From: Escherichia phage ElsieAttenhofer_Bas105
Direction: 5' to 3' (one strand)
Length of the DNA: 39,718 bases
Sequence record: PQ850601.1
In this document: one piece after another, positions 1 to 39,718 of the stretch
Layout of the letters: every line of letters begins with the position of its first letter
How positions within the stretch are numbered: the stretch's first letter is position 1
The notes under the pieces: model-generated
The model's input: the letters and a program-made list of their open reading frames with translations, nothing else
Database searches by the model: none
What the model was told of the DNA's origin: nothing
Translations under genes and position numbers: made by a program

Positions 1-195
1 ATGATTGAGTTAGACTTCAAGAATGAGGCCCTTAAAGCCTCTCCTATCGTCGGGACCGCTGCGGCTGATGGTGCCAGTCGGTTCTTCTTCGGACTTACAC
101 TGAACGAATGGTTCTACGTTGCAGCTATAGCGTACACCGTTGTCCAGATTGGTGTGCTAGTCTACAAAACGATTAAAGGAGGTGGTAAAACATGA
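1..195 (+). CDS. Class II holin (T7 gene 17.5 homolog)
   Basis: 64-aa ORF with hydrophobic helices; core FFGLTLNEWFYVAAIAYTVVQIG closely matches remembered T7 gp17.5; GGAGG at 39709-39713 would serve as RBS if the sequence is circular. Confidence 0.85.
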   Translation: MIELDFKNEALKASPIVGTAAADGASRFFFGLTLNEWFYVAAIAYTVVQIGVLVYKTIKGGGKT

Positions 196-455
196 CGCAG
201 ATGGACTTAGAGAAGTTCCTCTTGATGCTAGATACTGAACGTGCTCGACTCATGCTGCAAGACCTGCGGGACGATTCTAAGCGTTCGCCTCAGCTTTACA
301 ACGCCATTGAGAAGCTGCTGGCTCGTCACAACTTTGTGTTAAGCAAGGTGTCTGTGGACGAGAAGACGCTGGCTGATATGGAGGCCCTGAACGCAGAGTA
401 CGATAAGGTGCTCTCCGCTACGGAAGATAATGACACTGGATATGGAGTACAGTAA
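192..455 (+). CDS. Terminase small subunit / DNA maturation protein A (T7 gene 18 homolog)
   Basis: 87-aa ORF; motif LxMLDT...RSPQLYNAIxKLLxRH matches remembered T7 gp18; ATGA overlap with holin stop; position between holin and Rz. Confidence 0.85.
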   Translation: MTQMDLEKFLLMLDTERARLMLQDLRDDSKRSPQLYNAIEKLLARHNFVLSKVSVDEKTLADMEALNAEYDKVLSATEDNDTGYGVQ

Positions 456-459
456 GCGT

Positions 460-512
460 TAGACTCAAGGTCATTACTATATGTAGTGGCCTTTATGGTT
501 AACACTAACTAG
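460..512 (+). promoter_or_regulatory. RNase III-type processing stem-loop (R18.5-like), copy 1 of a conserved element
   Basis: Stem AAGGTCATTAC (467-477) / GTAGTGGCCTT (483-493) with loop TATAT and two G-U pairs; conserved flanks TAGACTCAAGG and TTATGGTTAAC; same element recurs at 9843-9896 and 16779-16825 with compensatory changes. Confidence 0.5.
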
Positions 513-556
513 TGGAGGAGACTCTACGTGAAATCTGATAAACCGGGAGGGCAGCT

Positions 557-1009
557 ATGCTCGAATTTTTAAAGAGAGCGGCTCCGTGGTTACTTGCAGC
601 AGTGATGTTTGCTGGTGGCTACCACACCGCTAACAATAAGTGGGAGGCTAAGGTCAATGAAGAATACACCTCGAACCTTAAGGCATCGGAGGATACAAGG
701 CTTGCTGTCCAAGCTGAAGTCAACAAAGTGTCCAAACGGTTTCAGGACGAAATGTCCTCGCTGGAAGGTAGCACTGATAGGATTATTGCTGACCTTCAGT
801 CTGACAATAAGCGGTTGCGCATCCGAGTCAAACCAACGAGTGGAACCACGCAAAGTGACGGTCGATGCGTCATTGATGGTTACGCCGAACTTGACGAACG
901 AGATGCTAAACGTCTTATCTCCATCGGACTGAAAGGGGACGCTTGGATTAAAGCACTACAGGATACTATTCGCGAACTTAAACAAGACAAGGAGAAAGAC
1001 AATGGGTAA
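557..1009 (+). CDS. Rz-like i-spanin (T7 gene 18.5 homolog)
   Basis: 150-aa ORF; N-terminal TM segment then charged coiled-coil; start MLEFLKR and C-terminal DRDAKRL...KGDAWIKALQDTIRELK match remembered T7 gp18.5. Confidence 0.85.
   Translation: MLEFLKRAAPWLLAAVMFAGGYHTANNKWEAKVNEEYTSNLKASEDTRLAVQAEVNKVSKRFQDEMSSLEGSTDRIIADLQSDNKRLRIRVKPTSGTTQSDGRCVIDGYAELDERDAKRLISIGLKGDAWIKALQDTIRELKQDKEKDNG
657..932 (+). CDS. Rz1-like o-spanin lipoprotein embedded in +1 frame of the i-spanin gene (start uncertain)
   Basis: Alternate-frame ORF inside gene 18.5 encodes hydrophobic stretch KVALIGLLLTFSLTISGC with lipobox ISGC; in-frame ATG at 657 has GGGAGG 9 nt upstream; TTG at 702 (GGAGGA upstream) is an alternative start. 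Confidence 0.5.
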   Translation: MKNTPRTLRHRRIQGLLSKLKSTKCPNGFRTKCPRWKVALIGLLLTFSLTISGCASESNQRVEPRKVTVDASLMVTPNLTNEMLNVLSPSD

Positions 1010-1424
1010 TATTATTACTTTGAAAACTGACGTAGTTTGGCATTTTGCTACTGGCGCACCATCTGGACTGAAGAACGCATCCGGTCACTTGTTATCTGGT
1101 ACAATATATGTGAAGGTCCCAGCTAAAGAGGGACTCAGTGGTGTAAACTTCGTCGTTCGGTTCGCTGGTGAGTTCCCTACAGCCTCAGCTCATAAGTGGC
1201 GAGTGCAGCTTCGTAGACCCGATAACACTACCCTATCTTCCGTGACAGACACAGATGACCAGCAGTCATTCACCATTCGTGAGGCAGCCATCCATAGCTA
1301 CATAGCTAATACAGACGACCCGTTCGTTACTACTGGCATCACGCTTGGCATTGCAGTTACCGGGTCTGAGGACCTTACTCTGTCCTCCCTGACTGTTCGC
1401 GTTGACCGAATCTTTAACTCTTAA
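1002..1424 (+). CDS. Hypothetical protein, accessory ORF between spanins and large terminase (no T7 counterpart)
   Basis: 140-aa ORF with AAGGAG 11 nt upstream; overlaps gene 18.5 stop; same strand; no recognisable motif. Confidence 0.5.
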   Translation: MGNIITLKTDVVWHFATGAPSGLKNASGHLLSGTIYVKVPAKEGLSGVNFVVRFAGEFPTASAHKWRVQLRRPDNTTLSSVTDTDDQQSFTIREAAIHSYIANTDDPFVTTGITLGIAVTGSEDLTLSSLTVRVDRIFNS

Positions 1425-1436
1425 GAGGGGGAAGTA

Positions 1437-1607
1437 ATGATTAGAGTTAAATGCTTAAAGTCGGACTCAAATGGGATTCTTGAGGTGGGTTCAGTCTACT
1501 GGGTGGACTCGCTTGAAGACATTGACTCCTATGTGCATATTAGAGGAGGGCGATACATTGGTATGTTCCCCTCTAAGTGGTTTGAACCTAAGGAGGTGAA
1601 GCATTGA
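1437..1607 (+). CDS. Small hypothetical protein (56 aa)
   Basis: Own translation [56 protein letters not shown]; strong RBS AAGAGGGGGAAG upstream; stop overlaps the terminase start. Confidence 0.3.
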
Positions 1608-3367
1608 GTAAAGACTTAGTGGCGCGTCAGGCGCTAATGACTGCACGTATGAAGGCAGACTTCGTGTTCTTCCTGTTCGTCCTGTGGAAAGCTCTGTCAC
1701 TCCCAGTCCCGACTCGCTGTCAGATTGACATGGCGAAGAAACTATCGGCTGGGGACAACAGGCGCTTCATCCTACAGGCGTTCCGTGGTATAGGGAAGTC
1801 CTTTATTACGTGTGCCTTCGTTGTCTGGAAGCTATGGAACAACCCAGACTTGAAGTTCATGATTGTGTCGGCCTCAAAGGAACGAGCTGATGCTAACTCC
1901 ATCTTCATCAAGCGAATCATCGACCTCATGCCTCAGCTTCAGGAACTCAAACCTAAGCAGGGACAGCGAGATGCGGTTATCAGCTTCGACGTCGGACCAG
2001 CCAAGCCAGACCACTCACCTTCGGTTAAGTCCGTTGGTATCACTGGTCAGTTGACTGGTAGTCGTGCTGACATCCTGATTGCCGATGACGTGGAGGTTCC
2101 GAACAACTCAGCGACTCAGGCTGCCCGAGACCGTCTGTCAGAGCTTGTGAAGGAGTTCGACGCTATCCTGAAGCCGGGAGGTACAATCATCTATCTGGGT
2201 ACTCCTCAGAACGAGATGACCTTGTATCGTGAGCTGGAAGGCCGTGGGTACACCACTACTATCTGGCCTGCTCGTTATCCACGCGACAGGAAGGACTGGC
2301 AGTCTTACGGAGACCGTCTGGCTCCCATGCTTCAGGCAGAGCTTGAAGAGGACCCTGAGGCCTTCTATTGGCGTCCGACCGATGAAGTTCGATTCGACGA
2401 TACTGACCTGAAGGAACGTGAGCTGTCCTACGGTAAAGCTGGCTTCGCTCTACAGTTCATGCTTAACCCGAACCTAAGTGATGCTGAGAAGTACCCTCTG
2501 AAGCTCCGTGACCTTATCGTAGCCGACTTGGACCCAGCGTCCAGCCCAATGGTCTACCAATGGTTGCCTAACCCTCAGAACAAGCGTGAGGACGTTCCTA
2601 ACGTTGGACTCATGGGTGACTCATACCACACGTATCAAACTGTAGGTTCTGCCTTCAGTTCGTACACCCAGAAGATTTTGGTCATTGACCCTAGTGGTCG
2701 TGGTAAGGATGAAACTGGCTATGCGGTACTGTACCAGCTCAACGGCTACATCTTCGCTATGGAAGTTGGTGGTATGCGTGGTGGTTATGAAGACTCTACG
2801 CTGGAAGTACTAGCTAAGATTGGTCGTAAGTGGAAGGTCAACGAATACGTCATTGAGGGTAACTTCGGTGATGGTATGTACCTTGAGCTATTCAAGCCTG
2901 TAGCGGCCCGTATCCATCCTGCGGCTGTAACTGAAGTGAAGAGTAAGGGTCAGAAAGAACTCCGAATCTGTGACGTTCTGGAGCCTATCATGGGGTCTCA
3001 CCGACTTATCGTTAACGCTGCTGCTATCGTCCAAGACTACCAGTCGGCCTCTGATAAGGATGGTGTTCGTAACCCTATCTACTCTCTCTTCTACCAGATG
3101 ACACGTATCTCTCGTGAACGTGGAGCCTTGGCACACGATGACCGACTTGACGCGCTGGCTATAGGTGTACAGTTCTTCGTTGAGTCTATGGCTAAGGATG
3201 CCAACAAGGGCGAACGTGAAGTCACTGAGGAGTGGCTGGAGGAACAGATGGAGAACCCACGGAAAGGCTTCGAGTCCATCCACACTGAGTTCTGGGACAA
3301 TGGGGTCCGGGTAACTCACGATACGGACGACGAGCTGGGACTAGGGTCATACGTTACGTTCCACTAG
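1604..3367 (+). CDS. Terminase large subunit (T7 gene 19 homolog), TTG start
   Basis: 587-aa ORF colinear with remembered T7 gp19 ([19 protein letters not shown] Walker A-like, [24 protein letters not shown] nuclease); N-terminal alignment and TAAGGAGG 7 nt upstream support the TTG start at 1604. Confidence 0.95.
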
Positions 3368-3461
3368 CTGAATGAATAATTATAGGTGAAAGCTGCATGA
3401 ATACGCGGTTAGTAACCTATAGTTACTACCAGTCTAACCTACTGTTTTACAAGGAGTTTTG

Positions 3462-3484
3462 ACTTAACTATCACTATAGGGAAG
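3462..3484 (+). promoter_or_regulatory. Phage RNAP promoter (phiOR-like, near right genome end)
   Basis: TTAACTATCACTATAGGGAAG matches the 12-copy promoter consensus; predicted +1 G at 3479. Confidence 0.7.
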
Positions 3485-3664
3485 ACCCCCGGTTACTTAT
3501 AGTATTACTGTAGTGAATATACATATGCAGACTTTATGCAAGACCTTAGGAGGCAGACTCCGAGTTCTTACCTAAGGCTTGCACCGATGGAAGGAGGGTG
3601 ATATTAATCATAATCCCTCCAATACAGATAGTCACCGACCATAGATACAGGAGGTATGTAGCAT

Positions 3665-3823
3665 ATGGCAAAGACCAAAGCTGTACTTAAAGCTCTGGCG
3701 ACCAATCGAGCTACATACAGGTTTCTTGCTGCTGTTCTACTTGCTGCTGGCGTTACTGCTGGAAGTCAGTGGGTCGGGTGGGTCGAGACTCTCGTATGTT
3801 CTCTGGTCTCTCAGTGTAATTAA
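3665..3823 (+). CDS. Small hydrophobic ORF (52 aa), possible gene 19.5-like
   Basis: ATG with GGAGG 10 nt upstream, downstream of the phiOR-like promoter; translation MAKTKAVLKALATNRATYRFLAAVLLAAGVTAGSQWVGWVETLVCSLVSQCN; position only. Confidence 0.25.
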   Translation: MAKTKAVLKALATNRATYRFLAAVLLAAGVTAGSQWVGWVETLVCSLVSQCN

Positions 3824-3982
3824 CGCAATCATGGTAACAATCAACGAAAGTAAGACCTAAGGTCAGTTCATAGCTGACGCTACTCTACTGACCTTAGCTA
3901 CTGTAGTCAAGGACTTTAGGTAACACCTTAAGAGAAACTCACTTAGGGTCATCCTACTTATTGGTCTATCCTAGTGTCGCCT

Positions 3983-4022
3983 GACCTACGGTCCTTGACC
4001 TACAGTGGCTGTGACCTACAGT
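3983..4022. repeat. Three direct copies of TGACCTACRGT in the genome-end region
   Basis: TGACCTACGGT at 3983-3993, TGACCTACAGT at 3996-4006 and 4012-4022; related CTACCTACAGT copies near 4285-4318. Confidence 0.6.
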
Positions 4023-4108
4023 AGTGACGATGAGTTTTGGACCAAAAGTTTGAGACCACATCTCACAGTTCAAGAACCTCAAGTCTCCCCATAGGCCCTC
4101 TTTTAGTC

Positions 4109-4250
4109 CAGACCAATAGTCCCTACCCATAGACCTTTGGTCTACACCTCTAGTCTATCATAAGGTTGGACCGGTTGTCAAGACTTCAGGTCAACTATAG
4201 GTCTAGGCTATGGCTGGAGGTTGGGACGATAGGTAGGGACTATTGGTCTG
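4109..4250. repeat. Perfect 19-bp inverted repeat pair flanking a 104-bp spacer
   Basis: CAGACCAATAGTCCCTACC at 4109-4127; exact reverse complement GGTAGGGACTATTGGTCTG at 4232-4250. Confidence 0.7.
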
Positions 4251-4375
4251 CCTCTGAGTCCCTATCTGTATCAGACCATAAGTCACTACCGAGCTACCTA
4301 CAGTCTAACTACCTACAGTCATCGACCATCGGTAATGCCGCTACCTACTGTATAAATTACCATGATAAACAGTTG

Positions 4376-4404
4376 TTGACAGTAGGTCTAACTTTGGTTT
4401 AATA
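4376..4404 (+). promoter_or_regulatory. Candidate sigma70 early promoter (A1-like)
   Basis: TTGACA at 4376-4381, 17-bp spacer, weak -10 TTAATA/TTTAAT around 4398-4404; first of three TTGACA elements upstream of ocr. Confidence 0.35.
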
Positions 4405-4514
4405 GCTTCCGTCAACACGACACGGCAACAACCGGATAGTGAAGACGCCGGGTCATCCCGGTTAAGTAGACAGCCTGATAAGTCATACGAACAACAGGCA
4501 GATGACAGAAGTAG

Positions 4515-4543
4515 TTGACAAGATGTAAGACTTAAAGTAGTAT
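4515..4543 (+). promoter_or_regulatory. Candidate sigma70 early promoter (A2-like)
   Basis: TTGACA 4515-4520, 17-bp spacer, -10 TAGTAT 4538-4543. Confidence 0.5.
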
Positions 4544-4669
4544 GATTCACCAAGTAGTACAGCGAGCCGGAACTGATAAACTACATCGGCTATGCGGAGT
4601 GACCAGCGCGGATATCTGGTCTACTGAGTAAGACGGTAGGTTACTACAGAGAGCGAGCTAAGAAAGTGA

Positions 4670-4698
4670 TTGACAAGATGGCTTGACTGTAGTAACTT
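4670..4698 (+). promoter_or_regulatory. Candidate sigma70 early promoter (A3-like)
   Basis: TTGACA 4670-4675, 17-bp spacer, -10 TAACTT 4693-4698; shares TTGACAAGATG with the 4515 element. Confidence 0.4.
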
Positions 4699-4898
4699 AT
4701 ACGGCAAGCAAGATTAGTGAGTCCCAACACTGAAACGGGATAGCGCGGCGACGACAGCCAATGCGAATGCTCTTTAACAATCTGGATAAACTCTTAATGT
4801 GCGCCGATAGCGACTAACTACAGGGTCTTTGAGTCTACATCTGAAGGCCCTGACTGATAGTCACTAACATACACAAACAACTTTGAGAGGATATAATT

Positions 4899-5243
4899 AT
4901 GGAACGTAACGCTAACGCATACTATGAGCTGCTGGCTGCAACTGTTGAAGCATTTAACGAGCGCATTCAGTACGACGAAATAGCTGAAGGAGATGATTAT
5001 CACGATGCGCTGCATGAAGTCGTAGACGATATGGTCCCGCACTACTACCACGAGATCTTCACGGTGATGGCTGCTGATGGTATTGACCATGAGTTCGAAG
5101 ACTCTGGGCTGATGCCTGATACCAAGGACGTAACGCGTATACTACAGGCTCGCATTTATGAGGCACTGTATAACGATGTGTCTAATAGCTCTGAGGTGGT
5201 CTGGTTCGAGGCTGAAGAGAGCGACGAGGAGGCCTGCGAGTGA
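4899..5243 (+). CDS. ocr: Ocr-like DNA mimic anti-restriction protein (T7 gene 0.3 homolog)
   Basis: 114-aa highly acidic protein; [43 protein letters not shown] nearly identical to remembered T7 Ocr; first gene after the early promoters. Confidence 0.85.
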
Positions 5244-5399
5244 GGGTAACTTATGGTCTCTGCCAGCATCACGTCACCAACGCCCGGATTATGATCAAGA
5301 CCGGGCAGTTAACCCACGATGCGACTATGCGTCACCTGAAGGCGGTCTATGAGGGCCGCAAGCGTATCCACGACAGTTTGCACGCTGAGGACAAGTAAC

Positions 5400-5525
5400 A
5401 TGTACCAGATAACTTATAGCAGTGAACAGGAGTTCTACGATGGGTGCTACGAAATGATGAAGCGCGGGGCTTGCTACGTGGCGAATCACCATAGCCTGAC
5501 CATAACGCTGACAGGCGGGTACTGA
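5400..5525 (+). CDS. Small early hypothetical protein (41 aa)
   Basis: ATG with GAGGA upstream; own translation MYQITYSSEQEFYDGCYEMMKRGACYVANHHSLTITLTGGY; position of T7 genes 0.4-0.6. Confidence 0.3.
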   Translation: MYQITYSSEQEFYDGCYEMMKRGACYVANHHSLTITLTGGY

Positions 5526-5681
5526 GTGATAAACGAGAGGTCATCGACTGATAGGTGGCCTCAAAGATTACCACTTGCATTAATAGGGGTTAACTATGAG
5601 TGTGGGATATTGGGTATGCCTAGCGCCAGTTATCTGGATGATAGGATATGGGATATACGATTGTATTAAACGGAAATCACT

Positions 5682-5879
5682 ATGAGTATATTACTATTGA
5701 TAGCCATAGGCTATGGACTTATCGCCTACGTGCTGATGAGAGACCTTAACAAGGCGCGTAAAGTCTACAAATTCAACTATGTACGTCCGGGCCGCTGGAC
5801 TGTACGTCAACCTAACGGACGATTCATGCGCAACTTAGCGAACGTCTGGGATATAGCAACACTTGGGAGCAAACTGTAA
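5682..5879 (+). CDS. Small early membrane protein (65 aa)
   Basis: N-terminal hydrophobic helix ILLLIAIGYGLIAYVLM followed by basic tail; same strand, tightly packed. Confidence 0.45.
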   Translation: MSILLLIAIGYGLIAYVLMRDLNKARKVYKFNYVRPGRWTVRQPNGRFMRNLANVWDIATLGSKL

Positions 5880-6271
5880 TGACTATGTCAAATCTGGTAC
5901 ACGCAATGGACTCAATCATATCTCTTCGCACATTCACTGATAAGAACGGCGTAGAGTGGAAGTACGTCGGCACGGACTCTCGCGGTCGCAACTACTGGGA
6001 GAAGACCGGGAACAAGACCGCTTATGTGCATCGACACTCTTCACACTCCGCACGTCAACAGCAGGAGCGGTACCGGGTACTGCAAGCAAGACTCCGGGCA
6101 GAGGGCCATAAGTCGGAGCTGATGTGTCTGGCGTATGGTGGACGACCAATCACCGACGATGGTAAACTTTTGGTCTCAGGCTGGAAGGCGATAGACCAAC
6201 GGTCAACCATCAAGCACACGACTCATGGTGACTTCAGTCATCTTCACGCTAATCCACTGATATGCAAGTGA
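5879..6271 (+). CDS. Early hypothetical protein (130 aa) at the position of T7 gene 0.7
   Basis: ORF immediately upstream of gene 1, TAATG overlap with the previous ORF; no kinase motifs; unknown function. Confidence 0.5.
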   Translation: MTMSNLVHAMDSIISLRTFTDKNGVEWKYVGTDSRGRNYWEKTGNKTAYVHRHSSHSARQQQERYRVLQARLRAEGHKSELMCLAYGGRPITDDGKLLVSGWKAIDQRSTIKHTTHGDFSHLHANPLICK

Positions 6272-6276
6272 TTCAG

Positions 6277-6299
6277 ACTTAACTATCACTATAGGACTC
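6277..6299 (+). promoter_or_regulatory. Phage RNAP promoter upstream of gene 1
   Basis: TTAACTATCACTATAGGACTC; predicted +1 at 6294. Confidence 0.65.
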
Positions 6300-6368
6300 A
6301 AGGTCTAAGACTCCAAGTGAAAGATCAAAGAGACTTTAAGTGAAAGACTAATAACAAGGACTTTAAGT

Positions 6369-9050
6369 ATGAGCGTCATCTCTATTGACAAACACGACTT
6401 CTCTGATGTGTCAAACGCCATTGAGCCGTTTAACCTGCTGGCCGACCACTACGGGCAAGACCTTGCAGTCAAACAGCTTCAGCTTGAGCATGAGGCATAC
6501 ACTGAAGGCGAGCGACGTTTCATCAAGAACCTTGAGCGCCAGACCGAGCGCGGGGAACTGGCAGACAATCAGGTCGCCAAGCCTTTGATGCAGACTCTGG
6601 TTCCTAAGATTGCGCAAGCCGTCAAGGAGTGGCACGAAGGTCCAGACGGGAAGCTGTCAACCTCTCGTCCTAGCGTAGCGTTCACCATGTTGAGTACTGA
6701 AGAGAAGGCCGTCAAGGATCGCTCTCTGCGTATCTCTTGCGAGTCTGCTGCGGTCATCATACTGAAGGTCATCCTCTCCAAGCTGGTCAAGCCTGAAGGG
6801 ATACCGATTACACCGATGGCCTCCGCGATAGGTCGCACACTTGAGGATGAAATCCGATTCGGTCGCATTCGTGACAAGGAGAAGGATCACTTCAAGAAGG
6901 CGATAGCAGATAACCTGAACAAGAGAGCCGGGGCATCATACAAGAAAGCCTACATGCAAGCGGTTGAGACCTCCATGTTGGAGCAAGGTCAACTGGAAGA
7001 TGCGTGGGGGACTTGGAGTCCGACCGAGGCTGTCCACGTTGGAATCAAGATGCTTGAGATTGTCATCCAGTCTACACAACTGGTCGAGCTTAAGCGTTAC
7101 GGTGCTGGCAATGCAGCGGCTGACGTTGAGATGGTCCACCTGTCAGACTTCTGGGTCAAGAAGATGGCACAACGCGGCTTCAGCCTTGCGGGTATCGCTC
7201 CAGTCTACCAACCTTGCGTCGTTCCGCCTAAGCCGTGGACTGGTGTCGTAGGCGGTGGGTACTGGGCCAAAGGTCGCAGACCACTCCCACTGATTCGCTT
7301 AGGGTCTAAGTCAGCGGTGGCACGTTACGAAGACGTGTACATGCCTGAAGTCTATGACGCTGTGAATATCATCCAGAATACGCCTTGGAAAGTTAACAAG
7401 AAGGTTCTGGAAGTGGTGAACATGGTCGAGAAGCTGAACAACACGCCTATTGATGACATACCTCAGATGGAACCGCTGAAGCCTGAGGACTATGCGGGTG
7501 AGACTGAAGAGGAACTCAAGGCATGGAAGAAGGCTGCTGCTGGTATCTACCGCCGAGAGAAGGCCAGGCAGTCACGTAGATTGTCACTGAGCTTTATCGT
7601 TAACCAAGCGAACAAGTTCTCTCAGTTCAAGGCCATCTGGTTCCCGTACAACATGGACTGGCGCGGTCGCGTCTACGCTGTGCCGATGTTCAACCCTCAG
7701 GGTAATGACATGCAAAAGGGTCTCCTGACTCTGGCAGTAGGTAAGCCTATTGGTGCTGATGGTTTCAAATGGCTGAAGGTCCACGGTGCAAACTGTGCGG
7801 GTATTGATAAAGTAACCTTCGAGGAGCGCATCAAGTGGGTGGAAGATAACCACGACAACATCATGGCTACCGCTAAGGCACCGATGGACAGCATTGAGTG
7901 GTGGGGCAAGTTAGACTCTCCGTTCTGCTTCCTAGCGTTCTGCTTCGAGTATGCTGGCGTAATGCATCACGGATTGTCTTACTCCTGCTCGCTGCCGATA
8001 GCATTCGATGGGTCCTGCTCTGGGATTCAGCACTTTAGCGCGATGCTTCGTGATCACATCGGTGGACATGCAGTAAACCTGACGCCTTCCGGTAAGGTAC
8101 AAGACATCTACCGCATCGTGTCTGACCGCATTGAGGAAGAGCTTAAAGTCCTGCTGGTTAACGGCACGGACAACGAGATGGTAACTCACGAGGACAAGAA
8201 AACTGGTGAGATTACCGAGCGTCTCAAACTGGGGACACGAGAACTGGCCCGTCAGTGGCTGACTTACGGTATGTCACGTAAGGTCACTAAGCGTTCAGTC
8301 ATGACTCTGGCCTACGGGTCGAAAGAGTACGGCTTCGCAGACCAAGTATACGAGGACATCGTGATGCCTGCGATTGACTCAGGGTCTGGCGCTATGTTCA
8401 CCGAACCAAGCCAAGCGTCCCGCTTCATGGCTAAGATGATTTGGGAAGCTGTGAGCGTGACCGTAGTTGCTGCGGTTGACGCGATGAAGTGGCTTCAAGG
8501 TGCTGCCAAGCTGCTGGCTGCTGAAGTGAAAGACAAGAAGACTGGAGAAATCCTGAAGCCTTGCCTTCCAGTACACTGGGTAACACCTGATGGGTTCCCG
8601 GTCTGGCAGGAATACCGCAAGAAGGATACCACTCGTCTGAACCTGATGTTCTTAGGGTCATTCAACCTTCAGCCTACCGTCAACAAAGGCACTAAGAAAG
8701 AGCTGGATAAGCACAAGCAGGAGTCAGGCATTAGCCCGAACTTCGTCCACTCACAAGATGGTAGCCACCTCCGCAAGACTGTAGTCCACACTCACCGCAA
8801 GTATGGCGTAATGTCATTCGCAGTGATTCACGATAGCTTCGGGACCATCCCGGCTGACGCTGAGTATCTGTTCCGTGGTGTCCGTGAGACGATGGTCGAG
8901 ACCTACCGCGACAACGATGTGCTGCTGGACTTCTACGAGCAGTTTGAATACCAGCTTCATGAGAGCCAGCGCGATAAGTTGCCAGAGCTTCCGAAGAAAG
9001 GTAAACTGAATATCGAAGACATCTTGTCTTCAGACTTTGCATTCGCTTAA
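6369..9050 (+). CDS. Single-subunit DNA-directed RNA polymerase (T7 gene 1 homolog)
   Basis: 893-aa ORF colinear with remembered T7 RNAP (FNPQGNDMxKGLLTLA, motif C VIHDSFGT, C-terminal SDFAFA); specificity-loop region reads GSFNLQPTVNKGTKKELDKHKQ. Confidence 0.97.
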   Translation: MSVISIDKHDFSDVSNAIEPFNLLADHYGQDLAVKQLQLEHEAYTEGERRFIKNLERQTERGELADNQVAKPLMQTLVPKIAQAVKEWHEGPDGKLSTSRPSVAFTMLSTEEKAVKDRSLRISCESAAVIILKVILSKLVKPEGIPITPMASAIGRTLEDEIRFGRIRDKEKDHFKKAIADNLNKRAGASYKKAYMQAVETSMLEQGQLEDAWGTWSPTEAVHVGIKMLEIVIQSTQLVELKRYGAGNAAADVEMVHLSDFWVKKMAQRGFSLAGIAPVYQPCVVPPKPWTGVVGGGYWAKGRRPLPLIRLGSKSAVARYEDVYMPEVYDAVNIIQNTPWKVNKKVLEVVNMVEKLNNTPIDDIPQMEPLKPEDYAGETEEELKAWKKAAAGIYRREKARQSRRLSLSFIVNQANKFSQFKAIWFPYNMDWRGRVYAVPMFNPQGNDMQKGLLTLAVGKPIGADGFKWLKVHGANCAGIDKVTFEERIKWVEDNHDNIMATAKAPMDSIEWWGKLDSPFCFLAFCFEYAGVMHHGLSYSCSLPIAFDGSCSGIQHFSAMLRDHIGGHAVNLTPSGKVQDIYRIVSDRIEEELKVLLVNGTDNEMVTHEDKKTGEITERLKLGTRELARQWLTYGMSRKVTKRSVMTLAYGSKEYGFADQVYEDIVMPAIDSGSGAMFTEPSQASRFMAKMIWEAVSVTVVAAVDAMKWLQGAAKLLAAEVKDKKTGEILKPCLPVHWVTPDGFPVWQEYRKKDTTRLNLMFLGSFNLQPTVNKGTKKELDKHKQESGISPNFVHSQDGSHLRKTVVHTHRKYGVMSFAVIHDSFGTIPADAEYLFRGVRETMVETYRDNDVLLDFYEQFEYQLHESQRDKLPELPKKGKLNIEDILSSDFAFA

Positions 9051-9062
9051 CAGGAGATAGTT

Positions 9063-9278
9063 ATGAAATTTGCACACAAGCAGACAGGCGTTAAGGGTGG
9101 GACTCAAATCGTGACCGTAACAGAACACAACGGCAAGGGTCTGGTGAAGACCACTATCATCCCAACTGAGATGTCCAAGCAGCTTAACATCCCGTTCAAG
9201 ACTCTTGTATATCTGGTCGAGTCCAGCCACGAGAAGTACCTGAAGGACGCAGTGTCCAAGCTGGAGCAGACAAAATGA
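9063..9278 (+). CDS. Hypothetical protein (71 aa)
   Basis: ORF with RBS AGGAGA upstream, directly after gene 1; no recognised motif. Confidence 0.45.
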   Translation: MKFAHKQTGVKGGTQIVTVTEHNGKGLVKTTIIPTEMSKQLNIPFKTLVYLVESSHEKYLKDAVSKLEQTK

Positions 9279-9356
9279 CAGACCTACAGTTACTGGCCCT
9301 GTGGCTTGGAGCACTCGCAATATTCACTTTAATCCAACGCAGAAGAGGTTAACCAT

Positions 9357-9827
9357 ATGTTCGGTAAGTCAAAACTTAAAGCACAAATCAAAGAGTTGAG
9401 CATGAAGGTGGCATACTTGGAGCGAGCCTTAACGGTACGGGATAAGGACAACGAGAGACTGAAGGTTAAACTTGCTGAATCAGAGCGTAAGCGCCTAACG
9501 CCTCCACCGGCTGTAACTGTCAAGCGTATGGTAGGCATCAAGTTCAAGGCACTGTTCAACGGTATGTACCAACCGACTGAGTTCAAGACCGGGCCGGGTA
9601 GCTGTGGGAAGAACGTTAAGCACTTCACCGTATCGAAGACTGAACGTACCATTACCATCCACCAGCACCACGTAGACGGGTCTCAGAAAGACTTTGAGTA
9701 CAGACTGAGCGCCATAGACGGACGCATCCAGTATGACTACGAGCGGGTTAAGGTCTACGGAGAAGAGGCCGAACGTGAGCGATATATTCAGGCATTCATG
9801 CGGGTAAGGCCGCGCATCATCTTCTAA
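9357..9827 (+). CDS. Hypothetical protein (156 aa) with N-terminal coiled-coil
   Basis: ORF between gene 1 and the phi1.1-like promoter; N-terminal heptad-rich charged segment; function unknown. Confidence 0.5.
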   Translation: MFGKSKLKAQIKELSMKVAYLERALTVRDKDNERLKVKLAESERKRLTPPPAVTVKRMVGIKFKALFNGMYQPTEFKTGPGSCGKNVKHFTVSKTERTITIHQHHVDGSQKDFEYRLSAIDGRIQYDYERVKVYGEEAERERYIQAFMRVRPRIIF

Positions 9828-9845
9828 ACTATCACTATAGGATTA
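9823..9845 (+). promoter_or_regulatory. Phage RNAP promoter (phi1.1-like)
   Basis: CTAAACTATCACTATAGGATT; predicted +1 at 9840. Confidence 0.7.
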
Positions 9846-9896
9846 GACTCAAGGTCATGACTCAAAGTCGTGGCCTTCATGATTAACCCTAACTCA
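9843..9896 (+). promoter_or_regulatory. RNase III-type processing stem-loop (R1.1-like), copy 2
   Basis: Stem AGGTCATGAC (9852-9861) / GTCGTGGCCT (9867-9876), loop TCAAA, two G-U pairs; conserved flanks as in copy 1. Confidence 0.5.
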
Positions 9897-9915
9897 TTCA
9901 ATCAGGAGCTACACC

Positions 9916-10095
9916 ATGTATCAGAACACTATCAACTTCGAGCGCATCAGTGAACGTCAGCAGACTGAAGGTTACATTCCTAAGGGCCGCAAGCTGAACA
10001 AGACCAAGCGTGGCGGTGGTGTCAAAGGCGCTTTCCGTAATGCTGAAGGTAAAGACTCTATGGTCAACCAAGAGAAATACTTCGTAGGAGTGTAA
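9916..10095 (+). CDS. Small basic protein (T7 gene 1.1 homolog)
   Basis: 59-aa ORF not in the supplied track; motif KGRKLNKTKR matches remembered T7 gp1.1; RBS AGGAGC upstream. Confidence 0.6.
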   Translation: MYQNTINFERISERQQTEGYIPKGRKLNKTKRGGGVKGAFRNAEGKDSMVNQEKYFVGV

Positions 10096-10098
10096 GTC

Positions 10099-10350
10099 AT
10101 GAGTAAACGATGGTTATTCGACGCATCCCCTAGCCAGTGGTCAGTGTTAGGCCGAACTCACCGCGAGATGAGTGAGGCAGGACTTGATGTCCTAATGGAT
10201 GACTCGCCGTGCTCCGGAAAAACTCTGGTCAGAGTAATTGAAGCAGACGGTGGGAGGCTTCTGGTCTCAAGAGAATTTACCGAAGATGAAATCTTTAGCT
10301 GTGAGCAATGGTGCTTACAACAATTGAACGCTTATAGGAGCTGGAAATAA
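10099..10350 (+). CDS. Gene 1.2-like protein (dGTPase inhibitor family, by position and C-terminal similarity)
   Basis: 83 aa versus 85 aa in T7; C-terminus EQWCLQQLNAYRSWK resembles remembered T7 gp1.2 TDWLNHMYDQLKDWK. Confidence 0.55.
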   Translation: MSKRWLFDASPSQWSVLGRTHREMSEAGLDVLMDDSPCSGKTLVRVIEADGGRLLVSREFTEDEIFSCEQWCLQQLNAYRSWK

Positions 10351-11465
10351 TGACAACTATTAAAACTAACCCGCACCGCGCTGTAGATTACTCTGAGTCT
10401 GGCATTAAGAAAGCACTGGCTGCTGCCGGGTCTCTCGAAGCTGAAGTGAAGTATGATGGTGTCCGGTTGAACCTCCCAGTCTTCCCGACAGGCGAGACCC
10501 AGTGGTTGAGCCGAGAGTCCAAGCCTCTTCCAGCCCTTGAATGGCTATCGGTCCTGACCAGCCTCGATAATATCGTGGAAGACCAGCAGCGCGCTAGCGA
10601 CTGGCGGTGGTTCCTGAAGCAAGCTGGCTATGAGGGGACTGGCCTGATGATTGATGGTGAGGTCATGGTGAAAGGGGTAGACTTCAACACGTCTTCGGGC
10701 CTCATTCGCACGAAGTATGTCAAGTCTAAAAACTGCGCCCTCCACGATGGTGATTGGGACCTCAAGTCCAAGACTACTCAGTTCCGGCTGGACCGAGACC
10801 GTATCAAGGTGGTAGTCTATGGCATCATCGACCTTAACGTCATCCTCGACCCGAAAGCCGAAGGTCCTATCCATAGCGTCACACGCCTGAAGGCCGAAGC
10901 TATCGTCCCTCTACTCCAGAAATACTTCCCGGAAATCGACTGGGTTCTGTCTGAGTCACACACGGTCTATGACCTTGAGTCGCTCAACTCCCTGTACGAA
11001 GAGAAGCGTCTGGAAGGACACGAGGGTCTGGTAGTCAAGGACCCACTTGGCAAATACAAGCGCGGAAAGAAGTCAGGCATGTGGAAAATGAAGCCTGAGG
11101 ATACCATTGATGGTATTGTGGTCGGACTGAATTGGGGGAATGAAGGTCTCGCAAACGAAGGTAAAGTGATTGGGTTCGACGTACTGCTTGAGAACGGTAT
11201 GGTAGTTGCTGCTAACAATATCTCTCAGGCTCTGATGGATGAGTTCACAGAAGCGGTTAAAGCTGAACGCGCCTATATTTGGAATGACTGCATGACTGAT
11301 ATTGAGCGGGAAGAATGTGGTGAGGAATGTCTTGAGGATGTGAACCCCTACAAAGGACATCAATGCGAAGTCTCCTACATGGAGATGACTCCGGATGGTT
11401 CCTTACGTCACCCTAGCTTCAAGTGCTGGCGCGGGACGGAAGATAACCCGACCATTAAGAGCTAA
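10350..11465 (+). CDS. ATP-dependent DNA ligase (T7 gene 1.3 homolog)
   Basis: 371 aa; adenylation motif KYDGVR; extended similarity to remembered T7 ligase (EGHEGLVVKDP, KRGKKSGMWKMKPE, DGSLRHPSF). Confidence 0.93.
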   Translation: MTTIKTNPHRAVDYSESGIKKALAAAGSLEAEVKYDGVRLNLPVFPTGETQWLSRESKPLPALEWLSVLTSLDNIVEDQQRASDWRWFLKQAGYEGTGLMIDGEVMVKGVDFNTSSGLIRTKYVKSKNCALHDGDWDLKSKTTQFRLDRDRIKVVVYGIIDLNVILDPKAEGPIHSVTRLKAEAIVPLLQKYFPEIDWVLSESHTVYDLESLNSLYEEKRLEGHEGLVVKDPLGKYKRGKKSGMWKMKPEDTIDGIVVGLNWGNEGLANEGKVIGFDVLLENGMVVAANNISQALMDEFTEAVKAERAYIWNDCMTDIEREECGEECLEDVNPYKGHQCEVSYMEMTPDGSLRHPSFKCWRGTEDNPTIKS

Positions 11466-11474
11466 CTAAATGTC

Positions 11475-11508
11475 AACCCAGTGGTCTTAGGACTTCTGGG
11501 TTTCTTTG
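11475..11508 (+). terminator. Candidate early terminator (TE-like) after the ligase gene
   Basis: Hairpin CCCAGTGGTC-TTAG-GACTTCTGGG followed by TTTCTTTG; T7 TE lies in the same position. Confidence 0.4.
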
Positions 11509-11529
11509 CGTCTGGGCCACCAGCTAGAC

Positions 11530-11552
11530 CCTAAGCTATCACTATAGGACTA
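11530..11552 (+). promoter_or_regulatory. Phage RNAP promoter
   Basis: CCTAAGCTATCACTATAGGACTA; one mismatch to consensus; +1 at 11547. Confidence 0.6.
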
Positions 11553-11575
11553 CAACCAACAACCAAGGAGACTCT

Positions 11576-11836
11576 ATGTCTAAGAATTTAATGTTCAACC
11601 GTTATTCCAATACCTTCCACCTGTCCAACAACCCGTTCGCTTGCACTAAGCGCAACGAGAAGCTGGGCTACTTCGGGAAGGTAGTTAAGCTGGCACCTAC
11701 AGTCTACGCTCTGATTACTCCGGGCAAAGCTGAAGAGGCTCGCCAGAAGCGTGAGACCAATGTACCCGTGGTCTACACCAAGTGGCCCCGCGTTCGTCTG
11801 TTCGTTGAGTTCGTCAAGGAGGTGGTAAATGGCTAA
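11576..11836 (+). CDS. Hypothetical protein (86 aa), gene 1.5/1.6 position
   Basis: ORF with RBS AAGGAGA upstream; no recognised motif. Confidence 0.45.
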   Translation: MSKNLMFNRYSNTFHLSNNPFACTKRNEKLGYFGKVVKLAPTVYALITPGKAEEARQKRETNVPVVYTKWPRVRLFVEFVKEVVNG

Positions 11837-12164
11837 GCACGAGGAGTGGTGCCGCTCGGTCAATAGCTTCGGTTCGTGCGACTGCGGTGCTGTTACCAGC
11901 ATCATCGCCGCGTGTAGTAAAGATGACGGGGTTCGCAAGCCATCTCACTATCAGGTCTTTGACGGCGTGGAATCCATTGAGATTATCGCACGGTCAATGA
12001 CTGTGAGTGAGTTCCGTGGGTTCTGCATGGGTAACGTCCTGAAGTATCGACTCCGGGCTGGTAAGAAGTCCGAGCTGGCTACTATGGAGAAGGACCTGAA
12101 CAAAGCAGCCTTCTATCAGGAGCTGTTCGACCTGCATAAAGGTAAGTGCTATGCTGCCAAGTGA
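11829..12164 (+). CDS. DUF3310-like small protein at the gene 1.7 position
   Basis: 111 aa; motifs PSHYQ, ESIEII, GNVLKYRLRAGKK recalled as typical of the phage DUF3310 family (from memory, unverified). Confidence 0.45.
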   Translation: MAKHEEWCRSVNSFGSCDCGAVTSIIAACSKDDGVRKPSHYQVFDGVESIEIIARSMTVSEFRGFCMGNVLKYRLRAGKKSELATMEKDLNKAAFYQELFDLHKGKCYAAK

Positions 12165-12242
12165 GTGGTGCCGGGAGATGTATGAGAAGACTCTCAACCC
12201 GGACTACATTACGTTATACAACCAATGGAAGGAGCGCGGTTT

Positions 12243-12401
12243 ATGACTAAGGTTGAGAAGAAATACATCGTGGAGCTTGAGGGTCGCGTTCAGTCCTTCG
12301 AGGTTCCGGTATACGCAAAGTCTCTTGAAGAGGCTACCCTGAAGTCCCAAGAGTATGAGGATGCAGGGTTTGTGGTCGGACGGATTCGTCCTGAGACCTA
12401 A
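12243..12401 (+). CDS. Host RNA polymerase inhibitor (T7 gene 2 homolog)
   Basis: 52-aa ORF not in the supplied track; [52 protein letters not shown] shares SFEVP(I/V)YA...L(D/E)EA...AGF(E/V)V.R(I/V)RP with remembered T7 gp2. Confidence 0.7.
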
Positions 12402-12419
12402 ACTATCACTGTAGGACAG
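12397..12419 (+). promoter_or_regulatory. Phage RNAP promoter (phi2.5-like, variant)
   Basis: CTAAACTATCACTGTAGGACAG; one substitution in the TATA element; +1 at 12414. Confidence 0.55.
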
Positions 12420-12458
12420 ACGTCCAGTTCGTAACTTTAAATTAGGAGATTTACACCG

Positions 12459-13157
12459 ATGGCTAAAGAGCAACTGAAGACTTTCACCACTCCGGTAGCT
12501 GGTATCGTTGAGCCTTACGCATGGCTGAACAAAGCAGACACCAAGTTTAATGAGCGTGGTGAGCATAAGGTTAACCTGACTTTCAGTCTGGATGACCCGA
12601 AGGTCCGTAAGATGATTGATGTCTTACAGAAGATTCACGACGATGCGTATGCGAAAGCACTCGCAGACCACGAGAAGAACCCACCTCAGGTTCAGCGTGG
12701 CAAGAAGCCTATCGAGCCGCGTGAAGGCGATATGCCGTGGATTGAGAATGGGGACGGTACTGTTACCCTGAAGTTTAAATGCTTTGCGTCTTACCTTAAA
12801 GACGGCAAGTCCGAGCCTATCGTATTACGGTTCTACGACACCGATGCTAAACTCATCCGTGACGTCCCGAATATTGGCGCTGGGTCTAAGCTGAAGGTCA
12901 AGTTTAAAGTCCTGCCGTTCAAGTGGAACGCTGCGACTGGTGCAAGCGTTAAGCTCCAGCTTGAGTCCTGCCTTCTGGTAGAACTGAAGGAGTGGAAAGG
13001 TGATGGTTCTGGTGGCGATGGTGGATGGGGTGACGATGAAGACCTCGGCACTGGCTACAAAGCGTCAACCGATGGTGACTTCGGGTCTGATGACTTCGGT
13101 GACGATGGTTCCGAGGGTGGTGACGACTCCGGCTCTGGTGGCGATTACGACTTCTAA
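12459..13157 (+). CDS. Single-stranded DNA-binding protein (T7 gene 2.5 homolog)
   Basis: 232 aa; NPPxVxRGKKP, EGDMP, GSKLKVK, ASVKLQLES match remembered T7 gp2.5; acidic Gly/Asp-rich tail ending in DF. Confidence 0.93.
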   Translation: MAKEQLKTFTTPVAGIVEPYAWLNKADTKFNERGEHKVNLTFSLDDPKVRKMIDVLQKIHDDAYAKALADHEKNPPQVQRGKKPIEPREGDMPWIENGDGTVTLKFKCFASYLKDGKSEPIVLRFYDTDAKLIRDVPNIGAGSKLKVKFKVLPFKWNAATGASVKLQLESCLLVELKEWKGDGSGGDGGWGDDEDLGTGYKASTDGDFGSDDFGDDGSEGGDDSGSGGDYDF

Positions 13158-13612
13158 TGGTCCAATGGTCTGCAAAACGGGGGCACTCTGTGGGTGCCTA
13201 CCGCTCTGGACTTGAAGCCAAGAACCAGCAGTGGCTGGAACAGAACGGCGTCAAAGCGGAGTACGAAAGCCATTATATCAACTATGTGATTCCGGCTTCC
13301 GACCACAAGTACACACCAGACTTTATCCTTCCAAACGGTATCATCGTGGAGACTAAAGGTATCTTCGACAGTGATGACCGTAAGAAGCACCTTCTGGTAC
13401 GAGAACAGCACCCAGAGTTAGACATCCGGTTCGTGTTCTCAAGTTCCCGCTCCAAGTTATACAAAGGGTCTCCGACCACGTATGGCGCATGGTGCGAAAA
13501 GAACGGCTATAAGTATGCCGATAAGTTCATCCCGGTTGAGTGGCTGCGAGAGGCGACTGTACGTCTGCCCTCAGGTATACTCATTCCCAAGAAGAAAGGA
13601 GTTAAGAAATGA
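13157..13612 (+). CDS. Endonuclease I, Holliday junction resolvase (T7 gene 3 homolog)
   Basis: 151 aa; YVIPAS, YTPDF, PNGIIVETKG, DSDDRKKHLLVREQHPELDIRFVFSSSRSKLYKGSPTTYG match remembered T7 gp3. Confidence 0.93.
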   Translation: MVQWSAKRGHSVGAYRSGLEAKNQQWLEQNGVKAEYESHYINYVIPASDHKYTPDFILPNGIIVETKGIFDSDDRKKHLLVREQHPELDIRFVFSSSRSKLYKGSPTTYGAWCEKNGYKYADKFIPVEWLREATVRLPSGILIPKKKGVKK

Positions 13613-14100
13613 GCAAGAAGTTTAAACTGTTAAAAGATGTGTTTGGCTGGCCTCGTGGGACTATCGTTACCGAGTGTGAGAAAGACCCCGCACCAACGTC
13701 AGGAATGACCCTAGTTGAGTGCCAGACTCCAGGAGAATACAAACATGGGTCTAAAGGCCACAATACTCAGCCTGAGGGTATGTGGGGAGCATGGGTCGTT
13801 GATTACAAACTTCAGGAAATCAAGCCGGAAGAGAAACTCACTGGTGTACAGACCACTCAAGTCCTGCCAGCTTCTAGCGTACCACCTGTGACTGTGAAGC
13901 GTGAAGTCCTGACCATCGACAAGATTGGTGTAGGCCAGACGTTCATCGTCCACGGTAAACCTGAGGAAGTGTACGTTAAGATTAGTAACTCACACGTCTT
14001 CAACCATAAGCGCCTCCAGATGCACACCACGGATGCACAGCGCTTCACCCAGCACCTGAATCTGGTGGTCGTAGAATTGGTGGTGTACAATGGTAAGTAA
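13609..14100 (+). CDS. Hypothetical protein (163 aa) inserted between endonuclease I and lysozyme
   Basis: ORF with AAAGGAG RBS, ATGA overlap with gene 3 stop; T7 has no gene here; no recognised motif. Confidence 0.55.
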   Translation: MSKKFKLLKDVFGWPRGTIVTECEKDPAPTSGMTLVECQTPGEYKHGSKGHNTQPEGMWGAWVVDYKLQEIKPEEKLTGVQTTQVLPASSVPPVTVKREVLTIDKIGVGQTFIVHGKPEEVYVKISNSHVFNHKRLQMHTTDAQRFTQHLNLVVVELVVYNGK

Positions 14101-14548
14101 GGTACAGTTCAACCCACGGTCCCGTACTGACGCTATCTTCGTTCACTGTTCGGCTACCAAGCCAGAGATGGACATCGGGGTAGAGACCATCCGTATGTGG
14201 CACAAGCAGCAAGGCTGGCTAGACGTAGGCTACCACTTTATCATCAAGCGCGATGGTACTGTGGAAGAGGGTCGCCCGGTCAATGTCGTAGGGTCACACG
14301 TTAAGGACTGGAACTCACGGTCTGTAGGCGTCTGCCTTGTAGGTGGAATTGACGCTAAGGGTAAGTTTGAAGCTAACTTCACTCCGGCCCAGATGAACTC
14401 CCTGCGCAACAAGCTTGCCGACCTGAAGTCCCTGTATCCTCAGGCAGAAATCAAAGCACACCATGACGTAGCGCCAAAGGCGTGTCCAAGTTTCGACTTA
14501 CAGCGCTGGCTGTCTACCAACGAGCGGGTCACTTCCGACCACGGTTAA
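14090..14548 (+). CDS. N-acetylmuramoyl-L-alanine amidase / T7 lysozyme (gene 3.5 homolog)
   Basis: 152 aa; near-identical blocks TDAIFVHCSATKP, WLDVGYHFIIKRDGTVEEGR, VGVCLVGGID, AHHDVAPKACPSFDL relative to remembered T7 gp3.5. Confidence 0.95.
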   Translation: MVSKVQFNPRSRTDAIFVHCSATKPEMDIGVETIRMWHKQQGWLDVGYHFIIKRDGTVEEGRPVNVVGSHVKDWNSRSVGVCLVGGIDAKGKFEANFTPAQMNSLRNKLADLKSLYPQAEIKAHHDVAPKACPSFDLQRWLSTNERVTSDHG

Positions 14549-14571
14549 TAAACTCCAAAGGAGAACACTAA

Positions 14572-14787
14572 ATGATTAAACTTATCGAATTTCTTGGTCG
14601 TCTGGTGGTGCGTGGTTATCGTCGTGCTGCGGTTATGGAACGAAAGGTAGCAGAGAAGACTGCTGACGGTGCGGCTGATGCTGCTTCTCTGGCTGACAAG
14701 CTGACCATCGCGTCACTGGAAGCTGGCATGAAGGCACGTCAGGCTGACACCAAAGCTGACCAGTTGGCCCAGTTCTTCAAAGCCTAA
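14572..14787 (+). CDS. Hypothetical small protein (71 aa)
   Basis: ORF between lysozyme and primase/helicase; Ala-rich helical sequence; function unknown. Confidence 0.45.
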   Translation: MIKLIEFLGRLVVRGYRRAAVMERKVAEKTADGAADAASLADKLTIASLEAGMKARQADTKADQLAQFFKA

Positions 14788-14805
14788 ACTATCACCTTAG
14801 GGATG
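14783..14805 (+). promoter_or_regulatory. Candidate phage RNAP promoter upstream of gene 4 (divergent variant)
   Basis: CTAAACTATCACCTTAGGGATG; two mismatches in the -4/-2 region; +1 at 14800. Confidence 0.4.
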
Positions 14806-14852
14806 GGACCACGAGTCCTGTCCCTTTGTTCGCATTTGTGATTAAGGAGTGA

Positions 14853-16598
<1,746 letters not shown>

Positions 16599-16599
<1 letters not shown>

Positions 16600-16763
16600 T
16601 GTTAAATAAACTTAAAGCTCGATACCATCGGTTCATGTACAAATGGTGGAGCGATGAAGCAACCTACCTGTCGAACATTCTGGGAGACCAGCGGTTCAAC
16701 TCTGAGGCATGGAAGAAAGCTAACCGGAAGTTCATATATCACTTCTTGCGTACAGACTACTAA
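16599..16763 (+). CDS. Small hypothetical protein (54 aa, GTG start)
   Basis: GTG with GGAGG 8 nt upstream; translation VLNKLKARYHRFMYKWWSDEATYLSNILGDQRFNSEAWKKANRKFIYHFLRTDY; lies between gene 4 and the next promoter. Confidence 0.35.
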
Positions 16764-16781
16764 GCTATCACTGTAGGATAG
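16759..16781 (+). promoter_or_regulatory. Phage RNAP promoter (variant)
   Basis: ACTAAGCTATCACTGTAGGATAG; +1 at 16776. Confidence 0.5.
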
Positions 16782-16825
16782 ACTCAAGGTCATTCATTTC
16801 GAGTGGCCTTTATGATTAGACTATA
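16779..16825 (+). promoter_or_regulatory. RNase III-type processing stem-loop, copy 3
   Basis: Stem AAGGTCATTC (16786-16795) / GAGTGGCCTT (16801-16810), loop ATTTC; conserved flank TAGACTCAAGG. Confidence 0.5.
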
Positions 16826-16834
16826 GGAGACATT

Positions 16835-17236
16835 ATGATTGACTGTAGTGAGTGGACCGGGTGCCGAGATAAGTTCGGCTATGGCATGCGCAGGGTCAAT
16901 GGGAAAGTCCGTAGGCTACATCTCATAGCATATGAGGAAGCTAATGGTCCAATACCAAAGGGACTGGTTGTCCGTCATAAGTGTGACAACCCGTCATGTT
17001 ATAACCCTGATCACCTAGAGCTTGGGACACGAGCTGATAACGTTAAGGACCGGGATGTCCGTGGACGTATAGCAAAGGGTGTAAAAGTTGGATGTGCCAA
17101 GTTGACACCTGAAATTGTAGCAGAGGCTAAGAGATTGTACGCTTCTGGTGGATGGACTCACCGCTCTCTGGGGGAGAAATACGGCGTAGGGCATAGGACA
17201 ATAGCCAGAGCGATTGGAGGTGCTACATGGATTTAA
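16835..17236 (+). CDS. HNH homing endonuclease
   Basis: 133 aa; HNH core RHKCDNPSCYNPDHLELGTRADN with Cys-rich zinc ligands; free-standing between the gene 4 and gene 5 modules; 3' end overlaps the gene 5 start. Confidence 0.85.
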   Translation: MIDCSEWTGCRDKFGYGMRRVNGKVRRLHLIAYEEANGPIPKGLVVRHKCDNPSCYNPDHLELGTRADNVKDRDVRGRIAKGVKVGCAKLTPEIVAEAKRLYASGGWTHRSLGEKYGVGHRTIARAIGGATWI

Positions 17237-19395
17237 GTAACGTTTATGGCTCCGACATCGAGACCAACGGTCTCCTTGACACCGTGTCCCAGTTCCATTG
17301 TGGGGTCCTGATTAAGGCCGAGTCGAATGAGACCCTTAAGTATGGGGTAGCGCCGATGGTCGGTATCGTCGGTGGCTTCAAAGAGTATGTACAGAAGGTG
17401 GAAGAAATTGCTGCAACGCCTACGGGTATGCTGGTCTTCCATAACGGTATCAACTATGACGTCCCGGCTATAGACAAGCTGAAGCGTTTGTACTTTGGGA
17501 AACGATTTAACTTCCCGAAACACAAGATGATTGATACCTTGGTGCTGGGCCGCTTGATGTATCCCAACATTAAGTTCTCAGACATGGGCGCGGTGAAAGC
17601 TGGTCGTCTGCCACCTAAGATGATGGGACGCCAGTCTCTTGAGGCTTGGGGCTATCGTCTCGGTGAGATGAAGGGTGAGTACAAACACGATTACGTTGCC
17701 AAGTGCAAGGCCGAAGGTATCGAATATAAGTCTGGGGACGAATGGTTGTTCCCGTCTCAGGAGATGCTGGACTATAACGTTCAGGATGTTGTGGTTACAC
17801 TGGCATTGTTCAAGAAATTCCTGACTGACAAGTATTACTTCCAGTCTGAACAGTTTGCTTTCGAACAGATTTATGCGCTGCGTCTGGAACATGATGCTGC
17901 GTGGACCTGTGCGAAGATGGAACGTAACGGCTATCCGATGAACACCGAGATGGTCGAAGGCTTATATCGTGAACTCACTGTCAAACGTGCGGAGTTGCTG
18001 GACAAGCTGCGCTCGACTTTCGGTAGCTGGTATGCACCGAAGGGAGGCAAGGAGTTCTTCAAGCACCCAAGGACAGGTAAGGACCTTCCGAAGTATCCGC
18101 GAGTCGTGTATCCTAAGGTCGGTGGCATCTTTAAGAAGCCGAAGAACAAAGCTCAACGCTTAGGTCTTGAGCCTTGTGAACTCGATACGCGAGACACGAT
18201 GGAGGGAGCACCATTCACGCCAATCACTTACGTTGAGTTTAATCCGGGAAGCGGAGACCACTTAGCGAAAGTCCTGATGGAGCGTGGCTGGGAGCCTGTG
18301 GACTTCACTGACACCGGGAAACCTGTAGTCGATGACGAGACGTTGGAACACGTTAAGTTACCAGACGCAGAGGCTCAGGCTTGCGTAGAGCTGGTCCGTG
18401 AGTATCTGGTGGTCCAGAAGCGCATCGGTCAGGCGGCTGAAGGTAAGAACGCATGGTTGAAACTTGTGGGTCCAGACGGACGTATGCACGGTTCAATCAA
18501 CCCTTGTGGAGCAGTAACCGGACGTGCGACCCATAGTTCACCAAATATGGCTCAGGTCCCGGCTAACGGTGCTCCGTATGGTGAGACTTGCCGTGGTGCT
18601 TTCGGTGCAGCGTGGAACAAGAAGGACGGTAAGCCAGACCCTTGGATTCAAGTGGGCGTGGATGCTTCAGGTCTTGAGCTTCGTTGTCTGGGGAACCGAG
18701 CGACTCCGTTTGATGGTGGTGAATACGCCAAGACTGTGGTCGAAGGTGACATCCACTGGGCCAACGCAGTCAACGCTGGGCTAGCACCTAACGTCCCACG
18801 CGACAAGTCGAGCCACGACCACGATGCTTTCCGTGATAACGCTAAGACGTTCATCTATGCGTTCCTGTATGGTGCAGGGGCCGCGAAGATTGGACTGATA
18901 GTTGGCGGTGGTAAGAAGGAAGGTGCTGCCCTGATGAAGAAATTCATTGAGGGTACACCAGCTATCAAGGATCTGCGAGAGGCTGTGCAGAACACGCTCA
19001 TCTCAGAGTCGAAGTGGGTAGATGGTGAGAACATCGTGAAGTGGAAACGGCGCTGGCTGAAAGGTCTGGATGGTCGTCGCATTCACATCCGGTCTCCACA
19101 CTCAGCACTGAACGCATTACTTCAGGGTGATGGTGCGGTTGTCTGTAAGCACTGGATTGTCGAGACCGAGCGTATGCTCGAAGAGGCCGGGTATGTCCAC
19201 GGCTGGGAAGGAGACTTTGCGTACATGGCATGGGTTCACGACGAATTGCAGATTGCGTGTCGTACTCAGGAGATTGCCGAAGAAGTCGTCAAGATTGCTC
19301 AACTTGCTATGCGTAAGGTGGGTGAGTTCTATAACTTTAAATGTGTCCTTGATACCGAAGGTAAGATTGGACCAACGTGGAAGGAGTGTCACTAA
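17227..19395 (+). CDS. DNA polymerase (T7 gene 5 homolog, family A)
   Basis: 722 aa; exonuclease motif DIETNGL, FHNG..YDVP, palm motifs RDNAKTFIYAFLYGAG and VHDELQ, colinear with remembered T7 gp5. Confidence 0.97.
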   Translation: MDLSNVYGSDIETNGLLDTVSQFHCGVLIKAESNETLKYGVAPMVGIVGGFKEYVQKVEEIAATPTGMLVFHNGINYDVPAIDKLKRLYFGKRFNFPKHKMIDTLVLGRLMYPNIKFSDMGAVKAGRLPPKMMGRQSLEAWGYRLGEMKGEYKHDYVAKCKAEGIEYKSGDEWLFPSQEMLDYNVQDVVVTLALFKKFLTDKYYFQSEQFAFEQIYALRLEHDAAWTCAKMERNGYPMNTEMVEGLYRELTVKRAELLDKLRSTFGSWYAPKGGKEFFKHPRTGKDLPKYPRVVYPKVGGIFKKPKNKAQRLGLEPCELDTRDTMEGAPFTPITYVEFNPGSGDHLAKVLMERGWEPVDFTDTGKPVVDDETLEHVKLPDAEAQACVELVREYLVVQKRIGQAAEGKNAWLKLVGPDGRMHGSINPCGAVTGRATHSSPNMAQVPANGAPYGETCRGAFGAAWNKKDGKPDPWIQVGVDASGLELRCLGNRATPFDGGEYAKTVVEGDIHWANAVNAGLAPNVPRDKSSHDHDAFRDNAKTFIYAFLYGAGAAKIGLIVGGGKKEGAALMKKFIEGTPAIKDLREAVQNTLISESKWVDGENIVKWKRRWLKGLDGRRIHIRSPHSALNALLQGDGAVVCKHWIVETERMLEEAGYVHGWEGDFAYMAWVHDELQIACRTQEIAEEVVKIAQLAMRKVGEFYNFKCVLDTEGKIGPTWKECH

Positions 19396-19685
19396 TGGCT
19401 ATTACTAAACGTATGCGAGTTTCGTTCTCGCTGGGTACTGTGTCGTCAACTGAAGACGTGGAGAACTTCAAGAAGACTCTATGTGAGCTGAGCCGTAAGG
19501 TCCTCAACGGAGAGAAGACCACTGGTTTTGAACGTAAGATGGTAGAGGTTGGTGTGACTGAAGGTCTGGAAGCTGTAGTCGAATTGGTCTTCAAGAAAGG
19601 TATCGTCGATGGGCTGAAAGAAGACCTGAGCAGTTACTCTGACATGCCGAGCTTTGGTAACTTCCGGGTGGAGTTCGAACGATGA
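19395..19685 (+). CDS. Gene 5.5-like protein (T7 gp5.5 binds host H-NS)
   Basis: Start MAITKRMRVSF resembles remembered T7 gp5.5 MAMTKRFKVSF; TAATG overlap with gene 5 stop; the track ORF starts earlier at 19377 but the internal ATG fits better. Confidence 0.65.
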   Translation: MAITKRMRVSFSLGTVSSTEDVENFKKTLCELSRKVLNGEKTTGFERKMVEVGVTEGLEAVVELVFKKGIVDGLKEDLSSYSDMPSFGNFRVEFER

Positions 19686-19891
19686 GTGAATACTTACGGG
19701 TCCTAGCGGCCCTTAAGTCCTGCCCGAAGACCTTCCAGTCAAACTATGTGCGCAACAACGCTGCACTTGTGGCTGAGGCTGCGAGTCGTGGACATCTAAG
19801 CTGCCTGTCTATGGACGGGCGTAACAACGGTGCGTGGGAGATTACCGCTGCTGGCACCAAGTTCCTGAACCAACACGGAGGCTGTCTATGA
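19682..19891 (+). CDS. Gene 5.7 homolog
   Basis: 69 aa; LKSCPKTFQSNYVRNNAALVAEAASRGHLSCL...GAWEITAAGTKFL nearly identical to remembered T7 gp5.7. Confidence 0.85.
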   Translation: MSEYLRVLAALKSCPKTFQSNYVRNNAALVAEAASRGHLSCLSMDGRNNGAWEITAAGTKFLNQHGGCL

Positions 19892-20220
19892 GCTTACTTG
19901 AAACTTTACAATCACTGCTGCGAGAGAACCCTTGGTCAGACGATCTGCCAGACGAGTGGGAAATCCTTGAGGATGGAGACTGGCGTGACAACCATAAGTC
20001 AGAAGCTAAAGAGGACATCGTTAAGCATCTGCCTTCAGGTAAAATCTTCCGGGCGTCTCTGGGTCGAACTGGTGACTACTGGCAGGGCTACGAGACCGAG
20101 TTCTATGATGCTGAAGAGGTTGAGCCTTATGAAGCGGTTGTGGTTCTTTACCGTCCTGTGAAACTTCTGGATGTCACTGTCCCAGCAATGAGTAAAGCCA
20201 AGGCGGTGAGCAATGAGTGA
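19888..20220 (+). CDS. Acidic hypothetical protein (110 aa) at the gene 5.9 position
   Basis: ATGA overlap with gene 5.7 stop; very acidic N-terminal half (DDLPDEWEILEDGDW); twice the length of T7 gp5.9 with no clear sequence match. Confidence 0.5.
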   Translation: MSLLETLQSLLRENPWSDDLPDEWEILEDGDWRDNHKSEAKEDIVKHLPSGKIFRASLGRTGDYWQGYETEFYDAEEVEPYEAVVVLYRPVKLLDVTVPAMSKAKAVSNE

Positions 20221-21079
20221 GAAGAAGATAGCTCTGGTTCTGGATGGCGACTATCTGGTATTCTCTTCTATGGCTGCTGCCGAGGACGAGACTGACTGGG
20301 GTGATGACATCTGGACCCTTATCTGCGACCACGAGAAGGCTCGTCGTATCCTTGAGAACACCATCGCTGAAATCGTTAAGAAGCGAAAGGCGTGGAAAGA
20401 CGCTAAGATTGTGATGTGCTTCACTGATGATTATAACTGGCGCAAGGACGTCCTGCCTACCTATAAGGCCAACCGTAAAGGTTCTCGCAAGCCTGTAGGA
20501 TACAAGAAGTTCGTAGCCGAAGTGATGGCCGACCCACGGTTCAACAGCTTCCTACGTCCTACGCTTGAGGGTGATGACTGTATGGGTATCATCGGGACAC
20601 GACCTCAGATTGTAGGCTGTGACCATGCTGTTCTGGTGTCCTGCGATAAGGACTTCAAGACCATCCCGAACTGTGAGTTCTTCTGGTTAACCACTGGTGA
20701 AATCCTGAGTCATACGACTGCTGAGGCAGACTACTGGCACATGGAGCAAACCATCAAGGGTGACAGTACAGATGGCTATGGTGGCATTCCGGGGATGGGT
20801 GAGGACACCACTCGTGCGTTCCTTGACGAGCCGTACTACTTCGTGCAGGAGAGCCGTGAGCTTAAGACTGGCAAGAACAAAGGCCAGATTAAGACCGAGT
20901 GGAAGAAGTATCCTAAGCGTGAAGACATGACGCTTTGGGACTGCATGGTGACTCTGGCTGCTAAAGCTGGGACGACCGAGGAGGAACTTCTGGTCCAAGC
21001 TCAGGTCGCTCGTATTTGTCGAGCCTCTGACTACGACCCTAAGTCCAAGGAGGTCATCCTATGGACACCATCCATGTAA
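20213..21079 (+). CDS. 5'-3' exonuclease (T7 gene 6 homolog)
   Basis: 288 aa; FEN-like N-terminus LVLDGDYLVF, acidic clusters, GIPGMG; position and size match T7 gp6. Confidence 0.9.
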   Translation: MSEKKIALVLDGDYLVFSSMAAAEDETDWGDDIWTLICDHEKARRILENTIAEIVKKRKAWKDAKIVMCFTDDYNWRKDVLPTYKANRKGSRKPVGYKKFVAEVMADPRFNSFLRPTLEGDDCMGIIGTRPQIVGCDHAVLVSCDKDFKTIPNCEFFWLTTGEILSHTTAEADYWHMEQTIKGDSTDGYGGIPGMGEDTTRAFLDEPYYFVQESRELKTGKNKGQIKTEWKKYPKREDMTLWDCMVTLAAKAGTTEEELLVQAQVARICRASDYDPKSKEVILWTPSM

Positions 21080-21153
21080 TCTACTGGGCCGGACTTCTGG
21101 CCATTTACTGCATGTACAAGTGGTTCGGGTCGAACAACCGTCCTAAACACTGA
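21061..21153 (+). CDS. Small membrane peptide (30 aa), gene 6.3-like
   Basis: Own translation MDTIHVIYWAGLLAIYCMYKWFGSNNRPKH overlapping the gene 6 stop; single TM helix; position only. Confidence 0.3.
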   Translation: MDTIHVIYWAGLLAIYCMYKWFGSNNRPKH

Positions 21154-21205
21154 GTCTAACCGATAGTCATATCCTATCAATCCAACAGTCATCCATAGGT
21201 GAAAC

Positions 21206-21228
21206 ACTAAACTATCACTATAGGGACT
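21206..21228 (+). promoter_or_regulatory. Phage RNAP promoter (phi6.5-like)
   Basis: CACTAAACTATCACTATAGGGAC; +1 at 21223. Confidence 0.75.
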
Positions 21229-21289
21229 TTAGGACCTAAGATATGACTATAAGATAGACTTTAGTCTTAACTTAAAGAGGAGATTCAAG

Positions 21290-21562
21290 ATGGCGATTAA
21301 TGCTATTGAAAACGTTGTTAAGCAGTTACAGGAAGAAAGACTTGATGTCCCTAACATCTCCCAGTCTGCCATCCAATTCCTGCACGTACTGTTCAACGCA
21401 AGCTACGCTGAGAAGACGGGAGCTATAAGTCTCCTCAAGCAGCAAGGCTACAGCGATGCGTTCATTGCAGGGTTCATCAAGGGTCTCCAGTATTGTTCTG
21501 ACACTCTCGACTCTGCTATTGCTATGCGTCGTGAGCTTAAAGATACCGTTCAGTTCGATTAA
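21290..21562 (+). CDS. Gene 6.5-like hypothetical protein
   Basis: 90-aa ORF with GAGGAGA RBS, first gene after the phi6.5-like promoter; position and size match T7 gp6.5. Confidence 0.5.
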   Translation: MAINAIENVVKQLQEERLDVPNISQSAIQFLHVLFNASYAEKTGAISLLKQQGYSDAFIAGFIKGLQYCSDTLDSAIAMRRELKDTVQFD

Positions 21563-21576
21563 TTGTAGGAGGGACT

Positions 21577-21801
21577 ATGTGTTTCAGTCCAAAGATTAGC
21601 ACTCCGAAGCCTTCGGTCCAAGCACCAGAACCAGCACCTCTGAGTGAGGAAGTTGCGTCAGTTGACATCGGGGCTGAATCGGACGTGGACACCAACGAGA
21701 CCAAAGGTATCAAAGACCTTAAGGTTAAGAAGGAGTCTGCACCTAAAGATAAATCGTCAGTGAGTCGCGCTATGCGGGCATCTGGCGTAAACATGGGGTA
21801 A
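21577..21801 (+). CDS. Gene 6.7-like virion protein
   Basis: 74 aa; N-terminus MCFSPKISTPKP matches remembered T7 gp6.7 MCFSPKIKTPK; EPAPL shared. Confidence 0.8.
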   Translation: MCFSPKISTPKPSVQAPEPAPLSEEVASVDIGAESDVDTNETKGIKDLKVKKESAPKDKSSVSRAMRASGVNMG

Positions 21802-21805
21802 GACA

Positions 21806-22207
21806 ATGCTACACTACAGAAACTCAAGCGACGGTCGCCTCATGGCTGCTGAACGCCTCTGGGAAGACGGACAGTCTGACTTCACCTCTTTCTCTGAGTT
21901 CAAACAGCATACCTTCCGTATGGCTGATGAATTTGAGGGAGAGGAGTACACAATCTATGATGAGGAGTGTAAGCCTGTGGCCTACCTCTACATGCTAGCT
22001 TCATCGGCTTGGCACAGAAAGGCTCCCGGTCTTGACCTTTCCATTCTAGCTATCCGTAGTGACTCGCAGTCCTCCCGAAAGGTTCTTGAGACTGTCAGCC
22101 ACATTATTCACGGAGAGTGTAGACGATGGGGCCTGAACTGGTGGTCCCGTGTCAAGCACAATGGGCCAGTAGACATCGTTATAACCAAGGAGATTAACCG
22201 TGGGTAA
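21806..22207 (+). CDS. Gene 7-like protein
   Basis: 133 aa (same as T7 gp7); position between 6.7 and 7.3; no motif check possible. Confidence 0.55.
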   Translation: MLHYRNSSDGRLMAAERLWEDGQSDFTSFSEFKQHTFRMADEFEGEEYTIYDEECKPVAYLYMLASSAWHRKAPGLDLSILAIRSDSQSSRKVLETVSHIIHGECRRWGLNWWSRVKHNGPVDIVITKEINRG

Positions 22208-22448
22208 ATCCATTAGTAAAGCCTTTAAGAAAGTGGTGAAAAGTACGCTAGGGACCGTTGGTCTTGGCTCTGATGACGCGCCTAAGGTTGTTGAGGCTCA
22301 GACCCCAGCAGCACCAGTGGAAGTACCGAACAACCAAGTGGAAGATGTGGATACTGAAGCAACAGCATCTGACGAGAAGAAAGTGAAGCGTTCCGGTAAG
22401 CGCAGCCTTCAGGTATCTCGCACCTCTGGTGGCGGTATTTCTATTTAA
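22200..22448 (+). CDS. Gene 7.3-like tail/virion protein (GTG start)
   Basis: 82 aa; MGKSISKAFKKVVK...RSGKRSLQVSRTSGGGISI resembles remembered T7 gp7.3 (MGKKVKKAVKK...KKSLSVARSSGGGINI); AAGGAG 9 nt upstream of GTG. Confidence 0.75.
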   Translation: MGKSISKAFKKVVKSTLGTVGLGSDDAPKVVEAQTPAAPVEVPNNQVEDVDTEATASDEKKVKRSGKRSLQVSRTSGGGISI

Positions 22449-22459
22449 GGAGGTGATGA

Positions 22460-24028
22460 ATGGCTGAACGTGAAGGGTTCGCTGCTGAAGGAGCCAAAGC
22501 GGTCTATGACCGACTGAAGAACGGTAGACAGCCATATGAGACACGCGCTCAGAACTGTGCTACTGTCACTATCCCGTCACTGTTTCCTAAGGAGTCCGAC
22601 AACTCATCTACTGAGTATACCACTCCGTGGCAATCCGTAGGTGCTCGCTGCTTGAACAACTTGGCTGCAAAGCTGATGTTGGCGTTATTCCCTCAGTCAC
22701 CGTGGATGCGACTGACAGTCTCCGAATATGAGGCAAAGACCTTGAGTCAGGACTCAGAGGCGGCTGCTCGCGTTGACGAAGGGCTGGCTATGGTCGAGCG
22801 TGTGTTGATGGCCTACATGGAGACTAACAGTTTCCGTGTCCCATTGTTCGAGGCTTTGAAGCAGCTTATCGTCTCAGGTAACTGTCTGCTCTACATCCCT
22901 CCTCCAGAACAAGGAACATACAGTCCGATGCGGATGTATCGCTTAGTGTCCTACGTTGTCCAACGTGATGCGTTCGGTAACATCTTGCAGATTGTGACTC
23001 TCGACAAGGTAGCGTTTAGTGCTCTACCGGAAGACGTGAAGTCTCAACTCAACGCAGACGACTATGAGCCTGACACCGAGCTGGAAGTATATACACACAT
23101 CTACCGTCAGGACGACGAGTATCTTCGATACGAGGAAGTGGAAGGCATTGAGGTGACAGGGACCGATGGTTCCTACCCGCTGACTGCATGTCCATACATC
23201 CCGGTACGAATGGTTCGACTGGATGGTGAAGACTATGGTCGTTCTTACTGCGAGGAGTATCTGGGAGACCTGAACTCGCTGGAGACGATTACAGAAGCTA
23301 TCACCAAAATGGCTAAGGTAGCCTCCAAGGTGGTGGGCCTCGTTAACCCGAACGGCATCACGCAACCTCGACGTCTGAACAAGGCGGCTACAGGTGAGTT
23401 CGTGGCTGGTCGCGTTGAGGACATCAACTTCCTGCAACTGACGAAAGGTCAGGACTTTACGATTGCCAAGTCGGTGGCTGACGCTATAGAGCAACGTTTA
23501 GGCTGGGCCTTCCTTCTTAACAGTGCTGTTCAGCGTAATGCCGAGCGTGTCACTGCTGAAGAGATTCGTTATGTTGCTGGCGAACTGGAGGCGACCTTAG
23601 GTGGCGTGTACTCAGTGCAGTCACAAGAGCTTCAGTTACCTATCGTCCGTGTGCTGATGAACCAGCTTCAGTCTGCTGGCATGATTCCTGACCTTCCGAA
23701 AGAAGCGGTAGAGCCTACGGTCTCCACTGGTCTTGAAGCGTTAGGTCGTGGTCAAGACTTAGAGAAGCTGACTCAGGCAGTCAACATGATGACCGGGCTA
23801 CAGCCTCTGCAACAGGACCCAGACATTAACTTGCCGACCCTTAAGCTACGACTACTGAATGCCTTAGGCATTGATACCGCCGGTCTACTACTGACTCAGG
23901 ACGAGAAGCTGCAACGTATGGCTGAACAATCCGCTCAAGGAGCTGTGGTCAACGGTGCGTCTGCTGCTGGTGCTAACATGGGCGCTGCTGTAGGTCAAGG
24001 AGCTGGTGAGGACATGGCTCAAGCCTAA
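22460..24028 (+). CDS. Head-to-tail connector / portal protein (T7 gene 8 homolog)
   Basis: 522 aa; long colinear identity blocks with remembered T7 gp8 (PYETRAQNCA, IPSLFPK, YRLVSYVVQRDAFGN, RMVRLDGEDYGRSY, ERVTAEEIRYVA). Confidence 0.97.
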   Translation: MAEREGFAAEGAKAVYDRLKNGRQPYETRAQNCATVTIPSLFPKESDNSSTEYTTPWQSVGARCLNNLAAKLMLALFPQSPWMRLTVSEYEAKTLSQDSEAAARVDEGLAMVERVLMAYMETNSFRVPLFEALKQLIVSGNCLLYIPPPEQGTYSPMRMYRLVSYVVQRDAFGNILQIVTLDKVAFSALPEDVKSQLNADDYEPDTELEVYTHIYRQDDEYLRYEEVEGIEVTGTDGSYPLTACPYIPVRMVRLDGEDYGRSYCEEYLGDLNSLETITEAITKMAKVASKVVGLVNPNGITQPRRLNKAATGEFVAGRVEDINFLQLTKGQDFTIAKSVADAIEQRLGWAFLLNSAVQRNAERVTAEEIRYVAGELEATLGGVYSVQSQELQLPIVRVLMNQLQSAGMIPDLPKEAVEPTVSTGLEALGRGQDLEKLTQAVNMMTGLQPLQQDPDINLPTLKLRLLNALGIDTAGLLLTQDEKLQRMAEQSAQGAVVNGASAAGANMGAAVGQGAGEDMAQA

Positions 24029-24046
24029 ACTATCACTATAGGAACA
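24024..24046 (+). promoter_or_regulatory. Phage RNAP promoter (phi9-like)
   Basis: AGCCTAAACTATCACTATAGGAAC; +1 at 24041. Confidence 0.75.
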
Positions 24047-24143
24047 CCGAAAGTAAGAGCGACTAAGCCGACCATATGGTAGCCGTTAGTCCCACACTGC
24101 AAGTAGGTGTTTACCTATTAACGACTTAAAGGAGAACTACTCA

Positions 24144-25028
24144 ATGTCTCAATCAGTTTATGCCGAGTTTGGCGTTAGTCCTAATGCAATCACTGGTTCC
24201 GTTGAGGACCTGAACGAACACCAGAAGTCTATGCTTGAACAGGACGTAGCTGTTCGCGATGGCGATGACGCTATTACCTTCAAGCAACTGGAAGCCGAAA
24301 ACGAAGAGGCTGCCGAAGAAGACGATAACGTCGAAGAGACTGAAGGTGAAGAAGACCACGAGTACGATGACGAAGAGTCTGAGACCGATGGTGAGCAGCC
24401 TGAGTTCATCGAACTGGGTGATGCACCGAAAGAGCTTACCGAAAGTGTCACCGCGCTGGATGAAAACGAAGCTGCATTCGACGACATGGTGTCTTCTGCT
24501 GTGGAAGCTGGCAAGGTCACTGCTGATGAAATTACCGCTATCAAGGCTGAATACGCCAAGGACGGTAAGCTGTCTGACGCATCCTACGCTAAGTTGCAGG
24601 AAGCAGGTTACACCAAGCGTTTCGTAGATTCGTTTGTCCGTGGTCAGGAAGCACTGGCTGAACAGTATGCTGCTGGTGTGGTTCGCTACGCTGGTGGAGC
24701 TGAACAGTTTAATCGCATCCTGTCCCACCTTGAGTCAACCGACCCGTCAACTCGTGAAGCACTGGAAGCTGCTATCGTTCGTAAGGACATTGCGACTACC
24801 AAAGCTCTGCTGAATCTGGCAGGCAAGACTCTGGGTAAAGCTGTAGGCGTTAAACCTCAGCGTACCATCACCACTCAGGCTAAACCTGTGGGAGCACCTA
24901 AGGCTACTAAGACTGAAGCATTCAGCTCTAAGGCTGACATGATTAAGGCTATGAGTGACCCGCGATACCTGCGTGACGCTAAGTACACGATGGAAGTTCG
25001 CGCTAAGGTAGCTGCATCAAGCCTGTAG
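24144..25028 (+). CDS. Capsid assembly scaffolding protein (T7 gene 9 homolog)
   Basis: 294 aa, strongly acidic (Glu/Asp runs), helical; located between portal and major capsid genes. Confidence 0.88.
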   Translation: MSQSVYAEFGVSPNAITGSVEDLNEHQKSMLEQDVAVRDGDDAITFKQLEAENEEAAEEDDNVEETEGEEDHEYDDEESETDGEQPEFIELGDAPKELTESVTALDENEAAFDDMVSSAVEAGKVTADEITAIKAEYAKDGKLSDASYAKLQEAGYTKRFVDSFVRGQEALAEQYAAGVVRYAGGAEQFNRILSHLESTDPSTREALEAAIVRKDIATTKALLNLAGKTLGKAVGVKPQRTITTQAKPVGAPKATKTEAFSSKADMIKAMSDPRYLRDAKYTMEVRAKVAASSL

Positions 25029-25029
25029 G

Positions 25030-25052
25030 ACTAAACTATCACTATAGGGAGA
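25030..25052 (+). promoter_or_regulatory. Phage RNAP promoter (phi10-like, strongest consensus match)
   Basis: ACTAAACTATCACTATAGGGAGA; +1 at 25047; shares CACTATAGGGAGA with the T7 class III promoters. Confidence 0.85.
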
Positions 25053-25090
25053 CCAAGAGACAGACTCAAGAGACAGACTCAAGGTTTCCC
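25047..25090 (+). promoter_or_regulatory. 5' leader stem-loop of the capsid transcript with a 13-nt tandem duplication in the loop
   Basis: GGGAGACC (25047-25054) pairs with GGTTTCCC (25083-25090) as in the T7 phi10 leader; loop holds AGACAGACTCAAG twice (25058-25070, 25071-25083). Confidence 0.55.
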
Positions 25091-25167
25091 TATTACTTCA
25101 GTCCATACGGATTGGGCGTACAGTAAGTAATAAACTTTATCTTTCAATTGAATAGGAGAATTATCAT

Positions 25168-26211
25168 ATGGCAAACGTTCCGGGTCAGAAAATTGGTACA
25201 GACCAAGGTAAAGGCAAATCTAGTTCTGACGCTCTGGCGTTGTTCCTGAAGGTCTTTGCTGGTGAAGTCCTGACCGCATTCACTCGCCGCTCTGTAACGG
25301 CTGACAAGCATATTGTCCGTACCATTCAGAACGGTAAGTCTGCTCAGTTCCCGGTCATGGGTCGCACCTCTGGTGTGTATCTGGCTCCCGGTGAGCGACT
25401 GTCCGATAAGCGTAAAGGTATCAAACATACCGAGAAAGTGATTACCATTGATGGTCTGCTGACTGCCGATGTGATGATTTTCGACATTGAAGACGCGATG
25501 AACCACTATGACGTGGCTGGTGAGTATTCCAACCAGTTAGGTGAAGCGCTGGCTATCGCTGCCGATGGTGCGGTTTTAGCTGAAATGGCTATCCTGTGTA
25601 ACCTTCCGGCTGCATCCAACGAGAACATTGCTGGTCTAGGCACCGCCTCCGTACTGGAAGTGGGCAAGAAAGCTGACCTCGACACTCCGGCTAAACTGGG
25701 TGAAGCAATCATCGGTCAATTGACCATCGCTCGTGCTAAGCTGACCTCCAACTACGTTCCTGCTGGCGACCGTTATTTCTACACAACTCCGGACAACTAC
25801 TCTGCAATCCTCGCGGCTCTGATGCCGAACGCTGCTAACTATGCTGCGCTGATTGATCCAGAGACTGGTAACATCCGTAACGTAATGGGCTTCGTGGTTG
25901 TTGAAGTTCCACACTTGACTCAGGGTGGTGCTGGTGAAACTCGTGGTGATGATGGTATCACTATTGCGACTGGTCAGAAGCACGCCTTCCCAGCTACTGC
26001 TACTGGTGATGTTAAAGTTGCTCTGGACAACGTTGTGGGCCTGTTCTCTCACCGTTCTGCTGTGGGTACTGTGAAGCTTCGTGATTTGGCGCTGGAACGT
26101 GACCGCGACGTCGATGCTCAGGGCGACCTGATTGTTGGTAAGTACGCTATGGGCCACGGTGGTCTGCGTCCAGAAGCAGCAGGCGCACTGGTTTTCAGCC
26201 CAGCGGCGTAA
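25168..26211 (+). CDS. Major capsid protein 10A (T7 gene 10 homolog)
   Basis: 347 aa; extensive identity with remembered T7 gp10A (ALFLKVF, KHTEKVITIDGLLTADV, DIEDAMNHYDV, YAALIDPE, RNVMGF, AVGTVKLRDLALER, KYAMGHGGLRPEAAGA). Confidence 0.97.
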   Translation: MANVPGQKIGTDQGKGKSSSDALALFLKVFAGEVLTAFTRRSVTADKHIVRTIQNGKSAQFPVMGRTSGVYLAPGERLSDKRKGIKHTEKVITIDGLLTADVMIFDIEDAMNHYDVAGEYSNQLGEALAIAADGAVLAEMAILCNLPAASNENIAGLGTASVLEVGKKADLDTPAKLGEAIIGQLTIARAKLTSNYVPAGDRYFYTTPDNYSAILAALMPNAANYAALIDPETGNIRNVMGFVVVEVPHLTQGGAGETRGDDGITIATGQKHAFPATATGDVKVALDNVVGLFSHRSAVGTVKLRDLALERDRDVDAQGDLIVGKYAMGHGGLRPEAAGALVFSPAA

Positions 26212-26342
26212 GCACTTTTAGCCAACCTAACGTCGCTACAGTAGCGGCTGCACCTGAAGAGGAGACTCTAACTCCTCAACAGAAAGCTGCGCGTACTCGT
26301 GCTGCGAACAGGGCCGCTAAACTGGCTGAGTCCAACAACTAA
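25168..26342 (+). CDS. Minor capsid protein 10B produced by -1 frameshift (predicted)
   Basis: Joining the 10A frame up to 26196 with the -1 frame adds the C-terminal extension GFQPSGVSTFSQPNVATVAAAPEEETLTPQQKAARTRAANRAAKLAESNN. Confidence 0.5.
26190..26196 (+). other. Programmed -1 ribosomal frameshift slippery site G GTT TTC
   Basis: Heptamer GGTTTTC four codons before the 10A stop, identical to the T7 10A/10B slip site; the -1 frame stays open for a further 49 codons to TAA at 26340-26342. Confidence 0.6.
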
Positions 26343-26346
26343 TTGA

Positions 26347-26387
26347 AACCCCTTGGGTGCCTTCGGGTGCTTGAGGGGTTTTTTTTG
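26347..26387 (+). terminator. Tphi-like intrinsic terminator downstream of the capsid gene
   Basis: AACCCCTTGGGTGCC-TTCG-GGTGCTTGAGGGGTT hairpin with G-U pairs followed by an 8-T run; same architecture as T7 Tphi. Confidence 0.8.
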
Positions 26388-26407
26388 CTTAAAGTGAGAG
26401 GAGACTT

Positions 26408-26974
26408 ATGGCTCAATACATTCCACTGAATGCTAACGATGACTTAGATGCCATCAACGATATGTTAGCTGCTATCGGTGAACCAGCAGTCCTGCAGCTT
26501 GACGAAGGCAATGCTGACGTCTCGAATGCTCAACGTATCCTGCATCGTGTCAATCGTCAGGTCCAAGCTAAAGGATGGAACTTTAACATTAATGAAGCTG
26601 CTGTCCTGACACCTGATGTCAAAGACAACAGGATTCGATTCCTACCGTCATACCTTCGTGTAATGACTGCCGGGGCCACCAGCTATTATAGCAACATGGG
26701 TGGATACCTGTACGACCTATCCACTCAGTCAACCACTTTCACCGACCCCATAACGGTAGAGCTTGTTGAGATGAAACCATTCTCTGAGATGCCAGTGGTC
26801 TTCAGGGACTACATCGTTACCAAGGCTAGCCGTGAGTTCAACGCTAAGTTCTTCGGTAGCCCAGAGTCTGAACTGTACCTTCGTGAGCAGGAAGCAGAAC
26901 TCTATCAGCAGGTCATGGAATACGAGATGGATACTGGTCGCTACAACATGATGTCCGACATCGGGAGGGACTAA
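26408..26974 (+). CDS. Tail tubular protein A (T7 gene 11 homolog)
   Basis: 188 aa; INDMLAAIGEPAV, RQVQAKGWNFNI, FRDYIVTKASREFN, MEYEMDTGRYNM match remembered T7 gp11. Confidence 0.93.
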   Translation: MAQYIPLNANDDLDAINDMLAAIGEPAVLQLDEGNADVSNAQRILHRVNRQVQAKGWNFNINEAAVLTPDVKDNRIRFLPSYLRVMTAGATSYYSNMGGYLYDLSTQSTTFTDPITVELVEMKPFSEMPVVFRDYIVTKASREFNAKFFGSPESELYLREQEAELYQQVMEYEMDTGRYNMMSDIGRD

Positions 26975-27201
26975 TGGCTAGTCACAACCTGAAGATTAAC
27001 CGCCAGCACTTTGGTCCGGTACAACTAGGTCTAAAGACAGCAGAGCTGAGACTTAACGACCGGGACTTTAAGGTTGGCGACTGGCTTATCCTGAATGAGT
27101 GGGACAACGGGTATACTGGACAACAGGTAGCACGTAAGGTTGTCCACATTGCTGACGTTGGTGACATCGCTGAGGGATACGTCCTAATGAGTATGATTTA
27201 A
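26974..27201 (+). CDS. DUF3850/ASCH-like small protein inserted between tail genes 11 and 12
   Basis: 75 aa; pattern LKI...HF..V..G.KT.E.R.NDRDFKVGDWLILNEW fits my recollection of the DUF3850 (PUA/ASCH-like fold) family; T7 has no gene here. Confidence 0.55.
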   Translation: MASHNLKINRQHFGPVQLGLKTAELRLNDRDFKVGDWLILNEWDNGYTGQQVARKVVHIADVGDIAEGYVLMSMI

Positions 27202-27210
27202 GGAGGGCCT

Positions 27211-29568
27211 ATGCCACTAATTACTCAATCAATCAAGAACCTTAAAGGTGGTATTAGCCAGCAGCCAGACATACTGAGGTTCTCAGACCAAGGCGAGGCA
27301 CAGGTTAACTGCTGGTCATCAGAGAGTGATGGCCTCCAGAAGCGTCCACCTACAGTCTTCAAGCGACGTCTTAACATCGACGTTGGGAGCAACCCTAAGT
27401 TCCACCTGATTAACCGTGATGAGCAGGAGCAGTATTACATCGTGTTCAACGGGTCCAACATTCAGGTAGTTGACTTGAGTGGTAATCAATACTCAGTTTC
27501 CGGTGCGGTAGATTACGTTAAGTCGTCCAACCCGCGAGATGACATCCGTGTCGTTACCGTTGCAGACTATACGTTCATCGTGAACCGTAAGGTTGTCGTT
27601 AAAGGTGGAAGCGAGAAGTCACACTCTGGTTATAATCGGAAAGCTCGTGCTTTAATTAACCTGCGTGGTGGACAGTATGGTCGCACCCTTAAGGTAGGAA
27701 TCAACGGAGGCGTTAAGGTTGAGCATAAGCTGCCAGCAGGTAATGATGCCGAGAATGACCCTCCTAAGGTGGATGCTCAGGCCATCGGTGCAGCTCTGAG
27801 AGACCTTCTTGTTGCTGCTTACCCTACCTTCACGTTCGACCTTGGGTCTGGCTTCCTGTTAATCACTGCCCCTTCAGGGACTGACATTAACTCAGTGGAG
27901 ACGGAGGATGGCTACGCTAACCAGCTAATCAGCCCAGTACTCGACACGGTGCAGACAATCTCTAAGTTGCCTCTTGCAGCTCCAAATGGGTACATCATTA
28001 AGATTCAAGGTGAGACCAACAGTAGCGCCGATGAATATTACGTGATGTATGACTCCAACACTAAGACGTGGAAGGAGACAGTAGAGCCAGGAGTGGTCAC
28101 TGGGTTCGATAACACCACAATGCCACATGCTCTGGTTAGACAATCTGACGGCTCCTTTGAGTTCAAGACTCTGGACTGGTCTAAGCGTGGTGCTGGTAAT
28201 GATGACACAAACCCTATGCCTAGCTTCGTGGATGCCACGATTAACGATGTGTTCTTCTACAGGAATAGGCTGGGGTTCTTGTCAGGCGAGAACGTAATCA
28301 TGAGCCGTTCAGCAAGCTACTTTGCGTTCTTCCCTAAGAGTGTGGCGACACTGAGTGATGATGATCCTATTGACGTAGCTGTAAGTCACCCTAGAATCTC
28401 AATCCTTAAGTATGCCGTTCCGTTTAGCGAGCAGCTACTACTTTGGTCAGATGAGGTGCAGTTCGTGATGACAAGCTCAGGGGTCCTTACCTCGAAGTCT
28501 ATCCAGCTTGATGTAGGCTCAGAGTTTGCCTTAGGAGATAATGCCAGACCGTTCGCTGTGGGACGCTCAGTCTTCTTCTCAGCACCTCGTGGGTCATTCA
28601 CCAGTATTAAGCGATACTTCGCTGTAGCAGATGTGTCTGACGTGAAGGATGCCGATGATACCACTGGTCACGTACTGTCCTATATCCCTAACGGGGTGTT
28701 TGACATTCAAGGTACAGGGACTGAGAACTACATCTGCGTCAACTCTACAGGTGCATACAACCGAATCTACATCTACAAGTTCTTGTTTAAGGACGGCGTA
28801 CAGCTTCAAGCCTCTTGGTCGCACTGGGAGTTCCCTAAAGCTGATAAGATTCTGGCGTCTGCGTCGATTGGCTCTACCATGTTCATTGTTCGTCAGCACC
28901 AAGGTGGCGTGGACCTTGAGCACCTTAAGTTCATCAAGGAGGCAACTGACTTTCCATTAGAGCCGTATAGACTCCACGTTGACTCCAAGGTGTCTATGGT
29001 AATACCAATTGGCTCATACAACGCTGACACCTATAAGACTACGGTTGACATTGGTTCTGCTTATGGTGGAAACGCTCCGTCTCCCGGTAGGTACTATCTG
29101 ATTGACAGTCAGGGTGCCTACGTGGACCTTGGTGAATTGACCGACATCTCAACTGTGGCTGTACTCAATGGAGATTGGTCAGGACGTACAGTGTTCATCG
29201 GACGGTCTTATCTGATGTCCTACAAGTTCTCACGGTTCCTGATTAAGATTGAAGACGAGAGTGGCACTCAGTCTGAAGACACTGGACGCCTACAACTTCG
29301 TCGGGCTTGGGTAAACTACAAGGACACTGGCGCTCTTAGGCTCATTGTCAGAAACGGTGAGAGGGAGTTCGTGAACACCTTCAACGGGTACACCCTTGGC
29401 CAGCAAACCATCGGTACTACCAACATTGGGGACGGTCAGTATCGCTTCGCTATGAATGGTAACGCATTAACCACGAGTCTAACCTTAGAGTCAGATTATC
29501 CTACCCCAGTGTCCATCGTTGGCTGTGGCTGGGAGGCGTCATACGCTAAGAAAGCTCGTTCCGTCTAA
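27211..29568 (+). CDS. Tail tubular protein B (T7 gene 12 homolog)
   Basis: 785 aa; SQSIKNLKGGISQQPDILR, VTVADYTFIVNR, INDVFFYRNRLGFLSGEN, DDDPIDVAVS, LQLRRAWVNY, IVGCGWE match remembered T7 gp12. Confidence 0.95.
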   Translation: MPLITQSIKNLKGGISQQPDILRFSDQGEAQVNCWSSESDGLQKRPPTVFKRRLNIDVGSNPKFHLINRDEQEQYYIVFNGSNIQVVDLSGNQYSVSGAVDYVKSSNPRDDIRVVTVADYTFIVNRKVVVKGGSEKSHSGYNRKARALINLRGGQYGRTLKVGINGGVKVEHKLPAGNDAENDPPKVDAQAIGAALRDLLVAAYPTFTFDLGSGFLLITAPSGTDINSVETEDGYANQLISPVLDTVQTISKLPLAAPNGYIIKIQGETNSSADEYYVMYDSNTKTWKETVEPGVVTGFDNTTMPHALVRQSDGSFEFKTLDWSKRGAGNDDTNPMPSFVDATINDVFFYRNRLGFLSGENVIMSRSASYFAFFPKSVATLSDDDPIDVAVSHPRISILKYAVPFSEQLLLWSDEVQFVMTSSGVLTSKSIQLDVGSEFALGDNARPFAVGRSVFFSAPRGSFTSIKRYFAVADVSDVKDADDTTGHVLSYIPNGVFDIQGTGTENYICVNSTGAYNRIYIYKFLFKDGVQLQASWSHWEFPKADKILASASIGSTMFIVRQHQGGVDLEHLKFIKEATDFPLEPYRLHVDSKVSMVIPIGSYNADTYKTTVDIGSAYGGNAPSPGRYYLIDSQGAYVDLGELTDISTVAVLNGDWSGRTVFIGRSYLMSYKFSRFLIKIEDESGTQSEDTGRLQLRRAWVNYKDTGALRLIVRNGEREFVNTFNGYTLGQQTIGTTNIGDGQYRFAMNGNALTTSLTLESDYPTPVSIVGCGWEASYAKKARSV

Positions 29569-29575
29569 CTTATTG

Positions 29576-29625
29576 AAGGGCCTATAGATTTACCTTAACT
29601 ATCACTATAGGGACTATAGGCCCTT
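29576..29625 (+). promoter_or_regulatory. 12-bp perfect inverted repeat enclosing the phi13-like promoter (candidate R13-type RNase III site)
   Basis: AAGGGCCTATAG (29576-29587) and its reverse complement CTATAGGCCCTT (29614-29625) flank the promoter core. Confidence 0.45.
29593..29615 (+). promoter_or_regulatory. Phage RNAP promoter (phi13-like)
   Basis: CCTTAACTATCACTATAGGGACT; +1 at 29610. Confidence 0.75.
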
Positions 29626-29644
29626 AAGGTTATAAGGAGACTTT

Positions 29645-30115
29645 ATGTATATTCGCAAGGCTACGGAACCAGATGTCCACTACTTTCTGTGGCATCTTTC
29701 AGCAGATGATGTTAATGAGTGCAAAGCAAACTACGGGTCAACAGTGGGTCTCTCTGAAAGACTGCTTAAGCACCTATCTCCGTCATCTGTGGTTTTAACG
29801 AACGGTGTAGGCGAAGTGTTTGCCTATGGTGGAAACCAAGGGGATAACGTATGGTTCTTGACTTCCGGTCTGGTATATAAGCTGAGACCTAAAGAGAAGC
29901 GGGAGTTCATAAAGTGTATCTCTGAGTACAGGGACTTAATGTTAGACCAATACGGGACCATCTGGAACTACGTGTGGTCAGGCAATAAGTCTCACATTAA
30001 ATTCTTGAAGTTGCTTGGCGCTAAATTCCATGATAATTGGACTGTAAGCCCGGTAACTGGTGAGCGTTTTCAACTATTCACTATCTCTAAGGAGGACGTA
30101 TGTGCGAGCCAGTAA
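29645..30115 (+). CDS. Gene 13-position protein (T7 gp13 is needed for virion assembly and infectivity)
   Basis: 156-aa ORF between tail tube B and internal virion protein B; assignment by synteny only. Confidence 0.55.
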   Translation: MYIRKATEPDVHYFLWHLSADDVNECKANYGSTVGLSERLLKHLSPSSVVLTNGVGEVFAYGGNQGDNVWFLTSGLVYKLRPKEKREFIKCISEYRDLMLDQYGTIWNYVWSGNKSHIKFLKLLGAKFHDNWTVSPVTGERFQLFTISKEDVCASQ

Positions 30116-30687
30116 GTATCGGCATGGGTATTATGGCTGTAGCTGGTGCCGCTATGTCCGCTTCTAGTCAGGCCAAAGCTGAGGGTGCTGCTATCGACGC
30201 CCAGAACCGTCAGGCTCAGGAGATGGTTAAGCAGATGAACTACTCTGACGCCAACCTGAAGATGCAGGAGCGAGACCTGAAGGAACAGCAGATGGCTGAA
30301 CTGACAGAGACCACTCTCAACGGTATCCGCAATCAGGGTATGGTCAGAGCTGCGGTAGCTGAGTCAGGTCTGGAAGGTAACTCTATGGACAGGATTGAAC
30401 GTCAGGTCAAAGGAGATACAGTCAAGGAGCGAGCAGGGATTACCGAAAGTTACAACCGTGACTATGCGGCTATCTTCGGGAACCGTATCGCCAACATTGA
30501 GAACACCAAGTCTGCTATCCGTGGTCAAGGTAAAATCATCAAGACCAGCCCACTGGCTCATGCACTTAATGTTGCTAACGCCGGGATGCAGGGGTACATT
30601 GCTGGTGAGTCAATCTCTGGGGCATCAAGCTCTGGTGGGTCTGCGCCAATTAGTGCTGCTAAAGGCACACCTACAGGTCATAGCTAA
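30100..30687 (+). CDS. Internal virion protein B (T7 gene 14 homolog)
   Basis: 195 aa; starts MC like T7 gp14; GNSMDRIERQ, ESYNRDYAAIFG, SAAKGTPTG match remembered T7 gp14. Confidence 0.85.
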   Translation: MCEPVSIGMGIMAVAGAAMSASSQAKAEGAAIDAQNRQAQEMVKQMNYSDANLKMQERDLKEQQMAELTETTLNGIRNQGMVRAAVAESGLEGNSMDRIERQVKGDTVKERAGITESYNRDYAAIFGNRIANIENTKSAIRGQGKIIKTSPLAHALNVANAGMQGYIAGESISGASSSGGSAPISAAKGTPTGHS

Positions 30688-30698
30688 GAGGAGGACTA

Positions 30699-32981
30699 AT
30701 GGCTAGTAATATTGAATCAGCTCTGGCTAATCGGACTATGGGTCGTGGCAGAGCGCCGGGTAAAACTATCGCTGTCAACTATCAAGCAGCCAACGTACAG
30801 GCTCCTACTGGCGACTCTGGGCTGGCTCGTGCGCTAACTAACTTCGTTGAGTCTGGTACTGGATTGTACAAGCAGTTCAAGGACGAGGAGAAGACCAGAG
30901 CTGACGAGCGGTCTAACGAGATTATCCGTAAGATGACACCTCAGCAAAGACGTGAGGCTATCCAGAACGGCACACTGCTGTATCAGGACGACCCTTACGC
31001 TATGGAAGCACTTCGAGTCAAGACGGGCCGTAACGCTGCCTTTGCGGTGGATGACGAGATTAACGTTAAGATTCAGAACGGTGAGTTCCGTACACGTCAG
31101 GACATGGAAGAGTATCGCCACCAGCGACTTCAGGACGCCGCTAAGTCCTATGCTGAAGAGGCGGGAATTAACCCTACCGATGAGTTCTTCCAGCGCGGGT
31201 TCAACGATAACATCACAGACCGCAACATCGCTATCTATGGGTCTTTCAATAAGTATTTCAGCAAGCAGTCTGAAGAGACAGCAATGTTGAACACCCGTAT
31301 TGAGATGAACTCATTCCTGAACGATGGCGACCTGATGCGTTCACCTGAGTCTGGCAAGACCTTCATGGCCTACCTTCGTGATGGACTAACTACTGCTGCT
31401 ATCCCCTCGGACCAGCGAGCACGAGAGGTCATCACCCAGACGGTCCGTGACGCAATCCAGAAGTCAGGAGGCTCAAACTTCCTACAGCAAGTACGAGGCG
31501 AGCGAATCACCCTTAACGGTGTGGATGCTACAGTCGAAGAGATTGTAGGACCTGATGTCTTCAACGCTGCTATTGTTGAGGCACAAGGGACTGAGTACAA
31601 GCTGGTGGCTAAGTATCAGGAAGACTTAGCGTTAGGCGTTCAGTCTGCGATTCTTCAGGATGACCCAACCATTGGTCTTGCCCAGATTCAGAAACTCAAG
31701 GAGCAGAACAACCTACTTCAGCCGGGTGAAGAACTCACGCCTCAGCGTCAGATGCTTATTAACGCCGAAGCCAGCTTACTGGAAGCGGTCAAGCGTAAGT
31801 CTGCTGAACAGGCGAAGGAGAACACTAAGTTAATCCAGACCCAGAACAAGCAACTGGTCATCGACCAAGTGTATCAGCGACGTCTGGCTGGGGACAACGT
31901 GTCCACCAACTATGAGGACCTTCCGGTCTCAGATGCTACAGGCGAGTTCAAACGTTCGGACATGAACAACTATGCGGCTGCCAAGCTACAGCAGATTGAC
32001 CAGATGGACACCCCTGAGGCTGCTAAAGACGCTCAGAAGGTGGCATTGTTAAGAGCTGACACTAACAACGGTCCGTTCCGTAATGCCTTCCAGACGCTGA
32101 CTCAGGACGCTGCTGGTGAGTGGCAAGCTGCGGTCATCCGTGGACAGTACGACCCAGACAAGATGCAACGCTTCGAATCTCTTCGTCGTGCCTACACTCA
32201 GGACCCTTCAAGTTTTGCTGCGCTGTATCCGGACCAAGCTCAGTTGTTCTCTACGTTCGACCAGATGGACAAGATGGGTCTGGACCCTCAGACGATGATT
32301 GAAGCTGATAAGCAAGCTGCAAGTCAAAGCCGTGAGATGCGCATGGAGTCAGACAAGGCATGGCAGGAGTTGAAGAACGACTCCAAGAACACCCAGTTGT
32401 CTCGCCTCCCAACGTCTCTGGACTCAAGTGCTCGTAAGGTCTGGGACTCATGGTACTATCGTACAGGTAACGCTGACGCTGCAACGCAGCAGACTCAACG
32501 CTGGCTGAATGAGAACACCGTAACGTTCCGGTCTGAAGGTTCTGACGGTAAGTCAATAGGTATGGTGTCCAAGCACCAGCTTATGGTCGGGGATAACCCA
32601 GAGTCGTGGCAGGTGGGTCGAGACATTATCGACACCGCTCGTCAGCAGCTCATTAAGGCCAACCCTTGGGTAGTGAACTCTCAGTTGTCCGTTGTTGAAC
32701 AGAACGGCTCTATCTTCCTCCAAGACGCTACAGGGACTATTCGTATTCGATACGATAAAGAACTTGTAGGTAAACTCTACCGCGAACAACAGCAGAAGGC
32801 ACAAGATGCCGCATATGCTCAGGCAGAACGTGACGCTAACAAGCGAGCGCGTATCGTCGGGACTAAAACTGCTGGTGACAAACGTCGAGCTGACCGAGAG
32901 GCCAACATCGAGAAGCGTGGTGGGATGTACAATGACGTCTCACTGGAGGGTATCGCAAAAGTACTAATTGGTAAGGAGTAA
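30699..32981 (+). CDS. Internal virion protein C (T7 gene 15 homolog)
   Basis: 760 aa; ADERSNEIIRKMTPQQRREAIQNGTLLYQDDPYAMEALRVKTGRNAAFAVDD nearly identical to remembered T7 gp15. Confidence 0.93.
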   Translation: MASNIESALANRTMGRGRAPGKTIAVNYQAANVQAPTGDSGLARALTNFVESGTGLYKQFKDEEKTRADERSNEIIRKMTPQQRREAIQNGTLLYQDDPYAMEALRVKTGRNAAFAVDDEINVKIQNGEFRTRQDMEEYRHQRLQDAAKSYAEEAGINPTDEFFQRGFNDNITDRNIAIYGSFNKYFSKQSEETAMLNTRIEMNSFLNDGDLMRSPESGKTFMAYLRDGLTTAAIPSDQRAREVITQTVRDAIQKSGGSNFLQQVRGERITLNGVDATVEEIVGPDVFNAAIVEAQGTEYKLVAKYQEDLALGVQSAILQDDPTIGLAQIQKLKEQNNLLQPGEELTPQRQMLINAEASLLEAVKRKSAEQAKENTKLIQTQNKQLVIDQVYQRRLAGDNVSTNYEDLPVSDATGEFKRSDMNNYAAAKLQQIDQMDTPEAAKDAQKVALLRADTNNGPFRNAFQTLTQDAAGEWQAAVIRGQYDPDKMQRFESLRRAYTQDPSSFAALYPDQAQLFSTFDQMDKMGLDPQTMIEADKQAASQSREMRMESDKAWQELKNDSKNTQLSRLPTSLDSSARKVWDSWYYRTGNADAATQQTQRWLNENTVTFRSEGSDGKSIGMVSKHQLMVGDNPESWQVGRDIIDTARQQLIKANPWVVNSQLSVVEQNGSIFLQDATGTIRIRYDKELVGKLYREQQQKAQDAAYAQAERDANKRARIVGTKTAGDKRRADREANIEKRGGMYNDVSLEGIAKVLIGKE

Positions 32982-32985
32982 CATA

Positions 32986-35900
32986 ATGGCGACTCGTGGT
33001 ATTCGCAATAACAATCCGGGGAACATCCGGGTAAGTAAGGACCAATGGGAAGGAATGACTGGAGATGATGGCGCATTCGTCACCTTCGATAGTCCAGAGT
33101 CTGGCGTCCGAGCTTTAGGTAAAAACCTGCTGTCCTACGGTCGCCAAGGTTATGACTCCATCGAGAAGATTATCAACCGATGGGCCCCTCCTAACGAGAA
33201 CGACACTCAGGCTTATATTGACTCAGTGGTGGCTGCGACTGGTATCCCAGCTACCCAGAGTCTAGACCTCTCGAACCCGGACACACTGTCTTCTCTGGCG
33301 CAAGCTATCAGCTTCCATGAGACAGGCTCCCGGTACGACCCTGAAGTCTATCAGCAGGGAGTCGCAAGAGCACTCAACGGTATCAGCCCAAAGACTCCAC
33401 CAGTAAGCGCTAACGTATTTGACGCACTCACGGAAGGACTCAAGTCTAAACCTAAAGTAGCTCTGGGTGAGAAACTTCCGACCGCTGCTGGTCTGAACAT
33501 TGAGGGTCAAGCACCTGAAGCTCCCAACGAATCGTTCGGTGAGATGTTCTATAAGGCTACTGGAGAGACCATGCAGGAACGAGAGGACCGCTCTACGTGG
33601 TTCGGTTTCGGTGCGGCTACAGAAGCTGAAGTGAAGAACTCTATGGTCGGCGTGGCTATACGGGCTGGTCAGACTGAGGACTCACTGGATGTCATTGGCG
33701 ATGTGTTCAACCCAACCAGATGGAACAACCATAAGTGGACTCGTGAAGAGCTTGACCAGATTCGTAACGCTGGGGTTCTGCCTCAGTATTACGGAGTAAT
33801 TACTGGCGGTTCTCCTCAGAATCTGACAGAGCTGATAAACTTGGCGCTGGAGAACCAGAAGTTGGACCAAGAGAAGGCCAAGGCTGGGACTGGCGCTCAA
33901 CTGGCGGCTGGCGTGATTGGTGCTGGCGTGGACCCTCTGACCTACGTTCCTATTGCTGGGCAGGTAGGCAAAGGTGGGAAGCTAATCAACAAGATGTTCA
34001 CTGTGGCTGCTCAGTCTGGCGCTCTGGCTGGTGTGTCTGAGGTGGCCCGTACCTCAGTGGCTGGTGGTGATGCTCATGTGGCTGAAGCTATCCTTGGTGG
34101 TGCTCTCTTCGGTGGTGGCATGACCGCTATCGGGGACGTTATCGGCAAGGCCCTAGGCAAGTCAACCAATGAGTTCGCTGGGCCAGCAACACGTCTGGAA
34201 GCTCGTGAGACTGCACGTAATGTTGACGGTCAGGATCTGTCTCGTCTACCTATTCAGGAAGGTGAGCAGACCTTTAGTCATCAAGGTGTTAAGTTCGCAG
34301 ACGTTCCGAACGAGCCGGGTAGTGTACGACTGGAAGATGGTTCAATCCTGATTGGTGAGAACCCTCTGAACCCTAAGACACGTCAAGTCTTTGACGAAGT
34401 GATTGAGCCGGAACGTGCCGCTGCTGGTGTGAACCTTGGTGGACTTACCGAGATTGGTCTAAAGCTCCTGAGGTCTGAGAACCCTGAGATTCGAGGACTT
34501 GCAGCTGACTTGGTGCGCTCACCCACAGGTATGCAATCTGGTTCGAGCGGTAAGATTGGGACCACCTCGTCAGACGTATTCGAGCGACTTCGTGCAGTTG
34601 ACCATAGGTTCTACAACGACATTGACGATGCTGTGACTCAGGCACTGAAGGACCCATACTTCCAGACAAACTTCAACCGTGACAATAAGTCGTTCCGTCA
34701 GGACATCTACCAGCGCGTAGCTCTGGCGATTGAAGATGGAAGTGGGAACCTGAAGGCTGAGCTGACTCCGGGTGAGCTGAAGGTCTATGACCTGCTGAAG
34801 AACCAGTTCGACGCTAAGCGTGAGATGATGGAGAACCCTGCGATGTTCGGTCGAGCTGACGCTCAGTCTATCTTCCCCGGTAGCCGCTTCAAGGGAACCT
34901 ACGTTCCTCACGTTTACAGCAACCAGATGAAGCAACTGTTCATCAATGAGCTGGGAAGCCCTGAGGCTCTACAGGAGGCCATCAAGAAGTCGTGGCTAGC
35001 GAGCTATGCGTCACGACCTGAGGTTAAGGCGCGAGTGGATGCAATGTTAGCTGAGCAGCTTCAGGCTACACAGAAGGCAGCAGGTAAGACTTCAGGTCAA
35101 ACTACCAGTCAACGAGCTTCGGTTAGTGAGGCAAGTTACCAGATGAAACTGGATGATGCAGCTACTCGTGCGGCTGATAATGTTGCGGAACTGAACGATG
35201 TACTGACTAACGCTGAGAAGCGTGTGGCAGACCATGAGAAGAAGCTTCAAAACTCCAAGGATAGACTTGCGTCCCATGAGGCCAAACTTAAGGAGCTTGA
35301 GGAGCAACTGGAAGCTAAGCCTAATAGCAAGACCCTTCCTGTTAAGATTGAGAGCCGGAAGCGGATGATTGAGACACAGCAGTCTCATGTCCGTGTGAAT
35401 ACCGAGCGTCTCGACTACGCGAATGCCCAAGCTGCTAAGGTTCGAGACCGAATTGCCAAGGCTACTAGTGAGTACGAAGCAGTCGCAGCCGCAGCTAAAG
35501 GTACCAAACCAGTGGTTGATAACGATACAGCTCCAACTGGAGAGGCGACTTCCGGTGCAGAACCGAATGTAGCCCCTGAGGTAACGATGGCTATGGTTGA
35601 GAAGTACGCCAACGATAAAGCTTATGGTATATCACACTCTGACGTCTTTGAGCGCTCATCCGTAATGGAGGAAAACATCAATGGTCTCGTAGGCTTGGAG
35701 AACAATAACTTCCTTGAGGCTCGTAACCTGTTTGACAGCGATATGGAAATCGTGTTGCCTAACGGTCAGCCGTTCAGTGTTAACAGCCTCCGTGAGTGGG
35801 ATATGGACAAGATTATCCCAGCATATAACCGTCGAGTAAATGGTGATATTGCTATCATGGCTGGTACAGGTAAGACCACGAAGGAAGTGAAGGATGCCGT

Positions 35901-37374
35901 AGAGACCCTGATGAACCGCGCTGGTGATGACGGTAAGTTGAAGGATGAGGTGTCGACTCTGCGTGACACCCTTAAGATTCTGACTGGTCGCGCTCGACGT
36001 GATGGTGCTGACGATGCTGCGTTCGCTACCGTGATGCGTACCATGACTGACCTGTCCTTCTTCGCTAAGAATGCCTACATGGGTGTTCAGAACTTGACGG
36101 AGATTGGCGGTATGCTGGCCCGTGGTAACGTCCGTGCGATGTTGCATGGCATTCCAATATTCCATGACCTAGCCTTCCGTAACAAGAAGATGGGAGCCTC
36201 GGAGATTAAGGACCTGCACAATGTTATCTTCGGTAAGGAACTGGATGACTCAATCCGTCCGTCAAAACAGGATGTCATAGACCGCCTACGAGCTTACAGC
36301 GCCCTGAGCAAACCTACAGCTACGGCTTTAGGATCTGCCAAGTATTACACTGGTGAACTTGCAGTACGCTCTCCGTTCACTAAAGTCCTCAACGGTACGA
36401 CCAACTACCTGTTAGATGCTGGACGTCAAGGCTTCCTGTCTGACATCGTGGAGCATAGCCTGACTGGTAGTAAGCGTAAGTTCGATGACCGCTGGCTGAA
36501 GACCGCTGGTATCTCTGACGAGCAGTGGAAAGGCATTAAGTCCATAATCCGTGAGTCAGTGACTCGTGGTCCAGACGGGAAGTATACCATCAAGGATAAG
36601 AAGGCGTTCAGTCAGGACCCAAGGGCTATGGACCTGTGGCGTATGGGTGACACCATCGCTGACGAAACGTTACTCCGGCCTCATAAGCTGTCAAACATGG
36701 ACGCCAAGGCTTATGGCCCTCTCGCTAAGACTGTCCTTCAGTTTAAGAACTTCGTCATCAAGTCCATCAATGGGCGAACCATGCGAACCTTCTATAACGC
36801 CACGAAGAACAACCGAGCGATTGACGCTGCCCTGTCCACTGTGATGTCTATGGGTCTTGCTGGTATCTACTACATGGCTCAGGCGCACGTCAAGGCTTAC
36901 GCTATGCAGGATGGTCGAGACCGTGACTACCTCAAGCAAGCTCTGGACCCGACGATGATTGGATATGCTGCTCTATCACGTAGTTCACATCTTGGTGGAC
37001 CACTTGGGGTAGCTAACATTCTGGGTGGTATCGCTGGGTACGAGGACACTAAGATGCTCCGTTCGTCTATCCTCCCGCGTTCACCTACAGAGAAGCCTGA
37101 ACGGGCCATCGCGTATGGTGCAGCTACAAGTGACCCTGTGATGAATGTTGTTGGTAACTTCTTGGAGCAGGTTCCAGCTTTCGGATATGCTGCTAACGTT
37201 GGCGCTTCGGCTTACAACTTGGCTGGCTACCTCAAGGCTGATACTCGTGTCAACGAGCGTGACTACATGACCGGGATGTATAATACGTTCCGTGAACTGG
37301 TTCCGAACGACCCCATTACCCAGAAGCTGTTGCTTGGAACGTTTGAGGAGCAAGGCATCCACATCAAGGACTAA
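32986..37374 (+). CDS. Internal virion protein D (T7 gene 16 homolog) with non-canonical N-terminal domain and a coiled-coil insertion
   Basis: Start placed at ATG 32986 (AAGGAG RBS; the track ORF begins upstream at 32968 inside gene 15); central and C-terminal regions colinear with remembered T7 gp16 (SRPEVKARVD, VEKYANDKAYGISHSD, FLEARNLFDSD, YNRRVNGDIAIM, NGTTNYLLDA); N-terminal 140 aa lack the SLT motif; about 150 extra residues near nt 35090-35580. Confidence 0.92.
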   Translation: MATRGIRNNNPGNIRVSKDQWEGMTGDDGAFVTFDSPESGVRALGKNLLSYGRQGYDSIEKIINRWAPPNENDTQAYIDSVVAATGIPATQSLDLSNPDTLSSLAQAISFHETGSRYDPEVYQQGVARALNGISPKTPPVSANVFDALTEGLKSKPKVALGEKLPTAAGLNIEGQAPEAPNESFGEMFYKATGETMQEREDRSTWFGFGAATEAEVKNSMVGVAIRAGQTEDSLDVIGDVFNPTRWNNHKWTREELDQIRNAGVLPQYYGVITGGSPQNLTELINLALENQKLDQEKAKAGTGAQLAAGVIGAGVDPLTYVPIAGQVGKGGKLINKMFTVAAQSGALAGVSEVARTSVAGGDAHVAEAILGGALFGGGMTAIGDVIGKALGKSTNEFAGPATRLEARETARNVDGQDLSRLPIQEGEQTFSHQGVKFADVPNEPGSVRLEDGSILIGENPLNPKTRQVFDEVIEPERAAAGVNLGGLTEIGLKLLRSENPEIRGLAADLVRSPTGMQSGSSGKIGTTSSDVFERLRAVDHRFYNDIDDAVTQALKDPYFQTNFNRDNKSFRQDIYQRVALAIEDGSGNLKAELTPGELKVYDLLKNQFDAKREMMENPAMFGRADAQSIFPGSRFKGTYVPHVYSNQMKQLFINELGSPEALQEAIKKSWLASYASRPEVKARVDAMLAEQLQATQKAAGKTSGQTTSQRASVSEASYQMKLDDAATRAADNVAELNDVLTNAEKRVADHEKKLQNSKDRLASHEAKLKELEEQLEAKPNSKTLPVKIESRKRMIETQQSHVRVNTERLDYANAQAAKVRDRIAKATSEYEAVAAAAKGTKPVVDNDTAPTGEATSGAEPNVAPEVTMAMVEKYANDKAYGISHSDVFERSSVMEENINGLVGLENNNFLEARNLFDSDMEIVLPNGQPFSVNSLREWDMDKIIPAYNRRVNGDIAIMAGTGKTTKEVKDAVETLMNRAGDDGKLKDEVSTLRDTLKILTGRARRDGADDAAFATVMRTMTDLSFFAKNAYMGVQNLTEIGGMLARGNVRAMLHGIPIFHDLAFRNKKMGASEIKDLHNVIFGKELDDSIRPSKQDVIDRLRAYSALSKPTATALGSAKYYTGELAVRSPFTKVLNGTTNYLLDAGRQGFLSDIVEHSLTGSKRKFDDRWLKTAGISDEQWKGIKSIIRESVTRGPDGKYTIKDKKAFSQDPRAMDLWRMGDTIADETLLRPHKLSNMDAKAYGPLAKTVLQFKNFVIKSINGRTMRTFYNATKNNRAIDAALSTVMSMGLAGIYYMAQAHVKAYAMQDGRDRDYLKQALDPTMIGYAALSRSSHLGGPLGVANILGGIAGYEDTKMLRSSILPRSPTEKPERAIAYGAATSDPVMNVVGNFLEQVPAFGYAANVGASAYNLAGYLKADTRVNERDYMTGMYNTFRELVPNDPITQKLLLGTFEEQGIHIKD

Positions 37375-37392
37375 ACTATCACTATAGGAAAC
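37370..37392 (+). promoter_or_regulatory. Phage RNAP promoter (phi17-like)
   Basis: ACTAAACTATCACTATAGGAAAC; +1 at 37387. Confidence 0.75.
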
Positions 37393-37438
37393 TGGAGGCG
37401 CTACCATAGGTCTCCGTTTAAATCACAAAGGAGGCATA

Positions 37439-39625
37439 ATGTCCACGATTACACAATTCCCTTCAGGAAACACTCAGTACAGGATTGAGTTCGACTACCT
37501 AGCCAGAACGTTTGTTGTTGTTACGCTGGTGAATAGCTCTAACCCTACCCTGAACCGTGTAATGGAAGTTGGTCGAGATTACCGATTCCTTAATCCAACG
37601 ATGATTGAGATGTTGGTTGACCAATCAGGTTTCGACATCGTTCGTATTCACCGTCAGACTGGAACTGACTTAGTGGTAGACTTCAGGAATGGCTCAGTGT
37701 TGACAGCTAGTGACCTGACCAATGCAGAGCTTCAGGCTATCCATATTGCAGAAGAAGGTCGAGACCAAACTGTTGACTTAGCGAAGGAATATGCAGATGC
37801 TGCTGGTAGCTCTGCCGGCAACGCTAAGGATAGCGAGGACGAAGCAAGACGAATCGCTGCGAGTATCAAGGCAGCTGGTCTATTTGGATATATTACCCGT
37901 CGCTCCTTCGAGACAGGCTTCAACGTTACAGCATGGAACGAGGCCCTGCTATGGGAAGAGGATGGTGATTATTACCGCTGGGATGGTACGCTTCCAAAGA
38001 ACGTTCCTGCTGGTTCAACTCCTGAAACGTCTGGTGGCATTGGGTTAGGGGCGTGGGTCAGTGTTGGTGATGCTTCATTGAGAAGTGATTTGGCCCTAAC
38101 CACAGGCGCAGGTCGAGTTGGTACAACATCCGGCAGGACCGTACAGGCAGAGTTTGATATCCTCAAAATGGGATACAAGACGCCTGATGACTTTGGCGCA
38201 AAAGGAGATGGAAGCACAGACGACACCAATGCCATATTAGATGCCTGTTCGTGGGCCTCAACCAACGGACTGCCACTTAGAATTCCATGCAAAACATATG
38301 TTTGGAATGGCGACACTATACCATACGATAATGTGGCCATTATTGGCGATAAGCGGCCCTATGCAGATTCATGGCTAACACGTCTTCTTGATGGCAGCAT
38401 TATCGTCGGTACGCTCAGATTTAGTGGCAAAAACGTACAAATCAGCAATATTGGAGTCGATCACGGTTCGTTCCGGTTCCCATCTATAGCTGGTGATGCT
38501 CTCACCGTCTCAGCTCCTGAAAAATCAGGGCAGTATTGCGTTATAAGAAACTGCATTGGGCTGGGACGAAATCCAACCGATGCATTTCACTCTATTCTGG
38601 TGGAGGGTTATAAATATTCAATTATTGAAGATTGCATAGGCATACAGAATACATATAGCCTCGCGCACAAAAGTGGTTATTCAATCACGAATAATATAAT
38701 ATCCAGAAACTCAAACACAGGTGTTATTGTTAAATCTGATAGTGCATTTGGTGATGCCAGTTTCTCTAATATTACCAATATTACCATTGATGGAAATGAA
38801 AACTGCAATATTGGCTTGTGGGTTTTTGCGCAAGACGCTCAACTACAGAAGGTTAATGTATCGAATATTGTAACGTCTGGATGTAAATACGACATGGTGG
38901 TGCAGTCTGATACTGGCGTCATCAATGAAATTAACATTAACAATCTGGCAAGCTCTGGAGCGTCCATAGCGTCACTAGCACTGGTGGCTAATGCAGCCGA
39001 TAAAATATACACCGTAAACATATCAAATGTTTCAGCTGGCGAAGTTACTGGGCAAATTATTGATGCACAGGCGGCTAATTTGCTAAACATATCTAATGTG
39101 AACGGGCGAATTACTAGTGAATCTACCCACGTTAATGACTCTATAAAGATAGGACCATTAGTCAATGTTTCAAATCTTGTTAATATCACACCAACTTTGA
39201 ACTATGACCTTGTCTCTCAGGCTGGAGTGACTTTTAACAACGCTTTTGACAAGAACAGCATCAGTAATGTTCGCGCTGCGATATATGGAAGCGGCGCGCC
39301 GCGACCCGGGTATGCAACACAGGATGCAAGCGGTGATTCTGGAGTGCTTTCGGTAAGATACAGCCAGACAAACTCGTCATTCCTAAAGCTAACGCTTCCG
39401 TCAGGAGCAGCTGAGATAGCTACCATAAACACAACAGCCATCAATGGTTCGGTAATACCTGAAGGGTATGTTTTATGGATACAAAACGCCACCGCCGGGC
39501 AAAACCTAACGATAACGCCTTCTACTGCTGGTCATATCGTTACAACCGGGAATACTGCAAAGGTGTTAGCTGGCGGTGATAAGGTTGGGTTTATGTTTGA
39601 TGGGAGCACCTGGATTCAGATGTGA
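37439..39625 (+). CDS. Tail fiber / tailspike: T7 gp17-like N-terminal adaptor fused to a pectate-lyase-fold (beta-helix) depolymerase-like domain
   Basis: 728 aa; N-terminal 150 aa align with remembered T7 gp17 (YLARTFVVVTLV, DYRF, VDFRNGSVLTASDLTNAELQAIHIAEEGRD); central region carries the hallmark DFGAKGDGSTDDTNAI and repetitive N/S/T/V-rich beta-helix rungs. Confidence 0.9.
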   Translation: MSTITQFPSGNTQYRIEFDYLARTFVVVTLVNSSNPTLNRVMEVGRDYRFLNPTMIEMLVDQSGFDIVRIHRQTGTDLVVDFRNGSVLTASDLTNAELQAIHIAEEGRDQTVDLAKEYADAAGSSAGNAKDSEDEARRIAASIKAAGLFGYITRRSFETGFNVTAWNEALLWEEDGDYYRWDGTLPKNVPAGSTPETSGGIGLGAWVSVGDASLRSDLALTTGAGRVGTTSGRTVQAEFDILKMGYKTPDDFGAKGDGSTDDTNAILDACSWASTNGLPLRIPCKTYVWNGDTIPYDNVAIIGDKRPYADSWLTRLLDGSIIVGTLRFSGKNVQISNIGVDHGSFRFPSIAGDALTVSAPEKSGQYCVIRNCIGLGRNPTDAFHSILVEGYKYSIIEDCIGIQNTYSLAHKSGYSITNNIISRNSNTGVIVKSDSAFGDASFSNITNITIDGNENCNIGLWVFAQDAQLQKVNVSNIVTSGCKYDMVVQSDTGVINEININNLASSGASIASLALVANAADKIYTVNISNVSAGEVTGQIIDAQAANLLNISNVNGRITSESTHVNDSIKIGPLVNVSNLVNITPTLNYDLVSQAGVTFNNAFDKNSISNVRAAIYGSGAPRPGYATQDASGDSGVLSVRYSQTNSSFLKLTLPSGAAEIATINTTAINGSVIPEGYVLWIQNATAGQNLTITPSTAGHIVTTGNTAKVLAGGDKVGFMFDGSTWIQM

Positions 39626-39718
39626 TCGCAGTTTGTGGAGGTAGAGGCTAACTACACGCTGACCAACGTATGGTAACAACTTTGGGTCACGGACGACCCG
39701 CTTTAAACTGGAGGTTTT

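Follow-up and report, generated by a model that had tools for sequence, protein, structure and literature searches.

The DNA analyzed here, a 39,718-nt stretch of Escherichia phage ElsieAttenhofer_Bas105 (record PQ850601.1; hereafter the window), is with a probability of about 0.9 a complete genome unit of a lytic Kayfunavirus podophage, in which the copies of the terminal repeat were merged in assembly and the resulting circle was cut open at the start codon of the holin gene; the DNA in the virion would be linear and non-permuted. The genome ends are predicted at window positions 4061 and ~4263. The virion DNA is accordingly predicted to be ~39,921 bp long and non-permuted, with fixed ends and the segment 4061–4263 at both of them. 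A preliminary description had called the window a complete, circularly permuted T7-like genome with strictly unidirectional coding. Its completeness was upheld because the T7 core genes are all present, the circle closes, and the repeat occurs as a single copy.

The best DNA relatives of the window were Kayfunavirus records, with 92–95% identity over ~85–92% of each window half (~83% overall). Using cut-offs of ~70% or more nucleotide similarity for the genus and 95% or more for the species, similarity to the August 2025 phage collection places the phage in the genus Kayfunavirus (K1F-like) but does not reach the species threshold. The designation T7-like holds in the sense of a T7-family genome and was refined to K1F-like, i.e., not T7 itself. 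The window has the traits of T7-type phages (Autographiviridae, Studiervirinae): a single-subunit RNA polymerase encoded early, a conserved gene order on one strand, and a gp18 plus gp19 terminase.

The terminal repeat was located by alignment to the concatemer junctions of six references, in which both repeat copies are present and exact: T7 (V01146; 160 bp), K1F (DQ111067; 178 bp), EcoIv39_Milel (Kayfunavirus sp., OX460914; 202 bp; hereafter Milel), Mt1B1_P3 (MT496969; 202 bp), and the Citrobacter phages SH3 (KU687349; 184 bp) and SH4 (KU687350; 191 bp). At the left boundary, between ACCACA and TCTCACAGT, the first base of the reference repeat, which is also base 1 of the reference genome, aligned to window position 4061 in all six, and many further records have their first base at this same position. 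At the right boundary, the last base of the repeat aligned to 4263 in four of the six (range 4262–4267). The window repeat between these positions was 81–87% identical to the repeats of relatives, and the region around it was colinear with the right and left ends of K1F. For SH3 and SH4, run-off sequencing of the virion DNA had established the ends experimentally (PMC4925675); in SH3–SH5, the signal drop at the ends was followed by an untemplated A. The same paper gives the K1F repeat as 179 bp, and the exact repeat in the K1F record is 178 bp.

Both predicted ends fall, by homology, within the interval of 3,500–4,300 where the preliminary description had expected them. Its assumption that the terminal repeat is counted once also proved correct, because the window contains no direct repeat of >52 nt and only one repeat of the TCTCACAG type. 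A second repeat copy or an assembly overlap was searched for in the window, and none was found. Promoters and a pair of 52-nt RNase-III-like sites account for the longest direct repeats in the window. The elements in and around the predicted repeat are as follows.

3458–3482, + strand: phage RNA polymerase promoter, positional equivalent of T7 phiOR (promoter scan).
3982–4022, + strand: short direct repeat TGACCTAC(A/G)GT in three copies, adjoining the terminal repeat on its left (family D2; repeat search).
4061–4263, no strand: predicted direct terminal repeat, single copy, 203 bp (alignment to the concatemer junctions of the six references).
4264–4270, + strand: ATCTGTA, corresponding to ATCTGTT, the class II pause/termination motif at the T7 concatemer junction (aligned column).
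4293–4355, + strand: short direct repeat (G/A)CTACCTAC(A/T)GT in three copies, adjoining the terminal repeat on its right (family D1; repeat search).
4376–4700, + strand: early host RNA polymerase promoter region, with TTGACA hexamers at 4376, 4515, and 4670 (sequence reading).

The phiOR-like promoter has its +1 near 3479, ~582 nt upstream of the terminal repeat. The motif CCTACAGT was enriched in the window (10 occurrences vs 1.7 expected), and four of the ten flank the terminal repeat. The D1 repeats are analogous to the T7 CCTAAAG arrays at 175–341. A perfect 11-bp inverted repeat (3857–3867/3887–3897) lies ~170–200 nt left of the terminal repeat. It was considered in mapping the T7 "hairpin intermediate" site onto the window, but no equivalent inverted repeat was found in T7, and no correspondence is claimed. 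ATCTGTA matches the T7 motif ATCTGTT at six of seven positions, and the same variant is present in all five Kayfunavirus references. As the counterpart of the T7 motif, it is a candidate pause/termination site where the junction repeat ends on the right. For T7, the concatemer-junction (CJ) signal has been described as an RNA polymerase pause signal (bioRxiv 10.64898/2026.02.12.705533). When the early region was scanned for sigma-70 promoters, only 4515–4543 passed (10/12); positions 4376–4528 were 94% identical to K1F 427–581.

It is unlikely that the termini of this complete T7-like genome lie elsewhere in the gap between gp19.5 and ocr, with a longer or shorter repeat or with boundaries more than a few bases away from those given here. 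Such a shift could be suspected because the reference repeats differ in length (160–202 bp), their right boundaries lie up to 5 nt apart, the record of phage GA2A annotates unequal repeat copies (165 and 197 bp), and the window repeat carries a 24-nt cassette of its own. However, the left boundary is constant in all the references, the distant T7 included, and the conserved ATCTGT adjoins the right boundary in every one of them. The assignment of the ends to 4061 and ~4263 is therefore preferred.

The variable 24-nt cassette is located at 4127–4150 and contains a small hairpin (TAGACC-TTT-GGTCTA), which resembles the GTCAACC-TTC-GGTTGAC hairpin of the T7 repeat. The cassette is missing from K1F and SH3. 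In Milel and Mt1B1_P3, an insertion occupies the same place in the repeat, but its sequence is unrelated to that of the window (CGTTACTGCTCCTTGCAGTCACAG vs CATAGACCTTTGGTCTACACCTCT). No exact match to the 24-nt cassette was found in the IMG/VR viral contigs, where a search with the left-boundary sequence matched a single contig of 39,444 bp. We consider it quite improbable that the cassette, instead of being neutral indel variation, is a functional, exchangeable element that tunes how the terminase or the replication machinery recognizes the concatemer junction.

The gene content was determined by tblastn with 55 T7 proteins against the window. Homologues of genes 17.5, 18, 18.5/18.7, 19, 19.5, 0.3, 1, 1.1, 1.3, 1.6, 1.7, 1.8, 2, 2.5, 3, 3.5, 4, 5, 5.5, 5.7, 6, 6.5, 6.7, 7.3, and 8–17 were found, all on the + strand; gene 1.2 was identified additionally through PHROG. 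All T7 core genes from 0.3 through 19 were thus recovered in cyclic T7 order on the + strand, as had been claimed. The core proteins of the window were 35–77% identical to those of T7. The same tblastn search of the window gave no homologue of the T7 non-core genes 0.7 (protein kinase), 0.4–0.6, 1.4, 1.5, 4.3–4.7, 5.3, 5.9, and 6.3. The genes are listed in window order.

1–195, + strand: gene 17.5, class II holin (Pfam PF10746 "Phage holin T7 family", E 2e-22; 70% identity to T7 gp17.5 over aa 1–54).
192–455, + strand: gene 18, small terminase/DNA maturation protein A (52% to T7 gp18; annotated as small terminase in relatives).
557–1009, + strand: gene 18.5, Rz-like i-spanin (52% identity to T7 gp18.5).
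~675–920, + strand: gene 18.7, o-spanin, embedded in 18.5 (55% identity to T7 gp18.7).
1002–1424, + strand: rare accessory ORF of 140 aa between 18.5 and 19 (phrog_17779, no function annotated).
1604–3367, + strand: gene 19, large terminase, with a TTG start behind AAGGAGGT (65.6% to T7 gp19 over 575 aa).
3665–3823, + strand: homologue of gene 19.5, 52 aa (T7 gp19.5 in tblastn, E 5e-4).
4899–5243, + strand: gene 0.3, Ocr DNA-mimic antirestriction protein (Pfam PF08684, E 9e-33; 63% to T7 gp0.3).
6369–9050, + strand: gene 1, single-subunit RNA polymerase (62% to T7 gp1 over all 883 aa).
10099–10350, + strand: gene 1.2, dGTPase inhibitor (PHROG).
10350–11465, + strand: gene 1.3, DNA ligase (tblastn).
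12459–14548, + strand: genes 2.5 (SSB) and 3 (endonuclease I), a 163-aa ORF, and gene 3.5 (amidase/lysozyme) (tblastn, PHROG).
14856–16556, + strand: gene 4, primase/helicase (62% to T7 gp4A).
16835–17236, + strand: HNH homing endonuclease, T7 7.7-like (Pfam PF13392, E 7e-17; 84% to CR44b 7.7B).
17227–19395, + strand: gene 5, DNA polymerase (56% to T7 gp5).
19377–22448, + strand: genes 5.5, 5.7, 6 (exonuclease), 6.5, 6.7, 7-like, and 7.3 (tblastn, PHROG).
22460–32981, + strand: genes 8 (portal), 9 (scaffold), 10 (capsid), 11, 12 (tail tube), 13, 14, and 15 (core) (tblastn).
32986–37374, + strand: gene 16, internal virion protein D, 1462 aa (tblastn).
37439–39625, + strand: gene 17, tailspike with a T7 adaptor N-terminus and a pectate-lyase-like depolymerase (Pfam PF03906, PF18668, PF12708, PF25692).
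39710–39714, + strand: GGAGG, Shine-Dalgarno of the holin gene, which starts at base 1 (intergenic region contiguous with the holin in relatives).

The gene 19 product (587 aa) has the same length as the terminase of Mt1B1_P3, and gene 19.5 is annotated at the matching position in CR44b, SH3, and SH4. The accessory ORF at 1002–1424 is present in only 26 phage records and is missing at eight reference loci. Gene 16 contains an in-frame insertion of ~165 aa at ~35056–35577, the translation of which is helical and charged. Full-length gp16 including this insertion gave no match to Pfam at E ≤ 0.01, and no intein or endonuclease domain. An intein or a homing element was therefore rejected as the identity of the insertion.

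Coding was strictly unidirectional, in agreement with the preliminary description, as judged by a codon test of the minus strand and by the orientation of the phage promoters. The + strand ORFs make up 88.7% of the window, and the + strand genes mostly scored between +0.1 and +0.7 bits/codon in the codon model. None of the 84 minus-strand ORFs with a length of 60 aa or more passed this test (scores up to +0.015 bits/codon, mean −0.31), and minus-strand genes were thus rejected. The long ORFs among them are wholly contained in + strand genes, and a Pfam search with the largest (24153–24728, 191 aa) was empty. The 12 phage-promoter matches in the window (0.08 expected by chance) were all on the + strand. 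No tRNA or Rfam match was found on either strand of the window.

The window opens exactly on the ATG of the holin gene (64 aa), which was identified by Pfam PF10746 and by its similarity to T7 gp17.5. It ends, as previously noted, with the Shine-Dalgarno sequence of this gene: the GGAGG is followed by a 4-nt spacer (TTTT), so that the end ...AAACTGGAGGTTTT directly precedes the ATG at position 1. The chance that a record starts exactly on a start codon is ~0.1% (~50 gene starts in 39,718 positions), which indicates that the record was deliberately re-opened there. Across the join 39718→1, many relatives align as a single piece from ~39618 to 700 (query 39019–39718 plus 1–700), with 801 query nt corresponding to 797–803 record nt at 95–96% identity. 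No sequence was therefore lost or duplicated at the join.

Circle closure and repeat collapse are assembly products, and gp17, the gp16 insertion, and the ORF at 1002–1424 are unusually distributed among relatives. These points could suggest a chimeric or mis-closed assembly, or one with sequence missing at the join or in the collapsed repeat. Such an unfaithful record is nevertheless very improbable, because many relatives align gap-free over the join, the repeat junction is colinear with the K1F right and left ends, 39.7 kb is a normal genome length for the genus (38.9–40.6 kb), and the essential genes are all present. Moreover, tailspike module swaps and homing-endonuclease or accessory insertions are normal in this group.

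The permutation most probably belongs to the record, in which the assembly collapsed the repeat and the circle was re-opened at a start codon, and not to the phage. The term circularly permuted is thus correct for the deposited, assembled sequence, but was not retained for the phage itself, where there is no sign of permuted virion DNA. Virions of the T7 type contain DNA with unique, non-permuted ends and a short direct repeat. Headful packaging of truly circularly permuted DNA, with no fixed ends in the window, is extremely improbable, as only the presentation of the record as a permuted circle speaks for it, whereas the terminase is of the T7 type rather than the pac type (65.6% identical to T7 gp19), the terminal repeat is of the K1F/T7 type with conserved boundaries and flanking short repeats, and short direct terminal repeats are present in the K1F-like phages whose ends were established by experiment (PMC4925675).

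For the complete, non-permuted Kayfunavirus genome preferred here, the virion DNA would start at window position 4061 (TCTCACAGTTCAAG...), run through 39718, and continue from 1 to ~4263 (...CTCTGAGTCCCT). By analogy with the established biology of T7, replication would generate head-to-tail concatemers with one repeat per junction, and the gp18/gp19 terminase would cut at fixed sites flanking the repeat, with a second copy of the repeat being made in the course of maturation. The phiOR-like promoter (3458–3482) may assist this step through transcription across the junction to ATCTGTA (4264–4270), as RNA polymerase pausing does at the T7 concatemer junction. Expression would proceed left to right from 4061, beginning with the early host RNA polymerase promoters (~4376–4700) and continuing with ocr and the RNA polymerase gene and then the 12 phage promoters. 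One phage promoter (6281–6295) lies just upstream of gene 1.

The main value of these results is in annotation: the record can be re-oriented to 4061 and the repeat restored, giving a predicted virion DNA length of ~39.9 kb. What lies between gp19.5 and ocr would then no longer look like "missing genes", but like the concatemer junction plus the early promoters. Sequence alone apparently suffices to place Kayfunavirus genome ends to a precision of a few bases, since the frame TCTCACAGT ... ATCTGT(A/T) is conserved as far as T7. Otherwise, this is an ordinary T7-family (K1F-like) coliphage genome that raises no new biological question.

Among the known systems, K1F (Kayfunavirus, Studiervirinae) has the gene order and single-strand organization of the window. 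The flanks of the gp16 insertion are 93–95% identical between the two at the protein level, and colinearity extends to the non-coding regions at the right and left ends (95% and 90% identity over 3312–4260). The left boundary of the K1F repeat (ACCACA followed by TCTCACAGTTCAAGAACC) and the directly following ATCTGTA are both as in the window, but the K1F repeat is shorter (178 vs 203 bp) because it lacks the 24-nt cassette. K1F also differs in its endosialidase tailspike (pectate-lyase type in the window), in its longer 0.3 gene, and in its DNA polymerase gene, which is annotated as two joined pieces with a homing endonuclease ORF inside its span. The window, in turn, has the ~165-aa gp16 insertion, the HNH gene upstream of gene 5, and the extra ORF between 18.5 and 19.

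Milel and Mt1B1_P3 have exact 202-bp repeats, the ends of which correspond to window 4061 and 4263, but the sequence just right of their repeat is unlike that of the window. SH3 and SH4 are K1F-like as well, with left ends at window 4061; the right end of SH4 corresponds to 4263 and that of SH3 lies 4 nt further, at 4267. Their repeats are of other lengths (184 and 191 bp), and their hosts and tail fibers differ from those of the window. T7, finally, belongs to the genus Teseptimavirus and has a promoter consensus unlike that of the window, as well as the 0.7 kinase and many small genes that the window lacks. Its CCTAAAG arrays are much longer, and its pause motif differs at the last base. Nevertheless, its 160-bp repeat starts with TCTCACAGT and is followed by ATCTGTT, and its phiOR, at 39229 and 549 nt upstream of the right repeat, is placed similarly to the window promoter. 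As in the window, short repeat arrays flank the T7 repeat, host promoters and then gene 0.3 follow, and all genes are on one strand.

Among the six references that carry both copies of the direct terminal repeat, the exact repeat length is 160 bp in T7, 178 bp in K1F, 202 bp in both Milel and Mt1B1_P3, 184 bp in SH3, and 191 bp in SH4; for SH3–SH5, the ends are known experimentally, from run-off sequencing on DNA of the virions (PMC4925675). The right and left ends of K1F were colinear with window 3312–4286. The boundaries were mapped by multiple alignments of the concatemer junctions reconstructed for these six references. The first repeat base fell on window 4061 in all six, between ...GAGACCACA and TCTCACAGTTCAAG; TCTCACAG at this position is unique in the whole window. 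The last repeat base fell on 4263 in T7, Milel, Mt1B1_P3, and SH4, on 4262 in K1F, and on 4267 in SH3, and adjoined a conserved ATCTGT in every reference. Independently of these six, many further records start exactly at the base equivalent to 4061, including phiYIO1-1, HC12, YZ1, LS2, LS3, and ECG4. From these relatives, the terminal repeat is predicted at 4061–4263 (203 bp) and the virion DNA length at ~39,921 bp, with a probability of about 0.9 for the whole explanation taken jointly. Both predicted ends fall within 3,500–4,300, where the preliminary description had placed the physical ends as most likely. The junction region (3368–4898) reads, in + strand order:

3458–3482, + strand, promoter like phiOR (the T7 phage promoter upstream of the right repeat), ~582 nt upstream of the repeat
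3665–3823, + strand, gene 19.5
3982–4022, + strand, three TGACCTACAGT repeats
4061–4263, predicted terminal repeat
4264–4270, + strand, ATCTGTA
4293–4355, + strand, three CTACCTACAGT repeats
4376, 4515, and 4670, + strand, TTGACA hexamers in a conserved region
from 4899, + strand, ocr (gene 0.3)

The layout is the same in T7, including its CCTAAAG arrays, with a phiOR-to-repeat distance of 549 nt. Of the three hexamers, only 4515–4543 passed a simple sigma-70 scan. The class II concatemer-junction pause/termination signal of T7 adjoins the repeat at the position of the window ATCTGTA. Its motif is said to have been given as ATCTGTT by Lyakhov et al. and He et al.; ATCTGTT is directly visible in the T7 sequence.

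Two further elements were observed in this region. A 24-nt cassette within the repeat (4127–4150) contains a small hairpin, TAGACC-TTT-GGTCTA, which recalls the T7 repeat hairpin GTCAACC-TTC-GGTTGAC. The K1F and SH3 repeats lack the cassette, those of Milel and Mt1B1_P3 have unrelated sequence in its place, and neither IMG/VR nor the compared loci yielded an exact match. A perfect 11-bp inverted repeat (3857–3867/3887–3897; CTAAGGTCAGT/ACTGACCTTAG; 19-nt spacer) lies ~165–205 nt left of the terminal repeat. This inverted repeat may have a connection with the hairpin intermediate that has been put forward for end duplication in T7; no T7 equivalent was confirmed.

The product of the ORF at 1–195 is a class II holin of the T7 family (Pfam PF10746, E 2e-22; 70% identity to T7 gp17.5), and the final bases, ...AAACTGGAGGTTTT, place GGAGG (39710–39714) 4 nt 5′ of the ATG at base 1. 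The window thus begins at the holin ATG and ends with its Shine-Dalgarno, as previously noted. A 1,400-nt query joining 39019–39718 to 1–700 matched many relatives as one piece, from ~39618 (gp17 stop) over the join to 700, with 801 query nt aligned to 797–803 record nt at 95–96% identity. This alignment bears out the claim of a complete genome unit and indicates that no sequence was lost or duplicated at the artificial join. The window contains no direct repeat >52 nt, and therefore the terminal repeat is present once, as had been proposed.

The tblastn search with the T7 proteome returned homologues in T7 order, cyclic and on the + strand: 17.5, 18, 18.5/18.7, 19, 19.5, 0.3, 1, 1.1, 1.3, 1.6, 1.7, 1.8, 2, 2.5, 3, 3.5, 4, 5, 5.5, 5.7, 6, 6.5, 6.7, 7.3, and 8–17. 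PHROGs also supplied gene 1.2 and a gene-7-like host-range protein. The cyclic, single-strand order of the T7 core genes 0.3–19 was therefore confirmed. Genes 0.4–0.7 (including the kinase), 1.4, 1.5, 4.3–4.7, 5.3, 5.9, and 6.3 had no match in the window in this search; these are non-core, and the K1F annotation likewise lacks their names, save one ORF labelled 0.6.

The T7-proteome gene and terminase matches, the junction alignments, and the closure alignment over 39718→1 count against three other explanations. Displacement of the true ends from the homology positions is unlikely, and a mis-closed or chimeric assembly is much less likely still. True headful permutation is the least credible of all.

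Based on established T7 biology, replication of a genome with the predicted fixed ends would yield concatemers in which each junction holds a single repeat; the procapsid-bound gp18/gp19 terminase would produce ends flanking the repeat, and maturation would duplicate it. End formation would be helped by transcription that starts at phiOR and crosses the junction, during which RNAP would pause at the ATCTGT site. Injection would start at the left end (4061), host RNAP on early promoters would express ocr and the phage RNAP, and the latter would then transcribe from 12 + strand promoters. The assembler would have merged the two repeat copies into one, after which someone would have re-opened the circle at the start codon; the chance of an opening falling there is roughly 0.1%. 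The term "circularly permuted" thus holds for the record but, by analogy with T7, would not apply to virion DNA.

Strictly unidirectional coding, also claimed earlier, was supported by codon usage and promoters. Of the window, 88.7% lies in + strand ORFs, and + genes mostly scored +0.1 to +0.7 bits/codon in a codon log-odds model trained on nine large genes. All 84 minus-strand ORFs of ≥60 aa scored ≤+0.015 bits/codon (mean −0.31), and the long ones sit wholly within + genes. The phage promoter core AACTATCACTATAGG occurred 12 times (≤2 mismatches), always on the + strand, versus 0.08 expected by chance. No tRNA genes or Rfam families were found on either strand of the window. The annotations of K1F, Mt1B1_P3, GA2A, CR44b, SH3, and SH4 also have coding on a single strand.

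A perfect phage-RNAP promoter core at 6281–6295, ~75 nt 5′ of the RNAP gene (gene 1), would permit autogenous gene 1 transcription; T7 has no annotated promoter at the equivalent place, and CR44b has one. Two intergenic 52-nt near-copies (85% identical; TTAGACTCAAGGTCAT...GGCCTT.ATG.TTAAC.CTAACT) follow gene 18 (459–510) and precede gene 1.1 (9843–9894). Their positions and hairpin-like form suggest putative T7-like RNase III processing sites.

Gene 16 (32986–37374) contains an in-frame insertion (35056–35577) of ~165 aa, helical and charged, which accounts for the gp16 length of 1462 aa versus 1295 aa in K1F. No Pfam domain was found in the insertion, which is missing from all eight compared phages (T7, K1F, Milel, Mt1B1_P3, GA2A, CR44b, SH3, and SH4). 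Similar DNA (76–82% identity) occurs in only 19 phage records, including Kosakonia Kc166A, ST31, PH1061, ZH4, and some Klebsiella phages.

By Pfam, the gene 17 tailspike (37439–39625) combines a T7 adaptor N-terminus and a TSP1/Gp66 N domain with a depolymerase of the pectate-lyase-like type and the C-terminal beta-sandwich of a depolymerase. The tail fibre of KarinMuster_Bas82 matches residues 88–728 at 84% identity (runner-up 53%), and similarity to Kayfunavirus relatives is limited to the first ~270–300 aa. This pattern points to a receptor-binding module swapped with a phage of very different genome size (58.5 kb).

An accessory ORF (1002–1424, 140 aa; phrog_17779, no PHROG function given) lies between 18.5 and the large terminase and is missing from all eight reference loci. 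Its homologues occur in only 26 phage records, best in CLB_P1 (96%, annotated "putative protease"), P762 (89%), and Providencia EPr2 (57%), followed at ~33% by 72-kb Salmonella and 52-kb Aeromonas phages. An HNH homing endonuclease (16835–17236, PF13392) lies immediately upstream of the DNA polymerase start, which it overlaps; CR44b gene 7.7B is 84% identical and identically positioned.

The window (GC 50.2%) was searched as halves against ~50,700 phage records and gave hundreds of Studiervirinae matches, led by Kayfunavirus (K1F-like) coliphages at 92–95% identity and 85–92% coverage per half. With an overall similarity to the best Kayfunavirus of ~83%, the DNA comparison assigns the phage within this genus, under the usual 95% species line of that collection. 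The main use of these results is the re-orientation and correct annotation of the record. ElsieAttenhofer_Bas105 is a new member, probably at the level of a species, of a very well known kind of phage, and its gene organisation, collapsed repeat, and end positions all match expectation.

Follow-up and report, generated by a model that had tools for sequence, protein, structure and literature searches.

Three short elements in the genome of Escherichia phage ElsieAttenhofer_Bas105 (PQ850601.1) share a flanking sequence and a hairpin, raising the question of whether they mark the places where host RNase III processes the phage mRNAs, as an earlier note had proposed. The window, i.e., the whole stretch of 39,718 nt that was analyzed, is a Kayfunavirus (K1F-like) coliphage genome in circularly permuted form. 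The elements at 460-512, 9843-9896, and 16779-16825 (copies 1, 2, and 3) are homologues of the textbook T7/T3 mRNA-processing signals and are unannotated in this genome. Together with two further loci at 5521-5585 and 4805-4875, they very probably belong to the T7/T3 "R-site" family of signals for mRNA processing by host RNase III. Support for this reading came from homology to a T7 model, gene order, covariation, and the recognition boxes, and cleavage is predicted by homology.

Megablast with the first 12 kb matched Escherichia, Salmonella, and "Kayfunavirus" phages with 91-94% identity, and tblastn of the ORFs against T7 recovered the T7 gene order, circularly permuted (Table 1). Twelve phage promoters with the core CTATCACTATAGG(A/G) were identified on the + strand. 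Copy 1 was located between the gene 18 stop codon and the start of gene 18.5; copy 2 followed gene 1 and two small ORFs and preceded the ORF in the gene 1.1 position, gene 1.2, and the ligase gene; and copy 3 followed genes 4/4.2 and a small ORF and preceded an HNH endonuclease gene and gene 5. Gene order, as established by tblastn against T7 and by PHROGs matches, therefore agreed with the positions R18.5, R1.1, and R4.7 that had been assigned to them, except that the gene directly after copy 3 encoded an HNH endonuclease related to T7 gp7.7 and was not gene 4.7. All three copies were intergenic, on the transcribed strand, and at conserved T7-like map positions. Copies 2 and 3 began 4-5 nt past the inferred +1 of phage promoters: the transcript from the promoter at 9823..9845 starts inside the lower stem of copy 2, and bases -5 to +1 of the promoter at 16759..16781 are the outer 5' strand of the copy 3 lower stem.

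Table 1. RNase III-type sites, promoters, and neighboring genes in the window (↓ in sequences, the scissile bond, predicted for the window sites; R1 and R2 in the score column, covariance models)
Feature	Coordinates	Strand	Model matches and scores	Parts	Predicted cleavage	Basis or remark
Copy 1, R18.5-type site	455..506	+	R1 451-516, 50.3 bits; R2 64.8 bits	lower stem 455-462/499-506; internal loop 463-466 (ACUC)/494-498 (UAUGG); upper stem 467-477/483-493, AAGGUCAUUAC/GUAGUGGCCUU, 11 bp; loop 478-482 (UAUAU)	single, between U496 and G497	scores, flanking genes; upper stem read from sequence
Copy 2, R1.1-type site	9839..9890	+	R1 9835-9900, 44.6 bits; R2 63.9 bits	lower stem 9839-9846/9883-9890; internal loop 9847-9850/9878-9882 (CAUGA); upper stem 9851-9861/9867-9877, AAGGUCAUGAC/GUCGUGGCCUU, 11 bp; loop 9862-9866 (UCAAA)	between U9880 and G9881	scores, flanking genes; upper stem read from sequence
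Copy 3, R4.7-type site	16771..16826	+	R1 16770-16832, 36.7 bits; R2 49.3 bits	outer lower stem CUGUAG 16771-16776/CUAUAG 16821-16826; inner lower stem UAG 16779-16781/UUA 16816-16818, separated from the outer one by tandem G·A; internal loop 16782-16785/16811-16815; upper stem 16786-16795/16801-16810, AAGGUCAUUC/GAGUGGCCUU, 10 bp; loop 16796-16800 (AUUUC)	between U16813 and G16814	scores, flanking genes; upper stem read from sequence
R0.5-type site	5525..5575	+	R1 5521-5585, 37.3 bits; R2 51.2 bits	lower stem 5525-5532/5568-5575; upper stem 5537-5545/5554-5562; 8-nt loop	between A5565 and G5566	scores; early region
R0.3-type site, more diverged	4809..4865	+	R1 4805-4875, 23.1 bits, E 0.0019; R2 36.1 bits	lower stem 4809-4816/4858-4865; upper stem 4821-4829/4844-4852; 14-nt loop	between U4855 and G4856	scores; z -3.5
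Next R1 match			16 bits			opposite strand of copy 3; best opposite-strand score
R3.8-type site, different architecture	14800..14826	+				3' flank CCCTTT↓GTTCGCATT identical to T7 R3.8
R13-type site, by architecture	29577..29626	+		perfect 12-bp stem 29577-29588/29615-29626
Phage promoter before copy 2	9823..9845	+				core CTATCACTATAGGA, inferred +1 G9840
Phage promoter abutting copy 3	16759..16781	+				CTATCACTGTAGGA, inferred +1 G16776
Gene 17.5	1-195					tblastn vs T7
Gene 18	192-455 (stop codon 453-455)					tblastn vs T7
Gene 18.5	557-1009					tblastn vs T7
Gene 19	1604-3367					tblastn vs T7
Gene 0.3, early region	4899-5243					tblastn vs T7
Gene 1, RNA polymerase	6369-9050					tblastn vs T7
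Gene 1.1-position ORF	start 9916
Gene 1.2 (dGTPase inhibitor)	start 10099					PHROGs scan
Ligase gene	10350-11465					tblastn vs T7
Gene 4	14856-16556					tblastn vs T7
HNH endonuclease gene, T7 gp7.7-related	16835-17236					tblastn vs T7, PHROGs scan
Gene 5 (DNA polymerase)	17227-19395					tblastn vs T7

Common to the three elements were TAGACTCAAGGTCA, a hairpin of 10-11 bp that includes two G·U pairs, and the sequence GGCCTT(T/C)ATG. The 14-mer TAGACTCAAGGTCA had exactly three perfect matches in the window, at 460, 9844, and 16779, all on the + strand, and the pattern AAGGYC-N10-22-GGYCTTNRT was seen three times compared to 0.01 expected from shuffles, which together exclude chance. The stem lengths, two conserved G·U pairs (U·G at stem positions 5 and 8 in every copy), and 5-nt loop described previously were confirmed, with copy 3 being one pair shorter than copies 1 and 2 and the ViennaRNA fold of copy 2 adding a U-A pair that gives 12 bp and a 3-nt loop. 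Folds of short segments reached -17.1, -16.1, and -12.7 kcal/mol for copies 1, 2, and 3, respectively, and the elements folded better than nearly all shuffles (z -3.4, -3.5, and -2.9). The claim that three upper-stem positions differ between the copies while pairing is preserved held for two of them, pair 9 (U-A/G-C/U-A) and pair 10 (A-U/A-U/C-G), but not for the third, because the copy 3 triplet "TTC/GAG" had been read one position out of register and includes a conserved U·G.

Near-matches to TAGACTCAAGGTCA with at most three mismatches numbered 30 compared to ~5 expected, above every one of 400 random genomic 14-mers. A larger hidden family behind these near-matches was rejected, as the extra matches were dispersed over both strands, largely within coding sequence, and the excess reflected the very common CTGAAGG/GACTGAAG-type words of the genome. 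CTGAAG/CTTCAG was the commonest hexamer in the window, with 101 occurrences on both strands versus ~19 expected from base composition, and was likewise the top hexamer in K1F (89 occurrences). Its abundance in the window was largely explained by sub-words and is likely codon-driven (Markov expectation 84). In T7, it occurred once versus 21 expected from a Markov model, a near-absence resembling site avoidance. CTGAAG is the recognition site of Eco57I/AcuI.

Folds with longer flanks extended the elements beyond the upper hairpin of the earlier note, which stood but proved to be part of a larger structure. Pairing between the 5' TAG(ACUC) and 3' UUA... sequences gave a lower stem of 8 bp, separated from the upper stem by a conserved internal loop (5' ACUC, 3' (U/C)AUGR), such that the upper and lower stems stacked across this asymmetric loop amount to about two helical turns of dsRNA. 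The minimum free energy folds of copies 1 and 2 contained both stems, and the outer lower stem of copy 3 was one position out of register with the family and interrupted by a tandem G·A. Stable G+C-containing hairpins between genes, one of them after gene 18, might also be terminators or pause sites for the host or phage RNA polymerase that divide transcription units, but this reading is almost certainly wrong. The stems were followed by UAUGGUUAAC, CAUGAUUAAC, or UAUGAUUAGA without a U-run, and a terminator-like scan of 1-20000 flagged none of the three elements; identity as terminators, i.e., a G+C-rich hairpin followed by a U-run, was therefore rejected. In addition, a terminator at copies 2 and 3, which directly follow promoters, would cut short every transcript, intrinsic termination makes no use of the conserved lower stem and internal loop, and the T3 homologues are annotated as RNase III sites apart from the terminators TE and Tphi.

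Membership in the RNase III site family was assessed with a covariance model (model R1) built from seven T7 sites only (R0.3, R0.5, R1, R1.1, R1.3, R4.7, and R18.5), in which the structure comprised the upper stem only and with which the window was scanned with filters off. The training segments were chosen with ten T7 cleavage coordinates attributed to Dunn and Studier (1983). The T7 records NC_001604 and V01146 list promoters but not RNase III sites. All ten coordinates fell at a common ...TTTAT↓ motif, and seven of the ten carried ACTCAAGGTC...GTGGCCTTTAT↓GAT, the same motif as in the window. Model R1 placed the three copies within its top four window matches (E-values 4.5e-11 to 2.9e-7; bit scores in Table 1). 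When applied to T3 (AJ318471), it recovered eight of ten stem-loops annotated by the depositors as "RNase III recognition site" at 30.1-58.4 bits, a validation that makes up only indirectly for the use of T7 coordinates that the T7 records do not list, and gave nothing else above 14.2 bits; the two missed sites, R3.8 and R13, have a promoter-overlapping design. The scores of the three copies lay inside the range of the annotated T3 sites, and as the model was trained on T7 only and validated on T3, the window elements are identified as family members by a test that did not use them. A second covariance model that included both helices (model R2) separated exactly five window sites (36-65 bits) from noise (at most 15 bits). 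The family of three in the earlier note was thus enlarged to five canonical members by the loci at 5521-5585 and 4805-4875. An Rfam scan of the whole window, at gathering thresholds and with E up to 1, gave no match to any family, including any that might stand for the T7 R sites.

Conservation of the two helices was analyzed in relatives. A pattern scan of IMG/VR returned 120 loci, and model R1 identified 87 elements (80 distinct) in 99 of those loci together with the window. In the 80 distinct sequences, which are phylogenetically related and were aligned by fitting them to the upper-stem model, the upper stem was 97.6% paired with double changes in 8 of 10 pairs, its six basal pairs having been fixed by the fetch pattern. 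The 8-bp lower stem (alignment columns 5-12 with 75-82), which is outside the model R1 structure and unconstrained by the fetch pattern, was 90.2% paired with double changes in all eight pairs, compared to 22-58% overall pairing in controls shifted in register by 1-3 columns. Across both helices, 16 of 18 pairs had double, compensatory changes. A register-free duplex-energy test of the lower stem gave a mean z of -1.0, and the window copies taken singly were not significant (-0.7, +0.5, and -0.65); the decisive evidence for this helix was the pair count in the alignment. The internal loop was almost invariant among the 80 relatives, with 5' A-C-U-C and 3' (U/C)-A-U-G-A.

The long identical stretches common to the copies, two of which abut promoters, would also suit dispersed repeats at the DNA level such as promoter cassettes or part of an origin near phi1.1, without a selected RNA function; the T3 primary origin is annotated near the gene 1-1.1 promoters, and the 4805-4875 site resembles a recombinant of two K1F sites. 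This explanation is highly improbable, as the compensatory changes keep pairing in both helices, G·U cells far outnumbered A·C cells over the 18 pairs (226 versus 30), and the opposite strand scored poorly (16 bits compared to 36.7 bits for copy 3). The excess of G·U over A·C indicates that the selected structure is + strand RNA. Strand asymmetry and covariation thus point to selection on RNA of the coding strand and not on DNA, and a role in recombination could coexist with the RNA function but not replace it.

The determinants of RNase III recognition were compared with those of R1.1-derived substrates, for which the E. coli enzyme requires 11 bp of helix from cut site to loop, a proximal box of G-C, A-U/U-A, and A-U with a fourth position other than G-C (U·C in R1.1), and a distal box of U-A/U·G (Pertzev and Nicholson, PMC1540722). 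With our inferred mapping of the boxes onto the sequence, copies 1 and 3 had all recognition-box positions. Copy 2 had the proximal box, with C·C at position 4 as in T7 R4.7, and a distal box of G-C/U·G, the G-C being unlike the T7 sites; distal-box substitutions at this position weaken binding in the minimal substrate (PMC1540722). E. coli RNase III cuts a single bond of R1.1 (PMC4858673), and internal loops limit cleavage to one strand and leave a protective 3' hairpin (PMC1540722).

The hairpins might instead be RNA elements that are not cleaved, acting as stabilizers of 3' ends or 5' leaders or as binding-only RNase III sites that regulate stability or translation of the neighboring genes. 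Uncoupled, binding-only RNase III sites are known, and cleavage can be suppressed by G-C at proximal-box position 4 or by a bulge-helix-bulge motif (PMC1540722). Such a role would be compatible with the non-canonical distal-box pair of copy 2 and with the location of copies 2 and 3, which form the very beginning of transcripts initiated at the promoters, a place where a hairpin can by itself stabilize mRNA. It is nevertheless very unlikely. Position 4 carries the G-C antideterminant in none of the copies, with C·U in copies 1 and 3 and C·C in copy 2, the mismatches found in T7 R1.1 and R4.7, respectively. Copy 3 has the same 10-bp stem as R1.1, and the sequence around the scissile bond is nearly invariant in the 80 relatives, as expected of a cleavage site and not of a generic hairpin.

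In the preferred reading as RNase III processing sites, cleavage, its exact position, and its physiological effects are predictions from sequence homology. The + strand transcripts would fold into the 8-bp lower stem, the asymmetric internal loop, and the 10-11 bp upper stem that carries both boxes, and RNase III would cleave a single phosphodiester in the 3' strand of the internal loop (...CCUU(U/C)AU↓G...), by homology with T7 R1.1, i.e., after 496, 9880, and 16813. The upstream mRNAs (gene 17.5-18, gene 1, and the gene 4 cluster) would then end in a protective 3' hairpin, and the downstream mRNAs (18.5-19, 1.1-1.3, and HNH-gene 5) would gain a defined 5'-monophosphate end. From transcripts initiated at 9840 and 16776, 5'-triphosphate leader hairpins of ~40 nt would be released (41 nt, 9840-9880, and 38 nt, 16776-16813), such that promoter-initiated and processed read-through transcripts would share the same 5' end. 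A literature search found no experimental work or transcript mapping for this phage or any Kayfunavirus. T7 is able to grow on RNase III-deficient hosts (PMC6938266), suggesting that the fitness role of the sites may be modest.

Among the early-region ORFs queried by tblastn against T7 (5240-6271), none matched the gene 0.7 protein kinase, and the PHROGs matches of the scanned ORFs between gene 0.3 and gene 1 were to families of unknown function only. The T7 gene 0.7 kinase phosphorylates and stimulates RNase III (PMC4858673), so that stimulation of the enzyme would differ from T7 if the kinase were truly absent.

The T7 sites R1.1, R0.5, R4.7, and R18.5 were reportedly described by Dunn and Studier in 1983, and R1.1 RNA is the model substrate of the Nicholson laboratory. 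The genomic positions matched T7, with copy 1 past gene 18, copy 2 past gene 1, and copy 3 ahead of gene 5. The T7 and window sites had the same core ACUCAAGGUC...GUGGCCUU(U/C)AU↓GAU, the same arrangement of upper stem, asymmetric internal loop, and lower stem, and the same recognition boxes. In the helix that joins cut site and loop, copy 1 and R1.1 were identical up to bp 10, and the copy 1 ...CCTTTAT↓GG... motif was also present at R18.5 of both T7 and T3. Loops differed, with 5 nt in the window copies compared to a GCAA tetraloop in T7 R1.1. The order of promoter then site in T7 phi1.1A/R1.1 was retained in the window, whereas T7 R4.7 is upstream of promoter phi4.7 and the R4.7-type site of the window is downstream of its promoter, with T7 gene 4.7 replaced by the HNH gene. 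The arrangement with the transcript start inside the site has also been noted for phi3.8/R3.8 and phi6.5/R6.5 (PMC6938266). In T3, R1.1 starts inside promoter phi1.1 according to the AJ318471 annotation, as for copy 2, R4.7 is directly before gene 5, as in K1F, and the stems differ from those of the window at covarying positions.

Copies 1 and 2 were identical to K1F (NC_007456) 36444-36509 and 5564-5629, respectively, and differences between copy 3 and K1F 12851-12914 were confined to the loop and the outer part of the lower stem. The extended lower stem was CUGUAG/CUAUAG in the window and CUUCUAG/CUAAAG in K1F, and the change of the outer 3' strand from CTATAG to CTAAAG kept pairing in both. 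The K1F orthologue of the R0.5-type site (1764-1828) had C-G in place of U·G and G·U in place of A-U, one-sided changes that also kept pairing. K1F was without a promoter before its R4.7-type site, with 12 nt of the promoter core missing (16759-16850 in the window versus 12780-12935), and its HNH gene is annotated inside gene 5, compared to between the site and the DNA polymerase gene in the window. Upstream of gene 0.3, K1F had two sites and the window a single chimeric one. The K1F sites were syntenic with those of the window, and none is annotated in the K1F record.

Besides the five canonical sites, the window contained two with promoter-overlapping designs, compared to ten sites in T3. 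The R0.5-type site preceded a 29-aa ORF (5596-5685), and the R0.3-type site was just upstream of gene 0.3. The promoter at 14789 starts its transcript with the bases that form the hairpin at 14800-14826, the same layout as T3 R3.8. The stem at 29577-29626, shortly before the gene 13 region, had the phi13 promoter within its loop and can be likened by architecture to T3 R13, which like T3 R6.5 is annotated with a promoter inside the stem-loop; given this location of the promoter, only read-through transcripts could form the stem. Counterparts of T7 sites R1, R1.3, and R6.5 were not found in the window in scans with models R1 and R2: no R1.3-type site preceded the ligase gene, and the fold of the phi6.5 region was unconvincing (z -0.55). 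Ahead of gene 1, only a half-motif at 6294-6307 was detected (11.9 bits with model R1, absent with model R2) and no R1-type site. The 29-codon ORF at 5596-5685 encodes a hydrophobic peptide (MSVGYWVCLAPVIWMIGYGIYDCIKRKSL) with no PHROG match and would be missed at usual ORF-calling thresholds. It carries a Shine-Dalgarno-like AGGGG and overlaps the next ORF by ATGA.

The 4805-4875 locus matched one K1F site on its 5' side and another in its 3' flank (K1F 685-800 and 1005-1120), with the switch within or at the end of a common 20-nt stretch CCTGACTGATAGTCACTAAC, and resembles a deletion, or an insertion in K1F, by recombination between two RNase III sites. A speculative and rather unlikely extension of the processing role is that RNase III hairpins, often fused to promoters, also serve as recombination joints at the DNA level that shuffle gene modules among K1F-like phages. 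This chimera fits the idea, as do the presence or absence of the promoter core right at the 5' boundary of the R4.7-type site with the 3' strand of the lower stem changed in step, and the HNH endonuclease gene that directly follows this site. Were the idea correct, promoters and processing signals would evolve together as a unit, and read-through and promoter-initiated transcripts would be processed differently.

The main value of the analysis is annotation. RNA-processing sites are absent from the records of this phage group, the K1F reference among them, and the T7-derived model can add five canonical and two promoter-overlapping sites to the genome. The same model could annotate hundreds of related Escherichia, Klebsiella, Salmonella, and Yersinia phages, and the predicted mRNA ends would be useful for engineering therapeutic-candidate phages and modeling their gene expression. 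The T7 processing scheme is conserved in Kayfunavirus, and no new biological question is opened.

A consensus promoter CTATCACTATAGGA with +1 at ~6294 was directly upstream of the RNA polymerase gene (region 6283-6368), by which the polymerase could transcribe its own gene, and was also conserved in K1F at 2484. It was followed by the half-copy of the R-site 5' motif (GGACTCAAGGTC) without a matching 3' arm and then by the short direct repeats AAGTGAAAGA and GACTTTAAGT. The leader of the gene 10 promoter contained a hairpin at 25047-25090 (GGGAGACC...GGTTTCCC) resembling the T7 phi10 leader, with a tandem duplication of AGAGACAGACTCA (two copies) in its loop, where the K1F sequence differs.

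Follow-up and report, generated by a model that had tools for sequence, protein, structure and literature searches.

We analyzed the region at positions 3830-4340 of the genome of Escherichia phage ElsieAttenhofer_Bas105 (PQ850601.1) together with the genes that surround it. All positions refer to the complete sequenced stretch of 39,718 bp, called the window here, and features lie on the plus strand unless stated otherwise. The region is preceded by the gene of the large terminase subunit (gene 19, 1604-3367; Pfam PF22530, Terminase-T7 RNaseH-like, E = 1.6e-37) and by a small ORF of 52 amino acids (3665-3823), the final gene before the junction. This ORF was taken from the ORF list; it matched no Pfam family, and the homologous ORF of PE3-1 is gp19.5, so we refer to it as gene 19.5-like. 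Between both genes we found a site resembling a phage RNA polymerase promoter, TTAACTATCACTATAGGGAAGA (3464-3485). A search of the promoter pattern with up to three mismatches returned this copy and a second near-copy at 29595 only, with a chance expectation of 0. The phiOR promoter of T7 likewise lies between gene 19 and gene 19.5, and because the site occupies the phiOR position, rightward transcription through the junction is expected. On the right the region is limited by the first two early promoters of the host type (4376-4543), an A1-like one with TTGACA at 4376 and an A2-like one at 4515-4543; homology to the T7 A1-A2 region was judged by eye, while the consensus scan returned 4515-4543. 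They are followed by gene 0.3, the first early gene (4899-5243), which encodes the ocr DNA mimic (Pfam PF08684, E = 8.6e-33), and by the gene of a single-subunit RNA polymerase (6369-9050), recognized by a domain match. The region is thus placed as a junction should be, between the end of the late region (terminase and gene 19.5) and the early promoters with gene 0.3.

A query of 1.5 kb taken around the junction matched 387 phage records, nearly all of them Kayfunavirus (K1F-like phages of the T7 group), and the top match showed 93% identity over 98% of the query. The first base of the window coincides with the start of a gene, its end does not overlap its start, and the genome-end motif is present in it once. 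Therefore we read it as a complete genome that was cut open at an arbitrary position and in which the terminal repeat has been collapsed into a single copy. Such a single collapsed repeat is the state expected of a concatemer or of a circular assembly (general description in PMC5000459). Judged by its sequence, the window is a complete, circularly permuted genome of a K1F-like Kayfunavirus of the T7 group; its concatemer junction occupies 3830-4340.

The ends of this genome were located by homology to relatives with defined ends. The sequence TCTCACAGTTCAAGAACC forms the opening bases of K1F, SH3, SH4 and other end-defined genomes; in the window it occurs as an exact match at 4061 and nowhere else. 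The initial 18 bases of K1F, SH3, SH4 and others are found at 4061-4078, in a block that opens with TCTCACAGT. The K1F record opens with TCTCACAGTTCAAGAACCTCAAGTCTCCCCATAGGCCCTC and is identical to the window from 4061 for 44 bases; among K1F, SH3, SH4/SH5 and other Kayfunavirus genomes, the initial 48 bases are the same except for one variable position. In K1F, SH3 (39,444 bp), SH4 (39,274 bp) and four other genomes from IMG/VR, all of which open with TCTCACAGTTCAAGAACC, a second copy lies 178-196 bp before the right end; the distance is 178 bp in the K1F record and 179-196 bp in seven genomes of IMG/VR that include SH3 and SH4. At the other boundary, the final bases of the K1F record, CTGAGTCTC, are homologous to the sequence that ends at window position 4262; there the window reads CTGAGTCCC (4254-4262) and then TATCTGTAT. 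We infer from these matches a direct terminal repeat of 202 bp at 4061-4262, with base 1 of the genome at 4061; the right boundary is placed with a tolerance of about 0 to +5 nt from 4262, which is the spread among the records of relatives. Within the genus the length of the repeat ranges from 165 to 230 bp. The ends of SH3, SH4 and SH5 were established by run-off sequencing of virion DNA, which gave repeats of 183, 190 and 190 bp, and the published K1F repeat is 179 bp (PMC4925675; the K1F and SH3, SH4/SH5 repeats are described by Scholl and Merril 2005 and Hamdi et al. 2016).

The right boundary is marked by a motif, GAGTC(T/C)C followed by TATCTGTAT, at 4256-4271 (GAGTCCC in the window), which was invariant in 19 aligned relatives. 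Its second part, at 4263-4271, is the counterpart of the class II pause signal of the T7 concatemer junction (ATCTGTT), with which it agrees at 6 of 7 positions; it was unchanged across all Kayfunavirus junctions that were aligned, and each of the Kayfunavirus and T3-like junctions that we examined has TATCTGT directly after the repeat. In PE3-1 the same octamer is annotated as 'concatemeric junction'. The T7 boundary reads GTGTCCCT followed by ATCTGTTACAG (CCCT/ATCTGTT), whereas in the window CCC is followed by TATCTGTAT, and the pause motif differs at the seventh base. The class II signal of T7 has been described, and pausing at it is sequence-specific and independent of a hairpin (10.1101/2021.01.11.426313). 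According to the passage of PMC3276506 that cites Zhang and Studier 2004, the complex of T7 polymerase and lysozyme pauses there, interacts with gp18/gp19, and starts maturation and packaging. By analogy, the phage RNA polymerase would be expected to pause at TATCTGTA, which retains six of the seven T7 bases. The preliminary description had supposed that the noncoding stretch between the terminase and the early promoters must hold the terminal repeat and the packaging signals. This was borne out by TCTCACAGTTCAAGAACC at 4061 and by the boundary motif at 4256-4271.

Two ORFs cover the junction (3966-4130, minus strand, and 4166-4402, plus strand), neither of which matched a Pfam family. Many related GenBank records, which were annotated automatically, carry up to eight 'hypothetical protein' CDS across the noncoding junction. 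Since the two ORFs lack a Pfam match and overlap the terminal repeat, they and their equivalents in relatives are probably spurious calls. Inside the terminal repeat we also observed a leftward sigma-70-like site (4152-4181, minus strand) composed of TTGACA, a spacer of 18 nt and TAGACT, with an upstream TG. It agrees with the consensus at 10 of 12 positions and is a consensus match only. The leftward promoter A0 of T7, unlike this site, lies outside the terminal repeat, at position 224.

The terminal repeat is flanked on both sides by arrays of short repeats. Three copies of TGACCTACRGT, already named in the preliminary description, start at 3982, 3996 and 4012 (3982-4022), about 1 nt away from the span of 3983-4022 given there; they form the end part of the left-flanking array, the counterpart of T7 SRR, and are conserved in K1F and PE3-1. 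The related copies that had been placed at 4285-4318 are also present, at other coordinates: CTACCTACAGT occurs at 4294-4304 and 4309-4319, with a period of 15, and CTACCTACTGT at 4341-4351. Together they make up the right-flanking array (4294-4351), the counterpart of T7 SRL. The number of copies in this array differs between relatives and reaches at least five units; PE3-1, for instance, carries AACCATAGGTCTCAAC five times. Between this array and the first host-type promoter (4352-4376) we saw no phage-type promoter that would correspond to T7 phiOL, a point in which the window differs from T7. The recurring TTGGTCT motif was found at 3961, 4137 and 4243, three of the eight copies in the genome.

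A 10-bp frame, ACC-N4-GTC, recurs in the junction. We counted 10 matches to it at 3840-4360, where 0.65 were expected from the rest of the genome (approximately 15-fold enrichment), and 8 matches to its inverse, GAC-N4-GGT, where 0.73 were expected. Forward units fill the left flank where it ends, the left portion of the terminal repeat and the flank to its right. Units that are inverse only, at 4182, 4225 and 4238, were found in the right portion of the repeat; each of the other GAC-N4-GGT matches is either in a flank or part of a near-palindromic site that it shares with a forward unit. The orientation of the units thus switches inside the terminal repeat, and the entire junction is built from this unit. 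The short direct-repeat arrays correspond to those on either side of the terminal repeat of T7 and are no new feature.

Just past gene 19.5 lies the second inverted pair that had been reported. The segments CTAAGGTCAG (3857-3866) and CTGACCTTAG (3888-3897) do form such a pair, 1 nt away from the positions reported, and the full pair is longer, with 11-bp perfect arms CTAAGGTCAGT (3857-3867) and ACTGACCTTAG (3887-3897) in the array left of the terminal repeat, from which it is separated by about 184 bp. Both arms are conserved in K1F (approximately 623-665 of L003) and in PE3-1 (approximately 333-377 of L002), where the loop differs in sequence and length. The pair might be a hairpin at which a transcript ends or is processed. 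We also considered it as the site of the 'hairpin-end' intermediate of T7, which we do not claim, as T7 has no clear counterpart there.

The most conspicuous element of the junction is a 19-bp inverted repeat. As the preliminary description had stated, CAGACCAATAGTCCCTACC (4109-4127) is the exact reverse complement of GGTAGGGACTATTGGTCTG (4232-4250), and a spacer of 104 bp separates them. With 89% complementarity the repeat extends to 27 nt (4109-4135 and 4224-4250). In the whole window it is the sole inverted repeat with an exact seed of at least 13 nt and arms within 500 bp, and it is the longest there. We compared it with 100 first-order Markov shuffles of the window, in which the longest such repeat measured 10-16 nt (mode 12) and none reached 19. 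A chance match is difficult to reconcile with this maximum of 16, and all relatives have conserved sequence to which the arms are homologous. An artefact of assembly could be suspected, as the terminal repeat is collapsed to one copy and the region therefore underwent some assembly processing; against this, the same perfect repeat is found in the independent genome of Kayfunavirus AN24P4, in a different sequence context. Chance or artefact is therefore extremely improbable as an origin of the repeat, and this reading is effectively refuted. The perfect 19-bp repeat is real, non-random and lineage-specific. The junction with its terminal repeat, pause motif and flanking arrays belongs to a known type.

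The left arm occupies positions 49-67 of the terminal repeat and holds a forward unit, ACCAATAGTC; the right arm, in minus orientation, occupies positions 172-190, holds an inverse unit, GACTATTGGT, and leaves 12 nt between its end and the right boundary. Each arm consists of one copy of the unit (forward in the left arm, inverse in the right arm) adjoined by CCCTACC/GGTAGGG. A third, imperfect copy of the arm, CAGACCATAAGTCACTACC, is located just outside the terminal repeat (4272-4290, plus strand). It and the right arm make up an inverted pair (84%), whose centre at about 4261 coincides with the right boundary; roughly half of the relatives have this third copy. We saw no sign that the 104-bp spacer had been inverted through recombination of the arms, all relatives being colinear.

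We compared the arms within the closest clade (clade 1), a set of 19 sequences that comprised the window, AN24P4 and 17 relatives. The MAFFT alignment misplaced a gap of 1 nt in the left arm, so the arms were re-aligned pairwise. In these sequences the two most conserved blocks of the terminal repeat each have one of the arms at their inner edge. Pairing was complete (19/19) in the window and AN24P4, and involved 14-17 of 19 positions in the other 17. In the relatives the left arm is nearly invariant, CAGACCAA-AGGCCCTACC (consensus CAGACCAAAGGCCCTACC), and one base shorter than that of the window. The right arm varies at 4-5 positions, GGT[A/T/G]G[G/T]GACTAT[T/G/A/C]GGTCT[G/T] in the 19 sequences, and none of its variants was accompanied by a compensatory change in the left arm of the 17 clade-1 relatives. 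Apart from the arms, which are homologous position for position but imperfect in other Kayfunavirus phages (14-17/19 with a 1-nt indel, vs 19/19 in the window), the right block, the boundary and the flanking arrays of their terminal repeats are as in the window. In clade 2 a complementary stretch is found in another register, AGTCCCGACCAA / TTGGTCGGGACT, which is perfect over 12 bp in EcL30g (register shift: L044); its variation was likewise uncompensated.

Among approximately 34 non-redundant junctions, taken from GenBank and IMG/VR, the perfect form was restricted to the window and AN24P4. Nine more metagenomic junctions came from a scan with the end motif; all of them had the consensus left arm and none was perfect. 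A BLAST search with the left-arm region returned 114 records, with AN24P4 alone in the band of 95-99% identity, and the exact left arm plus one base gave 0 matches in IMG/VR and 0 in the JGI metagenomes. The terminal repeat of AN24P4 is 178 bp long, has no hairpin module and is bordered by different bases. As its length, modules and flanks differ from those of the window (202 bp), the perfect allele exists on two backgrounds. The earlier suggestion that the 19-bp repeat might be a dedicated site for protein binding or processing is left without comparative backing, as it is perfect in one other phage and, in the remaining relatives, paired at 14-17 of 19 positions without compensation. We saw no sign that pairing itself is selected, since the comparison of the arms gives a selected stem no support.

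A base-paired structure could act in two forms: an RNA stem in the read-through transcript, closed 12 nt upstream of the pause signal, that modulates how the polymerase pauses, or a fold-back of single-stranded DNA that acts in concatemer formation or in duplication of the repeat. In the predicted single-strand fold of 4061-4275 (215 nt) the 19-bp stem closes a multibranch structure, with energies of -77.8 kcal/mol for RNA (z = -3.25) and -34 kcal/mol for DNA (z = -3.12), and no shuffled sequence folded as well. This energy follows directly from the perfect 19-bp repeat and is therefore not independent evidence of function. Processing intermediates of T7 with hairpin ends, reportedly observed by Chung, Nardone and Hinkle in 1990 (cited in PMC5000459), would also favour such a structure. 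A base-paired element is disfavoured by the lack of compensatory change in 17 relatives, by the presence of the perfect form in only 2 of approximately 43 junctions and by the lack of a counterpart in T7. A scan of 3300-5000 returned no Rfam match at E <= 1 and 0 terminator-like sites, and the right arm is followed by CCTCTGAGTCCC, not by the run of T (U in the transcript) that, placed directly after a G+C-rich stem, characterizes a class I terminator of phage or host polymerase. Further, class II pausing is sequence-specific and hairpin-independent, as cited above, and a strong stem within one strand would compete with annealing between the terminal repeats of separate molecules. We regard a working base-paired structure, which is a prediction from folding models, as very unlikely.

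The middle of the terminal repeat proved to be a mosaic of exchangeable modules in the 19-sequence alignment. Phages of the K1F type have no TAGACC hairpin module, those of the IME177 type carry a different insert of 24 nt, and in L023 a stretch of 13 nt is deleted. The TAGACC hairpin and AGTCTATCATAAGG modules are usually alternatives; the window carries both, a combination shared by CY1 alone. In L030 (IMG/VR UViG_3300045988_000139), whose terminal repeat is 230 bp, a unit resembling the right arm, GGTGGGACTATTGGTCAACGATA, is repeated three times in tandem at positions of about 95-170. This threefold tandem indicates that such a unit can expand inside the terminal repeat.

The arms and the third copy at 4272-4290 might instead be oriented duplex sites for a packaging protein, e.g. 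the small or large terminase subunit. Inverted sites would then place two protomers symmetrically to the boundaries, and the perfect match would mean that both sites had been optimised to one consensus. The location of both arms at the inner edges of the most conserved blocks agrees with such sites, as does the third copy, which mirrors the right arm over the right boundary. Arrays of binding sites sometimes expand, as the right-arm unit did in L030, and uncompensated variation fits protein sites better than a stem. However, the left arm of most relatives has a 1-nt deletion with respect to the right arm, so that the two sites differ in nearly all functional phages; the third copy is absent from about half of the relatives, and the distances of the arms from the boundaries are unequal (48 nt vs 12 nt). 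Based on these sequence comparisons, we find sites of this kind rather unlikely as an explanation of the repeat, though less so than a stem.

The small palindrome of the window, TAGACC-TTT-GGTCTA (4130-4144), occupies what we call the hairpin slot, which is shared with T7 and T3-like phages and lies near positions 66-86 of the terminal repeat across the T7 group. In T7 (L048, positions 66-82) the slot holds GTCAACC-TTC-GGTTGAC and in T3-like phages TTAACC-TTC-GGTTAA. Kayfunavirus clade 2 has TAGACC-TTC-GGTCTA, also with a GAA loop, or TGACC-AAA-GGTCA; the IME177 group has an unrelated ACTGC-TCCTT-GCAGT, and the K1F group just GACC-GAT-GGTC. The slot was found at approximately 76-90 in L022/L028 and at 71-85 in L035-L037. 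The outer stem bases of the slot differ by lineage without loss of complementarity, a compensatory pattern; the common loop, closing pair included, is C-TTCG-G.

The junction of T7 resembles that of the window in several respects. Both lie between gene 19.5 and the early promoters with gene 0.3, and both have the end sequence TCTCACAGT; T7 begins TCTCACAGTG. The boundary with the pause motif, a small central hairpin and flanking arrays are common to both; Dunn and Studier are said to have described, in 1983, the short-repeat arrays SRL/SRR on either side of the T7 terminal repeat. The T7 unit CCTAAAG is found in forward orientation before the central hairpin, in an inverse-like form after it and again forward in the right array, which is the same plan as in the window, where the unit is ACC-N4-GTC (e.g. 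ACCTACAGTC). The T7 repeat measures 160 bp vs 202 bp in the window, and it contains no long inverted repeat: as the preliminary description had suggested, the T7 left end has nothing comparable, the longest inverted repeat in its terminal repeat being the 10-nt central hairpin. Taken as a sequence arrangement, the imperfect inverted order that underlies the 19-bp repeat is general in the genus and exists in a weaker form in T7.

We then considered how the perfect allele could have arisen. The ancestral arms were imperfect. With respect to the consensus, the left arm of the two perfect phages has a T insertion and a G-to-T substitution, both of which make it exactly complementary to GGTAGGGACTATTGGTCTG, a common right-arm allele that is carried by 4 of the 19 sequences, including L014 and L023; these two phages alone have the left-arm allele. 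Two independent random changes that are both directed toward complementarity are unlikely, so we favour template switching or gene conversion between the arms as the simplest account of how the left arm may have been converted. Quasipalindromes are known to be corrected by template switching (Ripley-type mutations), and the classic cases have short loops. The likeness is that an imperfect repeat was perfected by clustered changes (one insertion, one substitution), all of which copy the other arm. The case differs in that 104 bp separate the arms, in contrast to the short classic loops, and in that the event is deduced from comparison only. Alternatively, selection for pairing, instead of conversion, could have made the perfect allele. 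The allele is present in two phages with different flanks and modules, each time coupled to the matching right-arm allele, and complementarity of 14-17 of 19 positions is kept across the whole clade, as a weakly selected structure might look. Still, there is little power with n = 2, and selection cannot be told from conversion on the strength of two cases.

Overall, we consider it probable that the locus is a Kayfunavirus concatemer junction in which the 19-bp repeat is a by-product of the dyad layout of the T7 group, perfected by copying between the arms, with the pairing itself unselected. In such a junction the late phage promoter upstream would read through the terminal repeat, and the phage RNA polymerase, if it behaves as in T7, would pause at GAGTCCC followed by TATCTGTAT and recruit the terminase. 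The arms are probably kept as a putative duplex recognition sequence for the packaging machinery and not through pairing.

For annotation, these results place base 1 at window position 4061 and the terminal repeat at 4061 to approximately 4262. They also document that terminal repeats of the T7 group share a dyad layout, with forward units, the hairpin slot, inverse units and the pause signal, in which the middle is modular and exchangeable. It is conceivable, if distinctly unlikely, that the inverted arms found across the family are a functional dyad, in which the packaging complex or a fold-back of single-stranded DNA would draw the left and right cleavage sites together during duplication of the repeat. 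If so, the perfect allele would be a selected, improved version and not a neutral product of conversion. The inverted repeat itself would matter only if pairing proved functional; it would then provide a handle on how the single terminal repeat of the concatemer is duplicated.

Follow-up and report, generated by a model that had tools for sequence, protein, structure and literature searches.

The locus raises the question of whether three TTGACA hexamers, all on the forward strand close to the first gene of the phage, are host-type promoters driving early transcription, as the original prediction proposed, and whether they are the counterparts of promoters A1, A2 and A3 of phage T7. The window analyzed here (the whole stretch of 39,718 nucleotides, sequence record PQ850601.1) is the circularly permuted 39.7-kb genome of a podophage in the T7 family, belonging to the genus Kayfunavirus (K1F-like). 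Window positions 3700-4900 were matched by 387 phage records, mostly of Kayfunavirus, with identities of 85-94%; the closest relative by early genes was Escherichia phage EcoDS1 (94.9% identity, with 94% of 6.6 kb covered). The physical left end of the genome lies at window ~4061, where the genome ends of K1F and EcoDS1 align. Counted from there, the three -35 boxes are found at 316, 455 and 610 nt and the ATG of ocr at 839; all three sites occupy 316-646 nt, inside the first 650 bp and directly after the terminal repeat. The array points rightward, with the left terminal repeat on one side and gene 0.3 on the other, and falls in the first ~850 bp of the genome.

From 4061 to ~4340, the terminal repeat and the sequence just after it display numerous short direct repeats, of the CCTACAGT or ACCATAAGTC type, along with an inverted repeat of 27 nt (4109-4135 / 4224-4250). 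A scan of window 3500-6500 against Rfam, with E values up to 1, gave no match.

The three sites under study can be described as follows.

4376-4411, + strand, predicted promoter A1: -35 box TTGACA at 4376-4381, 16-bp spacer, TGg at 4395-4397 followed by TTTAAT at 4398-4403, predicted start G4411.

4515-4552, + strand, predicted promoter A2: -35 box TTGACA at 4515-4520, 17-bp spacer, -10 box TAGTAT at 4538-4543, predicted start ~4550-4552.

4670-4706, + strand, predicted promoter A3: -35 box TTGACA at 4670-4675, 17-bp spacer, -10 box TAACTT at 4693-4698, predicted start A4706.

Each of the three hexamers agrees with the -35 consensus at six of six positions. The distances had been put at about 140-155 bp between sites and about 230 bp from the last one to ocr; we measured 139 and 155 bp, and 229 bp from the first base of the third TTGACA (4670) to the ocr ATG at 4899. 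An extended motif had also been claimed for two of the sites, and 4515 and 4670 do share AAGT(A/G)(G/A)TTGACAAGATG, that is, AAGTnnTTGACAAGATG (family D12). The 17-bp spacers with plausible -10 elements, on the other hand, were only partly borne out: they hold at 4515 and 4670, each of which has a TAnnnT hexamer at 16-18 bp, but not at 4376, where a 17-bp spacer leads to TTAATA, a poor match (2/6). The best candidate at 4376 is TTTAAT at 16 bp, which lacks the near-universal A at position 2 and is preceded by TG; this register, read as an extended -10, scores 11.8 vs 2.2 for the 17-bp TTAATA. Judged from the sequence, the -10 of A1 is to be corrected to a 16-bp spacer with TGgTTTAAT.

In T7 each promoter starts 8 nt past the last -10 base, according to both the T7 record and our scan, and the same rule applied to the window predicts starts at G4411, C4551 (with purines at 4549 and 4552) and A4706. 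The predicted start G4411 is independently backed by a 5' hairpin beginning at the same base.

The parallel with T7 A1/A2/A3 proved to go beyond similar layout, as the window aligns with the T7 segment through conserved blocks, which indicates homology. Those common to the window, T7 and K1F include the A1 -35 box and some of the spacer after it (GTCTAAC), a block of 40 nt in the A1-A2 interval, the extended -35 boxes of A2 and A3, a hairpin following A3, the boxA-like GCTCTTTAACAATCTGG and another hairpin that precedes gene 0.3. In the T7 record the starts of A1, A2 and A3 are annotated at 498, 626 and 750 and gene 0.3 at 925. Moreover, EcoDS1 shows 95% identity over the 566-bp promoter region, and its record (NC_011042) contains three "host RNAP promoter" features (469-505, 609-647 and 764-800), apparently predictions made by the annotators, which span from the -35 box to the start base and map to window 4376-4411, 4515-4552 and 4670-4706. 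The first of these features is 37 nt long (6 + 17 + 6 + 7 + 1) and thus implies CTTAAT as the -10, matching the A1 register that we had derived independently. The A-promoter sites are annotated in neither the K1F nor the PE3-1 record. A literature search returned nothing specific on host promoters of Kayfunavirus, on EcoDS1 promoters or on a T7 boxA, and no start-site mapping for the window phage, EcoDS1 or the clade to which they belong.

The homology to T7, the annotation of the 95%-identical EcoDS1 at the same places and the conservation described below all support the reading as host-type early promoters. We consider it very probable, with predicted function resting on homology and conservation, that the three sites serve the host RNA polymerase as promoters of the sigma-70 type and that they are the Kayfunavirus counterparts of T7 A1, A2 and A3. 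The A1-A3 array is an already known, textbook element of the T7 group, annotated as such in EcoDS1; in the window its value is mainly one of correct annotation, as it would mark where the early transcription unit of this phage begins.

The conservation of the array was followed by means of a short sequence located between A1 and A2.

4463-4484, + strand, conserved 22-mer TAAGTAGACAGCCTGATAAGTC.

An exact search of viral contigs with this 22-mer yielded 42 loci which, together with the window, T7, K1F and PE3-1, make a set of 46 early regions. Measured from the 22-mer as an anchor, TTGACW is found in these loci at -86 to -91 (A1) and at +37 to +53 (A2), with one or two further copies before boxA, and a TAnnnT-type hexamer stands 17-18 bp after almost all copies, the exception being A1 of Kayfunavirus. 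The -10 variants include GATACT, TACTAT, TATTAT, TAAGAT, TACGAT, TAGTAT, TAAGCT and TAACTT. The promoter count varies from two (K1F, PE3-1 and others) through three (the window, EcoDS1 and T7) to four (loci L006, L012, L023, L025 and L042). These comparative data portray the T7-group phages as having two to four A promoters made of exchangeable modules.

For A2, the -10 is conserved among the relatives as TAGTAT, TAATAT or TAGCAT. At window 4499-4520, as in Kayfunavirus genomes, a degraded ATGACA occupies the position of the T7 A2 -35 box and a perfect TTGACA follows 15-16 nt beyond; by this comparison, A2 appears to have been rebuilt slightly downstream in Kayfunavirus. Two different A3 modules are in use in the genomes of this genus. 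The one in the window (TAACTT atacggcA) is shared with EcoDS1 and with loci L030 and L032, and occurs in nine phage records in all, while loci L010 and L015 keep the A3 hexamers, the 17-bp spacing and a similar start region around a different spacer sequence, which is the pattern one would expect of a promoter.

Could such a cluster have arisen by chance, or serve a role other than transcription, for instance as signals near the genome end for packaging or replication? Across the whole window TTGACA shows no enrichment (29 observed vs 26 expected), and three same-strand copies within 294 bp appeared in 76 of 1000 first-order Markov sequences (7.6%); the clustering of TTGACA by itself is therefore weak, non-significant evidence. 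In addition, the left-end surroundings are rich in short repeats associated with the genome terminus. Complete promoters are another matter, since three full promoter-like sites on one strand within 330 bp were obtained in just one of 2000 simulations, using as threshold the score of the weakest observed site, a choice made post hoc. Furthermore, the sites are homologous to experimentally established promoters of T7, their hexamers, spacing and orientation are conserved over the 46 loci, and they are placed directly upstream of the first gene, on its coding strand. Taken together, a chance cluster or a role outside transcription appears extremely improbable.

A milder alternative accepts the promoters and supposes that only some of them are active: A2, perhaps along with A3, would carry early transcription, A1 being weak or a relic kept for some other reason, such as the conserved leader DNA downstream of it. 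The scans lend this some weight. A consensus promoter scan reported only 4515 among the three sites (10/12 consensus matches, its best result on the + strand), whereas the same scan applied to the first 3.5 kb of T7 as a control returned exactly A1, A2 and A3, so that A1 and A3 of the window fit the consensus less well than those of T7; they may be weaker than their T7 counterparts. We also ranked all positions on both strands of the whole window by a weight matrix combining -35, spacer, -10 and TG extension, with unfitted textbook frequencies; A2, A3 and A1 came 2nd, 6th and 10th, respectively, and six of the ten best sites fell in 3880-4700. The -10 of A3 matches the consensus at 3/6 positions, yet it retains the T, the A and the final T, which are the three most informative ones. 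A1 is the lowest-scoring of the three, and in most Kayfunavirus relatives it consists of TTGACT and CTTAAT, with a score of only 7.9. Besides, a promoter number that varies from two to four implies that individual copies are dispensable.

Nevertheless, A1 of the Kayfunavirus loci always reads TGgYTTAAT, and its -35 box, TG and YTTAAT are held in a fixed register while the adjoining spacer bases vary. The TG of an extended -10 commonly makes up for a weak hexamer. Furthermore, the 5' hairpin has the predicted +1 as its first base, an arrangement shared with T7 and its mapped A1 start, and the EcoDS1 annotators also called the A1 counterpart a promoter. Activity restricted to some of the sites thus seems unlikely, and we favor the reading in which all three are host promoters.

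Transcripts starting at A1 would carry a structured 5' end.

4411-4462, + strand, 5' leader of the predicted A1 transcript: a three-tier hairpin from +1, then a second hairpin.

RNA folding of 4411-4514 gave a z-score of -4.07. The same two-hairpin shape is formed in every lineage (T7, T3-like, K1F-like and others) by differing sequences, each folded separately, with CAC/GUG, GGGA/UCCC and AGC/GCU as variants of the middle stem, and in T7 the first hairpin starts one base after the mapped A1 start. RNAalifold run on a MAFFT alignment of the A1 leader reported only invariant or one-sided pairs; that alignment does not track the stems. These hairpins may act as a 5' stabilizer of the early RNA.

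The array also surrounds a very strongly conserved non-coding block, whose role has apparently been annotated by nobody. The 50 nt at 4452-4501, with 4463-4484 as their core, were matched by 529 phage records, 507 of them with at least 90% identity, across many Studiervirinae genera and hosts, while the flanks diverge. The block contains no conserved ORF, has no Rfam match and is annotated in no record. A coding role was considered and rejected: on the minus strand the open stretches range between 6 and 123 codons and no ORF is conserved, and two frames of the + strand contain stops. It is possible, if on balance doubtful, that the two leader hairpins, which fall in the first ~90 nt of the A1 transcript and hold their shape by compensating changes, and the ~40-nt block after them form a functional element not yet described, an RNA or DNA site for a conserved host factor in the first seconds of infection. 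Such an element might take part in loading the host polymerase for genome entry, or in stabilizing or processing the early RNA.

Two further elements lie beyond A3 and would be present on the transcripts from all three promoters.

4721-4741, + strand, hairpin GUCCC-AACACUGAAAC-GGGAU, downstream of A3 and upstream of boxA.

4769-4780, + strand, boxA-like GCTCTTTAACAA, identical in T7, K1F and EcoDS1.

The hairpin at 4721-4741 keeps its loop, ACACUGAAA, and its stem shows compensating changes among the loci (UCCC/GGGA, UCACC/GGUGA, GCGC/GCGC and GACC/GGUC). The GCTCTTTAACAA sequence, located ~30 nt downstream of the ACACUGAAA-loop hairpin and found in ~30 of the 46 related loci, is presumably a boxA, an assignment that relies on the boxA consensus. 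Leaders of ribosomal RNA operons have the order boxB-boxA, and by analogy the putative arrangement of hairpin and boxA-like sequence recalls it.

The content of the region that follows is that of a T7-type early unit, as ocr, gene 1, ligase, a TE-like hairpin with a T-run and gp2 were all found.

4796-4875, + strand, RNase III R0.3-like hairpin, interrupted by an internal loop and directly ahead of the ocr ribosome-binding site (z-score -3.31).

4899-5243, + strand, gene 0.3 (ocr, DNA mimic; PF08684, E=8.6e-33), first gene of the early transcript.

6369-9050, + strand, gene 1, phage single-subunit RNA polymerase (PF00940, E=1.9e-106), main product of early transcription.

10350-11465, early region, ligase.

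11477-11508, + strand, TE-like early terminator: 10-bp stem, loop TTAG, then TTTCTTTG.

12225-12401, + strand, gp2-type inhibitor of host RNA polymerase (PF16857, E=2.5e-20).

The aligned T7 segment just upstream of gene 0.3 folds like window 4796-4875; we take this to be the place of the T7 R0.3 site, which is absent from the features of the T7 record. The stem of the TE-like hairpin, read by eye, has eight Watson-Crick pairs, one G-T wobble and one mismatch, and because of that mismatch the terminator scan did not report 11477-11508. The hairpin starts 12 nt past the stop codon of the ligase gene, and TE of EcoDS1, to which it corresponds, is annotated 10 nt past the ligase gene of that phage.

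In T7, ~850 bp of the left end are ejected without transcription, and the host RNA polymerase, acting at A1-A3, then internalizes the genome (PMC11863960); transcription from these promoters pulls the DNA in while producing early RNA (PMC11863960), and the early organization of T7 is likewise given in bioRxiv 10.1101/2021.08.23.457391. In the window phage, the host RNA polymerase would bind A1-A3 within the left-end stretch whose T7 counterpart is ejected without transcription, and would transcribe rightward from ~4411, 4551 and 4706. By analogy with T7, and going by position only, this transcription could also drive genome entry. The early RNA would run through the hairpin at 4721-4741, the boxA-like sequence, the RNase III site, ocr, the small genes, gene 1 and the ligase gene, and would terminate near 11500 at TE. 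Transcription would next pass to the phage polymerase, acting at its 11 phage-type promoters, and gp2 would shut down the host RNA polymerase.

Other promoter-like sequences were recorded in and around the region. The overlapping TTGACT at 4683 was considered as a fourth promoter and rejected, with no -10 in any register (score 2.6). The window contains 11 phage-type promoters (AACTATCACTATAGG consensus), and an identity of the three sites as promoters for the phage polymerase was rejected, no copy of AACTATCACTATAGG being present between 3466 and 6281. The phage-type promoter AACTATCACTATAGGACT at 6281-6298 precedes gene 1 by 70 nt, and its EcoDS1 counterpart is labeled "phi", while the PE3-1 record has a feature ~70 nt upstream of its gene 1 (L001 2874-2896) labeled "host RNAP promoter", which, judged by its relative position, looks like a mislabel. 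The best sigma-70-like site of the whole window is leftward, on the minus strand at 4181-4152 (TTGACA, 18 bp, TG-extended TAGACT), at the same place as the leftward promoter A0 of T7, and is conserved in K1F and EcoDS1. High-scoring sigma-70-like sites are also seen at 3995 (+ strand, TTGACC/TACAGT) and 3910 (- strand, TTGACT/TAGAGT), in the non-coding right genome end just before the terminal repeat. As for genes, automated annotation of many related GenBank records covers the promoter region with as many as six or seven "hypothetical protein" genes; the expert-annotated T7 and EcoDS1 have none there, no ORF is conserved, and those calls are probably spurious.

Compared with T7, the window shows the same order and orientation of the sites, which in both genomes come after the terminal repeat, ahead of gene 0.3 and inside the first 850 bp; an extended -35 region is common to A2 and A3 in both, and downstream both carry boxA, ocr, gene 1 and TE as well as the R0.3-like hairpin. 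The two differ in the spacings of the promoters (128 and 124 bp in T7 vs 139 and 155 bp in the window) and in the -10 boxes, which in T7 are GATACT, TAAGAT and TACGAT, unlike those of the window. The A2 -35 box sits 15 nt farther from the conserved block in the window, the degraded ATGACA being at the T7 position. The window also has no phage-type promoter just upstream of A1, as a counterpart of phiOL would be, and no gene 0.7 kinase in its early region.

EcoDS1 is closer: its three -35 positions and its A3 module (TAACTT) are those of the window, as are boxA, the hairpin and ocr farther downstream, and the ends of its promoter features correspond to the predicted window starts 4411, 4552 and 4706. 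The two differ at several points: A1 is TTGACT/CTTAAT in EcoDS1 vs TTGACA/TTTAAT in the window, the A1 and A2 spacers are one base shorter each in the window, the -10 of A2 is TAGCAT in EcoDS1 and TAGTAT here, and upstream of A1 the two sequences diverge. In K1F and EcoDS1 the stretch from the terminal repeat to A1 exceeds that of the window by ~110-150 bp (by ~150 bp in EcoDS1).

K1F and PE3-1 resemble the window in the -35 positions of A1 and A2, the conserved leader and boxA; however, each contains just two TTGACW promoters and lacks the 150-bp interval that separates A2 from A3. Their second promoter combines an A2-type -35 box with a -10 and start region of the A3 type (TAAGCT gtaccacA; L002 560-620 in K1F, and L001 for PE3-1), and from the sequences it looks as if the interval had been deleted via recombination between the TTGACAAGATG repeats.

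Follow-up and report, generated by a model that had tools for sequence, protein, structure and literature searches.

The early region of Escherichia phage ElsieAttenhofer_Bas105 raises the question of what occupies the interval between ocr and the RNA polymerase gene, where T7 encodes gp0.7, a protein with a kinase and a shut-off domain, and whether the small genes found there do the work of that protein. The T7 kinase (T7K) has been described as a broad anti-defence factor, and the T7 shut-off domain as DNA-binding and as toxic by itself (PMC13645617). In the explanation that best accounts for the locus as a whole, to which a probability of roughly 0.7 is assigned, the interval would be an ordinary class I (host-transcribed, early) block of the genus Kayfunavirus, in a kinase-less configuration that is common in the genus. 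Herein, the window denotes the whole stretch of DNA that was analysed (39,718 nt), and all features described for the early block are on the plus strand.

Gene order of the early block

The window belongs to Kayfunavirus and is of the K1F/EcoDS1 type; its nearest records are 94% identical in DNA, a value found for SEA1f and EcoDS1 across positions 4850–6400. The four ORFs listed in the first-pass annotation, referred to here as p41, p29, and p65 (41, 29, and 65 aa) and gp0.38 (130 aa), are all present between ocr (4899–5243) and the RNA polymerase gene (6369–9050), and the interval also contains a 52-aa gene (gp0.35) at 5240–5398 that had not been listed. The block is a row of small cassettes, namely ocr, gp0.35, p41, an RNase III hairpin, p29, p65 (= gp0.37), gp0.38, a phage promoter, and gene 1, and the class I early order of Kayfunavirus, i.e., ocr, gp0.35, a variable slot, gp0.37, gp0.38, the phage promoter, and gene 1, is the order found here. 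Comparison with the early regions of related phages yielded the same order and the same families, and all early families of the window were mapped across 35 related loci; these loci were retrieved via p65, so that the co-occurrence of p65 and gp0.38 among them is a biased test. Many GenBank phages, among them K1F, EcoDS1, SH3, Peacock, and EPr2, have this order in their annotation. The layout is no peculiarity of this phage but the majority state of Kayfunavirus; already known from the annotated genome records of K1F and EcoDS1 and now found in more than 200 phage genomes, it adds nothing new. Adjacent early genes either overlap at their stop and start codons or are spaced by a single base, which suggests that the early genes of the block may be translationally coupled.

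Two host early promoters precede the block. The sigma-70 promoter at 4515–4552, a TTGACA-17-TAGTAT consensus match, is a 92% match to the second annotated host RNAP promoter of EcoDS1, and the promoter at 4670–4706 is a 95% match to the third. They are followed by ocr (gp0.3), a DNA-mimic anti-restriction protein of 114 aa (Pfam ocr, 8.6e-33; phrog_2568, 1.4e-54) with 63% identity to T7 gp0.3 and a pN/pS of 0.23. The first phage-RNA-polymerase promoter after the left end of the genome (6277–6299), identical at 23/23 positions to an annotated phi promoter of EcoDS1, is one of nine CTATCACTATAGG sites in the window and closes the small-gene block; gene 1 (6369–9050) encodes a T7-type single-subunit RNA polymerase of 893 aa with 62% identity to T7 gp1 over its full length. 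The small genes had been described as early, and their position in the class I region, 3′ of the two host promoters and 5′ of the first phage promoter, confirms this.

The T7 early region (0.3, 0.4, R0.5, 0.5, 0.6A/B, 0.7, R1, and 1) and the window are alike in having host promoters followed by ocr, small membrane peptides after an R0.5-type hairpin, and the RNA polymerase gene last. By contrast, the window has neither the gp0.7 kinase nor the shut-off domain, gp0.38 has no T7 counterpart, and the R1-type hairpin before gene 1 is missing, the phage promoter being found there instead; the stretch before gene 1 folds no better than shuffled sequence, and an Rfam scan of 3400–6500 gave no match. 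The early region of K1F and EcoDS1 (0.3, 0.35, 0.36, 0.37, 0.38, and 1) agrees with the window in order and families and is likewise without gp0.7, although K1F has, by annotation, neither p41 nor p29, and a 55-aa gp0.36 occupies the slot.

The missing kinase and the RNase III hairpin

The absence of a gp0.7-type kinase was borne out both by tblastn and by HMMs run on the six frames. T7 gp0.7 (phrog_15752/phrog_2828) gave a best E of 3.2 by tblastn against the whole window; in the six frames of the window, a kinase-domain HMM built from 13 sequences gave a best E of 0.18 (6.7 bits) and a shut-off-domain HMM a best E of 2.1, whereas the same kinase HMM scored 5.5e-125 on a related kinase-bearing locus used as a positive control. 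No remnant of the kinase or shut-off domain was found in any frame of the window. Likeness to T7K is thus one of genomic neighbourhood only, in that some members of the genus carry a 244-aa kinase-domain homolog at the slot corresponding to 5525–5595. This kinase-only homolog of gp0.7 lies 5′ of the p65 and gp0.38 genes in 11 of the 35 related loci and is found in about 42 phage records (at least 80% identity); approximately 80% of the gp0.38-bearing phage records are without a kinase. T7 gp0.7 has both domains, whereas the Kayfunavirus kinases stop at about residue 244 and have only the kinase domain; some T7-like phages keep a remnant of the shut-off domain as a separate 71-aa ORF. Shut-off of host transcription would proceed through homologs of gp2 (12255–12392) and gp5.7 (19682–19888), both retained in the window, without a role for a kinase. 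The papers on the anti-Dnd kinase ‘JSS1_004’ deal with a JSS1 that infects Salmonella and has a gp0.7 homolog, and not with the E. coli Kayfunavirus JSS1 to which the window is similar; the two names coincide by chance.

In the window, the slot is a 70-nt gap between p41 and p29 that holds a hairpin and no cassette, and the slot in relatives holds the 244-aa kinase-only homolog, a 115-aa HTH-like protein, or a small membrane protein. The hairpin (5525–5576; folding z −2.3) matches T7 R0.5 and R1 in sequence and fold and shares with them a flanking GTGATA...GATTA(T/C)CACTT box and a GGTC.../...GGCC stem, and the stem variants found in relatives still pair (GAGGTCATC/GGTGGCCTC, GAGGCCAC/GTGGTCTC, and CAGGTCATC/GGTGGCCTG). 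A hairpin HMM was built from five seeds, including the window's own site, T7 R0.5, and R1, and the match to the window site (E 2.5e-11) and the recovery in T7 of the seed intervals, i.e., 1429–1479 and that of R1, are therefore by construction; independent support comes from the other matches in T7 and in the window, among them three T7 intervals outside the seed set. The intervals matched in T7 (1429–1479, 3102–3149, 5852–5891, 13855–13902, 18503–18574, and 36818–36860) agree with the published positions of R0.5, R1, R1.1, R4.7, R6.5, and R18.5. On these matches, 5525–5576 is a predicted RNase III site of the T7 type, at which host RNase III probably cuts the early mRNA into an ocr–gp0.35–p41 message and a p29–p65–gp0.38(–gene 1) message.

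In Kayfunavirus, unlike at the T7 sites, a hairpin copy stands after every optional cassette, and the sites therefore also look like recombination joints; such RNase III-site repeats flanking optional cassettes suggest a route of early-gene shuffling among T7-like phages. A recent loss of the kinase from this phage by deletion, with the 70-nt gap as its scar, would fit the location of the gap exactly at the kinase position of relatives and the near-identical hairpin repeats around each cassette, which could mediate a deletion. However, the lack of any kinase remnant in the six frames argues against it, and the kinase-less majority of gp0.38-bearing records includes K1F and EcoDS1 with the same single hairpin. 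Furthermore, kinase-bearing loci differ elsewhere as well, 9 of the 11 having SAMase and not ocr as their first cassette and most having a more diverged N-terminus of RNA polymerase (63–95% vs. 94–100% identity); these two differences indicate mosaicism at the level of lineages rather than a recent event, and a recent deletion is considered highly improbable.

The small genes and the work of the kinase

The ordinary Kayfunavirus block, as preferred here, consists of small ORFs whose coding status was assessed from the own-frame pN/pS over 7–31 distinct relatives per ORF. Every ORF is under purifying selection (pN/pS 0.16–0.35), whereas the other two frames have values of about 0.9–1.8 and contain stop codons, and every ORF has either a Shine-Dalgarno-like motif or a stop/start overlap (GTGA, ATGA, or TAATG); the small ORFs are accordingly real genes. 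The product of p41 (5400–5525; phrog_33188, 1.3e-6) is a soluble, slightly acidic protein that is 80–98% identical across 24 loci and free of stop codons; its pN/pS (0.16) is the lowest of the set, and GAGGA lies 8 nt upstream of its ATG. The product of p29 (5596–5685) is a single-pass membrane peptide (GRAVY 0.79) with a basic C-terminus (IKRKSL), the frame of which is kept by 20 distinct variants in relatives with a pN/pS of 0.26 vs. 1.3 in other frames; AGGGG lies 6 nt upstream, and the stop overlaps the p65 start (ATGA). That these two are untranslated chance ORFs might be argued from their very short length, their lack of any Pfam or NCBIfam match, their omission from some GenBank records (e.g., SEA1f), and the different 47-aa frame annotated there in EcoDS1, but is hardly credible in view of the selection on their own frames (vs. 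1.3–1.6 elsewhere), which are open in 22/22 (p41) and 14/15 (p29) distinct sequences, the Shine-Dalgarno motifs of both, and the overlap of p29 with p65. The 47-aa alternative, a GTG ORF at 5526–5669 listed in EcoDS1 as ‘unknown product,’ was rejected: it shares sequence with the RNase III hairpin, and toward its 3′ end it is not in register with the selected p29 frame.

The gene for p65 (5682–5879; phrog_2385, 2e-31) is K1F gp0.37, termed ‘gp0.6’ in EcoDS1 and ‘0.71’ in CR8, and its product is about 92–94% identical in EcoDS1 and SEA1f. The protein (pI 11) comprises an N-terminal membrane helix and a basic, nearly invariant 42-aa tail, with a pN/pS of 0.35 for the whole, 0.17 for the tail, and 0.76 for the membrane-helix part. 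It is found in 262 phage records overall and in all 35 related loci, these having been retrieved via p65 itself. The EcoDS1 label would equate p65 with T7 gp0.6, the MreB inhibitor, an assignment that was rejected: tblastn gave no match, hhalign gave 0.4% against gp0.6A, and the two fall into different PHROGs (phrog_2385 vs. phrog_8393). More broadly, hhalign found no relationship of p29, p65, or p41 to T7 gp0.5 and gp0.6A (less than 1% for p65). There is an even chance that p29 and p65 are inner-membrane proteins whose basic C-termini face the cytoplasm, where the invariant 42-aa tail of p65 would contact a conserved partner.

The 130-aa ORF (5879–6271), the start of which overlaps the p65 stop (TAATG), is composed of two parts. 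The N-terminal accessory module (residues 1–46; 5879–6016) is predicted to form a helix followed by three β strands, with an AlphaFold pLDDT of about 80 around residues 21–40 (10-residue block means in the full-length model) and a pN/pS of 0.31; by alignment, the module is optional and confined to a minority of members, the family lengths being 83–86, 108, 130, and 139 aa. The conserved core (6017–6271; pN/pS 0.22–0.28) is K1F gp0.38 (phrog_7066, 9.6e-45 over residues 43–130) and consists of a predicted three-helix bundle and a conserved C-terminal tail, HTTxGDFSHLHxNPLIxK, of which T, G, F, and L are invariant. The core-only AlphaFold model has a pLDDT of 78.9 and a pTM of 0.60, with the tail at low confidence; the protein is basic (pI 9.8) and helical, and its first helix is Arg-rich and amphipathic in this model. 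The 132-aa Gp0.38 of EcoDS1 is 96% identical to the window's core, whereas K1F gp0.38 is the 86-aa core-only form. The family core of ~84 aa lies directly 5′ of gene 1 in 35/35 loci, and the family is found in about 222 phage records, 26/222 of which cover at least 80% of the 130-aa query.

Homology and structure searches with p65 and gp0.38 revealed no characterised relatives and no functional lead, and p41 and p29 are likewise orphans. For gp0.38, the full-length model is poor (pLDDT 60), Foldseek against the PDB returned nothing at E <= 0.001, and BFVD yielded only family members plus a marginal protein of Pseudomonas phage Phi-S1. Sequence searches of Pfam, NCBIfam, and the PDB gave no real match, the ‘phiSA1p31’ (E 0.1) and CBM_20 (E 0.03) matches on the N-terminal module being below threshold. 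A search of 1.84 billion representatives gave only 13 matches; the two long ones, P0129 and P0130, are built of tandem repeats, which inflate their scores, and were set aside. Judged by these searches, the gp0.38 family is narrow and phage-only. Tentatively, its sequence and models are compatible with a small basic helical host-takeover factor, possibly acting together with p65, and its invariant, unstructured C-terminal peptide would dock onto a conserved host protein or nucleic-acid machine, a role suggested by conservation and predicted disorder.

The small ORFs had been proposed to stand in the place of the kinase, a proposal contradicted by the coexistence of p65 and gp0.38 with the 244-aa kinase in 11 of the 35 loci. 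Both genes were present in all relatives examined, whether these carry a kinase or not, and are therefore core early genes of the genus, not kinase substitutes. An alternative takeover or anti-defence device peculiar to kinase-less phages, in which the 130-aa protein and the small ORFs assume the function of the kinase and shut-off domain, is accordingly unlikely. Such a replacement could appeal to the location of these early genes at the T7 0.5–0.7 position, to the basic, helical gp0.38 directly 5′ of gene 1 (as is the gp0.7 shut-off domain), to the lack of that domain in the kinases of the genus, and to the broad anti-defence function of the T7 kinase (PMC13645617), without which a phage may need other tools. 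However, the presence of p65 and gp0.38 is independent of kinase absence, and no systematic sequence difference separates their versions in kinase-bearing phages from those in kinase-less ones; the Ser/Thr/Tyr depletion reported for T7K-encoding phages was likewise not seen as a difference in the orthologs of kinase-bearing relatives. Moreover, homology of gp0.38 to the gp0.7 shut-off domain, from which it might have split off, was rejected, as hhalign remained below 1% with both narrow and more diverse alignments, giving 0.7–0.9% with a T7-only shut-off alignment and 0.2% with a diverse one (T7, Kvp1, Klebsiella, ESh12, SRT7, Katbat, and IME15).

A slightly better, although still doubtful, case can be made for gp0.38 as a stand-alone analog of the shut-off domain without detectable homology, which would bind DNA, shut down host transcription, and, in phages that have a kinase, might guide it to nucleic-acid-bound targets. 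The genomic position of gp0.38, its basic character and Arg-rich amphipathic first helix, the ending of Kayfunavirus kinases at about residue 244, the separate 71-aa shut-off remnant of some T7-like phages, and the DNA binding and toxicity of the T7 domain (PMC13645617) are consistent with this, whereas the two share no sequence or profile similarity, gp0.38 has no DNA-binding motif, and its most conserved part is the tail and not the basic helix; the comparison was made by sequence and profile alone, a solved or modelled shut-off structure being absent. A similarly low probability is given to the coupled p29–p65–gp0.38 trio as an early host-takeover or anti-defence module that does part of the job of the T7 kinase and shut-off domain. 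With two of its members anchored in the membrane and the third a soluble, basic, and helical protein, this trio would act on a conserved enterobacterial target via two invariant segments, the tail of p65 and the C-terminal peptide of gp0.38. As core genes of an ordinary Kayfunavirus block, gp0.37 and gp0.38 retain practical interest: most of this large, therapeutically used genus is without a kinase, yet both are always kept, and, given the broad anti-defence role of the T7 kinase, they are reasonable first candidates in early-countermeasure screens.

gp0.35 and the FtsZ inhibitor of K1F

The 52-aa protein encoded at 5240–5398 (phrog_5058, 8e-27) is K1F gp0.35. Its gene has a GTG start that overlaps the ocr stop (GTGA at 5240), GAGGAGG 7 nt upstream, and a pN/pS of 0.30. 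Its family aligns with the T7 gp0.4 family by hhalign at 94.5% (E 7.9e-8) over 40 columns, as compared with 0.1% for the reversed control and at most 2.3% in 30 column shuffles, and phrog_5058 and phrog_7202 (the T7 gp0.4 family) are reciprocal PHROG cross-hits. Pairwise BLASTP of gp0.35 against gp0.4 gave no match, and the link therefore rests on profiles and synteny: T7 gp0.4 (51 aa) is of the same length class and at the same position, and the start of T7 gene 0.4, too, lies at the stop of gene 0.3. On this basis, gp0.35 and the T7 FtsZ inhibitor gp0.4 are diverged homologs. The YGL motif is conserved between the two, although identity is only about 33%; gp0.35 is basic (pI 9.7).

The FtsZ-dependent toxicity of T7 gp0.4 has been reported to require residues V15, V22, W28, M32, L35, and Y39 (PMC13423816). 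They align with V12, I19, H26, M30, L33, and Y37 of gp0.35, such that five of the six are conserved or conservatively replaced; the exception is W28, the change of which to L abolishes FtsZ binding in T7 gp0.4 and which is His in gp0.35. Infection by K1F leads to multi-ring filamentation, and a 2022 study reported that K1F blocks FtsZ, called the inhibitor unknown, and stated that BLAST found no gp0.4 homolog (PMC9372555). From its homology to gp0.4, gp0.35 is likely to bind FtsZ and block host division, and there is good reason to expect it to be the ‘unknown’ inhibitor and thus the cause of the FtsZ block in K1F. By naming gp0.35 as a diverged gp0.4, the profile evidence makes the FtsZ-inhibitor question of K1F testable.

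Genome layout and coding status of the early ORFs

Megablast of 4850-6400 matched 224 phage records, all of them from Kayfunavirus, the genus of K1F-like phages within the T7 group, with Klebsiella phage SEA1f and Escherichia phage EcoDS1 as top records (94% identity). The gene map shows that the window spans a whole genome in circularly permuted form. Position 1 falls within the holin gene (1-162, homolog of T7 gp17.5), T7 gp17.5 to gp19.5 matches cover 1-3811, and the remaining T7 gene order runs from 4899; the EcoDS1 terminal repeat, marking the physical left end, maps near 4061-4249. The T7 gene map and the terminal-repeat position thus assign the region considered here to the early genes at the left end that are transcribed by the host. 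The phage promoter core CTATCACTATAGG is present in nine copies (3472, 6287, 9833, 11540, 21216, 24034, 25040, 29603, and 37380), and the promoter at 6277-6299 is identical to that annotated before gene 1 of EcoDS1. An HNH endonuclease gene (16841-17230), located between the primase/helicase and DNA polymerase genes, adjoins an RNase III-like hairpin; its product shares 48% identity with T7 gp7.7 and also matches gp2.8 and gp3.8. Across the whole window, no homolog was detectable by BLAST (E <= 1e-3) for T7 gp0.4, 0.5, 0.6A, 0.7, 1.2, 1.4, 1.5, 4.3, 4.5, 4.7, 5.3, 5.9, 6.3, and 7. Because inhibitors of dGTPase, Lon, and RecBCD belong to this set, the non-homologous ORFs at these positions may be analogs.

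The small ORFs of the first-pass annotation, p41 (41 aa, 5400-5525), p29 (29 aa, 5596-5685), p65 (65 aa, 5682-5879; K1F gp0.37), and p130 (130 aa, 5879-6271), were recovered with exactly the same boundaries, and ocr (Pfam 8.6e-33) and the RNA polymerase gene (62% identity to T7 gp1) were confirmed. A 52-aa gene at 5240-5398, K1F gp0.35, had been omitted; it has a GTG start with GAGGAGG 7 nt upstream. Related early regions, 35 in all, were gathered from GenBank phages and IMG/VR contigs, and Nei-Gojobori pN/pS was calculated in three frames per ORF. Values in the called frame were 0.23 for ocr, 0.30 for the 52-aa ORF, 0.16 for p41, 0.26 for p29, 0.35 for p65, 0.31 for the N-terminal part of p130 (5879-6016), and 0.28 for its core (6017-6271; K1F gp0.38), and the other two frames gave 0.9-1.8, with stop codons. 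Every ORF has a Shine-Dalgarno-like motif or overlaps a neighbor, with stop/start overlaps of GTGA (ocr/52-aa ORF), ATGA (p29/p65), and TAATG (p65/p130). Together with the low own-frame pN/pS, these signals indicate that all the small ORFs are very probably translated; the purifying selection speaks against the possibility, raised in the first-pass annotation, that they are untranslated. The same ORF set is annotated in phages Peacock and EPr2. Two other annotations in the interval between p41 and p29 look wrong: a 47-aa GTG ORF of "unknown product" in EcoDS1 (L001 1493-1636), unsupported as a gene, overlaps the RNase III hairpin and is read in a different frame from p29, and an 81-aa CDS in E. 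coli phage JSS1 (L005 1211-1456) spans two frames kept separate in PE3-1.

Homology between gp0.35 and T7 gp0.4

T7 gp0.4 shares its size and position with gp0.35. The latter matches phrog_5058 (8e-27) and gives weaker matches to phrog_25044 and phrog_7202; T7 gp0.4 matches the same three families in reversed order. Family alignments built from related loci were compared using hhalign, which related gp0.35 to gp0.4 with a probability of 94.5% (E 7.9e-8) over 40 of approximately 51 columns; the reversed gp0.4 alignment scored 0.1%, and 30 column shuffles scored at most 2.3%. Pairwise BLASTP between the two detected nothing, which accounts for the homolog having been overlooked. CR8 encodes p65 and gp0.38 homologs together with a clearer gp0.4-type protein, which clusters with the T7 gp0.4 family.

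In T7 Gp0.4, substitutions at V15, V22, W28, M32, L35, or Y39 abolish toxicity or the interaction with FtsZ (2026, PMC13423816). These residues align with V12, I19, H26, M30, L33, and Y37 of gp0.35, five of the six being conserved or conservatively replaced. Multi-ring filaments form on infection with K1F, which was said to lack gene 0.4, the responsible peptide being unknown (2022, PMC9372555). We infer that gp0.35 is probably this peptide (probability approximately 0.75). The identification of gp0.35 as a gp0.4 homolog is the sole addition made here to the literature.

Kinase absence in the window and the genus

The first-pass annotation described an early region without a gene 0.7-type kinase, carrying small ORFs and a 130-aa protein instead. 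T7 gp0.7 gave a best tblastn E of 3.2 against the window. Two HMMs, one of 13 kinase sequences (T7 and Kayfunavirus) and one of shut-off domains, were run on all stop-to-stop frames of the window; neither the kinase domain (best E 0.18) nor the shut-off domain (best E 2.1) was found. Since the kinase HMM reached 5.5e-125 for a relative that does carry the kinase, the absence is real.

T7 gp0.7 matched 913 phage records, some of which also contain gp0.38. Between p41 and p29/p65, GW1, CHRF_20041, ST37, CR8, and seven IMG/VR loci encode a 244-aa homolog that covers just the kinase domain (phrog_15752, 4.5e-114). This short kinase is found at >=80% identity in approximately 42 phage records vs. 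222 for gp0.38; like the window, about four in five members of the group lack a kinase. The kinase is missing as observed, which is the norm in this well-sampled genus. Furthermore, p65 and the gp0.38 core occur in all 35 loci whether or not a kinase is present, and hence these two do not replace it; the initial reading, in which the small genes substitute for the kinase, is unsupported.

The first cassette in related loci is ocr, a T3-type SAMase, or another protein of approximately 175 aa, the last in loci such as L007 that match neither. SAMase accompanies 9 of 11 kinase-bearing loci vs. 0 of 24 kinase-less loci, a linkage of two anti-defence cassettes that is probably due to lineage. In ST37 (L006 2153-3082; also ST35), a single 309-aa CDS annotated as SAMase matches the SAMase over residues 1-144 and then the kinase over residues 51-244, and looks like a natural SAMase-kinase fusion with the intervening genes deleted. 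Two phages are named JSS1: the Salmonella phage bears the anti-Dnd kinase JSS1_004 (PMC12345140), whereas the E. coli O153 Kayfunavirus (KX689784.2), which matches the window, has no kinase.

The RNase III-type hairpin and the conserved p65 and gp0.38

The 70-nt spacer separating p41 from p29 folds as a hairpin (z -2.3) whose sequence aligns with T7 RNase III sites R0.5 and R1. An HMM from five seeds, including window 5525-5576 and T7 R0.5 and R1, matched six T7 intervals (R0.5 and R1 among the seeds), in agreement with the published positions of R0.5, R1, R1.1, R4.7, R6.5, and R18.5. In the window, it matched 456-506, 5525-5576 (seed), 9843-9889, and 16777-16818. In relatives, a hairpin copy follows each optional cassette (the kinase or p115, a 115-aa HTH-like protein), e.g., at L008 1971-2019 and 3123-3172 and at L010 978-1026 and 1416-1467, and stem variants keep the pairing. 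Processing of the early transcript probably takes place at this hairpin, whose repeats would also serve as recombination joints for cassette exchange.

In p65, a hydrophobic N-terminal helix evolving almost neutrally (pN/pS 0.76) precedes a basic tail (pI 11). Throughout the genus and in CR8, this tail, which spans residues 24-65, is nearly invariant; its pN/pS of 0.17 at a pS of 0.36 implies constraint at the protein level. Relatives with approximately 45% identity occur in phages of Klebsiella, Erwinia, Yersinia, and Dickeya. A search of 5.8 billion proteins yielded 116 clusters, all of unnamed proteins and nearly all in phage genomes or phage-sized contigs of approximately 40 kb. Despite the EcoDS1 label, p65 has no relationship to T7 gp0.5 or gp0.6A.

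The phrog_7066 match is confined to p130 residues 43-130. The gp0.38 family (139 clusters, mostly on contigs of approximately 39-40 kb) has lengths of 83-86, 108, 130, or 139 aa, i.e., a constant core with optional N-terminal modules; in several relatives, an endonuclease VII/HNH-type gene between p65 and the core replaces the module (L007 3476-3898; L013 3198-3617; also L027, L030, and L034). Its profile had 13 matches among 1.84 billion representatives, two being repeat artefacts. The AlphaFold model of full-length p130 is weak (pLDDT 60), with three β strands at 18-46 and a block-mean pLDDT of approximately 80 over residues 21-40. With a more diverse alignment, the core-only model (pLDDT 78.9, pTM 0.60) comprises three helices and a low-confidence tail, HTTxGDFSHLHxNPLIxK, where conservation within the family is highest. 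Fold searches of PDB and BFVD returned no informative neighbor for gp0.38. One marginal structural match to the core, M4H450 of the T7-like Pseudomonas phage Phi-S1 (BFVD, 84 aa; Foldseek E 0.4, probability 0.69, 26% identity), may be a distant family member. Homology of gp0.38 to the shut-off domain, as a disguised form of it, is not supported, since hhalign gave probabilities below 1% with two different shut-off alignments; a hypothetical role as its functional analog is possible.

The early block would be transcribed by host RNA polymerase from two promoters (4515-4706) and cut by RNase III at approximately 5550. Ocr would block restriction and gp0.35 would block FtsZ, while p29 and p65 would be inner-membrane proteins with cytoplasmic basic ends. 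The invariant gp0.38 tail might bind a conserved host component, although this docking-peptide picture is tentative and somewhat doubtful. Host transcription shut-off would be carried by the retained gp2 (12255-12392) and gp5.7 (19682-19888) homologs.

Some T7-group, Teseptimavirus-like genomes (L048-L050, L050 being a T7-group contig) encode distant relatives of p41, sharing a C-terminal ITLTGGY motif, and of p65, sharing a membrane helix and an R-E-x-NGRF motif; both orphan families thus reach beyond Kayfunavirus.

Follow-up and report, generated by a model that had tools for sequence, protein, structure and literature searches.

The stretch of DNA analysed here, referred to below as the window, comprises 39,718 nucleotides of Escherichia phage ElsieAttenhofer_Bas105 (PQ850601.1) and carries gene 1, encoding a T7-like single-subunit RNA polymerase (RNAP), and twelve short sites resembling phage promoters. 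The features are detailed in Table 1. By its sequence, the window represents the whole genome, in circular permutation, of a K1F-like phage of the genus Kayfunavirus, a relative of T7. Membership in this genus is indicated by genome-wide nucleotide similarity and synteny with the K1F-group phages. The blastn alignment to K1F was collinear, with 90–96% identity over most of the genome, and a 25-kb stretch showed 92–95% identity at 93–97% coverage to ST31, BDX03P1, CLB_P1, and other Kayfunavirus genomes. The nucleotide identity of the RNAP gene was 96.8% to Escherichia phage Vec13 and about 95–96% to EcoDS1 and other Kayfunavirus records, and direct blastn of the K1F gene 1 region gave 95.0%. 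The window differs from K1F in the tailspike, which is a depolymerase instead of the K1F endosialidase, in gene 5, which lacks the HNH/intein insertion of K1F, and in the permutation of the assembly.

Table 1. Coordinates of gene 1, its DNA-reading loops, the base-contact codons and the twelve promoter sites in the window.
Feature	Sequence	Position	Strand	+1	Basis or remarks
Gene 1, T7-like single-subunit RNA polymerase, 893 aa		6369..9050	+		Pfam, phmmer, alignments
AT-rich recognition loop equivalent	DGKLSTSRPSV	6645..6677	+		Window aa 93–103; T7 93–101 KAKRGKRPT
Specificity loop coding region	KDTTRLNLMFLGSFNLQPTVNKGTKKELDKHKQ	8622..8720	+		Window aa 752–784 = T7 742–774
Base-contact codon R756 (T7 R746)		8634–8636	+		Alignment, codon check
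Base-contact codon N758 (T7 N748)		8640–8642	+		Alignment, codon check
Base-contact codon N766 (T7 R756)		8664–8666	+		Alignment, codon check
Base-contact codon Q768 (T7 Q758)		8670–8672	+		Alignment, codon check
Promoter	ACTTAACTATCACTATAGGGAAG (-17..+6)	3462..3484	+	3479	phiOR-like, after gene 19; syntenic with K1F 38856
Promoter	ACTTAACTATCACTATAGGACTC	6277..6299	+	6294	75 nt 5' of gene 1 ATG; syntenic with K1F 2478, Ro103C3lw 2479
Promoter	TCTAAACTATCACTATAGGATTA	9823..9845	+	9840	phi1.1-like; syntenic with K1F 5556
Promoter	CCTAAGCTATCACTATAGGACTA	11530..11552	+	11547	3' of ligase gene; syntenic with K1F 7187
Promoter	CCTAAACTATCACTGTAGGACAG	12397..12419	+	12414	phi2.5-like; syntenic with K1F 8503
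Promoter	CCTAAACTATCACCTTAGGGATG	14783..14805	+	14800	5' of gene 4; weakest match; K1F 10870 syntenic, identical variant
Promoter	ACTAAGCTATCACTGTAGGATAG	16759..16781	+	16776	5' of gene 5 region; shared with BDX03P1, EcL30g, Ro103C3lw
Promoter	ACTAAACTATCACTATAGGGACT	21206..21228	+	21223	phi6.5-like; syntenic with K1F 17181
Promoter	CCTAAACTATCACTATAGGAACA	24024..24046	+	24041	phi9-like; syntenic with K1F 20002
Promoter	ACTAAACTATCACTATAGGGAGA	25030..25052	+	25047	phi10-like, 5' of capsid gene; syntenic with K1F 21001
Promoter	CCTTAACTATCACTATAGGGACT	29593..29615	+	29610	phi13-like; syntenic with K1F 25325
Promoter	ACTAAACTATCACTATAGGAAAC	37370..37392	+	37387	phi17-like, 5' of tailspike gene; syntenic with K1F 32601

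The product of gene 1 matched the Pfam families RNA_pol (PF00940, 1.9e-106) and RPOL_N (PF14700, 7.4e-15), both above the curated cut-offs. With phmmer, its residues 1–893 were matched end to end by residues 1–883 of the T7 RNAP structures 1cez and 1aro (E=0); among solved structures, this search returned none nearer than T7 RNAP. The two proteins were identical at 559 of 878 positions (64%). The counterparts of the T7 catalytic and NTP-binding residues D537, K631, Y639, H784, and D812 were identical in the aligned RNAPs of the window, K1F, T3, K11, and SP6.

Within the specificity loop region, positions 8637–8720 are in frame with gene 1 and encode LNLMFLGSFNLQPTVNKGTKKELDKHKQ. The loop reported for this polymerase by a previous sequence-only reading is contained in that translation, and the T7 loop that it gave for comparison, GQFRLQPTINTNKDSEIDAHKQ, is correct. 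The same reading had claimed an altered specificity loop. Residues R746, N748, R756, and Q758 of T7 RNAP are given as base-contact residues in PMC11880802. In our alignment the alteration was borne out at R756, which is replaced by N766, but the other three residues are kept. Besides R756N, the loop shows about twelve other changes with respect to T7 RNAP, including Q754S, T763K, N764G, K765T, D766K, S767K, and A771K. The 85-aa segment holding this loop was at least 99% identical in 125 phage records. The AT-rich recognition loop, which had been missed previously, is lengthened by an insertion of two residues relative to T7 and has lost the RGK motif, and a further insertion of nine residues is located just after it.

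Searching the whole window for AACTATCACTATAGG with up to three mismatches, twelve sites were obtained, every one of them on the + strand and eight perfect. The expectation from shuffled windows was 0.88, and none of 100 shuffles attained twelve, in agreement with the twelve promoter-like sites previously claimed. All are intergenic. The next ORF starts 29–259 nt downstream of eleven of them, the twelfth being the phiOR-like site. The layout is that of T7, with sites at the places of T7 phi1.1, 2.5, 6.5, 9, 10, 13, 17, and OR, one to one. No T7-, K11-, or SP6-type promoters were detected in the window, nor any of T3 type, since the apparent T3 matches were the K1F-type sites themselves with three mismatches; the K1F-type promoter was absent from the T7 genome. 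Another kind of dispersed repeat, such as recombination or packaging signals, was also considered for these repeated 15–23-mers. Nothing specific spoke for it, and strand, placement, and literature led us to reject it as practically void of probability: the repeats keep strictly to one strand, all fall between genes, and correspond one to one with the T7 promoter places, positions -8..+2 are identical to the T7 promoter core, and the same sequence drives transcription by the Ro45lw RNAP in vitro (PMC12272871).

With +1 at the first G, positions -12..-8 read ACTAT in ten of the twelve sites and GCTAT in two, followed by CACTATAGG; in T7 they read CGACT. The motif AACTA, which had been set against CGACT at -12..-8, actually occupies -13..-9, so the difference from T7 is real but the register was off by one. 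T7 RNAP belongs to the same fold family and has the same 23-bp promoter architecture, and its promoter is identical to those of the window at -13 and from -8 to +2, thus sharing A-13 and T-8. The true differences lie at -12 to -9 and, overlooked before, at -17 to -14. The claimed match to T7 from -7 to +6 holds for -8 to +2, but not for +3..+6, where the information is low (0.9–0.1 bits) and positions are not conserved; the GGGAGA start is complete only at 25030–25052. C-11, T-10, A-9, and T-8 are invariant across the twelve promoters. The K11 promoter differs from that of the window at 7 of 17 positions over -17..-1 and at 9 of 23 over -17..+6.

The gp1 of K1F (NC_007456) is identical to the window RNAP at 885 of 893 residues. 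The eight substitutions are all outside the DNA-reading loops, and both the specificity loop and the AT-rich loop are 100% identical. K1F has the consensus of the window at 11 syntenic sites, in the same order, including the variant sites AGCTATCACTATAGG, AACTATCACTGTAGG, and AACTATCACCTTAGG; the twelfth (window 16759–16781) was lost from K1F via a 12-bp deletion. The loop of BDX03P1 is identical to that of the window, and that of EcL30g differs at two non-contact positions and has the same contact residues; both phages show the same promoter consensus. With the K1F loop sequence, N758, N766, and Q768 at T7 positions 748, 756, and 758, and 11 of 12 promoters paired, in the same order, with syntenic K1F sites, the window RNAP and its twelve predicted promoters are to be classified as a K1F-type pair, which is already known. 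The K1F-type promoter and loop have reportedly been in the literature since the description of the K1F genome.

On the basis of these data, we are highly confident that in this K1F-like genome the gene 1 RNAP serves the twelve promoters with the known K1F-type, loop-dependent specificity. The enzyme, whose activity we infer, would transcribe the middle and late genes from the twelve promoters, which are 23 bp long and share the consensus (A/C)CT(A/T)AACTATCACTATAGG(A/G), starting at the first G. By analogy with the T7 enzyme, TATA at -4..-1 would be melted, the C-terminal specificity loop would read -12..-5 in the major groove, and the N-terminal AT-rich recognition loop would bind -17..-13. 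The residues corresponding to T7 R746 and Q758, expected to read -7 and -8, are kept, and these bases are unchanged. T7 R756, the residue that reads -9/-10, is replaced by Asn, and at these positions the window promoters carry T-10 A-9 where T7 carries A-10 C-9; R756N and the other loop substitutions would together confer the K1F-type specificity. The residue–base specificity network of PMC11880802 includes a K1F node and couples residue 748 with -11/-10, 756 with -10/-9, 757/758 with -8, and 746 with -7. However, N748 is kept even though -11/-10 differ (GA to CT), and thus reading of one base by one residue does not explain everything. For the window enzyme, the individual contacts proposed are an extrapolation based on the T7 complex and on this coupling analysis.

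The RNAP of phage Ro45lw (also written 'Ro45Iw') has been characterized in vitro, with the minimal promoter ACTTAACTATCACTATAGGGA and G as +1 (PMC12272871). Its gp1 is 94% identical to the window RNAP. Of the 51 substitutions between them, M to L and T to S fall within the loop, and the R/N/N/Q contact residues are the same in both. ACTTAACTATCACTATAGGGA is identical to the window promoter at 3462–3484 from -17 to +3, only +4 being different, to that at 6277–6299 through +2, and likewise to that at 29593–29615 except at -17. Initiation at the +1 G of the window promoters is predicted from this 94%-identical enzyme.

A different class of pair was found within the same genus. Ro103C3lw is a congener whose RNAP is 88% identical to that of the window, with loop RLDLMFLGTFRLQ and promoters TTAAACCCTCACTATAGG. 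Together with 02_vB_Eclo_IJM it represents a T3-like specificity class inside Kayfunavirus; for 02_vB_Eclo_IJM, only the loop peptide and the promoter sites were used, as its annotation is split into about 130 short CDS, probably by frameshift errors. The promoters of T3 and of this class share A-12, C-11, and T-8 with those of the window. On the other hand, the class has D748/R756, as in T3, reads C-10 C-9, and shows T/A at -16, whereas the window has N/N, T-10 A-9, and C-16. Over 12 orthologous promoters of the window and Ro103C3lw, -16, -10, and -9 differ in 12/12, and -15, -11, -8..-5, -1, +1, and +2 agree in 12/12. From the window to the Ro103C3lw RNAP, the specificity loop shows an N-to-D and an N-to-R change and the AT-rich loop an indel, its sequence in the Ro103C3lw class being TQGS--TRGKPQV, without the insertion of the window. 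This co-variation, observed between sister lineages in nature, supports the published residue–base rules. The variant specificity-loop segment and the variant AT-rich-loop segment were found in 14 records each; these equal counts, from separate tallies, are consistent with complete linkage of both loop variants.

Engineered polymerases carrying the K1F loop provide functional data. According to PMC3458549, T7 RNAP with the K1F loop (swap of T7 Q744–I761) transcribes from a promoter in which -12..-7 were replaced by the K1F subfamily consensus, and this T7(K1F) graft is orthogonal to the T7, T3, and N4 variants. T7(K1F) and its split counterpart K1FR have a loop identical to that of the window, read the K1F -12..-7 consensus, and are selective against T7 and T3 promoters. 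They are, however, chimeras with the T7 scaffold and the T7 N-terminal domain, in which the promoter was exchanged at -12..-7 only; in the window enzyme the AT-rich loop is not that of T7 either, and the promoters natural to this enzyme also differ at -17..-14. In the split T7 scaffold, the K1F graft additionally required M750R to work well (PMC3458549; PMC4299498), indicating that loop context matters.

The sequence-only reading had predicted a pair orthogonal to T7, T3, SP6, and K11 from the co-variation of promoter and loop. The published orthogonality concerns a grafted K1F loop, compared with T7, T3, and a Vibrio N4 loop, and it is relative and incomplete. The pair could be distinct from T7 in consensus without being truly orthogonal, with substantial cross-talk with T7-type or especially T3-type promoters. 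At three of the four contact positions the residue is that of T7, -16, -10, and -9 are the only positions separating the promoters from those of the T3-like class of Ro103C3lw, the K1FR fragment reached about 4% of the cognate fragment on PT7 (260 and 6326 units) and 43 units on PT3, compared with 2043 (PMC4299498 supplement), and orthogonality of only limited extent is attributed to the Temme set in PMC11880802. Nevertheless, we regard such cross-talk as unlikely: on PK1FR, the K1FR fragment reached 2448 units, and the T7 and T3 fragments 19 and 6.7, with a background of 5 (PMC4299498 supplement); each RNAP is called highly orthogonal in PMC3458549; and the natural AT-rich loop and the differences at -17..-14 should increase discrimination. 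The K1F graft, the K1FR cross-talk values, and the Ro103C3lw co-variation uphold the core idea that the pair differs from T7 in specificity and that the specificity loop is largely responsible. The co-variation argument as first formulated, on the contrary, had a shifted register, counted contact residues of which three are unchanged, and left aside the -17..-14 changes and the altered AT-rich loop.

The main determinant could alternatively be the N-terminal AT-rich recognition loop, reading C-16 and T-15, and not the C-terminal loop. These two bases are invariant in 12/12 window promoters (about 2.1 bits each), at positions where T7 has A-16 A-15, the loop is two residues longer and lacks the RGK of T7, and -16 differs in 12/12 from Ro103C3lw, whose loop is without the insertion. 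Nonetheless, this seems very improbable: swapping Q744–I761 and -12..-7 alone sufficed for an active and selective pair in a T7 scaffold (PMC3458549), and PMC11880802 reports strong coupling for the specificity-loop region only. Moreover, the change at -16 is fully linked to those at -10/-9 and in the specificity loop in the genomes examined, and so represents a single evolutionary event. With the specificity loop as the principal determinant, a second one may tentatively be proposed for natural K1F-type RNAPs, in which the lengthened AT-rich loop would read C-16; we hold this to be conceivable, though somewhat doubtful. Equally tentative is the suggestion that loop-graft engineering and the published coupling analyses missed it.

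As a discovery, the window carries little weight, being one more Kayfunavirus genome with a standard K1F-type pair: synthetic biology has employed this promoter and loop as an orthogonal part since 2012, and the Ro45lw polymerase, a natural enzyme nearly identical to that of the window, was characterized in 2025. Its value, although modest, lies in the clean natural experiment formed with Ro103C3lw, in which three positions flip across twelve orthologous promoters and which suggests a candidate contributor in -16 and the N-terminal loop. Should the enzyme indeed read -16, greater orthogonality than that of the T7(K1F) chimeras would be expected of native K1F-type enzymes, and engineering would gain a second handle in the N-terminal loop. 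Within one genus, Kayfunavirus, both reading heads and positions -16, -10, and -9 have switched together at all 12 promoters. This switch separates the K1F class from the T3-like one of Ro103C3lw.

The polymerase/promoter pair of the window is a known one, that of the Kayfunavirus K1F (NC_007456); in near-identical relatives it has been engineered and its biochemistry characterised. The K1F gene 1 region was 95.0% identical to the window by direct blastn; nucleotide identity of gene 1 was 96.8% to Escherichia phage Vec13 and 95-96% to EcoDS1, CLB_P1, SH3 and dozens of further Kayfunavirus records, and a 25-kb stretch matched ST31, BDX03P1, CLB_P1 and others with 92-95% identity and 93-97% coverage. 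By blastn, the window and K1F were collinear and circularly permuted. The window opens where genes 17 and 18 meet (17.5/18 region) with gene 17.5, for the holin, and is a permutation of the standard T7-type map.

Features of the window and polymerase residues equivalent to T7 contacts
Feature	Position	Strand	Remark
Large terminase gene	1604-3367
Collapsed direct terminal repeat	~4061-4260		matches both K1F ends (blastn)
Candidate sigma-70 sites	4515-4543 and 4870-4897		near left end
Gene 1	6369-9050	+	893-aa ORF, downstream of terminal repeat
Gene 5	17227-19395		uninterrupted
+1 positions of the 12 promoters	3479, 6294, 9840, 11547, 12414, 14800, 16776, 21223, 24041, 25047, 29610, 37387	+
T7 R746	R756		unchanged
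T7 N748	N758		unchanged
T7 R756	N766		Arg to Asn
T7 Q758	Q768		unchanged

The gene 1 product contained the Pfam RNA_pol and RPOL_N domains, matched T7 RNA polymerase structures from end to end and kept all of T7 D537, K631, Y639, H784 and D812. When aligned with the T7, K1F, T3, K11 and SP6 polymerases, it was 64% identical to T7 and shared 885 of 893 residues with K1F gp1, the eight differences from the latter all lying outside the DNA-reading elements. The segment 8637-8720 is in frame with this ORF and translates as LNLMFLGSFNLQPTVNKGTKKELDKHKQ, which contains the loop quoted in a sequence-only reading of this DNA; the T7 loop given there was also correct. That reading had proposed an altered specificity loop; in the alignment, one of the four hydrogen-bonding positions differs from T7 and the other three are kept. 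Compared with T7, the loop also carries P742K, I743D, Q744T, Q754S, I761V, T763K, N764G, K765T, D766K, S767K, I769L and A771K. The specificity loop was 100% identical to that of K1F; an 85-aa segment including it was found in 125 phage records at 99% identity or more, and in 205 at 95% or more. The N-terminal AT-rich recognition loop, a difference absent from the sequence-only reading, is DGKLSTSRPSV, corresponding to T7 93-101 (KAKRGKRPT); it is two residues longer than in T7, lacks RGK and is soon followed by an insertion of 9 residues.

With +1 as the first G after TATA, AACTATCACTATAGG (up to three mismatches) matched the window at the twelve sites previously claimed, all on the + strand and eight of them perfect, against a mean of 0.88 expected; none of 100 dinucleotide-preserving shuffles reached 12. 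All +1 sites lie between ORFs. In 11 cases the next gene begins 29-259 nt downstream; the twelfth site comes behind the gene for the large terminase, as phiOR does in T7. The 12-site matrix consensus was (A/C)CT(A/T)AACTATCACTATAGG(A/G), invariant at -16, -15, -13, -11 to -5 and -2 to +2, with T at -4 in 11/12 sites and little information past +3. Compared with a consensus built from 17 annotated T7 promoters, it differs at -17, -16, -15, -14, -12, -11, -10 and -9, while -13 and the stretch -8 to +2 are the same. The difference formerly given as AACTA versus CGACT is real but was one base out of register: at -12 to -8 the window has ACTAT and T7 has CGACT, with -8 unchanged. Likewise, the match claimed from -7 to +6 holds through +2 and was overstated downstream, the GGGAGA start occurring only at the phi10-like site (25030-25052). 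No T7-, K11- or SP6-type promoters were found in the window, and no K1F-type site in T7.

The phage-type promoter at 6277-6299 has its start (6294) 75 nt before the ATG of gene 1 and is also found in K1F (2478) and in the sister Kayfunavirus Ro103C3lw (2479), whereas T7 has no phage promoter there. With this promoter immediately before its gene, the polymerase could drive its own transcription, in positive feedback. A separate motif, GACTCAAGGTC (up to one mismatch), occurred 14 times against 1.08 expected, at window 462, 6295, 9846, 9859, 16781, 25076 and eight more positions; since several of these follow phage promoter starts at a distance of 1-30 nt, the motif could serve as a conserved leader or as an element for RNase III or primase.

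K1F carries the same promoter motif at 11 syntenic sites, the same variant sites included. It lacks the promoter at 16759-16781 because of a 12-bp deletion inside the site (~12845-12860 in K1F), with conserved flanks; the window, BDX03P1, EcL30g and Ro103C3lw all have this promoter intact. BDX03P1 and EcL30g have the same loop contact residues and promoter consensus as the window, the loop being identical in the former and different at two other positions in the latter. The natural polymerase of Kayfunavirus Ro45lw has been purified, its +1 mapped to G and its minimal promoter defined as ACTTAACTATCACTATAGGGA (Takatsuki et al. 2025, PMC12272871). The Ro45lw and window enzymes are 94% identical and share the R/N/N/Q residues. 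The same repeats, CTWAACTATCACTATAGG, were taken as promoters in a genome note of 2026 on a further Kayfunavirus (PMC13298934). For practical purposes, a function of the repeats other than as promoters can be dismissed.

Phage polymerase beta-hairpins and their promoters were mined by Temme et al. 2012 (PMC3458549), where T7 Q744-I761 was swapped for the K1F loop and promoter positions -12 to -7 for the K1F consensus; this chimera, T7(K1F), was functional (17-fold induction) and, according to the authors, orthogonal to T7, T7(T3) and T7(N4). K1FR is T7(K1F) improved by M750R (Segall-Shapiro et al. 2014, PMC4299498). In substance the prediction of a pair distinct from T7 was right, but the orthogonality, predicted also for T3, SP6 and K11, is relative, not absolute, towards T7 and T3. 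In the split-polymerase source data of PMC4299498 (promoter activity units), PK1FR gave 2448 with the K1FR fragment, 19 with T7, 6.7 with T3 and 5 with no fragment; the corresponding values were 260, 6326, 53 and 6.9 on PT7, and 43, 9.2, 2043 and 3.1 on PT3. Zhu et al. 2025 (PMC11880802) likewise regard the orthogonality of the Temme set as limited; K1F is a named cluster in their residue-base specificity network. Nothing was found in the literature on SP6 or K11 cross-talk with a K1F-type pair.

By homology with T7, the polymerase would be synthesised early in infection, under host-type promoters close to the left end, and would then bind each 23-bp promoter, of which -4 to +6 would be the unwinding and initiation region. 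Published couplings join residue 746 with -7, 748 with -11/-10, 756 with -10/-9 and 757/758 with -8 (PMC11880802). The kept R756 and Q768 would match the kept C-7 and T-8, and N766 the C-to-A change at -9 and the A-to-T change at -10. Loop context must contribute too, since N758 is kept though -11/-10 changed.

Ro103C3lw (MN067430) came up in a search for N-terminal loop variants. Its polymerase (2561-5227), 88% identical to that of the window, has the loop RLDLMFLGTFRLQ, whose D and R are those of T3, and an AT-rich loop (TQGS--TRGKPQV) without the 2-aa insertion; its promoters are TTAAACCCTCACTATAGG. Enterobacter phage 02_vB_Eclo_IJM belongs to the same specificity class. Kayfunavirus comprises two polymerase/promoter classes, a K1F type (N/N loop, CT(A/T)AACTATCACTATAGG) and a T3-like type (D/R loop, TTAAACCCTCACTATAGG). 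When the 12 orthologous promoter regions of the window and Ro103C3lw were aligned, all 12 pairs differed at -16, -10 and -9 and all 12 agreed at -15, -11, -8 to -5, -1, +1 and +2, with ordinary divergence in the flanks. This pattern fits the published rules linking 748/756 with -10/-9, and the co-variation argued earlier is supported in corrected form, its register and contact details having been imprecise. Position -16 co-varies with the AT-rich loop, as a single linked event inseparable in these data from the specificity-loop change. That the N-terminal loop is the dominant determinant is unlikely, because grafting the specificity loop alone works in the T7 scaffold (PMC3458549); the lengthened AT-rich loop may read -16 as a second determinant.

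Elsewhere in the window, the ORF at 9357-9827 carries a T3 gene 1.05 domain (PF25755, 1.4e-24), and 9355-9823 has no K1F counterpart by blastn. K1F gene 5 (DNA polymerase) is split by an HNH-endonuclease/intein-like insertion (14935-15535), absent from the window at 19238-19240. In gene 16 (32986-37374), ~555 bp (35040-35594) are without K1F match, and gp16 is therefore ~167 aa longer than in K1F; this region, translated in the frame of position 34900 and not in the gene 16 frame, gave no Pfam match. The tailspike (37439-39625, 728 aa) joins a T7 tail-fibre N-terminal adaptor to a pectate-lyase-like depolymerase, not the K1F endosialidase. Its receptor-binding part (~37970-39638) is 94.9% identical in nucleotides to a tail fibre gene of the unrelated Escherichia phage KarinMuster_Bas82 (58.5 kb), which indicates an exchange of modules. 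At the position of the T7 T-phi terminator, 134 nt past the capsid gene, there is a strong stem-loop of 17 bp with a T-run behind it (26345-26382).

Follow-up and report, generated by a model that had tools for sequence, protein, structure and literature searches.

The window analysed here is the 39,718-nucleotide genome of Escherichia phage ElsieAttenhofer_Bas105 (sequence record PQ850601.1), a T7-like Kayfunavirus of the K1F/EcoDS1 group. The gap between gene 1, which encodes the phage RNA polymerase, and the phi1.1 promoter (9829) contains three open reading frames, ORF-A, ORF-B and ORF-C, all on the + strand. The features of the region are as follows.

9052–9056, + strand: Shine-Dalgarno (SD) sequence AGGAG of ORF-A, 6 nt upstream of its ATG and 1 nt past the gene 1 stop codon (9048–9050)
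9063–9278, + strand: ORF-A, 71 aa, phrog_8082; a basic (pI 9.65), soluble protein
9263–9266, + strand: SD-like GGAG of ORF-B, 8 nt upstream of its ATG, within the 3' end of ORF-A
9275–9352, + strand: ORF-B, a 25-aa microprotein (MTDLQLLALWLGALAIFTLIQRRRG), predicted to form a single-pass inner-membrane helix
9345–9349, + strand: SD sequence GAGGT of gp1.05, within the Arg-Arg-Gly codons of ORF-B, 7 nt ahead of the gp1.05 ATG
9357–9827, + strand: ORF-C (gp1.05), 156 aa, a member of PF25755
9357–9497, + strand: N-terminal coiled-coil segment of gp1.05, residues 1–47 (AF2 helix 2–47, pLDDT 94–96), with a Pro-rich linker at residues 48–52
9513–9755, + strand: conserved C-terminal beta domain of gp1.05, residues 53–133, with six antiparallel strands; PF25755 spans residues 58–128
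9759–9827, + strand: C-terminal helix of gp1.05 (residues 135–149, AF2), basic tail and stop codon; the TAA (9825–9827) forms the first bases of the promoter
9825–9847, + strand: phi1.1-like phage RNA polymerase promoter (TAAACTATCACTATAGGATTAGA), recognised by a 14-mer match, which ends the gene 1/ORF-A/ORF-B/gp1.05 unit

The TGA stop codon of ORF-A overlaps the start codon of ORF-B as ATGA, and the ORF-B stop lies 4 nt ahead of the gp1.05 start, a close spacing of the three genes that suits coupled translation. The promoter 14-mer CTATCACTATAGGA, at 9829–9842, is one of 11 genome-wide copies with at most one mismatch, every one of them on the + strand. No copy lies inside 9051–9828, and the only bracketing sites are those at 6283 and 9829. 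An equivalent promoter site is annotated in EcoDS1, CR44b and CR8, while its 23-nt extent and start site were assigned by analogy with T7. The interval from the gene 1 stop to 9828 is devoid of phage promoters, terminator-like sites and structured RNAs: a scan for sigma-70 promoters and terminators stayed at chance level, without any terminator-like site in the region, and an Rfam search of 8500–10500 gave no match. The three are genuine protein-coding early genes that share one transcript with the RNA polymerase gene. A foreign origin was rejected on composition, the GC content of the region being 0.46–0.50 against 0.50 for the genome, and antisense ORFs at 9030–9320 and 9329–9658 were set aside as mechanical ORFs, since T7-type phages do not transcribe that strand. 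In T7, the class I genes 0.3–1.3 encode small, mostly non-essential host-takeover proteins transcribed with or beside gene 1. T7 lacks a counterpart of ORF-A, ORF-B and gp1.05, all of which failed to match any T7 protein family.

The conservation, SD and pN/pS figures given below were obtained over 34 related Kayfunavirus loci. ORF-A is intact in all 34, with an amino-acid identity of 78%, a pN/pS of 0.29 and, in every locus, an SD-like motif of 4–7 nt located 5–9 nt upstream; it is core to the genus. Its match to the phrog_8082 profile is full-length (E 3.4e-42, residues 1–66 on positions 1–66 of 66). The 154 homologues all come from phage contigs of 39–40 kb or fragments, tblastn located the gene in 219 phage records, and the uncultured phage L043 carries a remote homologue (hhalign probability 87%, E 3.7e-6). 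Searches of Pfam, NCBIfam, PADLOC and PDB sequences returned nothing for ORF-A. A kinship with gp1.05 was rejected (hhalign probability 0.2%), as was, by Pfam search, its identification as gp1.1.

The AF2 models in the region are confident (pLDDT 88 and 93). ORF-A folds into a small alpha/beta sandwich, composed of a three-stranded antiparallel sheet (residues 3–34) and helices 35–41 and 45–70. The top structural match is the LptE/RlpB lipoprotein fold, a likeness at the fold level only, with an identity of at most 10%. LptE/RlpB proteins have a five-element alpha/beta fold of about 130–170 residues, and ORF-A does not reach half the size of LptE. We did not assign ORF-A to this family, as its N-terminus (MKFAHKQTGVKGG) is non-hydrophobic and contains no lipobox Cys. 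ORF-A has neither a signal peptide nor a lipobox and is therefore cytoplasmic. IclR effector domains, type III secretion chaperones and longin domains, among others, score nearly equally, and the fold is therefore generic.

ORF-B is the best conserved of the three, with an amino-acid identity of 86%, as compared with 78% for ORF-A and 43% for the N-terminus of gp1.05. It is intact at 25 codons in 34 of 34 loci, one of which (L029) uses a GTG start, and in 32 of them GGAG or GAGG is found 6–10 nt ahead of the start, despite differing ORF-A C-terminal peptides. Its pN/pS is 0.25, while the two other sense frames give 1.1–1.2. The distinct variants comprise 29 synonymous and 24 nonsynonymous changes, where 26% would be expected to be synonymous (binomial p = 7e-6); the same test on the other frames of the stretch gave p = 0.73. 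Replacements in the core exchange one hydrophobic residue for another.

We also considered that ORF-B might be untranslated and conserved instead as a DNA or RNA element, namely an origin, an RNase III site, an upstream promoter element or the ribosome-binding region of gp1.05. Its 3' third (CAACGCAGAAGAGGTTAA) is nearly invariant in Kayfunavirus and holds the gp1.05 SD, its pS of 0.32 is below the 0.48–0.59 of its neighbours, and origins are situated just past gene 1 in T7 and, according to its record, in T3. This explanation is nevertheless very improbable: the purifying selection is frame-specific, the start codon of L029 has changed from ATG to GTG, the ORF-B SD is retained across varying ORF-A C-termini, and ORF-B itself is retained in loci that lack gp1.05. 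In L043, the homologous peptide (MSATLCLIIWLSWMGIYILTQHRRG) keeps the length, W10, Q21 and the RRG motif with different codons (CGC CGG GGA), and it lies 38 nt from a gp1.05 gene that is equipped with its own SD. The RNA fold of ORF-B is not better than that of shuffled sequences (z = +1.12) and Rfam has no match; an RNA structure or RNase III site beneath ORF-B was rejected in the absence of a stable fold. ORF-B is a conserved, hydrophobic, protein-coding gene that is core to the genus.

Much of the preliminary description of this region, made from the sequence alone, agrees with these results. The ORFs of 71 and 156 aa retain their coordinates and + strand, and are supported by SD sites, purifying selection and homologues; the phi1.1-like promoter downstream is a true member of the 14-mer series; and the 25-aa peptide at 9275–9352, which had been offered as merely possible, turned out to be the most conserved element and to cross genera. 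Our homology search found no homology to characterised core proteins, and the coding signal is clear. The genes had been described as unknown, and this remains correct with regard to their function, but the 156-aa protein is not an orphan, as it belongs to PF25755 and its counterpart is already labelled gp1.05 in the EcoDS1 record.

The distribution of ORF-B extends over many phages and several gene contexts. Its DNA was found by blastn in 218 phage records, and, of 2.9 million viral contigs, a degenerate DNA pattern matched only 21, each 39–40 kb long. Beyond the genus, homologues occur in the uncultured lineages L043, L070 and L069 and, in another genus, in the Caroctavirus CR8, with other codons and other neighbours. 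L070 possesses ORF-B, with its own SD, and gp1.05 after a 7-nt spacer, and lacks ORF-A; CR8 has an unrelated 45-aa gene in the place of ORF-A, upstream of ORF-B; and the nine K1F-type loci have ORF-B with ORF-A only and no gp1.05. Since ORF-B persists without gp1.05 or without ORF-A, it must have a function of its own. The gene has been largely overlooked by gene calling: four of five variants, including the commonest, are absent from 15 billion predicted proteins, and only one of the 16 GenBank records inspected calls it. The label DUF2842, which appears solely in the record of phage IMM-002, was rejected, as ORF-B matches no Pfam family at E ≤1.

Residues 4–20 of ORF-B show a mean Kyte-Doolittle hydropathy of 2.25 over 17 residues and are followed by QRRRG. 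An Asp occupies position 3 and RRR positions 22–24, and the hydrophobic character is present in every variant. Judged by its sequence, with a bilayer-length stretch and a charge asymmetry, ORF-B would qualify as a single-pass inner-membrane microprotein, which is a functional class and not a homology family. The basic C-terminal tail predicts that the orientation is probably N-out/C-in. AcrZ, MgrB, KdpF, the type I toxins TisB, DinQ and ShoB, and phage exclusion proteins have about 25–30 residues, one helix and a charged end. The predicted resemblance of ORF-B to such small single-pass proteins of bacteria and phages is one of design only: no sequence similarity to these membrane proteins and toxins was found, nor any antisense RNA or toxin–antitoxin context, and, unlike them, ORF-B resides in the early operon of a lytic phage.

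ORF-C matches PF25755 (Phage_T3_1_05) with an E-value of 1.4e-24 and 86.3 bits against a cut-off of 27, over model positions 2–73 of 73. It shares with the T3 gp1.05 family the invariant residues, the PF25755 match and the position after gene 1. Ten residues, G79, G81, C83, G84, V87, Q103, K111, F113, Y115 and G122, do not vary among 59 sequences that include distant members, and the identical columns are invariant in 29 non-Kayfunavirus representatives; the motifs kept are the G-x-G-x-C-G loop, Q-x-H-x-D-G, K-x-F-x-Y and G-R. ORF-C has 230 homologues, the family corresponds to phrog_8103, phrog_6379, phrog_6440 and phrog_9238 in PHROGs, and a profile search seeded with distant members collected 19 proteins. 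The gp1.05 genes of T3, phiSG-JL2, IME305, pEp_SNUABM_10, Cornix, L043–L045, L070 and L071 lie downstream of the RNA polymerase gene, and relatives from Erwinia, Klebsiella and Pectobacterium phages also carry gp1.05 right after gene 1. In the present phage, two small genes separate the RNA polymerase gene and gp1.05. In the literature, gene 1.05, gp1.05 and PF25755 appear by name in annotation tables only, with no function described for the members, and the K1F FtsZ paper names no K1F gene.

The AF2 model of gp1.05 combines two unlike parts. The N-terminal helix (residues 2–47, pLDDT about 94) shows the 3–4 hydrophobic register of a heptad repeat, in agreement with the coiled coil proposed earlier for the 156-aa ORF, and its matches among sequences of solved structures are weak coiled-coil matches only (GCN4, Lpp, ZapB). 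The beta domain consists of strands 53–67, 70–77, 86–94, 98–105, 110–116 and 120–133 (pLDDT about 90). For gp1.05 as a whole, searches of PADLOC, NCBIfam and PDB sequences produced nothing beyond coiled-coil noise, and Foldseek against the PDB gave no significant match (best E 0.06, TM-score ≤0.4). The GPGPCGKT loop of some relatives resembles a P-loop, but a P-loop NTPase was rejected: in several members the Walker A Lys gives way to L, H or R, with N, V or E as the next residue, and the loop connects two beta strands in an all-beta domain of about 80 residues. A Cys-His-Asp catalytic triad was likewise rejected, since the His position may also be occupied by C or T.

T3 gp1.05 consists of nothing but the 90-aa domain; its gene is served by a separate phage promoter (phi1.05) and bears the primary origin at its 5' end. 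ORF-C, in contrast, has a 47-residue coiled coil and an extra C-terminal helix, lacks a promoter of its own, and is preceded by two genes that T3 does not have. A rival reading is that ORF-A, the beta domain of gp1.05 or both are DNA- or RNA-binding, with sites close to the replication origin or on early transcripts, and that they would serve, for instance, to initiate replication, protect transcripts or shut off the host instead of targeting the membrane. Both proteins are indeed strongly basic, with a pI of 9.65 for ORF-A and 9.96 for gp1.05 (33 Lys and Arg in 156 residues). The Foldseek matches, none significant, include Sso7d and ribosomal-subunit chains, and OB-fold chains appear among the weak profile matches; in phiSG-JL2, as in T3, the annotation places the primary origin at the 5' end of gene 1.05. 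We regard this role as distinctly unlikely, because no structural match is significant, an origin overlap is a property of the DNA and not of the protein, and searches of Pfam and NCBIfam revealed no known nucleic-acid-binding motif. Furthermore, about one third of the gp1.05 family is membrane-anchored, which would be unusual for DNA- or RNA-binding factors.

In Kayfunavirus, gp1.05 is far less constant than its two neighbours. An SD of the form GAGG(T) precedes it by 7–9 nt in 25 of the 25 loci that bear the gene, with a spacer of 4 or 5 nt after the ORF-B stop. The gene is absent from nine of the 34 loci, including K1F, and is split or disrupted in three others; in Peacock and SH3 it is split or frameshifted. 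In relatives without gp1.05, the promoter follows the ORF-B stop by 3–4 nt. Its N-terminus is a hypervariable mosaic of at least six unrelated sequence types (43% mean identity), with a pN/pS of 0.64 that is partly raised by the alignment of non-homologous coiled coils, whereas the beta domain has a pN/pS of 0.28 and the whole ORF a pN/pS of 0.41. Thus, gp1.05 is a dispensable, fast-diversifying cassette. In addition, EcoDS1-type phages have an additional 76-aa ORF behind gene 1. The slot behind gene 1 is variable, a hot spot where early accessory genes are inserted, and the loss of gp1.05, the EcoDS1 ORF and the 45-aa gene of CR8 all bear out the variability that had been anticipated for it. 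The further statement that the genes in this position are variable and non-essential applies to gp1.05 but not to ORF-A and ORF-B, which are intact throughout and under purifying selection. The suggestion of host-specific functions finds no support: E. coli, Klebsiella, Cronobacter and Salmonella are all on record as hosts of phages with an identical ORF-B.

Such diversification would fit a rival view, in which gp1.05, and perhaps ORF-A, is an anti-defence protein whose variable coiled coil tracks variable host immunity, its link to the membrane being incidental or due to a membrane-bound defence system. The early genes of T7-type phages include those for anti-restriction and host-inhibitor proteins, such as T7 genes 0.3, 0.4, 0.7, 1.2 and 2, which speaks for this role, as do the presence/absence polymorphism of gp1.05, the attachment of unrelated N-terminal types to a conserved domain and the insertion hot spot itself. 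We nevertheless consider it unlikely: gp1.05 bears no likeness to known anti-defence proteins (PADLOC, which covers defence proteins only, gave nothing), a literature on its function was not found, the pN/pS of the N-terminus is in part an alignment artefact, and ORF-A and ORF-B are conserved rather than diversifying. A counter-defence role overlaps with the membrane-proximal module discussed below, and the two are not mutually exclusive.

A different perspective is provided by the membrane variants of the family. Among 56 diverse gp1.05-family proteins, 16–17 (about 30%) begin with a transmembrane (TM) helix, followed by Lys or Arg residues, a coiled coil and the domain, while 19 are a bare domain without an obvious membrane signal. 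In the phiSG-JL2 type (for example P0259, P0286 and P0298), a hydrophobic helix with basic residues, the coiled coil and the beta domain follow one another in the order of ORF-B and ORF-C. The phiSG-JL2 type is one polypeptide, whereas here the parts belong to two genes that differ in frame and have an SD each. The TM-type loci of phiSG-JL2, L044 and pEp_SNUABM_10 contain no ORF-B-like micro-ORF upstream, and ORF-B stands directly upstream of gp1.05 of the coiled-coil type in Kayfunavirus, L043, L069 and L070. Several members lacking both a TM helix and ORF-B start with an amphipathic segment (muH 0.45–0.75, as compared with about 0.3 for the Kayfunavirus type), and Cornix has a coiled-coil gp1.05 without ORF-B and without an amphipathic start. 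The bare-domain members and Cornix imply that the gp1.05 domain is not always membrane-dependent.

The two chains might also be united by programmed frameshifting that yields a single TM-anchored protein as in phiSG-JL2. ORF-B and gp1.05, which are 4–5 nt apart, would when joined reproduce the TM/coiled-coil/domain architecture of the 16–17 family members. Even so, this is extremely improbable. The frame relation varies: the spacer, 4 nt in most loci, measures 5 nt in the MFNR type, and 7 and 38 nt in L070 and L043, respectively; every gp1.05 gene is provided with an SD and an ATG; ORF-B terminates at a conserved stop codon and is also present without gp1.05; and the region has no stable RNA fold. 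We therefore do not count the pair among programmed frameshifts, given the variable spacers and the downstream SD and ATG.

Another possibility would be that ORF-B alone is a small membrane effector, unlinked to its neighbours, which serves in superinfection exclusion, the modulation of a host inner-membrane protein, or the control of membrane potential or lysis timing, and that its position merely reflects gene packing. ORF-B stays constant as the genes around it change, carries an SD of its own in 32 of 34 loci and in L070, and is similar in size and design to small single-pass regulators and type I toxins. We judge this to be somewhat unlikely, as it does not account for the constant placement of ORF-B, a few nucleotides ahead of any coiled-coil-type gp1.05 that is present, or for its absence from all three TM-type loci examined; ORF-B also has no homology to characterised small membrane proteins.

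The explanation that we favour, and to which we give about even chances, is that the region encodes a membrane-proximal host-takeover module in which ORF-B is possibly a detached anchor. Early in infection, the module would work from the cytoplasmic side of the host inner membrane, either to take over the host or to counter its defences. In this model, ORF-B would insert as a single-pass helix with its N-terminus outside and its RRRG tail inside; gp1.05, probably a dimer joined through its coiled coil, may be kept at or near the membrane, where its beta domain would bind a putative target. In other phages, membrane attachment may be achieved by the TM helix fused to gp1.05 or perhaps by an amphipathic N-terminus, and in Kayfunavirus the separate ORF-B peptide may supply it. 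As ORF-B is unchanged in phages without gp1.05, the anchoring of gp1.05 is not its sole role, and perhaps not its main one.

Several observations weigh against an anchor of this kind. The ORF-B type and the N-terminal type of gp1.05 do not covary strictly, any association between them could be due to linkage, and the complementary pattern of TM helix and ORF-B rests on few independent lineages. Nor can ORF-B be shown to be homologous to the fused TM helices. With regard to the membrane module as a whole, both soluble proteins are basic (pI 9.7 and 10.0), which fits nucleic-acid binding equally well.

A bolder version of the favoured module, which we consider speculative and unlikely to hold in full, is that ORF-B is a free-standing membrane-docking anchor for interchangeable early cassettes, namely gp1.05 with its swappable coiled coil, ORF-A and the unrelated CR8 gene. 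Kayfunavirus would then use two chains in place of the single TM-anchored gp1.05 of other phages, and the gp1.05 beta domain would be a hitherto unrecognised fold targeting a conserved component at the inner face of the host membrane. Such a docking anchor would be conserved in T7-type phages of at least two genera.

To conclude, the region consists of ordinary conserved hypothetical genes and one overlooked microprotein, and the current understanding of T7-type phages is not overturned. ORF-B is strongly conserved and missing from almost every Kayfunavirus annotation, and ORF-B and its neighbours bear misleading record labels, such as 'gp1.1', '1.05' for ORF-A, 'microtubule-binding protein' and 'DUF2842'. 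Since K1F-type phages are used in therapy and engineering, the map of the genes behind gene 1 should include ORF-B. The gp1.05 family has stood unexplained beside the RNA polymerase gene since the annotation of T3 (record X05031). Its anatomy is now clearer: a conserved beta domain without a solved analogue occurs on its own, preceded by a coiled coil, or preceded by both a TM helix and a coiled coil. That the family is tethered to the membrane, possibly with ORF-B as a detached anchor, is a concrete hypothesis that could be tested cheaply.

The window, 39.7 kb long, is the genome of a T7-type phage in the genus Kayfunavirus (K1F/EcoDS1 group). Over its first 24 kb it shares 92-95% identity with Escherichia phage P762, Kayfunavirus BDX03P1 and Salmonella phage ST59; the region studied here shares 94.5% with Klebsiella phage SEA1f and 93% with EcoDS1. 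The preliminary description had placed two ORFs and a possible 25-aa peptide between gene 1 and the phi1.1-like promoter, and our coordinates for all three agree exactly:

6369-9050, gene 1, RNA polymerase (893 aa)
9063-9278, + strand, ORF-A, 71 aa, Shine-Dalgarno AGGAG at 9052-9056
9275-9352, + strand, ORF-B, 25 aa, Shine-Dalgarno GGAG at 9263-9266
9357-9827, + strand, ORF-C (gp1.05), 156 aa, Shine-Dalgarno GAGGT at 9345-9349
9916-10095, gene 1.1 (Pfam Phage_1_1)
10099-10350, gene 1.2 equivalent (phrog_6515)
10350-11465, ligase gene

Each of the three Shine-Dalgarno motifs is suitably spaced, ORF-A ends and ORF-B begins within a shared ATGA, and 4 nt separate the end of ORF-B from the start of ORF-C. 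All three count as conserved hypothetical early genes in a phage genus that is already known; the ORF-C family is named and uncharacterised.

The window has 11 copies of the phage promoter core CTATCACTATAGGA at ≤1 mismatch, all on the + strand; those near the locus lie at 6283, just 5' of gene 1, and at 9829, and the same search found none between them. Because, in addition, sigma-70 promoter and terminator signals in the ORF-A to ORF-C region are not above chance and an Rfam search of it gave no match, ORF-A, ORF-B and gp1.05 would, by analogy with the T7 transcription map, be early genes carried on the gene 1 transcript. The core at 6283-6296 is perfect (another is listed at 3468-3481) and lies about 70 nt 5' of the polymerase gene start at 6369; therefore the phage RNA polymerase could transcribe its own gene along with ORF-A, ORF-B and gp1.05. 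In the T7 map, the first phage promoter comes after gene 1. Directly 3' of the phi1.1 promoter, the transcript of 9851-9877 can form a 12-bp hairpin (AAGGUCAUGACUCAAAGUCGUGGCCUU), which has no Rfam match and lies where T3 and phiSG-JL2 carry an annotated R1.1 RNase III site; the 70-nt stretch containing it folds at -16.9 kcal/mol (z = -2.5 vs shuffles).

A coding signal, whose absence would have refuted the preliminary description, is present, both in the Shine-Dalgarno motifs and in the pN/pS ratios across 34 related loci, which were drawn from GenBank and IMG/VR and represent 32 distinct phages.

Conservation across the 34 related loci (segment; intact loci; pN/pS; mean aa identity)
ORF-A; 34/34; 0.29; 78%
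ORF-B; 34/34; 0.25; 86%
gp1.05 residues 1-54 (coiled coil and linker); 22/34; 0.64; 43%
gp1.05 residue 55 to end (beta domain onward); 22/34; 0.28; 77%

For the whole of gp1.05, pN/pS is 0.41. By blastn, the ORF-B segment occurs in 218 phage records; ORF-A occurs in 219, and gp1.05, at ≥80% coverage, in 87.

ORF-B, newly described here, is a real gene under purifying selection that extends beyond a single genus and that annotations almost always miss. Its distinct single-nucleotide variants comprise 29 synonymous and 24 nonsynonymous changes, where 26% synonymous would be expected (p = 7e-6); the other reading frames show no synonymous excess, and the two other sense frames give pN/pS of 1.1-1.2. 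Substitutions in the core keep its hydrophobic character, and one phage uses a GTG start. A GGAG/GAGG motif lies 6-10 nt 5' of ORF-B in 32 of the 34 loci, despite the differing ORF-A C-terminus encoded there, and the RNA fold of the stretch is no better than that of shuffled sequence (z = +1.12). The peptide contains a stretch of 17 residues at a mean hydropathy of 2.25, followed by QRRRG, suggesting a single-pass helix whose tail, by the positive-inside rule, would be cytoplasmic.

ORF-B recurs in four sources outside Kayfunavirus, and what flanks it there shows that it stays constant while the genes around it can be exchanged. In L043, an uncultured 39.9-kb phage with ≤69% nt identity to any isolate, ORF-B (MSATLCLIIWLSWMGIYILTQHRRG) has the same length as that of the window and matches it at 10/25 positions, with RRG encoded by CGC CGG GGA vs AGA AGA GGT; it overlaps by 22 nt a remote ORF-A homologue (hhalign 87%, E 3.7e-6, 27% identity) and is followed after 38 nt by a coiled-coil gp1.05 with its own Shine-Dalgarno motif. 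In the related locus L069 (MSDSLWLVIWLALLAVYIIRQRRRG) it lies between ORF-A and gp1.05. In L070 (MTYLTMFALWMGALAAFTLLQTRRG) it follows the polymerase stop codon without ORF-A, has its own GGAG and precedes gp1.05 by 7 nt. In Citrobacter phage CR8 (Caroctavirus; MTYLQLFALWMGALAVFTLIQQRRG) it lies between an unrelated 45-aa gene and the promoter, without gp1.05. A frameshift fusion of ORF-B and gp1.05 is very unlikely, since the spacer varies (4, 5, 7 or 38 nt) and with it the frame of one ORF relative to the other. Among 2.9 million viral contigs, a degenerate DNA pattern based on the peptide matched only 21, all 39-40 kb.

ORF-B was called in one of 16 annotations inspected (IMM-002, as 'DUF2842'); a Pfam scan gave this label no support. 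Four of five ORF-B variants, including the commonest, were not found among 15 billion predicted proteins. The vB_EcoP-101120B1-2 record annotates a wrong-frame ORF across ORF-B. In GenBank, gp1.05 is mislabelled 'microtubule-binding protein' in yong1, TM1 and SAKp10309, ORF-A is labelled 'gp1.1' in EcoDS1 and Dev2 and '1.05' in CR44b, and polymerases of T7 type go under 'N4-like RNA polymerase'. Some deposited Kayfunavirus genomes also bear the names of unlikely hosts (Enterococcus phage EFA-1 / IME_EF3, Staphylococcus phage MBBL139).

ORF-C belongs to the T3 gene 1.05 family (PF25755, 86 bits vs a cut-off of 27); the EcoDS1 record already names its counterpart gp1.05, and the literature searched mentions gp1.05 in annotation tables only. 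The family is small: when 1.84 billion cluster representatives were searched exhaustively, only 45 clusters were found, two of them repeat artefacts, and every genomic context examined is a T7-like phage contig. In the AF2 monomer (pLDDT 88), a helix of 46 residues leads through a Pro-rich linker into six antiparallel strands (53-133), with a short helix at the C-terminus, and the invariant residues G79-x-G81-x-C83-G84, Q103, K111-x-F113-x-Y115 and G122 lie in hairpin loops. ORF-A is modelled (pLDDT 93) as a three-stranded meander packed by two helices. Both proteins are basic, which would also fit nucleic-acid binding.

The gp1.05 cassette has very precise edges (window 9825-9829 compared with the junctions in the related loci L004, L018, L020 and others like them). 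The left flank ...GGTTAACC and the right flank TAAACTATCACTATAGG are common to phages that carry the cassette and phages that lack it, and the gp1.05 stop codon therefore also supplies the promoter's first bases. The cassette is missing in 9/34 loci (K1F type), where the promoter lies 3-4 nt past the ORF-B stop, and broken in 3/34 (Peacock, and SH3 sampled twice). Its absence alongside both the 71-aa and the 66-aa type of ORF-A suggests repeated loss, gain or recombination. This presence/absence pattern, together with the hypervariable coiled coil, would also fit a role of gp1.05 in counter-defence. Some relatives carry an additional 76-aa ORF (MSMKLVAHNKAFNDGSGRCHVEL...) between gene 1 and ORF-A (L001 1567-1797, EcoDS1; L042 48-278), and thus the site directly 3' of the polymerase gene takes extra cassettes. 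At the gene 1.2 position, close relatives differ, with two unrelated alleles: the 83-aa MSKRWLFDAS... of the window (phrog_6515 'dGTPase inhibitor', no Pfam match) and an 87-aa MGRLYSGNLNAF... (L002 2604-2867, L004 2072-2335, L005 1884-2147), with further variants in LET1 and SAKp10309.

Our survey of 56 diverse gp1.05-family proteins revealed, as a new result, that the family is modular. The domain is bare (T3 type) in 19, preceded by a coiled coil in about 20, and preceded by an N-terminal transmembrane (TM) helix ending in K/R and a coiled coil (phiSG-JL2 type) in 16-17. Read jointly, ORF-B and ORF-C reproduce this last architecture. ORF-B lies directly 5' of coiled-coil-type gp1.05 in Kayfunavirus, L043, L069 and L070, and was absent ahead of all three TM-type members examined (phiSG-JL2, L044, pEp_SNUABM_10). 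Several members without a TM helix and without ORF-B have an amphipathic segment at their start; MFNFIKNIFS and MINIKTFFKNIFKL are examples. In three phages gp1.05 is present as two ORFs, divided between coiled coil and domain in Peacock (L006 1159-1620) and SH3 (L008 958-1431), and between TM plus coiled coil and domain in pEp_SNUABM_10 (L037 795-1375); natural fission, pseudogene formation or a sequencing frameshift could each account for this. In Melnykvirinae, a bare domain of 77-88 aa is encoded some 3 kb in from the left end of the genome, with small hypothetical genes around it (L039 923-1189, Yersinia phage ISAO8; L040 962-1195, Pectobacterium phage PP2), with no RNA polymerase gene annotated within the ~2 kb stretches inspected.

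Because of the TM-type architecture, the position of ORF-B beside coiled-coil types, the amphipathic starts and the natural splits elsewhere in the gene, we propose that the gp1.05 domain would usually work at the cytoplasmic face of the inner membrane, and that in this phage ORF-B may provide the attachment. A simple anchor role is, however, opposed by several observations: ORF-B is unchanged in phages lacking gp1.05, there is no strict co-variation between its sequence types and those of the gp1.05 N-terminus, some family members consist of the bare domain, Cornix gp1.05 lacks both an anchor and an amphipathic start, and the independent lineages are few. The gene status of ORF-B and the anatomy of gp1.05 are useful results, although a T7 specialist would not be surprised by them, and the modular anatomy of gp1.05 leads to a testable hypothesis of membrane tethering.
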